NCBI GenBank assembly: GCA_002811645.1
Contig: PDIP01000144.1
Span: 17,564 to 50,904, forward strand
Source: Corallochytrium limacisporum Hawaii
Taxonomy: Eukaryota > Protista > Pluriformea
Length of the DNA: 33,341 nt
Direction of reading: 5' to 3'
Shown one piece after another: positions 1-33,341 of the stretch (the first letter of the stretch is position 1; every line of letters starts with the position of its first letter). The position numbers were made by a program, and so were the translations under genes. A model generated the notes under the pieces. It had not been told where the DNA came from. It ran no database searches and saw nothing but the letters and a program-made list of their open reading frames with translations.

Positions 1-127
1 AAGAGCAAAATATAATGAAATAGAATACAATCAATATAAATTATTATACAATCAAGATTGAAAAAGATCCTCGGGAGTCAAGGTTTTCGGAGTTTTGATC
101 CTGACATACCAGACAGAGGGTGGTACT
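1..127. repeat. Left copy of an AT-rich inverted repeat, truncated by the window start; probably a mobile-element terminus
   Basis: Reverse complement of 1-127 matches 33110-33236 with 3 mismatches (28/33209, 83/33154, 99/33138). About 33% GC overall and about 18% in bases 1-60. Similarity ends sharply at 127/33110. Confidence 0.93.
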
Positions 128-476
128 CAAAACCATGTAGGAGGGGGCCTATTTTCTTTGTTCGCGGCTTTTCGGGAGCCCCCCCCCCTGGGACCCTTGG
201 TTTGGTGTAAGGTGTACGAGTACGTGTGCAGGCTCCACAGAGCAGATGGGAGCGGGTCTGTCAGCCCCGCGTGTTCGGTCCGCGCCGTCGCTCGATGTGT
301 ACGTGTCAGAAGTACGAGTGCGTTGGTAATTTCGCAGGTATCTGAAGAAACAAACTTGTATGACGTGCAATGTGTGTGTAATAGATACTGTGATAGCTGG
401 AGAGTATTGATCGGATTGGTGCGTGAACATGGGACAATAAGGGAAGAGCCATTCTTCTCTTGTACAGTATCAAGTC

Positions 477-3400
477 ATGTTTAGATCCAAACAGTTTGTA
501 AAGAAGACCCGAAAGGGAAATATTGTTTCGGTCGCTAGAGAGCATTATTTGCGTGACGATATTTCATGTGGCAGCAAGGCTTGTGAGACCTGCAAGAGCA
601 GTCGCGATGATATGGTAAAGCCACTGAGCGAGGATCCAGAGTCTATGAAGACTCATTCTCTGGGTTTTCCTCATTACCTGGTGCTGGACACCAATATTGT
701 GCTACATCATATCGACCTGTTAGAAGCAGGGCACTTAAGGAATGTTATCATTCCGCAAACTGTCGATGACGAAGTAAAGAATCAAAATCTGGCCGTGCAC
801 ACCAAATTGCGTGGTCTGACGGGTAGCCAAGACTCCGGGTACTACCTCTTCAACAATGAACACCATCGTGCTACATACTTAGAACGTCAGCCCAATGAAA
901 GTAGCAATGATCGTAATGATAGGGCAATTCGCCAGGTAGCGTCCTGGTATGATGACCATCTCAAAGAGAAGACGGGTATCGGTACTGTCCTCATCACAGA
1001 TGATCGTGAGTGCCGAAGACGCGCAGAGACCGAGAATGGTCTTTACGCGTTTAGCATGCGTCAGTACGTGAACGGAGCATTAGAGCATGTGGATGAAATG
1101 ATGGACCTGCTGGGCAGGACCAATCGGAAACAGAAGCAGGAAGACCAGGGTGGTGTTAGCATGGCCGTAGACGATGAGGAGGAAGATGAAGACGAGAAGA
1201 AATTGAACGAAGTTCTCCGGGATGACACACTATATGCTGAGCATCTGAGTTTGGTTGCAGTGCAGAAGGGACTACGCGAGGGGCTGTACTTCAGCGGTGG
1301 TTTCAACCTAAGCTCGGATAATAGTTCCGAAGCGTTTGTGTTGAATGACGCGCATGACAAGCCGATTCTGATCAAGGGAATTAAGGACATGAATCGCGCC
1401 ACCAGCCGAGATGTGGTTGCTGTGCGCTTGTACCCAAAGGATCAGTGGCAGGTGCCTTCCCAAGAGTTCTCTGCTGAGCCCACATCGGAGGTAACACGGG
1501 TTGGTGAGAATATTGTACAGACGAAGATTCAATACCCGTTGGTTGCGCCGTCCAGGGAAGACAAGAAAGACGAAACTGTGTCAAGTCTCAAGCCGGACAA
1601 CCAGACGGACAGCATGGAAACAACAGTCAGTGAAGGCACCGATATTCATCCCACAGGCTACGTGGTGTCCATTTTGCGACGGAACTGGCGCCCATGCGTG
1701 GGTGTGTTACTACCAGAGTCTCTGACGCTGGAGCAGAATACTCTCTCCGGTGAGGAGCGTACGTTGGCTATTTGTGCGCGCCAGGGTAATATTCAAGTTT
1801 TCAAACCCCAAGACCGAGGTATCCCAAACATCTACCTTGTCACCCGGCAGGCCGCGCGATTAGCTGATCAGCGCATTGTCGTTGCTATTGACTCCTGGGA
1901 TCAACACAGTCTCTATCCTCGCGGTCATTTGGTAAAGAGTCTGGGGAAAATCGGTGATCGCAACACGGAAACCACTGCAATTTTGCTCGAGAACAAAGTC
2001 CCACACCACAAATTTAATGCTCGTATTCTGGCGGAGCTGCCTCCAATGCCGTGGATTGCGAATCAAGAGCTGGAGAAAGTCCGCAGTGGCGCCAGCGAAA
2101 AGATCCCTGTGGAACCGGCACTGGGAAAGAATCCAGAGCGAGTCGACTTGCGCCACCTAGAGGTCGTCAGTATCGATCCCCCGGGCTGTACAGACATTGA
2201 TGACACGCTTCACGCGCGTATGCTTGATGACGAGGCCCGCATTGCTGAGGTTGGTGTGCACATTGCTGATGTGACGCATTTTGTGAAGGCTGGTGGGACC
2301 ATCGACGCTGAGGCAGCAGACCGCGGCACCACTGTGTATCTAACGGATCGTCGCATTGATATGCTACCGGAACTACTGGGCACTGATCTATGCAGTCTAA
2401 AGAGTGATGTGGACCGGTTTGCCTTCAGTGTAGTCTGGAAGATTAAGGTCGACACTGCCGAGGTCCTGGAAGCACGGTTTTGTAAGTCGATTATCCGTTC
2501 TCGCTATAGCTTTGAGTACACGGAAGCCCAGGCGCGCATAGACGATATCAACAACAAGGACTCCATTACAAATTCGATGCGCCTGCTGAACAGCTTGGCC
2601 AAGATTCTCAAAGGTCAGCGCATGGCCAAGGGTGCCCTGAAGCTGGAGAGCCCTGAAATTAACTTTGACATGGACAACGAAACTATGGATCCGATCGAAG
2701 TTAGGCAGAAGAAGCACGTCGAGACAAACTCCTTGGTCGAGGAGTTCATGTTGCTTGCCAATGTTACGGTGGCAAAGAAGATTACTGATCACTTTCCGGG
2801 CGCCGCCGTTCTGCGACGCCATCCGGAACCACCAGCCTCTCGGTTTGAACCCCTTGTCCTGGCCGGCCAGCGCCTAGGATTTCACATTGACGTGACTTCA
2901 AGCAAGAAGCTTGCAGAAAGTTTGGATGCCGCCGATGTCCCAAAAAAACCGTACATTAACTCGCTTCTACGAATCCTAGCCACCCGATGCATGTACCAGG
3001 CCGTCTACTTCAGTTCTGGGAACTTCCCAGAACATCAGTTCCACCACTACGGTCTTGCTGCACCGATCTACACCCACTTCACTTCACCTATTCGTCGATA
3101 TGCGGACGTCCTCGTGCACCGCTTGTTGGCGGCAGCCATTGGCTACGAACCAATCGATCCAGGCTTGCTGGAAAGTCGCAAAGTTCAGAAGAGATGCGAA
3201 GTCATCAATCGCCGGCAGCGGGCTGCCCAGCAAGCCAGCCGTGCCAGTGTGGCGTTATATACCCAGATGTTCTTCCGTTCGAAGGGCGCCCAGGAAGAGC
3301 ACGCCTATGTCCTGCAGGTCAGGAAGAATGGTATTGGTGTGATGATTCCTAAGTACGGCCTGGAGGGCATCATTGTCTACGACGAGGCAAGCGTACAGCA

Positions 3401-3653
3401 TGACGCTGTCAATCACACGATTGATGTGCCCGACCCTCAGCAGCCGCAGAAGAAGGACCATGAGAGCAAGAGGAAGATGGTCCGCATAACTGTCTTTGAT
3501 GAAGTACTCGTGACCATGCGTTTGTCTGGCAACACATTTCTGGCTGAACAGATGATGGTACTCGACCTCAAGCAAAAGGTCATTTACGATACTCAGGAAA
3601 ATACTTCCAACGGTGATCAAGAACCCCCGACAAAGAAACAAAAAATGGTGTAG
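477..3653 (+). CDS. DIS3: Exosome catalytic subunit DIS3/RRP44 (PIN endonuclease plus RNB 3'-5' exoribonuclease)
   Basis: 1058-aa ORF. N-terminal KKTRKG..REHYLRDDISCG with CR3 cysteines; PIN motifs VLDTN, NEHH, ESSNDRNDRAIR, ITDD; RNB motifs SIDPPGCTDIDD, GVHIADV, HFTSPIRRYADVLVHRLL; S1-like C-terminal region; terminal basic NLS-like PPTKKQK. Confidence 0.97.
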   Translation: MFRSKQFVKKTRKGNIVSVAREHYLRDDISCGSKACETCKSSRDDMVKPLSEDPESMKTHSLGFPHYLVLDTNIVLHHIDLLEAGHLRNVIIPQTVDDEVKNQNLAVHTKLRGLTGSQDSGYYLFNNEHHRATYLERQPNESSNDRNDRAIRQVASWYDDHLKEKTGIGTVLITDDRECRRRAETENGLYAFSMRQYVNGALEHVDEMMDLLGRTNRKQKQEDQGGVSMAVDDEEEDEDEKKLNEVLRDDTLYAEHLSLVAVQKGLREGLYFSGGFNLSSDNSSEAFVLNDAHDKPILIKGIKDMNRATSRDVVAVRLYPKDQWQVPSQEFSAEPTSEVTRVGENIVQTKIQYPLVAPSREDKKDETVSSLKPDNQTDSMETTVSEGTDIHPTGYVVSILRRNWRPCVGVLLPESLTLEQNTLSGEERTLAICARQGNIQVFKPQDRGIPNIYLVTRQAARLADQRIVVAIDSWDQHSLYPRGHLVKSLGKIGDRNTETTAILLENKVPHHKFNARILAELPPMPWIANQELEKVRSGASEKIPVEPALGKNPERVDLRHLEVVSIDPPGCTDIDDTLHARMLDDEARIAEVGVHIADVTHFVKAGGTIDAEAADRGTTVYLTDRRIDMLPELLGTDLCSLKSDVDRFAFSVVWKIKVDTAEVLEARFCKSIIRSRYSFEYTEAQARIDDINNKDSITNSMRLLNSLAKILKGQRMAKGALKLESPEINFDMDNETMDPIEVRQKKHVETNSLVEEFMLLANVTVAKKITDHFPGAAVLRRHPEPPASRFEPLVLAGQRLGFHIDVTSSKKLAESLDAADVPKKPYINSLLRILATRCMYQAVYFSSGNFPEHQFHHYGLAAPIYTHFTSPIRRYADVLVHRLLAAAIGYEPIDPGLLESRKVQKRCEVINRRQRAAQQASRASVALYTQMFFRSKGAQEEHAYVLQVRKNGIGVMIPKYGLEGIIVYDEASVQHDAVNHTIDVPDPQQPQKKDHESKRKMVRITVFDEVLVTMRLSGNTFLAEQMMVLDLKQKVIYDTQENTSNGDQEPPTKKQKMV

Positions 3654-3662
3654 CATAGCCCC

Positions 3663-3668
3663 AATAAA
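3663..3668 (+). terminator. Candidate polyadenylation signal (AATAAA) for DIS3
   Basis: Canonical hexamer about 10 nt after the TAG stop; usage not verifiable from sequence. Confidence 0.4.
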
Positions 3669-4754
3669 GTCTAGAACCCACGCATGCAATCAATAATCAT
3701 TCTCGTTGGCTAGTGGCCTGCCAAAGATACGCCCGGCAGTCCTTTCCAGGCGTTCCCCGCATTACTTTCATCTGAACTCAGGACGGACGGACGGCAAATT
3801 TAGGCCCCGTAAGTCATTCCTTTTCTTTGGCACTTTTTTTCTTACTTTTTTGTTTTCCTCAGGAGGGGGGGTTGCCCCCGTTTTTCAAATCCTTGGCGCT
3901 CTGTCGCAAATCAGTACTGAATGTACCAGCACCGGCGTCCTGAGAGCAAGACAAAACCCTGGCACCGTCCAACCCCGTCGGGGGGACCACGGCTCCGTCT
4001 GAGTGTCGTCGTCGCCAGGGCGTGCGGGGTGGGGGAGTGCAGTGGCAGGGGGAAAAGCCATTGCTTCCCCCCTGCGAAAATTAATGAACGATTTGCAATT
4101 GCTATGTTGGGGAGAATATATTCAATAAAAATTTGGTACTGAAGGTGAAATCCGGAGGGTACGGGAGGTATAAATTTTCTTTGGGTCTCAGACGGGGAGG
4201 AGTGAGTACGGACGCGCAGGGGGCGACAGGAGGTTCTCCTCTGCCAGTGGTAACACTGCTGTTTTGGCAGAACTTGAGACCCGCACACTGGCTCTCGGAG
4301 TTGCGACAAAACACCGGTTGGTTGGCTATCGGAAACCGTGCAAGGGTCGGAAGGATATGACGAAGTGAGGAGGGGAGAAACGAGGGGGAGGGCCGTGGAG
4401 TCCTCATTCTTCTTTCGTGCGGAGGCGAGCCGGGTTCTCCGCGTTCGCGATTCCTTCGTTCGGTGGCATTGCATTCAATCGAGTCTGTTTGTGTGCTGTT
4501 TGTTTTGATCAGACTTGTCCATTTTGGAAAGGGGTAATGTGGTCTGATGATGTTGTTGTGGTCTTCACATGCAACGTTTGAATTCAATGGTTTCAAAGCA
4601 CACTAGCCATGTGGTCTTGAACTAGCAAAGGCCAGTCTGGTATTTAGTGTCTTTGATCCGGAACGCAGGATCAACAAAGCAACAGAAGTTATTCATAACC
4701 TGCAACTAATAAATTCAGGCGACAGAACCAAGCACTCACGTAAAACAGACAACC

Positions 4755-6683
4755 ATGCCCGTTCAGGTTTCTGGTCTCTCAGAGACTATTGCTTCCCAGA
4801 TGCGCGGTACTCAGAGCCGAGAGGCCAAGAAAGAGTCTCTCTATCGCAACCGTGGCAAGCTTTCCGATGAAGAGCAGCGTCGTCGTCGCAGAGAAGGATC
4901 CGTACAGCTGCGCCGTGATAAGCGCGAGGAATGCCTTGCAAAGAAGCGACATATGGGTTCCAATCGCGTGACCCGTTCCATGGCACGCAATGGCAGCTCC
5001 ATCGCAGAGGAGGCCGAAGAGCAGGACTCCGAGGTCACCAGTAATGCTGGATCTGACGCTGGATCCTCTTCATCAACTGATCAAGTCGCTCCTAACCAAT
5101 CCAATACTGCTAGTGGTGACCAATACTATGTGCCCACCTTGCAGAGGGATGGACAAGACGCATACCTGCAGTACCATGCGAACATCTTGCACCACCCAAA
5201 CGATGTGACCAATCTTGCATTCTATATGAAGAGTTTACGCGCTGTGCGAAAGCTCCTCTCTCGGGAATCCAACCCTCCAATCCAGGAGTGTATAGACCTT
5301 GGTCTAGTTAGTCGCTTTGTTGAATTATTGGAGATGGAGCAAGAAGGAATCAACAACGAAGCCGCCTGGGCACTCACTAACATTGCCAGCGGCACCCGCG
5401 AGCAAACTATGGCAGTAGTACAGGCCAATGCTGTAGAGAAATTCATGGTGATTCTGCACACCATCAGTCTGCGCCAGTCCACCAACAACACCCACAGTGG
5501 CAAAGATGACGCTATGGTCGAACAGTGTGTATGGGCGCTGGCAAACATTGCCGGTGACTGCACAGAACTGCGCGATCATCTGCTCAGCGTAGGCCTGTTG
5601 CCGGTGCTGCTCAACATTCTCAGCACTACGCACTCCATGCCAGTCGCACGTCAAGTGACATGGTGCATCAGCAATCTGTGCCGTGGACGCAACCCGTACG
5701 CTCCATACGAGGCCATTAAGTGTGCTTTCAAGCCCCTGCGTGACCTGTTAGAAAACATTACGGACACATCGCTCGTATCGGACGCCTGCTGGGCCGTCAG
5801 CTACCTCACCGACGGTGGCAATCAACAGATTGAGGACTCCATTGCCGTCGGACTGGTGCCGAGTCTAAGCAAGGTCCTGAGTACTTGGGGCGGCATCGGT
5901 ACCTACTCTCAGGGCAGCCAAAATGGAGAGAAGACCAAGTGCCAGGAAGCAGCAGCTCACACGGTGGTCACTCCGGCCCTACGTGCCCTGGGAAACATTG
6001 TTACCGGTACCGAGGCACAGACACAGGCTGTCTTGGACGAGAATGGAGTAATCGTGCTGAAGCACTTGCTCGGCCATGCCCGCGACAGTGTTCGTAAAGA
6101 GGCAATGTGGTCACTGTCCAACATCTGTGCCGGCACTCGCCCGCAGATCGCTTCGGTCATTGCAGCCGATCTTGTGCCCATCTTCGTAGAAAAACTTGAA
6201 GGTGCAGAGAGCAGCAAGGTCCGCCGTGAGTCTGCGTGGGCCCTGGCCAATGTCTGCAAAGGCGGCAGTGACGCCCAGGTCCGCCTCCTGGCTATGGCTG
6301 GTGCTCCCCGTGCCCTATGCACCATGCTCCACGGAAGCGAAGACAGCGGTCTTTTGGAAGCCATCCTCGACGCTCTGTTTACCCTGCTCAAGCGTGGACT
6401 GCAGGACGCACAGGAGGCCGGACGCACACAGAACCCTGTTGCTGACATCGTTGAGGAATGCGAAGGTCTGACGCGTATTGAGGAACTGCAGGATCATACC
6501 AGTGAAAAGATTTACCACCAGGCTGTGTCCATTATTGAAACGTTCTACGGATCTGAGGAGGACGACGATGATCTCGCAGGACTGATGCCCTCTACCGAAG
6601 GTGATGCCAGTACATTCGCGTTCGGCAGCACCGCACCGACTGCTGGGATGGGCGGTGTCCAGGGATCTCCATTCCATTTCTGA
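4755..6683 (+). CDS. Importin subunit alpha (karyopherin alpha; IBB domain plus ARM repeats)
   Basis: 642-aa ORF. IBB domain (RRRRREGSVQLRRDKREECLAKKR); ARM W-x3-N ladder (AAWALTNIASGT, CVWALANIAGD, VTWCISNLCRG, ACWAVSYLTDG, ALRALGNIVTG, AMWSLSNICAG, SAWALANV); IEELQDH..IY and an acidic/Phe-rich C-terminus. Paralogue class not assignable. Confidence 0.96.
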   Translation: MPVQVSGLSETIASQMRGTQSREAKKESLYRNRGKLSDEEQRRRRREGSVQLRRDKREECLAKKRHMGSNRVTRSMARNGSSIAEEAEEQDSEVTSNAGSDAGSSSSTDQVAPNQSNTASGDQYYVPTLQRDGQDAYLQYHANILHHPNDVTNLAFYMKSLRAVRKLLSRESNPPIQECIDLGLVSRFVELLEMEQEGINNEAAWALTNIASGTREQTMAVVQANAVEKFMVILHTISLRQSTNNTHSGKDDAMVEQCVWALANIAGDCTELRDHLLSVGLLPVLLNILSTTHSMPVARQVTWCISNLCRGRNPYAPYEAIKCAFKPLRDLLENITDTSLVSDACWAVSYLTDGGNQQIEDSIAVGLVPSLSKVLSTWGGIGTYSQGSQNGEKTKCQEAAAHTVVTPALRALGNIVTGTEAQTQAVLDENGVIVLKHLLGHARDSVRKEAMWSLSNICAGTRPQIASVIAADLVPIFVEKLEGAESSKVRRESAWALANVCKGGSDAQVRLLAMAGAPRALCTMLHGSEDSGLLEAILDALFTLLKRGLQDAQEAGRTQNPVADIVEECEGLTRIEELQDHTSEKIYHQAVSIIETFYGSEEDDDDLAGLMPSTEGDASTFAFGSTAPTAGMGGVQGSPFHF

Positions 6684-6844
6684 AGCCAAACACTTGGTTG
6701 CCCATCAACCTGTCCCATTTCCATTATCCCGTAGTAGCCATGATACATCATCACGCATAAACGATTACTTATCCTATATCTACAAACTTTAGGAACACAT
6801 TTTGTTCGGAAACTGCAATGTATCACAACTACCAAACAAACAAC

Positions 6845-9541
6845 TTATGACACCTCAGAATCCTGGGACAGCACAATCAGCCGCACCAAATGTCCCTCCG
6901 GATTCACATTGCTAACGTTGAACAGCGGCACACCGTCCCGTGGCGGGTTCAGGTGCGTCTCTTCGGTGCTATCGTCATACCATCCAAGCAGGAGATCGCC
7001 GTACCCGCTGCGGAGGAATTCGGTGGTCTGAACGAATGTCAGACGTTGCTGGCGGGCCTCGCCTGTGAGGTGCTCAAAGTACACCGATGGCCGCCGCATG
7101 TAAATCTCTGGCCCATAGTTGGTCAGCAATTGACCCCATACTGAACACAGTTCCTCGTTGGTGGCAACCTCAGCGATGATCTGCGCGACCATATTATTCG
7201 TGGGCAGGAAGTCGGGCGCCCACTGAGAGTCACCATCCGGAAACTGATTGGCCACGCGCCAGCGGTCGCTGTCCCGTACAGTGGTGATGATGTGAGCGGG
7301 TTTGGATGGGTTCGTACTGGTGGGGTGATAGGTCTTGCCACCGCCGGCACCTCCGGCACCCACTCCACTTTCGGCCCGGCGAATGGCGCCATTGCGCTGC
7401 TGCACCTTGCGCTGCCGAAGGGCAAGTTGCATGGTCATCATTATTCCAAGGGCATCCTTGGTAGAGTTGTTGCCCGCAACACTGTTCTCAGGCACGACAA
7501 CTAGCGCGTCGATTGGAGATAGCACCTCCTGGGCCTCGGCGGCCATTTGCAGATCTTTGTGTTCCATGAAGTTGTTGTATCCGAGCTTCCGCATGCCTGC
7601 AGTGATAGAGTTGATGTTCAAAGTATCGGCGGCCTCCCATCGAAGACGGAGTAAGCTGAACTGCTTGTTCGCGTCGGCCTTGATCTCTTCAATGATTCTG
7701 GGCTCGTCCCGGCTCAGGAAGCTCACATTGACATAGTCCGTGGCCATGGCATTCACACTGCGCAGTAAGTAGCGCAGGAGATTGTCCTCTAGGCGACCTA
7801 CGAAGACAAGCTCGGCGGGGACGTCTACGGTTATTCCAGACAATTTCTGAGAGGCACGCAGGTTGTGGACGGAACTGATCGTATGATGCACTGCCTTGAA
7901 TTCGTGAGAGATAATCTGGTCGACGGCCTGGGTACTTTCGATGACTTTCCTCCAATCGCCAAGTCGCTCCGCAATAAACAAAACACGATCTTCTGACTCT
8001 AGACGGGTGTCTGGGTCCGGGTTCAGATTGTTAGCAAAGTCCAGGATCACTTCCCGCGCGCCCGGATCGCCGGCACAGCAGGCACACCCCATCACCGTCC
8101 ACGTCGAAATGTGGCTGCTGAGGGAAAATTCGGAGTAGCGGTGCGAGACATGGTTCTGCGGGCTAAGACCCTCGCAGCGGCAGGTGCAATTGATACTGCA
8201 CCGACGGCCGTACCAGCGGCGTGACAAACCAACGAGCACCACAGACGGAAGGTGCAGCTGCAAGACACGAAAGGTCATGTCGGCGGTTTTAATCCTGAGT
8301 TTCTGGAGAAGGGCACGGATCTCCTGCCAAGATACGTAGTGGAAGCTACAGCCCTTCTCTTCGTCTTTGGATAACAGGGCAGTAAGGATCTTAATCGTGC
8401 GCGGCGACTGGGCACTGGCCACCATGATGTGGTTGCTGAGGGTGCTCGGGGATAGAATACGGCAGCCCAGCAGCCAGAGTGGACCATCTTCGAACAACCG
8501 TGCGCTTGTATACAAGAACAATTCAACTGTCACGTTGATATTTGCAAGATCAACCCACACTTCCTCAGCGCCAGCCTTTTTGGCAGAGGTGAGTTGTCTG
8601 GCCTTGGCTGTCGCAGTCCTCAACTTCATTGCATGACCCCGGTCTCGGAAAATACTAGCCAAAGCGTAGCAGCAGCGAATAATGCGCGCGTCGCTAGAGA
8701 TCTGGAAGTCATTGATGTCTTCTTTGAGGTCGTCTGGTATGTCGTCCGCAAGCATGATAATGCTACGCGCCTCGTAGCAATGTAAGGATTCCAGCCGCTC
8801 ACGATCTGAGGGATCACCCACACTGATGATCACATCCAAATGATTAAAATCCATGTCCTCGATCTGTTCCGCAATCTCATCCCTCTGTTCCGGACTAACT
8901 GTCTCTGACAACAGAATTACGACCTTGAGTTCGGACTTGTCCTGTACAGAACTCTCTCGAATTGCTGCCTGCCAGTCAATGTCCAATTCCTTGAGTATCA
9001 TGGCACCACGCTTATTCCAACCGACAAAAATGAAATGGCTGCGCTCATAGACGGGTCCACGCCTGCTGCGGATGTCTTCCAAACGGTCTTGCAGCTCCTC
9101 CTGTACGATACCAATGAGCATGGCAAGGGTCATCAGTCCCAGAACTGTAAAGATTGTGGTGACGAAACGGAGCCAAGGGCTGGTTTCCGCGACGTGGGTA
9201 CCCGGATCGGCCATTACACCCCATGCCAGCCAGGTGCTCTCCCTAAAATCCATCGGAGATTTGTCAATTTCACTCGCGGCTCGGATCAGCACAGCTCCGA
9301 GGACCACAAGGAGACCTGTGCTTATACTGAGGAGCATGAGCTTGCCACTCAGCCGGTAACTCTCAATGAAACGGTTGAAAGCGTACTTAACGCGCATGCG
9401 CAGGCTCGGGGACCTGAATCCCCCAGACGGATGGACCCTGTCGCAGTTGTGGCCACCCTCCATATCTGATGCAAAGCTACTGCGACCAGATCCGGGGTAT
9501 GAACCTCCTGCAACGGTCAGCAAAGGCTCCTGTTCTGACAT
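6845..9541 (-). CDS. CASTOR/POLLUX/DMI1-like cation channel (TM-pore-TM followed by tandem RCK domains)
   Basis: 898-aa ORF. Two hydrophobic helices flank WLAWGVMADPGTH (compare the DMI1/POLLUX filter W..VAD[AS]GNH). RCK1 motifs ERSHFIFVGWN, GDP, ARSIIMLA, SDARIIR, LNPDPD..LESEDRVLFIAE. C-terminal VWGQLLTNYGPEIYMRRPSVY...LNPP resembles the family C-terminus. Confidence 0.8.
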   Translation of the reverse strand: MSEQEPLLTVAGGSYPGSGRSSFASDMEGGHNCDRVHPSGGFRSPSLRMRVKYAFNRFIESYRLSGKLMLLSISTGLLVVLGAVLIRAASEIDKSPMDFRESTWLAWGVMADPGTHVAETSPWLRFVTTIFTVLGLMTLAMLIGIVQEELQDRLEDIRSRRGPVYERSHFIFVGWNKRGAMILKELDIDWQAAIRESSVQDKSELKVVILLSETVSPEQRDEIAEQIEDMDFNHLDVIISVGDPSDRERLESLHCYEARSIIMLADDIPDDLKEDINDFQISSDARIIRCCYALASIFRDRGHAMKLRTATAKARQLTSAKKAGAEEVWVDLANINVTVELFLYTSARLFEDGPLWLLGCRILSPSTLSNHIMVASAQSPRTIKILTALLSKDEEKGCSFHYVSWQEIRALLQKLRIKTADMTFRVLQLHLPSVVLVGLSRRWYGRRCSINCTCRCEGLSPQNHVSHRYSEFSLSSHISTWTVMGCACCAGDPGAREVILDFANNLNPDPDTRLESEDRVLFIAERLGDWRKVIESTQAVDQIISHEFKAVHHTISSVHNLRASQKLSGITVDVPAELVFVGRLEDNLLRYLLRSVNAMATDYVNVSFLSRDEPRIIEEIKADANKQFSLLRLRWEAADTLNINSITAGMRKLGYNNFMEHKDLQMAAEAQEVLSPIDALVVVPENSVAGNNSTKDALGIMMTMQLALRQRKVQQRNGAIRRAESGVGAGGAGGGKTYHPTSTNPSKPAHIITTVRDSDRWRVANQFPDGDSQWAPDFLPTNNMVAQIIAEVATNEELCSVWGQLLTNYGPEIYMRRPSVYFEHLTGEARQQRLTFVQTTEFLRSGYGDLLLGWYDDSTEETHLNPPRDGVPLFNVSNVNPEGHLVRLIVLSQDSEVS

Positions 9542-10287
9542 GTTTGGATGCTATTGGTTCAAATTCTCTCGTTCACAATCAATTCCTTCGTCCTCTGCCC
9601 CCATTAGATTTTCCGATAGCCGATCAAAGAACTAAGAGTTCGAGTAATCTGACGAACGATGCGTTGTAGTCCGATGAACACATTCTAATTAAGCAATTCA
9701 ACTCACAAACACCTACACAAGACAATGTGTCATTCAATTCTGATACGCATCAGTGTGCGACATCACACAAACGAGACCATCGCACAAAGTTGCTGATTCC
9801 TTGGTAGCCCGAAGCCTGGCCAGGCAGCGAAGCCCCCGTACCCCTCTCCCTAAAACTCGCACCGCCCGCGCAGAAGAAAACAGCGGGGTCCCCCGTCCCT
9901 CCAGATCCGAGGCCCCCTTACTAGGACCCAACAAGGGCCATGCAGAGGAGACGAGGAGGGGAACCGGGTTGTGGATTGGTTCTTTCATCTTCCGTTCCAA
10001 TCCTCGTTGATCCACCTTCCCAAATCGTAGCGGCCGAAGGAGCGATTGAGATTGCGCACTGGAATTTACCATCATTTCCGAAATATGTGTACGGCTTATG
10101 ACCCCTTCAAGAGAATGTACCTCGGCAAATCCACCCGTATTACTTGTTTACCCTCACTGCACCGGATCAACCATGCGGTTGGCTTCGTTGGAGATCTCTA
10201 GCTATTTGAATGTTGACCACCGATAGCCCATACGGAGGGAGCTGAGTGGTTATCTGACTCAGATCGGTTAAAGAAAGTCAGGCCGCC
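9542..10287. promoter_or_regulatory. Probable bidirectional promoter region between the divergent channel and ZCCHC4 genes
   Basis: 746 bp between head-to-head start codons, with a central GC/C-tract-rich patch (about 9820-9965). Inferred from gene geometry only. Confidence 0.55.
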
Positions 10288-11889
10288 ATGTCGGCCGACC
10301 TCCCAAAACGGGCACAGAAATTGGGTGTCGATGTCCTAACCCTGGAGGATGGTGTGCCCTTGGGACCGGAGTGTGGCCTTCACGGCCCTATGCTGCCATT
10401 TCGCGAATGGATCCCGAAGAAAGGTAGAAATGACGATGGTCGTAGTGCTCACTTGAGGGTTAAAAGAGCTAGACTGGATTGTAATGCCGGGGAATTTGCC
10501 ACGTGCCGATACTATTACGGGTGCAGTGCAGATCGGGACCTGAGTGCTGAGAGCGGACGGCACAAGACCCGCGTGTGTCTCAAGGACGGATTGTCTCTGC
10601 TAAATCGCAGTGGCAGGGGTCCTGAGCCGCCGCAGTGGACACTTGGGGAGGCCTTGCCCACCGACTTGTTGGTCCATGTGGCCGCTATCGTCGACGGCAG
10701 TAAAGAAGGTGTCTTTGGCTGGTGTCCTGTGTGCGGTAGAGTGTGTGGTGTGAAAGTAACTCACGGAAAACGGAAGCAAAGCCATTGCCACTGTGAAAGG
10801 TGCCACTCAGGTAAAGTTATTAAACGCCTGGATGCCATGAAAGCGGAGAAAGACCCTTTGGATCTCTACCGACTCGTTGACTACAACACCGATGAAGGAT
10901 CGATGGCGCAGTACATTTGTTCGGATGAGAGTGTCGGGGATATTGTTACAGTCATTGACCATCTGCCCAAGCCGGTGAAGAGGATCTGGTGTGTTGGAAC
11001 CCCTTCAATTCATAGTGCGATCCAGAAATCTGTGCGTGACCACAAGAATGGCTCTCGAGATCTGCAGTCCATCTTGCTGGACCTTGATCCGATCTACGGT
11101 GTCATGTTTCCACCGACATTTGTGCGAATCAACGCAGCAAATGGGTGTGTGTGGATGCCCGCAGTGGAGGACAAGGATGCTGGTGATGGTATGGCGAGAC
11201 TCAAAGCCATGGGGCCGCCGGATCTAGTCGTGGTAGATCCTCCTTTCTCTGCGCCACTGCCGGCCTACGCGGATGGGCTGCGCAAGATCGTTCGGGCGGT
11301 TGAGCATGAGCATGGTCCCGTACAACTGCTCCTGATTTTGCCTGAGTTCCTCTTCGAGAAAGCCAGGGCAGGGTTTGCTGATGACCTTGGCATCGTGGAC
11401 TACCGTGTGACCTACCGAAATCACAAGAAGTACGGCAAAGTGGAACAGACGCCTGTGCGATTGATGTACTCGCCTGATTTTTTGCGCTCGTCAATGTCAT
11501 CATCAGCTTCGTTACCTTCGACACAATCTCCATGGGCGATCTTTCTGCCCCCGGACCGGGACTACGCCCCTTGCAATAAAGGAGACTGTGCTGGTCGGTA
11601 CTATCACCAACGACTTACCCGGCACTGTAGCGGCTGCCGGACCTGCCAACCGCATCATCTCAATCACTGCGACATATGTCAGCGTTGTGTTGCGCCCTCA
11701 AAGCAGCACTGCCGTCACTGTGGAATTTGCGTTCCACCGAAGCACGACTGCGAGACCGTCCAACGCAGTCTGGCACAGCAGGGCCGCTGTCATCGCTGTG
11801 GATCGTCCGACCATCAACGGGCCGCATGTCCCGTCGTTAGAGATGAACTGAAAGGGATTATCGCTTCGGCGTTTGGGGCAAATCAGTGA
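10288..11889 (+). CDS. ZCCHC4: rRNA N6-adenosine methyltransferase ZCCHC4
   Basis: 533-aa ORF with the full ZCCHC4 domain order: GRF-type zinc finger (PECGLHGP...YYGCSA), a second Cys/His finger, AQY, CVGTPSIH, LLDLD, catalytic DPPF, DYRVTYRNH, TPVR, a Cys/His-rich DHHC-like zinc cluster, and a terminal CCHC knuckle CHRCGSSDHQRAAC. GCCGCCATG start context. Confidence 0.92.
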   Translation: MSADLPKRAQKLGVDVLTLEDGVPLGPECGLHGPMLPFREWIPKKGRNDDGRSAHLRVKRARLDCNAGEFATCRYYYGCSADRDLSAESGRHKTRVCLKDGLSLLNRSGRGPEPPQWTLGEALPTDLLVHVAAIVDGSKEGVFGWCPVCGRVCGVKVTHGKRKQSHCHCERCHSGKVIKRLDAMKAEKDPLDLYRLVDYNTDEGSMAQYICSDESVGDIVTVIDHLPKPVKRIWCVGTPSIHSAIQKSVRDHKNGSRDLQSILLDLDPIYGVMFPPTFVRINAANGCVWMPAVEDKDAGDGMARLKAMGPPDLVVVDPPFSAPLPAYADGLRKIVRAVEHEHGPVQLLLILPEFLFEKARAGFADDLGIVDYRVTYRNHKKYGKVEQTPVRLMYSPDFLRSSMSSSASLPSTQSPWAIFLPPDRDYAPCNKGDCAGRYYHQRLTRHCSGCRTCQPHHLNHCDICQRCVAPSKQHCRHCGICVPPKHDCETVQRSLAQQGRCHRCGSSDHQRAACPVVRDELKGIIASAFGANQ

Positions 11890-13272
11890 AGAAAGACTTG
11901 AACATGGACCTCTTGGGTTGTTCATGGAGATGCACATCTTGCCCTTGAGGTTTTCGGATCAAATCACCTCAATACATGACACAGCAGTTTTTCATCTGCC
12001 TGCGCAAAAGGACCTCGGTGCAGGTAACCACCAGCCACGCAAAAGGGCTGTCTTTCACTTGGGGAGAAGGGGAGCCGGCGCTCCCATAGTCAATGGCTCC
12101 AAGTGTCAAACCGTCACTTCCTCCTCCCCCGCTCCCGCTCCCTTTCCTGTGGCCCGTTCTCCCGACCCAGCTTCCCAGCTTTGTTGGCAAGGAAAACTAG
12201 ACCGCACGGCCAGCCAACGCAAGGGAAAAAACCCAGATTCCCATTAAACAGAGTGATGCCTGTCACATGGTCCTTATGCTGTAACCTTTTCTGTGACGGC
12301 TTCTACGGTGATTTTTCTAAGAAAATTTCCCGATTTTGCTGTCTCCCAGTATTCAATGGCCCCCCCGCCCGGGTGGGGGGCCGGCGCGAAAACTGCGGTA
12401 GATCTCTTGTGGGCTGGAAAGTAACTCGCCCGAGTTTTCAGTCCGGTTTCGACGGGTATGGCTGGCACAGAAGGAAGGCACGGCCACAAGGCACAAGGCT
12501 AGAGACGAGATTATCGATTTGGTCCCCCCCCTCCCTTCCTTCTTCTTCTTCTTTCATTCCCGTGTGTGCCGTATAGTAAGTACATAACCCGATTGTGTCC
12601 ATGCGCTACCAATACGGGTATCTCCAGGCGGGTGTTCCCGAAATCCAAAGAAGACTTCTCAAAGCCTGACCATGATCCCTCCCGGCTTGGACACTCCGGG
12701 TTGTCGGGCGGTAAGGTTCGTTAAGTATCAAAGGGGCTGGTATGTTCAGTATCCAAGTCCATCCCAGTTGGTCTGCAGAATCGTTCCACCACCAACGTAG
12801 CTGGCCCTGAATTCACAATCAAACCCCGGGTTGGTGACCGGTGGCCCCTGGAAAAACCCGTTATAAGATCCTGTTGGGAGGCCAACTATTGCGAATAGGT
12901 CGTGATATTGATGAATAGAGGTAGTGTATAATAAGTACATATCAAATTCCTGAATCCTTGTATAACAAAAGGTTTGTTGCGTATCCCGAGAAAGAAAGGG
13001 CGAAGGTATCAAACGACGAAGGTCAAGGCACCAGTCCTCGCGCTGTCGTGTACCTGGCACAGTGTCTCCCTTTGCCGCACCAAAGCGGCAGAAAAATGGG
13101 AGCCAGCAAGCCAGAACCGACAAAGTAGAACAGATAAGAGCCGCACGAACGGTGCGAGTAAGGGTGAAACGCCCCCGATCAAAAAAGAAAAAAATGCAAC
13201 AAGAAACCCAAAACAATGGCACCCAGGATATCTACAGGGCCCGGGACAGTCGTCAACTCTCTCCCTATCTAG

Positions 13273-13292
13273 CTCTCTCTCTCTCTCTCTCT
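13273..13292. repeat. (CT)10 microsatellite followed by a G-tract
   Basis: Directly visible; G-rich run at 13298-13311. Confidence 0.9.
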
Positions 13293-13855
13293 ACAAAGGG
13301 GGGGGGAGGGGACCGTTGAGAGAGATCAAGGGGTAGAGACACTTGGGATGAAGGCGGGGGGAAAGGGATAAGAACAGCGGTCCAGGCGATACGGAGGACA
13401 TGAGGAAGCGATAAGGAGCCAGCGACCGACGTGAGGCCCAAGGAAAGGGAAGGGGGAGATGGACACGACGGTGAGTAACAACCCAACCCCGCACATGAAT
13501 ACGCAAAAGGACAACTTGAGTCAAGAAGATTCAGTACATTTAATACTGAATACGTGCCATGATGGTCGCGGTTTGGACATCTGATGGGTTTTAGCTCCGC
13601 CAATTTCAACGAAAAATTACGATTTCTGCGCAGGTACTGCCCTGCTCCTGGCGATGCTGAGAGTGAGTTCAGTAGCACTCACACGGCACAGCCCCCCCCC
13701 TTGTCCGCTCGGGATCGAGAAAAACAATAGCGGCCCCCCTTCTCTTCTCCCGCTCTTTTTAACGGGTGTCGGCGGGTGCGCATGTAAGAATCGAGCGAGT
13801 GCGGAGGAGCAGCGGGGGAGGGCGGAGTGAGCTGAGGGTGATACCCACAAAAGGC

Positions 13856-13946
13856 ACAGAGAGAGAGATAGGGAGGGAGACAGAGAGAGAGAGAGAGATA
13901 GGGAGGGAGACAGAGAGAGAGTGAGGGAGGGAGACAGAGAGAGATA
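13856..13946. repeat. GA-rich minisatellite, about 3.5 copies of ACAGA(GA)nTAGGGAGGGAG
   Basis: GGGAGGGAGACAGAGAGAGA occurs three times with variable (GA)n length. Confidence 0.88.
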
Positions 13947-14778
13947 TGAATTGTGGAAGAAAAAGAAAGAGCAGGGAAGGAGGGGGGAGAGGGAGGAGAG
14001 AAGAAGGTGCGGCGTAGGTAGAGGACCAGGAACCGGATCGGCGGTAGTAGGGGAGAGAGCGGCCTGCGTGCATTGAATCTTGCAGTTTGCAAAGAAAAGC
14101 GGGGGGGGGGGTGTTGTCTTATGACACACACGGGGTGTGATGAGTACGAGTGTAGAATGAATGGCTGCCGCTGCCCTGCTTGTGTCCCTCTTCACGCTTC
14201 GTCGTCGTGCCCTGGGGGGTATGAGCTCGTAGGAGGACGAGCGGGGCAGAAGGGTCTCAACCCGGTTGATACCGCACCAAGAAGATCGGGCCATCCCAAG
14301 GGACAAACCCGGTTCAAACACCGGCCCGGCCAGTGGAGACGGCTACGAACGAACATTGGCGACTGTCCGTGGAGATGTTTAGCCTCGATACGGAAACCCT
14401 GTGGAGATGGGTTATGTGCGCCTGAGTAATTTGTTATAGCTTCGTTACCAGATGATTCTCGGATCGGCTTCCTGGGGTTGGTATTTAGTCCTCGACACTT
14501 TGATGTATATGCCGCAAATCTCGTGACTGTTATTCGACAGAAACGATTGTCGAGTTTGCGACCGGGCCTGATCACGAAAACAGACAGTGTAAAGGGACAG
14601 CGTGACCGCAAACCGAACAGTACGACGAAGAGAAAAGGTCATCCTCCGAACGACTGAAGCGACGATGATGTTCTACGTTGTGTAGATTCTAACTGGGACC
14701 GTCTTCTGATTAGCGCGAGGGAAGACCAAGGAAACACACAAAAACACACACGCATAGTATACAGGTACACACATCACC

Positions 14779-17700
14779 ATGACAGGACCGCGAAGGAGTC
14801 CCACCGCGAACGCCACGAAGAAAACGATCTTCGGACTCCGGAAACGATGGGCGAAGAGGGCAAGCATGAGAGAACCGTTCCAGCTCCTGGATGAGGGCGA
14901 AGATGATTTATTGGCAGCCTCCATGGGTCGGTCACTTACCAATGCAACGCATGCTAATCTGATTGACGAGGACAAAAGTGTAGCAAGTTCAACAGAGTCT
15001 CCAATATCGCAGATCCGGGCGAGCTACAGGAAGAGTAGAACTCTACTTGATGAAGACAGCCATATCACCCGTTCTAGCCTGTCTAAACCAATGCAGCAGC
15101 AGCAACACATACGCCCAGAGGTAAGTTTCAGTCTCGGGGACGAATTCGCGTCGTTCATGGAAGGTTTTAACATGAACAAGCCAGTGACCAGGGGAGTTCT
15201 GGACGATCGCAAGGTACATTCCATAGTTCAACGCACACTTGCTTCCATGCAGAACTCCTCCCTCGGAGAAAGGATTGGCAAAGTGGTGGCACACCTTCCT
15301 GCGGTTATGTCCGAACTGACCAGCTTCACCATTCCCAAGCACTATCAAAGCAAATTGTTCTGGAGTCTCGAGCACAAGCGACGGAGACCGACGGCCATTT
15401 TATTCTGGGTGTTAATGCTCATCATCTTAGCCCTGCAAGCGGCAGCTTTTGTGTATGGAAAGTACGACCGAAACTATAAGCACACGCAGCACTCCTCGTG
15501 GATCGATGAACTGATGTCACGGGACGGATATAGCATCTTCGGATGGAAGTATGTAGACGCAGACATCTACATGCCAGTTGGAGTGCGGGTTTACATGATG
15601 ATTCCGACCTGTCTCGTGGGCTTGTGGCTAGCACTGCAGGAGAACTTCCGCGACAAACACCAGCGAAGAAGAACGCGGCGTTTGATGGAAGTGGCACTTT
15701 GGGTACTGTTGGGTGGTCATACGGCTTGCTATGTCTGGAGTCCTCTGCCCGTATTCATTGAGGAAATCACTCTCACATGCACGTACATCGGCATTGTTTT
15801 TATGTTGCCCATTCCCACGAAACAGGTCTTTGAAATGACAGTGATCAATGGCTTGATTTCGTTCTGGTTCTTTCAACGGGCGGCTGGAGAGAGCATTGTC
15901 GAATGTATCTTGCAAGTTGTGGCTACCATTTACATTCCTCTCACTGTGACCATGCTAGAAGTTATATTGCGAAAGGATCGGTCTACGCTGTTCCTGCAAC
16001 AGATGGAACTCATGGACCAGGCAGAGACTAGTGCTCACGTACTGGCTAGTTCTCTTCCGTTACAGATGATCGATGATGCTCTGGAGGGCAACCTGAAGCT
16101 ACGCCACGTAGACAACGCCGTGGTGTGCAGTGGAGACATTTGCAACTTTACACAGTTGAGTTCTCTGGTTAGCCCGGGAGAGCTGCTTGCGGTATTGGAT
16201 AGCGTGTTTGTGGAACTCGATCGGATTGCCGCAAAGCGGGATCTCGAGAAAATCAAGACCTTAGGTGATGCCTACATCTGTGCGGGCGGCATATTCGGTA
16301 AAGATGACGTCGAGAAGGATGTCAACAGAGACGAGAAGCAGAGAAAGCTCCGCAAGACCAGCTATGCTGGTTCTTCGCCAGGTGACAAAACCTCATTTGC
16401 TGCTAAGCGCCGCCAAACGACCCCTGATGGAGGTCTGAGCGTGAAAAATGTGGATACCTACCGCGAGGATCCTGTGTACCAAGTCTGTGCCTTTGCCATC
16501 GAGGCCATTGAGTCCTTGAAAAATCGCACACTTGCGGGCAACGAGATCGAGATGCGCGTAGGCATTGACATGGGCAACGTTCGCTTTGGTATTGTGGGTA
16601 CCGGAAAGTGGAGTTTCGATCTCTGGGGCCCTGCCTACGACGGGGCTTTGGAGCTTGAGTCCTCCAGCGCCACCAACACAATTCACGTCAGTGAACGCGT
16701 TGCCACCCACATCATGGGCCTGAGCAGTGTTGTGGCCAACCGGTTTGTGTTCCAAAAGGGTATGCTGGACAGTTCCTTCTTCATGAGTAAACCGGGAGAT
16801 GAACAAAACCTGACGTGGAATCGAGTAACCCAGAAACGTAAACAGAGCCGGGCCAATCTGGTTCCGAAGGTAACCCGTCCATCCTTGACTCCAATTTCGG
16901 GACCAATCGCCGAGGACGACAGGGAATTTGCGCAACGTAAGGACAGTTTGGGCCAGATTAGTCAGATCAGCACTGGTAGCCAGGAATCTGGCTACAGGAG
17001 CTCTGGAGTCCGCAATACTGTAACTTCAACTGGCCTGAAAACCAGTTTTGGCAGTATCATGAGCTCGGAGAATGATGCCAGCAACAGTCTCCTTCAGAGG
17101 AATTTTTCTGCCGATGATACGAGTAGTCAAACGTCGGGAAGTATCGATTTGGAGACATACAACCAAGAAGATGTTCGTGGTGCGTTGTTCAACGCCGTGC
17201 GTTATGATTTCATCCAGGCCATGCTGAGCCCGGAAGAAGGGGAGTTTGAAAGCATCCACAGATCCTTCCGCAAGACCTTCAGTCTGGACTCTGACTCCGA
17301 GTCCGGATCGTCCCGGCATGGAACCGACAAAGTGGCCCCGGTGTCGAATCCATTTACATCTGTGGACGACACGTCGACAAAGTGTTCGCGGCGCAACAGT
17401 GTCCTTCCCCAACTGCTCGGCGGCGGTACGATTCGGCAGACATCGAGTCAGTTGGACAGGGACGAAGGAAACGAATGGATGGCAATGGTTGGTGATGTCG
17501 CCATCCCGCAGCGTAAGACCTCGGAAAGGAGTGATGACTCTTTGAGCACAGGAGTACGGGGGTTGTCCCTCAAGGGCCGTAGGGGCAGCATAGGGAATGC
17601 ACTGTCACGCATCGAAACCACTATCAGTGAGGAATCTGCCGAATCTGACAGCGGTCTCGGCATAACCGGGGAACTCGGTGGAGCGGATTTTGCCTCCGAC

Positions 17701-19434
17701 GAGGCCAAGGAGCGAGTCAACGACACAACAAACAGTCTGGCTTCGTCAAGCGCCAGAGCGAGCAGCAAGAGGAGTGTGAGCCCCAGCAGCGCTACAAATG
17801 GTGGCTCTCCTGGCGGCCATGGTGGAATGGCGATTGCTGCTGCCAAAGCCGCCCGTGACGAGGACGAAGGTCTGATGGTGAAGCGCAGTAGTTTTGATCG
17901 TCGTCGATATGGTAGAAACTCCGGAAATTTGTCTTATCGCAACAGCATGAACCTGGACAACGGCAGCAACGGTCTCGGACTCTTAGAGAGCGAAAGCCGC
18001 GGCCACAGTGATGTGAGCGACCTGCACGGGTTTCAACGGCGTTCCGGACCATTTTATCCACATTTTGTTCGCGTTGACGAGGCCGTTGCGTCTCTGGTGG
18101 AAATGCAAAATCCGACTAACCTCACCGGCCGTGTCCAGCACATTCCCAAGTCTCTGGAGAAGGAGTACATCACCTACATCAAGCAGTCCAAGGCGGTCAT
18201 GCTGACCGTCGCGCCGGTTCTGACAGCACTTAATGTCTGCTGTCTGCCCCTTATATTCCTGAAAATGACCACAGCCGATATCCCTGCCTTTATCTGCTAC
18301 TGCCTCGCCGCTCTGTCCGCGGTAATCGGAGCCAAATCCAGTGATAACATCAATTGGGCCATGTACGGATACGAGTCTAGCACGCTCTGGTTCATAGTTG
18401 GTCTGTTTCTTGTCGACTCCCAGTCCATTCTAACCCTGCTGGCGTCTACCATCGCCGTGGCAAACATGGTTGGACTGATGATCGTCAATCCGTACTGGCG
18501 GTCACGCGTCTGCGTGGTGTTTGCACAGCTCCTCTCTGGCTGTGGCGTTGTCTTGTACAAGTACTACCATGTTGACCACCGCGTGAGTACCATTCTGCTC
18601 ACCACATATATTAGCAACGCCATTGTTTGCTGTGCAGTGATTGTCCAACAGGTTATGCTCTGGCGCGAGACTTTCATGTACGAACGCCATGTGAAAGGAC
18701 GACAGAATCGCAATCTTGCCCTGCTCACCAACATTCTACCGCAGGTCGTGGCTGAGGAGATGATGGGAGTCATCAGTGCTGTCCGCAGTGGTGAGAATTT
18801 CCGCAACATTGCCCATCGCTACAAGAACGCTGGCATTCTCTTTGTTTCCATACCTAATTACGACGAAATCACACAAGGGTTAAGTGATGCAGACGTGCTT
18901 GAGCTCATTAACTGCAGCCTGGCCATCGTCGACGAGACGTGTGTGCGGTATGGGGTAGAGCGCATTAAGACGATGAGAGAGAAGATTATGATTGCCGTGG
19001 GATTGCCGGAGGAACTAGACCGACGCTCTGCTCTTATCAAGACCATGGCCGTCGCAGCCGACATTCTTGACAACTTTCACACTTCTACGTTCCGCTTTTC
19101 ACACCTTGACCTCATCCAGGAACCACGCGTGTCCATTGGGCTCAACTTCGGACCTGTAGTGGCAGGAGTGATTGGGCGACAGAAGTTTGCGTACGATGTC
19201 TGGAGCGACTGTGTCAATGTTGCAGCGCGGATGGCCGCAATTGCGGGCATGTCAAAGGGGTATCGTCTTGCTGTGCCTGACCTTATATACGTCGAGTACG
19301 AGAATTGTCTGCACCGAATCACGGAACTGGAGCCGAAAGATGATCCTATGGACCAGTTTGATGTGTCGGGACCCTACTACTACGATGTCAAGGGTAAGGG
19401 CAACATGTCGGTGACAATGATCACAGCTGAGTAG
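14779..19434 (+). CDS. Transmembrane class III adenylyl cyclase, animal-type M1-C1-M2-C2 architecture
   Basis: 1551-aa ORF with two multi-TM blocks, each followed by a cyclase domain. C1 has both metal-binding Asp (SGDICNFT, IKTLGDAY) and MRVGI..G....GIVG..KWSFDLWG. C2 has the ATP-specifying Lys (RIKT) and Asp (YDVW), the transition-state Asn/Arg (NVAARM) and VKGKG. Confidence 0.9.
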   Translation: MTGPRRSPTANATKKTIFGLRKRWAKRASMREPFQLLDEGEDDLLAASMGRSLTNATHANLIDEDKSVASSTESPISQIRASYRKSRTLLDEDSHITRSSLSKPMQQQQHIRPEVSFSLGDEFASFMEGFNMNKPVTRGVLDDRKVHSIVQRTLASMQNSSLGERIGKVVAHLPAVMSELTSFTIPKHYQSKLFWSLEHKRRRPTAILFWVLMLIILALQAAAFVYGKYDRNYKHTQHSSWIDELMSRDGYSIFGWKYVDADIYMPVGVRVYMMIPTCLVGLWLALQENFRDKHQRRRTRRLMEVALWVLLGGHTACYVWSPLPVFIEEITLTCTYIGIVFMLPIPTKQVFEMTVINGLISFWFFQRAAGESIVECILQVVATIYIPLTVTMLEVILRKDRSTLFLQQMELMDQAETSAHVLASSLPLQMIDDALEGNLKLRHVDNAVVCSGDICNFTQLSSLVSPGELLAVLDSVFVELDRIAAKRDLEKIKTLGDAYICAGGIFGKDDVEKDVNRDEKQRKLRKTSYAGSSPGDKTSFAAKRRQTTPDGGLSVKNVDTYREDPVYQVCAFAIEAIESLKNRTLAGNEIEMRVGIDMGNVRFGIVGTGKWSFDLWGPAYDGALELESSSATNTIHVSERVATHIMGLSSVVANRFVFQKGMLDSSFFMSKPGDEQNLTWNRVTQKRKQSRANLVPKVTRPSLTPISGPIAEDDREFAQRKDSLGQISQISTGSQESGYRSSGVRNTVTSTGLKTSFGSIMSSENDASNSLLQRNFSADDTSSQTSGSIDLETYNQEDVRGALFNAVRYDFIQAMLSPEEGEFESIHRSFRKTFSLDSDSESGSSRHGTDKVAPVSNPFTSVDDTSTKCSRRNSVLPQLLGGGTIRQTSSQLDRDEGNEWMAMVGDVAIPQRKTSERSDDSLSTGVRGLSLKGRRGSIGNALSRIETTISEESAESDSGLGITGELGGADFASDEAKERVNDTTNSLASSSARASSKRSVSPSSATNGGSPGGHGGMAIAAAKAARDEDEGLMVKRSSFDRRRYGRNSGNLSYRNSMNLDNGSNGLGLLESESRGHSDVSDLHGFQRRSGPFYPHFVRVDEAVASLVEMQNPTNLTGRVQHIPKSLEKEYITYIKQSKAVMLTVAPVLTALNVCCLPLIFLKMTTADIPAFICYCLAALSAVIGAKSSDNINWAMYGYESSTLWFIVGLFLVDSQSILTLLASTIAVANMVGLMIVNPYWRSRVCVVFAQLLSGCGVVLYKYYHVDHRVSTILLTTYISNAIVCCAVIVQQVMLWRETFMYERHVKGRQNRNLALLTNILPQVVAEEMMGVISAVRSGENFRNIAHRYKNAGILFVSIPNYDEITQGLSDADVLELINCSLAIVDETCVRYGVERIKTMREKIMIAVGLPEELDRRSALIKTMAVAADILDNFHTSTFRFSHLDLIQEPRVSIGLNFGPVVAGVIGRQKFAYDVWSDCVNVAARMAAIAGMSKGYRLAVPDLIYVEYENCLHRITELEPKDDPMDQFDVSGPYYYDVKGKGNMSVTMITAE

Positions 19435-19790
19435 ACAATGAACAGTGTCCAGATAGTAACCCGAGAGACCGGAATAACCACGAGTGGAGAATGAATGAAC
19501 TGTATAGTCGGAGGTTGGAACCATATTTTTCTTCTGTTTTCGACAGTGTTTGTATTTGTATTTGTTTTATGTGTTAAAATGATTGTGGTAGTGCGTCCTT
19601 CTTTTTTTTTTTGGTGATTTTGTTTTTTAGTTTGGGATGATGCCATATTCGAAGGACGAAGAATGAGAAAAACAAAAGGATGATTGAATGACATGAAATG
19701 GAAAGAAACTTGAAGATGTTTGAGTTCATGCTTGTAGGTTGGTGATTCCCTTTTGCGTGTGCACCGTATGGCGATTGCCATAGCCTGGCT

Positions 19791-22700
19791 TTACTTGCCG
19801 TGCATGAACATCTGCAGCATGCGGTGAGTCACAGCATAACCACCGCAGATGTTGATCATAGCCACAAAGGCAGAAATGAAGCCGAGATAGTTGTACGTGG
19901 TATCAAAGCCGCTGCCAATCTGTTCCAGACCAGCCAAGACAACAATACCCGACACGGCGTTGGTCACACTCATCAAGGGAGTATGCAGGGACGGGGAGAC
20001 ATCCCAGATGAGGAAGTAACCCAGGATCACAGACAATTCAAAGACCAGCAGATATTCGAAGTAAGACTCGGGGAACAGGAAACCACAGCCGACCACAAGG
20101 ATGAGCATAATAAGCAGACCAAGGGCCTGCTGTTCCTTCCAGCTGCGGCGGTCCCACCAGGACAGACCATCATCACGAGGGTCCATGTCCACTGCAGTCT
20201 CAGGGTTGCCCTTCTTGGGATCCGAGTCACTGGTACTGGAGGAAGAGTCGTCGTCGTTCTTGGTGGGTGCAGGCTTAGCAGCCGGTGCGCCAGGCTGGGG
20301 AGGAGTGTAGCAGACCTCACCCTCGGCGTTAGTCACGCGCATCTTGGTGACAATGTCATCCTGGCCCTCACTTTGCTGGTAAAGCTTGAAGAAGTTCTCC
20401 ATATTGGCGGCGTAGAGGTTGGAGCTTACCTTGGCCATGCGGCTGGCCAGGTTGACGAAGCCAACAATGTGGACGCCATTGTCAGTCACATAGGCCTCGT
20501 TGACCCTTGTCTGGGTGCAGTTGCCTCCAGTGCGAGCCGCCAGGTCGACAATGACAGATCCCGGGCGCATGGACCCAACCATATCGTCCAGAATAAGCTT
20601 GGGGGCCGGACGTCCCGGAATCATGGCAGTGGTGATAATAATGTCCACTTCCTTGGCCTGCTGCCTGAACAAGGCAAATTCAGCGTCCAAGAAGGCTTTG
20701 CTCATCTCCTTTGCGTAACCACCGGCACCGGCACCGTCTTCCTCAATGTCGACCGTCAAGAAATGACCGCCCATGGATTCGACCTGCTCCTTGACAGGCT
20801 TGCGCACGTCAAAACCGCGAACAATAGCTCCGAGGTTCGCTGCCGCACCGATAGCAGCAAGACCCGCTACACCAGCACCCACGACGAGAACCTTGGCAGG
20901 TTCCACCTTACCCGCGGCAGTAATTTGGCCGGTGAAGAAGGAGCCGAAGCGCTGGGAAGCCTCGACCACAGCGCGGTAACCTGCGACGTTGCCCATGGCT
21001 GAGAGGGTGTCCAGAGCCTGGGCCTTGGTGGTGCGGGGAACAGCATCTGTAGCGTACGCAGTGATGCGCTTAGCAGCCAGGGCCTCAAGCAGTTCGCGGT
21101 TCTTTCCGGGGTTCAGCGGTGCCAGCATTTGGATGCCCTCAGGAAGCTCCTTGATCTCTTCCACGGTCGGCTCGGCGAGTTTAACGAATGTAAGATTCTG
21201 TTGGATAGCAGTCTTCTGGTCCAGGAGGGGCTGCACACCGTCCACGATCGTGGCACCAACGGACTCGAAGAGGCGGTCCGGGAAATCGGCGGCGACACCA
21301 GCACCAGCCAGCACGCGCGTTTCAATGCCAATGTCAAGCAGGGACTCAATCTTGTCTGGCGTCATGGCCACGCGACACTCGTCACCGTCCGCTTCATTGG
21401 TAACGGCGATGGTCATGGACGGTGCAGGGCGCTTCGCCAGGCGCTCTTCCCGGGCCTTGCGGGCCTTTTCTTCAGCCTCCTCAGCCTTGCGGGCCTCTGC
21501 CTCCTTGCGAGCAGCGGCATCCTCGGCAGCAGTCTTCTTGTCATCACCGTTGCTAGACATTTCTTGCAACTTCGCGAGGATGGCATCTGTCGACTTACGG
21601 GCATCACCGAAGCACATGTGGCAACGGTCCTTGAAGAAGAGAGGATTCTGCACACCGGCGTAACCAGCGCCCAGAGAGCGCTTCATGATGATGGTAGAAT
21701 GGCTGGTCCACACGCGCAAGACGGGCATACCAGCAATATCGGAGCTGGGATCGTCCTCTGCGGCGGGGTTGACTGTGTCGTTGGCGCCAATCACGAGCAC
21801 AACATCAGTGTCGGGGAAGTCGGGGTTGATCTCGTCCATTTCCTTCACAATTTCGTAGTCCACACGGGCTTCGGCGAGCAATACGTTCATATGACCGGGC
21901 ATGCGACCAGCAACTGGATGGATGGCAAAGCGCACGTTAACTCCGCGGCTGATCAGCAAATCAGTGATGGCACTGATAGTGTGCTGGGCCTGGGCCACGG
22001 CCATACCATAGCCGGGGACAATGATTACAGACTTGGCGTGAAGCAGCTGCTTGGCGACTGCATCCGGCTTCAGCTCAGACGCTTCGCGCTGCTCAGCAAC
22101 AGCACCACTGGCGGCCGGCGCGGGCTTCTTTCCACCCTCACCGAAACCTCCAACAAGGACGTGCATTAGTGAGCGGTTCATGGCCTTGCACATGACATAA
22201 CTGAGGATAGCACCACTGCCTCCAACCAAGCTACCTCCGACCACTAGGACGAAGTTCAGAGATGCGAAACCGGCGAAGGCACCGGCCCAACCAGACAATG
22301 AATTCAGCACGGCAATGACGACAGGCATGTCAGCACCACCGATGGCCATGACAGCGTGGTAACCGAATACAAGGGAGATAAAGATAGCAACCGCAGCAGC
22401 AATGATTCCATCGTCTGGGCGGTCGAGAGCGAGAAAAGCAGCAGCCAAACCGATGAGGGAAAGAATCATGGCAATGTTTGCATAACCCATGCCCCGGTAC
22501 TCCAGACGGCTGTTGATAATGCCCTCGAGTTTCAGACAGGCCACCAGGGAACCGGAGAAGGTCACAACACCGGTGAGCACGCCAAAGTAGATAACCAGCA
22601 AGTTCACATGCTCACCCAGCTTCGTCGTGCTCAGGTCAGCCTGGTAGTAACTACCCAGGCTGGCCAACGCGGCTGCGGCACCACCGAATGAGTTCAACAA

Positions 22701-22973
22701 ACCGACCAGTTGGGGCATCTGGGTCATCTTGACAAAGAAGGCAAGGAATACACCAAAGACACCGGAGGGCACCAGTGCCGCGACCACGAGACCGGCAGAG
22801 GGGTTATTGGAAACTGTGCCACCGATGGCAAACGCCGTACCGATGATACCATATATGTTTCCACGTACCGCGGTGCGCTGGTTCCTCAGACCCTGAATAC
22901 AGAGAATGTAGAAGAGTACCGACGGTACAAATGTGTAGTATGCGGATAGCTTATCCAAGTCAATTGTCTCCAT
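19791..22973 (-). CDS. NNT: Proton-translocating NAD(P)+ transhydrogenase, single chain in beta-alpha (PntB-PntA) order
   Basis: 1060-aa ORF. N-terminal PntB membrane domain (MPQLVGLLNS, IGGADMPVVIAVLNSLSG, CKAMNRS); NADP-binding dIII (PGYGMAVAQAQ, HPVAGRMPGHMNVLLAEA, GANDTVNPAA); charged linker; NAD-binding dI (ECRVAMTP, GAGVAGLAA, GGYAK, DLAARTGGNC); PntA C-terminal helices (LHTPLMSVTNAVSG, NICGGYAVTHRMLQMF). Confidence 0.96.
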   Translation of the reverse strand: METIDLDKLSAYYTFVPSVLFYILCIQGLRNQRTAVRGNIYGIIGTAFAIGGTVSNNPSAGLVVAALVPSGVFGVFLAFFVKMTQMPQLVGLLNSFGGAAAALASLGSYYQADLSTTKLGEHVNLLVIYFGVLTGVVTFSGSLVACLKLEGIINSRLEYRGMGYANIAMILSLIGLAAAFLALDRPDDGIIAAAVAIFISLVFGYHAVMAIGGADMPVVIAVLNSLSGWAGAFAGFASLNFVLVVGGSLVGGSGAILSYVMCKAMNRSLMHVLVGGFGEGGKKPAPAASGAVAEQREASELKPDAVAKQLLHAKSVIIVPGYGMAVAQAQHTISAITDLLISRGVNVRFAIHPVAGRMPGHMNVLLAEARVDYEIVKEMDEINPDFPDTDVVLVIGANDTVNPAAEDDPSSDIAGMPVLRVWTSHSTIIMKRSLGAGYAGVQNPLFFKDRCHMCFGDARKSTDAILAKLQEMSSNGDDKKTAAEDAAARKEAEARKAEEAEEKARKAREERLAKRPAPSMTIAVTNEADGDECRVAMTPDKIESLLDIGIETRVLAGAGVAADFPDRLFESVGATIVDGVQPLLDQKTAIQQNLTFVKLAEPTVEEIKELPEGIQMLAPLNPGKNRELLEALAAKRITAYATDAVPRTTKAQALDTLSAMGNVAGYRAVVEASQRFGSFFTGQITAAGKVEPAKVLVVGAGVAGLAAIGAAANLGAIVRGFDVRKPVKEQVESMGGHFLTVDIEEDGAGAGGYAKEMSKAFLDAEFALFRQQAKEVDIIITTAMIPGRPAPKLILDDMVGSMRPGSVIVDLAARTGGNCTQTRVNEAYVTDNGVHIVGFVNLASRMAKVSSNLYAANMENFFKLYQQSEGQDDIVTKMRVTNAEGEVCYTPPQPGAPAAKPAPTKNDDDSSSSTSDSDPKKGNPETAVDMDPRDDGLSWWDRRSWKEQQALGLLIMLILVVGCGFLFPESYFEYLLVFELSVILGYFLIWDVSPSLHTPLMSVTNAVSGIVVLAGLEQIGSGFDTTYNYLGFISAFVAMINICGGYAVTHRMLQMFMHGK

Positions 22974-23747
22974 CTTGGAATGTGTTTGTTAGGCAGTTCA
23001 CGGTTGGATGTTACTGACTGCTTTGCGCATTGAATGCTAGCAAATAGATTTGCTTTCTTGTGCTGTACTTAAGTGTGCAGTTTGTCCAAAAGACATTTAA
23101 CGTTGTGTCCGAACGAAGAAGAAAACTTGCTATAAATGTGAAGGTTTTCTTCCTGAATGACCGAGAGAAAATGTTACAATTTCCTTGCGGTTGTCCGGAT
23201 CTGTGGTTTTACTAAAATACCTTTTTGGCTAATTCTTACTACAAACTCTCCGAGAGGTAAAGGCATTCAGTGAAGCAGGGAACGCTTAGGTACCTTCACA
23301 GGATCCCCTGGGGGATCCTTACCTTTATCTCACATACAACCAGGCCCAAATTTAGTCCCGTGGGACGTGTTCGAATGACACTTGGGCTTCCAAACACAAC
23401 TTTCGTTCTCTATCCTTGTGCGTCTGTCGCAAACCCCGGAATTAAAACCCAAGCCAAATGCCCCCAAAAAAGTTCCCAAAACGGGGACCTTATGGTCAGC
23501 AGCTGCACTAGCAAAAAAAGAGAGAAGGGACCTCTCCTTCCGCTCCCCGTTGGGCACAGCCACCCACCCACCCCCAACCGGCGGTGATCAGCCGACAAGA
23601 GCAAGGGACGTTTTAATATGGAGCGGGAATGGGGAGAGTGCGGGGGCTGGCGGTAATGGGAAAACTCGAGAGACTCTCCCCCTCCCCCCCCTTCCCTTCT
23701 ACTCCTCTCCCTTCCTTTTATTCGCTTGCTCCCCTTTCCCTTCTTCC

Positions 23748-24013
23748 NNNNNNNNNNNNNNNNNNNNNNNNNNNNNNNNNNNNNNNNNNNNNNNNNNNNN
23801 NNNNNNNNNNNNNNNNNNNNNNNNNNNNNNNNNNNNNNNNNNNNNNNNNNNNNNNNNNNNNNNNNNNNNNNNNNNNNNNNNNNNNNNNNNNNNNNNNNNN
23901 NNNNNNNNNNNNNNNNNNNNNNNNNNNNNNNNNNNNNNNNNNNNNNNNNNNNNNNNNNNNNNNNNNNNNNNNNNNNNNNNNNNNNNNNNNNNNNNNNNNN
24001 NNNNNNNNNNNNN
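23748..24013. other. Assembly gap (266 N)
   Basis: N run flanked by polypyrimidine/C-tract sequence. Confidence 0.99.
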
Positions 24014-25401
24014 CCCCCCCCTTCCCTCCCCTCCTCCCAGGCCTACCCCTTACCCCCAGGGCCAATTTTTCACATTGCCTTTTTCTTCCATTTTTTTTAA
24101 AGGTGCTTTTTCACCCTACCGCCCCGGTGGGACGGACACGGGGGAGGTAAGGGAGGTGGTGGTGGGGGGGGGGGAAGAGTGAGAGGGGGTTTTTTTTGTT
24201 GATGGCCGAGAGGGGAAGGTAAGCCCCGGGGGGAGGGGGAATGGAGAGGGAGCGCAGCGCGCCCGGACAGGCGCAAGGCGGCCACGCAGTGCTGCAGATC
24301 AAAAGTGCCACACGGAGCGCATGAACGCTTAGAGTGGCAGCAGTTCACACACACTGACTCACTTTTTTATGCCTCCATTCCGGAGCCACTCGACCCGAGC
24401 GGAGGGGTGGGCGAGAGAATAGACCCAGGGCAGCAATATCGGAGCGCCATGGAGGAAACGCAGAGATGCGGCTTGCGCGCGAAAATAGAGAGGGGGGGGG
24501 GAGGAGGAAGAGAGAAGGAGAACCACACGACTCGCTCTGCCACTCGCATCACAAAACCAGCCACACACTCTCTTTGTTCCTCATTTTTTTTTGTTTTTGT
24601 TGGTGCTGGTAGCAGCGCCGAACTATTGACACCAAGGCAAAACATTGATAAAAAAATATGGGCCCTTGGCCCGATAAATCCGCAAGAACAAAGAATTATG
24701 CCATCGGGGCTGGCAAGCGAATAAGAGGCAGTAGATCGGTCCAGCACTTGGCGAAATTCACACAGTCTGTCAAGGGCCGAAATCCCGTCCATCGATTCTC
24801 AGTTACCACCAGGAGGTGTGTTGCACGGGGTTCATGTGGTTGATGGGCGCCCTAGATGCGCGCTGCTGCCCTTGTTTTCTGCGTCGACGCCCGCATTTTG
24901 TGGTTCGGGCACGGGGGGGTAAGCAGGGCACAAGCAGTCCAGCAACGACCGGTAAATTGCCTATAGTTTCATTACTTGGGGACGAGCAAGCCCGCCACCC
25001 CCCCTGGCTTTCGGTCTCCGGGGAGAAGGAAAAAAAGTGGAACGAATGGAAAAAAAAACCAAAAAAAGAAAAAAGTTTTTCTGGTCGCACCGTCGTCGCA
25101 GATTATGCTGCCCGTACGAAACCATTTTGGCCTCCTGCTGTATCATTCTGTGCCCAGAGCAGTATTGACAGTACGACGAACCGCAACCCAACCTACGCAC
25201 TCTGTCTGCCTGCCCCCAGCACAAGGCAGCAGGCTACGAAGCAAAAAAAAGGCAAATTCTTTTACAATACTTCCTCCCAGCCACAGCTCTAAATTGGCTT
25301 TCCGTCGCACGTACTTTTTTGGGTAAATCACCGGCGTACATTTACTACCACTGAGTTCTGATTAAGGAAATTCCGACCTGGATCCACCAAGCGTGAGGTC
25401 C

Positions 25402-25425
25402 AGAGAGAGAGAGAGAGAAAGAGAG
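25402..25425. repeat. Imperfect (AG)n microsatellite
   Basis: Directly visible. Confidence 0.85.
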
Positions 25426-27295
25426 GTGGATATTTCATTTAGAGTTTTTCCCGTCTCCCGGACCGTTGAAGAATGATCTGCAAAAAAGATTGCTCTAATG
25501 GTGTCTTTTCTTTCTCTGGCCAAGGGCTCCCCTTTCGGTACTGGCGCTTGTGCCCTTCCAGGCACAGGTTCTTGTGACGGATGGAAAATGGAAAAAAAAA
25601 GGTTTGCAGCGCGACCGGGTTCCCATCGTAGTAGTGTCGCTGTCCAAGACTCAGGTCGACAAGATCGCACACTTAACACATGTGCCCGCGCATGCCGCAT
25701 GTCAGCACCAGATGGAAAAAGAGTCACCATCGACCACAGACACAATCGAAAGGTGGGACATTAACGAACCCTGCACGCACGATAGTGGACTGTCCTCGCG
25801 AACCTGCCCATGCGGAGTCAAGTACCAGAAGGGCCTCCATCTCTTCCCACCAATTCTCTGCAGATAAATTCGTTAGTCATTGGTCAGGGAATCTTTCATT
25901 AAAGACATCCGAGTCTTGTGCCGTGTGTGTAGCTGATCCGACTTTCCAGCACCGCAATAGAAAATACACCACCACCGCCCACCAACTCACGCGGAGTGCC
26001 GGTGATTTTCACTTTTATTCGAAGAAGTAAAAGGAGCGGTGGCCCCCCCCCCCGGCCCGGGGGAGGGGGAGCGGGAATGGAGAAGTGGGTAGGAATGGGC
26101 TCAACCCCCCAAAGGACTACAGGCGTCAGATGATTTGCCGGAAATCACTACGGGTCCAACAACCTACGCAAACGTGTCCCTTGCCAGTGTGATATGTAGG
26201 CGCTTGGCAGTTGGGGGCTCGGTGGTGGTGTGATCCCTCCGTAGGTGTCTGCTGGTTGGGCTGGTACATTCTGTACTGCAGCCCCGGGGATAACTTTCTA
26301 CGGGTGAGGGGTGTGTACAACTCGGTCAGAGAAATTGCAGATTTTCTTGCCCTTTCCCCCCGGTACGTTAGCAAGGGACCTAGGGAATCGTTCGGGTGCT
26401 GGAAGGACAGCGTTAGTCATTGATATCTTCAATACTTCCTTATCTATGGAAAGTGTATGAGATGAAATCAATGATAGGACACAATATAGTATTTTTTTTC
26501 AATTTCCTGCTATTCTTCAATATCTATCTCCGGTGTGCGCGCTGCATCCTTGGCTGAACCCTTGCCCACTGCCCCTCTTCCCTTGCCATCGTTAGCTCCT
26601 TTGCAGTCGGTCCAGCAGCGCTTGCTGTAGTGGGGAGGGGGGGAGGGGAGAGGCGCGGAGTTTGTGTGTGCTCGCTCGCGCATGGGAGGAGGTTCCGGAG
26701 CGGGTCATTTGCGTTGCCCGTGTGCTTCGGCTCTGCGTAAACCTTACGATCTCAGAACAACCTAAACAAAAGAATCGAGAAAAACACCAATCCGATGGAT
26801 TTAGTAGTGAATGTACTGAAGAATTGCCAGTCACGGGGGTTGTTTTTGTTAAGGAACGATGGAAATTGTCCCGCACGGGTCGCGAACCCCGTCCGGTCCG
26901 AGGCTTCGCTCCATTGTTTTCGTCGATCCCCTTCCCCGCTTCGTAGAAACTGACCCCTTCCCGGTCCATGCTCCCTTGCTTCACTATGGAAACTCTTCAA
27001 TCACTTCAATGAGTCTGCGCCGAATACCTTTCCCTCACCCACCCTTTTTCTGCTTCAGCCTAACCTTTCCCTTTTCTATTTTTTTTTGACGTATTCCCCT
27101 GCGCTCTTCAGATCTTGGTTCTCCTACGACCGGAAAAAAACATGGCGGGTAACACTGAAACGAGAATTACGATCGAACAAGAAAAACCGACGTAAAAAAA
27201 AAAGAAAAGGTGGGGGGGGGGGCTGAGCGGGGAGACGTTGACGTAGTTTTGCATGGTGTTGGTTGTACCGGAGAACTGGGGGCCGTCGGTTGTGG

Positions 27296-27595
27296 NNNNN
27301 NNNNNNNNNNNNNNNNNNNNNNNNNNNNNNNNNNNNNNNNNNNNNNNNNNNNNNNNNNNNNNNNNNNNNNNNNNNNNNNNNNNNNNNNNNNNNNNNNNNN
27401 NNNNNNNNNNNNNNNNNNNNNNNNNNNNNNNNNNNNNNNNNNNNNNNNNNNNNNNNNNNNNNNNNNNNNNNNNNNNNNNNNNNNNNNNNNNNNNNNNNNN
27501 NNNNNNNNNNNNNNNNNNNNNNNNNNNNNNNNNNNNNNNNNNNNNNNNNNNNNNNNNNNNNNNNNNNNNNNNNNNNNNNNNNNNNNNNNNNNNNN
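27296..27595. other. Assembly gap (300 N)
   Basis: N run followed by a G-tract. Confidence 0.99.
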
Positions 27596-30500
27596 GGGGG
27601 GGGAGAAGGGGGAGGTGGGCTAAACCCCTGGCAGGCACGAAAGGGGGCCGGTATTGCGCAAGTAACACAGCGACTTTCTTTGTTCTTCTAATCTCCGGGG
27701 GAGGAGGGTTTTCTCGGTTGCAATTCCCCAGAGAGATCGAGAGAGTGCCGTGAATAGGCTACGGGTTTCCCCAAACATTAAAAAAACAAACAAAAATAAA
27801 GAAAATATACGTTCCGCTGTGAAATACATGTTTATTTTTAGCCACTTATTATACATATGGGCATATCGTAGATGAGGTGCCGACAGCCCGGCGGGTCTGA
27901 TGGGGAGGTGAGAATGGGGGGGTTTTATATTTCCCTGCGCACTAAAAGGTATGGAAACCAAACCACCCCTCCGGGGTCGGTCAGTCCGAAACCCGCAGGT
28001 GGTACGCGGAAAAGGTGCCAGAAATTGCGTAGCCAATCACAGCACCCGGGGGAGGGAGGGGCAAGTCTCTGTGCCCTCCATATTTTTTTTTTCTTTCCTT
28101 TTTCTCCCTCCTTCTTTCCTTCTCCTTTCTCGGTCCTTGTTTTTTTCTTGAAACCTCACACCCCCGTCCCCCCTCTCTCGATCCCCTCTCCTATACTTGC
28201 TGAATGGGCGAGAGGACCTACCACGGAGAAGATACAACACATACCGGGCAGGACGACGATCTTGGTGGCGCTTTTCCGGCACACACCCCGAATCATTGTG
28301 TCCATTAGTATGCAAAATTTACCAGGGTGTTTACTGTTTTGCGCAATTCAAACGACGACGACGGAAGGGGGGAGAGGGGGGGTCGTTGGCCCGCTCTGTA
28401 CTTTTTCCTTCCTTTCCGGAACGACTGGTATGCGTTAACCCGCTGCTTGGCCATGGCCTCACCAGCAAACCCCGATTCCTCCGTCATCCTGGTTCTTTTT
28501 ATCGCTTCGTTTGTCCGTCCTTCCACTCCTCGCTCCTGGTCTCCCCTTCATTCTCGTTCTGTCTCCCTTGGGATGTAAGGAAGTGGTCGTCTTGCTGATG
28601 CGCCATCATCATCAGGTACTTAGACTCTCCTCCCCCGGGAGGGTCGGATTCCTCTCCCCTCCTCCCCCCAACTTCCCGTGCCTCCCCTTTCGTCAGTGCC
28701 TGAGCGCAAGGAAATGAAAGGGGAGGCAGGTGGTAGGCGAGTGGACACGAAGGAAGGAGGGGGTTCGACGAGAAAAAGACAAAAGAAGACCTTCGAGTAA
28801 AGAGACACACCGGCAAAAAATGAGATACACACTCGAAGGCAAGAAAAAGTAGGTCCACAGCTTGCTACAACAAACCTCTGTGTTCACTGGCGGTGAGTTT
28901 TTGGACTTCCTGTATGATTTGACACGGGGGACACACCGCAACAGCACATGAGCGGATCGTCACAGCAGCCAGCGACACACATCGGAGTGTCATGGCATGC
29001 GATCAATTCACACAGACACCAACTCATTGATGCTGTTCTTGTCTGGGCCCCTGCGATGACGACGATGAGGAGCAAGACCGAATGACCGAAGCCTGTTTCA
29101 TCCCGAACGATTGCAATCCATGGAGGGCATGCACGGAACGGATTACTGCGGTATGAAGGTCTGAGGCGGTTCGCTATCAAATTTACAGCGTATCATCATT
29201 TCATTCAACGGCGGCAGCAACATTCTGCCTGGATTGTCGCTGATGCCAGTTTTTGCACGACATATAGTATGTATTCTTTGTATGGCATCATACGATGGTT
29301 CGGCGGCGAAACACAGTCCAAGGGAAGCGGACGTGGCCCTCTTGGCCACACAGTCAGAAACCAGACATATGGAGACACGCTTGGCATGGTGATAAGCCCC
29401 GCCTCTTGCCGCCCACCGGTTGTACCCTTGCCTGCTTCTACTGTGAGCAAGCATGCCAAGACATGTTATGAAATGGAATCAGGGACAGGAACAATGATGG
29501 GACTCGGTTTGTGGAATGCTCTCTGTTAATCACAACGACCACTGACCGCCACAAAATAAGACGGAACGACGACAACAACAACGAAGATCACACGTGGCAC
29601 CCCGACTGATGGTCGAAACCAAAAGTTGCAAGCAAGCCGGCCACTGTGGCGTACCAGTAAAGAGTTTGTGACCAAGTTTGAGCATCCAGCAGGGACCTAG
29701 CACACAAATGCAGAGTTCACGAACGAGTACATGTCATTCTGATGGCATGTCGGGTAACTGCCGGATGTCCTCACTGTTGATGATCGAAATAGATAGCGCA
29801 TGCTGTTTACCGCTAATCACCAATGAATTCCAATTTGAACAGTACTTGGCCCAGAACAGAGGATGGGGATTTCCTTTTGGTATTAGGCGATTACTCATCG
29901 ATTCTATAAGCTACCTCGCATCTCCATATTGTAATTGTCCCCACCTTTATCACTTTATCATCGGAATTCCCATTCCTAAGGGTTCATGATATCTGAATGA
30001 GCAAGAGTTCCTGGTAAACATGCACAAGATACGTGCCAACACTTGGGTACGCTCAGAATATGGTTACGGTGACGATGATGGCCCGGCCAGGGAACAATGG
30101 CCACGGGCCGTGGACGATCTAGCTGAGCTGTAATGAACTCTGTTGGGATGTGAAAAGATCTGTATCGTACGGCCAGCTTTGGCCGGGTTTCAAACAGCAT
30201 CACATCGCATCGTGACGGTCTCCCTGCAAAATCTGTCCAGGCACCCCAAACGTGAAGTCGACGTATATGTACAAGGTGCATAAAACTGATCCCTGAGAAC
30301 CTATAGAAGTAGAAACTCGACAATGAAAGCGCACACAGCAGCTTACAAAAAAGTTCATACGCAACAAAAAACGAACTAAGGTACGAACCTACGAAGGCAT
30401 CCGCACATCACCAGCTGACGCCCAGGATAGTTCGTCGCGTACCCACACCCAAGCAAAAACCCATTGCACGATAAGAAAGCACTCAAAACGAGAGTCAATG

Positions 30501-30927
30501 CTTTCAGCCAGAAATCAACAGATGGATGGATGGGGATCCGCGCTATCACCTTGATACTGGTCTTCGGTGGTAATTTTCCTCCCCAGACGGCCACTGCTAT
30601 CGAATTCGTGGTTCCTATTTTGAAGTAAATCTGAACGCAAACGTTCCCAGAGCCACTATCCGTCTCCAAAACCGTCAATCGGTGACTCACAAAACCGCCA
30701 TAGAGCGCCTTCAGGTTGGCGCAACCGACCGTGCACGTCTTACGAGCTGCTTACCCCTCGCCTACTCAGTCACAGGGAGGGCCGCGGGGGCGTAAACTAA
30801 AGCACAGATAACACGACAACGCACCAAATGTTTCTTCCTCTTTAATCACACAGCCCAGTATCAGCTTGCGTTTTTTGGACGTGTGTATGTGAATGTGTGT
30901 TATGTGATCCAGGTAATAAAAACAGGA

Positions 30928-30950
30928 GGGAGGGGGGGAGGGGAGGGGGG
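30928..30950 (+). other. Canonical G-quadruplex-forming motif
   Basis: GGG-A-GGGGGGG-A-GGGG-A-GGGGGG: four G-runs with 1-nt loops. Confidence 0.6.
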
Positions 30951-33109
30951 ACTTTTCTGGTTCCTGTTTTCTAGCTCCTTCCGCCAGCTGGACTTGTATG
31001 GTCTTTGGCGCCCTACCTGAGGGGCAGTTGGTGGTGATGTGTGTTCCGTGCATTCGTCAAGTGGGTTGTTGCTGGCGGCGTTCGTTTTGTGTTTATTTGT
31101 ATTTGTTGGCAACACCAAGAGTCGCCAGTCCTCATCATCATGCAAAGTGACGGACCCACGTCCATGTGATATCCAAATTTCTCAAGGCTTGGGTGGAGGT
31201 CTATGCCCAGTTTGGGGGTCCTTGGTGTAGGATTGGATGAAGCAGAACAACACAGGTGTATCACAAAAGGGAATGGTGCCAAATTCGCTACCATTCAGTC
31301 ATCGAACAAACTAACACCATCATTGTTCTGGTTGTACATGCTATGTACCTTTCTTGCCGACATGGTACCGGAATGGGAAGTGAATCGTCTCTGTATGGGG
31401 GCGCGGTCGTGGCGGAAGCGAGTTCGAAGCACGACGACCGCAGCATAGTAAGTATCAACGGCACAAATTAGGGACGGTTCATCTCACGGAAAACCAACTG
31501 TGCAGTCTCGTCATGACCAAGATGACGGAATCAACACAAGGATTCGACCATAGTTGCGGATCAAAACAAAAACATTGCCAGACCTTCTGTGTTGACAGCA
31601 CCTTGTCATGGATTTGAACAATGTGGACTGTTGCAGGTCTGTACTCAACGGCGGGCCGGAGAACTTCACACGTTGACGGATTAGCAGGGATGCTCTGGGG
31701 ATCAAGGTTCTTTCTCTCTGTTATCTCATCTTCCTCTGACCACTTGTTGCATTGTCAATGGGCGGGTATGAGGTTGTGACGGTGCTCCGCGGTCCGAACG
31801 CAGAGCAATTCTCATGGTTGTATCACAGATTGGTTGAACAGCACGTCGGCTATGGCCCATCTGCACCATAGAATACAAGCAGACAACCAAGCTAATTGGC
31901 ACCGGGTGTATACCACGAGGCGCCTACTAATACGGGCGGGTCTCCGGCCTTCTGTCCATGGCCTTTAGGTTGTTCGGTGGTGGTTGCTGTTTGGGCGGCA
32001 GCGTCATCTGCATCAACAAACCGTAAATAGAACCCCGTCTGGTCCAGAACCGGAAATGGGTATTACACTTTCCCGATTCACATCAAGTCATGAGACATCC
32101 GGACCCTTTAAGTTTCTAGTCGTCACCACTGTTGGAGTTTAGTCAAACTCTAGCACCATGTCATGATGACCAACTGACGCAGGTACTTCTCAGCAAGATC
32201 CGGAAGCTCCCAACAAGTCCCCGCACTCGGAGAGCACCAAACCGAAGCCACAAGAGCGGGGGGTCCCCCCCCCCATAGATGAATCCGCCGAATCCGACAA
32301 TGCGAATAAATAGACTCCCTTTTGAAGAACCGGCCCTGCTCGCCCCCAATGCATTAGGGGGCCTATTTTTAATGGCACACACGTACATTATTTATGGTGC
32401 CAAAGCGTAGCGGGGAAATCTTTGCAAGCACCCACCCCCTCTTCTCTCCATTTCGACAGGGTACTTCTGCGAGGAAGGAGGGGAGGGATTTGGGGACACA
32501 CCTGGTGAAGAATGTGCGGCCCGGCCCGCACAAGAAGGTAGCTTATACAGGGACCTTGTCCCGAGGTGTCACACAATTGGGGACCTGAAGAATGCGTTTT
32601 TCATCTCCTCCGAGATGAACGAACGTTGACAGCTCGTCAACCCTGCACGACCGGTACCACCAAGTACATATTACTTTGGACCCCGAGACTTGCCAACAAG
32701 AACAGTTTCCTGGCAAGGGGCAAGGTTGGTAGTGGTGGTGGTTAATTTCTTCTTGCAGGACAAAGTACCAAGTCACAGGCAGCAGAAAGTTGTGGAAGGT
32801 AGGGCAGCGCCATTTATGCCCTGCTTCTAGGGGACACATGGTAAGTCATCCAAACGCTGCGAAGGGATCACCCTGTCATTGTCCTCAGTTGTCGAGACAG
32901 AGCAGCCGCAAGTAATTGGGATGAATGTGGATGTCTCACATATTACGGCTTCAGGAACGCATGCTGTGCCATCCAAAGGAGACCTGTGAGGGGATCACCC
33001 ACTTGTCGGTCCCAGCTTGGGTGACAGATCACCCAGCAGTGTCAAAGATGGTGGTGCAAATTCCGATGGACGGCGGGTCCGCGTACCAACGCTATCAATT
33101 TACTTTCCT

Positions 33110-33341
33110 AGTACCACCCTCTGTCTGGTATGTCAGGGTCAAAACTCCGAAAAACTTGACTCCCGAGGATCTTTTTCAATCTTGATTGTATAATAATTTA
33201 TATTGATTCTATTCTATTTCATTATATTTTGCTCTTTTTAACAATCATGCACAAATATTTCAATAGCTGATTCAAACGAAGAGTCCCTGCTACTCTCAAA
33301 AATGGACTATTTTGACTTTGGCTTGACATTGAACACATCGT
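33110..33341. repeat. Right copy of the inverted repeat (33110-33236 matches 1-127; AT-rich continuation to the window end); probably a mobile-element terminus
   Basis: 124/127 identity to the reverse complement of 1-127. Bases 33237-33341 are assumed to belong to the same element because the left copy is cut by the window edge. Confidence 0.88.

Follow-up and report, generated by a model that had tools for sequence, protein, structure and literature searches.

A Tc1/mariner-type DNA transposon at both ends of a 33-kb stretch of the Corallochytrium limacisporum genome

Elements of the Tc1/mariner group (IS630-Tc1-mariner), including Mos1, Sleeping Beauty/Tc1 and Hsmar1 (SETMAR/Metnase), are the closest described counterparts of the repeat reported here. 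Classic Tc1/mariner elements are 1.3-1.7 kb long and encode transposases of approximately 340-360 amino acids. In both mariner and Tc1, 34 residues separate the second catalytic residue from the third, and the efficiency of Tc1/mariner transposition drops steeply as length grows. The window analysed, which is the whole stretch of 33,341 nucleotides of Corallochytrium limacisporum DNA, carries at each end the AT-rich 3' end of a DNA transposon of this type, approximately 2.05 kb in length. The features held in common with the group are TA flanks, short terminal inverted repeats (TIRs), a single open reading frame (ORF), a match to DDE_3 and, well below the cut-off, one to HTH_Tnp_Tc3_2, the motifs DEKW, DNAxxH and SPDLNxLD and, judged from a predicted model, best structural matches to Mos1, Sleeping Beauty and Metnase. 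The third putative catalytic residue is an aspartate, as in mariner. The element differs from classic members in its greater length and strong G-TA-C target context, in a transposase with a long C-terminal extension, in a Pfam score just below the curated cut-off, and in having no sequence match in the PDB.

Two other known systems invite comparison. Bacterial composite transposons (Tn5, Tn10) also consist of two inverted copies of one element flanking unrelated genes, whereas the cargo here would be a 33-kb block of eukaryotic housekeeping genes present in single copy, with no evidence of movement, and the inverted arrangement is only as frequent as chance orientation predicts. Polinton/Maverick and other large elements with long TIRs share an AT-rich terminus and a sharp boundary, but the present element measures approximately 2 kb rather than 15-20 kb, has no more than 14-15 bp in common between its ends, is flanked by TA rather than by a 5-6-bp duplication, and its ORF encodes a DDE_3-type transposase; a Polinton-like terminus was rejected on element size, TA flank and ORF. 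An LTR retrotransposon or a long-inverted-repeat element was rejected on the shortness of the sequence shared by the ends and on the DDE_3 transposase, and the resolved copy on contig C186 contains no inverted repeats of 25 nt or more.

A repeat search of the window revealed a single inverted pair of at least 40 nt, with arms at 1-127 and 33110-33236 (127 nt, 98% complementary) spaced 32,982 nt apart. This confirms an earlier note on this DNA, which had described the first arm as the reverse complement of the second with three mismatches; these lie at window positions 99/33138, 83/33154 and 28/33209. The arms are AT-rich, with a GC content of 33-34% as against 52.6% across the interior. The window contains the terminal 16-mer TACCACCCTCTGTCTG at just two places, 110-125 (- strand) and 33112-33127 (+ strand), and none was present in 100 shuffles. 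The sharp inner boundary described earlier is borne out by this exact common terminus, but the junctions move from 127/128 and 33109/33110 to the true element boundaries at 123/124 (left) and 33113/33114 (right). The matching bases at 126-127 and 33110-33111 are flanking DNA outside the element, and they match because of the G-TA-C target preference. In addition, the left copy had been taken to be cut by the window edge; the window does start inside the copy, but its edge is not arbitrary, being the end of a 1,881-N scaffold gap. The earlier size estimate of at least 127 bp, and probably at least 232 bp, was too small, since the repeat is the terminus of a far longer element whose own ends have only the 14-15 bp in common.

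Copy A is a complete element in scaffold C49 (C49:15614-17688, + orientation), the last 123 bp of which, comprising the 3' untranslated end and TIR, occupy window positions 1-123 (+ strand) according to the repeat search, the end census and locus L069. Its interior is the 1,881-N gap (C49:15683-17563), which ends at window base 0, and the window starts at the first base past it. At L069 both ends of the copy are present with TA on each side (...ggtgg TA, element, TA ctcaaa...). The TA 3' of the copy, a probable target-site duplication, lies at 124-125, and its partner, left of the 5' end, at C49:15614-15615. The core-to-core span of 2,071 bp is inside the family range of 1,741-2,104 bp (median 2,036 bp). 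Left of copy A the scaffold runs for 15.6 kb more, in unique sequence with long ORFs. The last 228 bp of copy B occupy 33114-33341 (- strand, 3' end), where the copy is truncated by the C49 contig end at 50,904; a terminus search placed the TA 3' of it at 33112-33113, preceded by a G at 33111 in the usual G-TA context. Copy B is known from its 3' end only, its other end and far flank not being beside C49 in the assembly, and at least 40 other copies match its sequence with 96-100% identity. The two copies are in opposite orientation, tail to tail.

Between them lies a unique 33-kb interval (128-33109), delimited by ORFs, protein homology and a genome-wide copy search. Its genes are long uninterrupted ORFs, in keeping with the near-zero intron density published for this organism, and code for DIS3/Rrp44, importin-alpha, a large product with no Pfam match, a ZCCHC4-like N6-adenine methyltransferase, an adenylyl cyclase and a fused NAD(P) transhydrogenase. 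They are followed by approximately 10 kb without long ORFs, holding two assembly gaps, namely 266 N at 23748-24013 within CT-rich/poly-C low complexity and 300 N at 27296-27595 adjoining poly-G low complexity. The flanks of both gaps are poly-C/poly-G and CT/GA runs with no long ORF, no reading frame depends on either gap, and both are unrelated to the transposon; insertions inside them were considered and rejected, the interior containing no element termini and the gap flanks being homopolymer low complexity. The interior is single-copy in the genome, the exceptions being one match of 100 bp and a GA-rich simple repeat. Neither a homologue of the transposase nor a recombinase was found among the proteins of the interval, no telomere repeats were found in the window, and an Rfam scan (gathering threshold) of the window and of C49:8000-17900 returned no known RNA family. 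The description of the interior in the earlier note, as housekeeping genes plus a desert without a transposase or telomeric array, is therefore upheld, the genes being ordinary single-copy nuclear ones.

The same ends recur throughout the genome. An exact-pattern census of the 24.1-Mb assembly counted 89 3' ends and 81 5' ends, with no matches for the reversed-pattern control; at least 91 candidate 3' ends were collected, and the 40 that were scored had 96-100% identity. We estimate that the family has about 100 copies per genome. All share one start base and the flanks beyond it are unrelated, as in dispersed copies. The TIRs of 14-15 bp, CCACCCTCTGTCTG(G), are found inverted at both termini of every paired copy, and 12 of the 13 copies inspected by eye had TA on both sides and a TIR perfect over 14-15 bp. 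TA flanked 54/54 ends, usually in the context G-TA-C, with G at position -3 in 45 of the 54. This TA is probably a target-site duplication. Sixty-three copies could be paired 5' to 3' (median span 2,036 bp), and their interior is almost always a scaffold gap; the N runs inside the copies examined measured 1,584-1,881. At least 20 contig termini fall in the family. Among 28 pairs of neighbouring copies, 6 were tail to tail, 3 head to head and 19 direct. The interior sequence could be read in one copy only, that on C186, whose 5' end falls in a gap, so that the full-length element had to be assembled from different copies. In C186 the AT-rich 3' tail, from the ORF stop to the 3' terminus, is 263 bp long.

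The C186 copy contains a single intact ORF of 537 amino acids, which encodes a transposase with an RNase-H-like domain and a putative DDE_3-type D..D..D triad. Its Pfam DDE_3 match (E-value=1.6e-6, 28.5 bits) falls 0.1 bit under the curated cut-off of 28.6. The HTH_Tnp_Tc3_2 match (E-value=3e-3, 18 bits; cut-off 31.5) reaches an E-value of 2.6e-6 in a paralogue, and the structure model places helices across residues 27-188 with mixed confidence. D207, D335 and D383 are invariant across five paralogues, within the motifs given above, and the catalytic domain is predicted to have the secondary-structure order beta-beta-beta-alpha-beta-alpha-beta-alpha. Transposases of the Mos1, Sleeping Beauty and Metnase/SETMAR type took Foldseek ranks 1-11, 13, 15 and 21 (E-values down to 3.8e-6), matches which need caution because the model is poor (mean pLDDT 52). 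The atlas neighbours of the transposase are Tc1-like/DDE_3 clusters. From the motifs and the alignment of the five paralogues, D335 and D383 are 47 residues apart, and thus the element does not have the 34-residue spacing of mariner (DD34D) or Tc1 (DD34E) in the narrow sense. A PDB sequence search with the transposase and with a five-sequence profile gave no match at E-values up to 1, and no relevant publication on a named DD45-48D transposon group came up in a literature search.

We propose that the window lies between two independent insertions, in opposite orientation, of one young multi-copy Tc1/mariner-type transposon, a reading to which we would assign a probability of roughly 0.93. The encoded transposase, which would combine putative helix-turn-helix domains for DNA binding with an RNase-H-like D-D-D catalytic domain, would bind both short terminal repeats, leading to excision of the element, which would reinsert at TA, preferably within GTAC, with duplication of the TA upon insertion. 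A published assembly of the same size was built from 100-bp reads and 3-kb mate pairs using SPAdes and GapCloser (PMC5560861). The short-read assembler failed on the copy interiors because the copies exceed the read length and share 96-100% identity. What it left was a scaffold gap in most copies and otherwise a contig end, and the window was cut exactly at a gap of this kind on its left side and at a contig end of this kind on its right. The bracket therefore reflects assembly and window breaks together with the chance orientation of neighbouring copies, rather than a functional unit. All tests run agree with this explanation, which the earlier note had ranked as the most parsimonious, in the form of two insertions of a young mobile family at which the assembly broke; the assembly census that answers its questions of copy number, scaffold ends and orientation gave approximately 100 copies, at least 20 contig termini and 9 inverted pairs among 28 adjacent ones. 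Nothing about the bracket is out of the ordinary, and it does not represent a new genome architecture.

Homologous recombination could in principle act on two inverted copies of approximately 2 kb with approximately 98% identity, and a tail-to-tail pair would present at its outer ends two 5' terminal repeats in the correct orientation. The 33 kb might thus be invertible through recombination of the copies, or move as a composite transposon using the outer ends, but we regard this as very unlikely. The unit is found at one locus, with its interior single-copy in the assembly. The arms have not been homogenised, as their identity of 97.6% equals the median of 496 pairs of family members (terminal 125 nt) and copy A has two private substitutions. 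An equivalent arrangement exists at five other places, with inter-copy distances of 0.7 to 122 kb, among them a 702-bp miniature on contig C169 and a 6.5-kb example on C173. The interval is without a recombinase or transposase of its own, and a 37-kb composite would, on established knowledge of Tc1/mariner, be very inefficient. Target-site duplications are uninformative on recombination between copies A and B because the TA duplication is invariant. The earlier idea of an invertible or mobilisable segment accordingly finds no support, the interior being single-copy and the arms no closer to one another than random family members. It is hardly probable that the pair acts as a recombination substrate, with both orientations present in the population or culture, or with occasional movement of the 37-kb composite; were this the case, a young transposon family would be driving structural variation in the very compact genome of a unicellular animal relative.

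An assembly artefact, in which one or both junctions are chimeric or the scaffold is wrongly joined across the 1,881-N gap so that the copies do not truly flank the interval, appears most improbable. Both junctions have the exact canonical terminus, TA and G at -3, like the other ends examined; the ends of copy A are correct in order and orientation, with a span within the family range; and a de Bruijn assembler would be expected to end unique-to-repeat contigs correctly at such places. These points weigh against the facts that the assembly is made from short reads which the repeat exceeds in length, that gap sizes are only estimates, and that the right copy coincides with the end of a contig. 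The further proposal of a small linear chromosome or replicon of 33 kb, bearing subterminal repeats in inverted orientation, can be dismissed as wholly improbable despite that same coincidence of the right copy with a contig end. Scaffold C49 includes the 5' end of the left copy and extends past it for another 15.6 kb containing long ORFs, the window is without telomere repeats while contig end C66 elsewhere carries ones of the TTAGGG type, the repeat lies at the end of at least 20 further contigs and within 63 scaffolds, and the genes of the interval are ordinary nuclear ones.

As a claim about genome architecture the bracket has no importance, being a by-product of transposon copies, gaps and window cutting. 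The two-insertion reading does bear on other parts of this genome. Windows beginning or ending at large N runs or contig ends will often carry an element terminus, starting with TACCACCCTCTGTCTGGTATGT or TACCACCCTCTGTCTG(A/G)GAATATTG, and since approximately one third of neighbouring copies (9/28 adjacent pairs) are inverted, an inverted repeat will sometimes seem to enclose such a window. In addition, the size of the family is underestimated: at 2.05 kb each, about 100 copies occupy about 0.2 Mb, which is close to 1% of the 24.1-Mb genome. The reported repeat content is only 1.8% (PMC5560861), and a RepBase-based annotation would miss most of the family because scaffold gaps conceal nearly all of its copies. 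From the identity of the copies (96-100%, pairwise median 97.6%) and the one intact ORF, the family may still be active, and the transposon is a candidate endogenous transposon tool for Corallochytrium limacisporum.

The inverted repeat described in the earlier note, window nucleotides 1-127 against 33110-33236, was confirmed. The two arms are 98% complementary, with three mismatches (99/33138, 83/33154 and 28/33209), have a GC content of 33-34% as against 52.6% for the interior, and constitute the sole inverted repeat of at least 40 nt found in a repeat search of the window. Since the 16-nt terminus occurs twice in the window and in none of 100 shuffles, chance cannot account for it. In its own assembly (G000; 24,109,830 bases in 286 contigs) the window occupies G000:C49:17564-50904 and, since contig C49 is 50,904 bases long, its right edge is the contig end. 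On the left, a run of 1,881 N (C49:15683-17563) directly adjoins window base 1. The left arm, which had been thought to be cut by the window edge, is therefore not arbitrarily truncated: the window begins at a scaffold gap.

At least 91 candidate copies of window 33110-33341 are present in the same genome, the 40 that were scored being 96-100% identical over all 232 bases. All copies share a common start base (window 33110-33112), beyond which the DNA is unrelated from copy to copy, and nearly every one gives way to an N run after 232, 244 or 286 bases of inward sequence. The 70 bases that precede the C49 gap have matches at 82 or more sites, and open with the same 14-15 bases, inverted (...ggtgg TA CCACCCTCTGTCTG AGAATATTG...). 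Thirteen copies with both ends were fetched for anatomy. Twelve consist of TA, CCACCCTCTGTCTG, interior, CAGACAGAGGGTGG and TA between unrelated flanks, with a core-to-core span of 1,994-2,082 bp; in the remaining copy a single base of the 5' repeat is mismatched. N runs of 1,584-1,881 fill the interiors, a variation which indicates estimated gap sizes and not a fixed mask. An exact-pattern census of the genome revealed 89 3' ends and 81 5' ends, as against zero hits for the reversed-pattern control; these comprise 63 5'/3' pairs (median span 2,036 bp) and, once unpaired ends are included, approximately 107 loci. TA is present at all 54 ends examined (loci L002-L069), 45 of which carry a G before it at position -3; this indicates a strong G-TA-C target context, with insertion mostly into GTAC.

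The interior could be read only in the copy on contig C186, and the full element sequence was assembled piecewise from different copies. The C186 copy contains an ORF of 537 codons (L034:4210-5820; G000:C186:67209-68819) which stops 263 bp short of the 3' terminus; the window's AT-rich sequence is thus an untranslated 3' tail plus terminal repeat. Pfam analysis of the 537 amino acid protein gave DDE_3 (E-value 1.6e-6; 28.5 bits, against a cut-off of 28.6) and weak matches to HTH_Tnp_Tc3_2 and DUF7769. The genome has four or more related families (28-64% identity), and in four aligned paralogues with 34-64% identity (L071, L072, L073 and L077), as in the protein itself, D207 (DEKW), D335 (DNAxxH) and D383 (SPDLNxLD) are unchanged. 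This apparent D-D-D triad has 127 and 47 residues between its catalytic positions, and the protein is extended C-terminally by some 100 residues. In mariner and Tc1 the second and third catalytic residues are separated by 34 residues, in contrast to the 47 found here; a literature search did not find DD45D-DD48D as the name of a transposon group. No PDB chain matched by sequence. A shallow AlphaFold model was poor (mean pLDDT 52), its order of secondary structures being compatible with an RNase-H-like fold; with this model as query, Foldseek ranks 1-11, 13, 15 and 21 were Mos1, Sleeping Beauty or Metnase/SETMAR transposases (E-values down to 3.8e-6). Protein language-model neighbours fell in Tc1-like, DDE_3 and DUF7769 clusters. 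From the protein evidence, the TA flanks and the short terminal repeats, we assign the element to the Tc1/mariner superfamily as a predicted cut-and-paste transposon with an unusually long putative transposase of non-canonical catalytic spacing.

The window thus lies between two copies of a multi-copy family. Copy A, on the plus strand, runs from C49:15614 (5' end) to window 123 (3' end), has TA on both sides (L069), and is complete in the scaffold, spanning the gap. Copy B, on the minus strand, is represented by its 3' end only, from window 33114, and is cut by the contig end. The proposal of two independent insertions of a young element at which the assembly broke is correct in substance. 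The copies are arranged tail to tail, so that the same end faces the intervening DNA (window 128-33109) on both sides.

The pair is not special. A and B are 97.6% identical over their common 125 nt, the median of 496 family-member pairs, 51% of which reach or exceed this value. Two substitutions are private to A, and the variants in B are common subfamily ones. Of the 28 cases in which copies neighbour each other on one contig, 19 are direct, six tail to tail and three head to head, with distances of 0.7, 6.5, 34.5, 46 and 122 kb in the other tail-to-tail pairs. Contig C169 (L027), 1,002 bp in total, has two inverted 3' ends around some 670 bp of unique DNA, and is a small-scale version of the bracket.

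Nothing points to an invertible or mobilisable 33-kb segment. In the identity comparison with the 496 family pairs, the two arms did not stand out as homogenised. The TA flank, being invariant, affords no target-site test for recombination. The other suggested new architecture, a small linear chromosome or replicon, is contradicted by scaffold C49, which runs 15.6 kb further left of copy A and has several long ORFs there.

Pfam domains in the intervening DNA are those of DIS3/Rrp44, importin-alpha, a ZCCHC4-like N6-adenine methyltransferase, adenylyl cyclase and a fused beta-alpha NAD(P) transhydrogenase. As the earlier note had stated, the window holds neither a transposase (best tblastn E-value 0.77 with the family's transposase as query) nor a telomere repeat. 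A TTAGGG-type telomere repeat (GGTTAGGTTAGGGTTAGGGTT) forms the last ~25 bases of contig C66 (L014; G000:C66:119923-122601), where a transposon 3' end lies 1.1 kb inside; roughly 330 bp in, this copy no longer follows the family sequence. Apart from one simple repeat rich in GA, near 13,850-14,000, and a single match of 100 bp, the intervening DNA is present once in the genome. The former, GA/CT-rich (GAGAGAGATAGGGAGGGAGACAGAGAG...; window 13843-14006 and 13257-13292), has more than 80 genome matches at 77-92%, and is ordinary low complexity. The latter (window 26573-26679, plus strand) is 79% identical to G000:C49:15499-15595 (minus strand), with no further place found in the genome and no Rfam match. 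On the left it is separated by 18 bp from the 5' terminus of copy A and is just upstream of an ORF; on the right it falls where ORFs are scarce, some 600 bp ahead of the gap at 27296. The segment may serve two paralogous genes as a common promoter or 5' leader, one of these genes being concealed in the "desert".

The published assembly of Corallochytrium limacisporum fits the one analysed here, being 24.1 Mb in size with almost no introns; it was built with SPAdes on 100-bp paired reads plus 3-kb mate pairs and then passed through GapCloser (PMC5560861). At 2 kb, with some 100 copies that are nearly identical, the repeat exceeds the read length but falls below the mate-pair span; contigs would enter each end briefly, leaving a gap of estimated size or, where scaffolding failed, a contig end, as seen here. 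The family accounts for no fewer than 20 contig termini: C2, C12, C26, C37, C51, C66, C68, C101, C166, C169, C192, C196, C203, C271 and C282 start in it, and C25, C49, C71, C169 and C221 end in it. Since windows stop where the assembly stops, and the assembly tends to stop in this transposon, the bracket is mostly an ascertainment effect. The smaller gaps (window 23700-24060 and 27190-27620) and the contig start (G000:C49:1-40) are bordered by long tracts of poly-C/poly-G and CT/GA; such homopolymer-rich intergenic DNA looks like a second common cause of breaks.

The element is of a known type, the Tc1/mariner superfamily, and is itself a new member. At 2.05 kb each, some 100 copies make up about 0.2 Mb, or ~0.9% of the assembly, nearly all written as N. 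In the published assembly, repeats were annotated against RepBase only; the repeat content published for it, 1.8% (PMC5560861), probably misses most of this transposon family.
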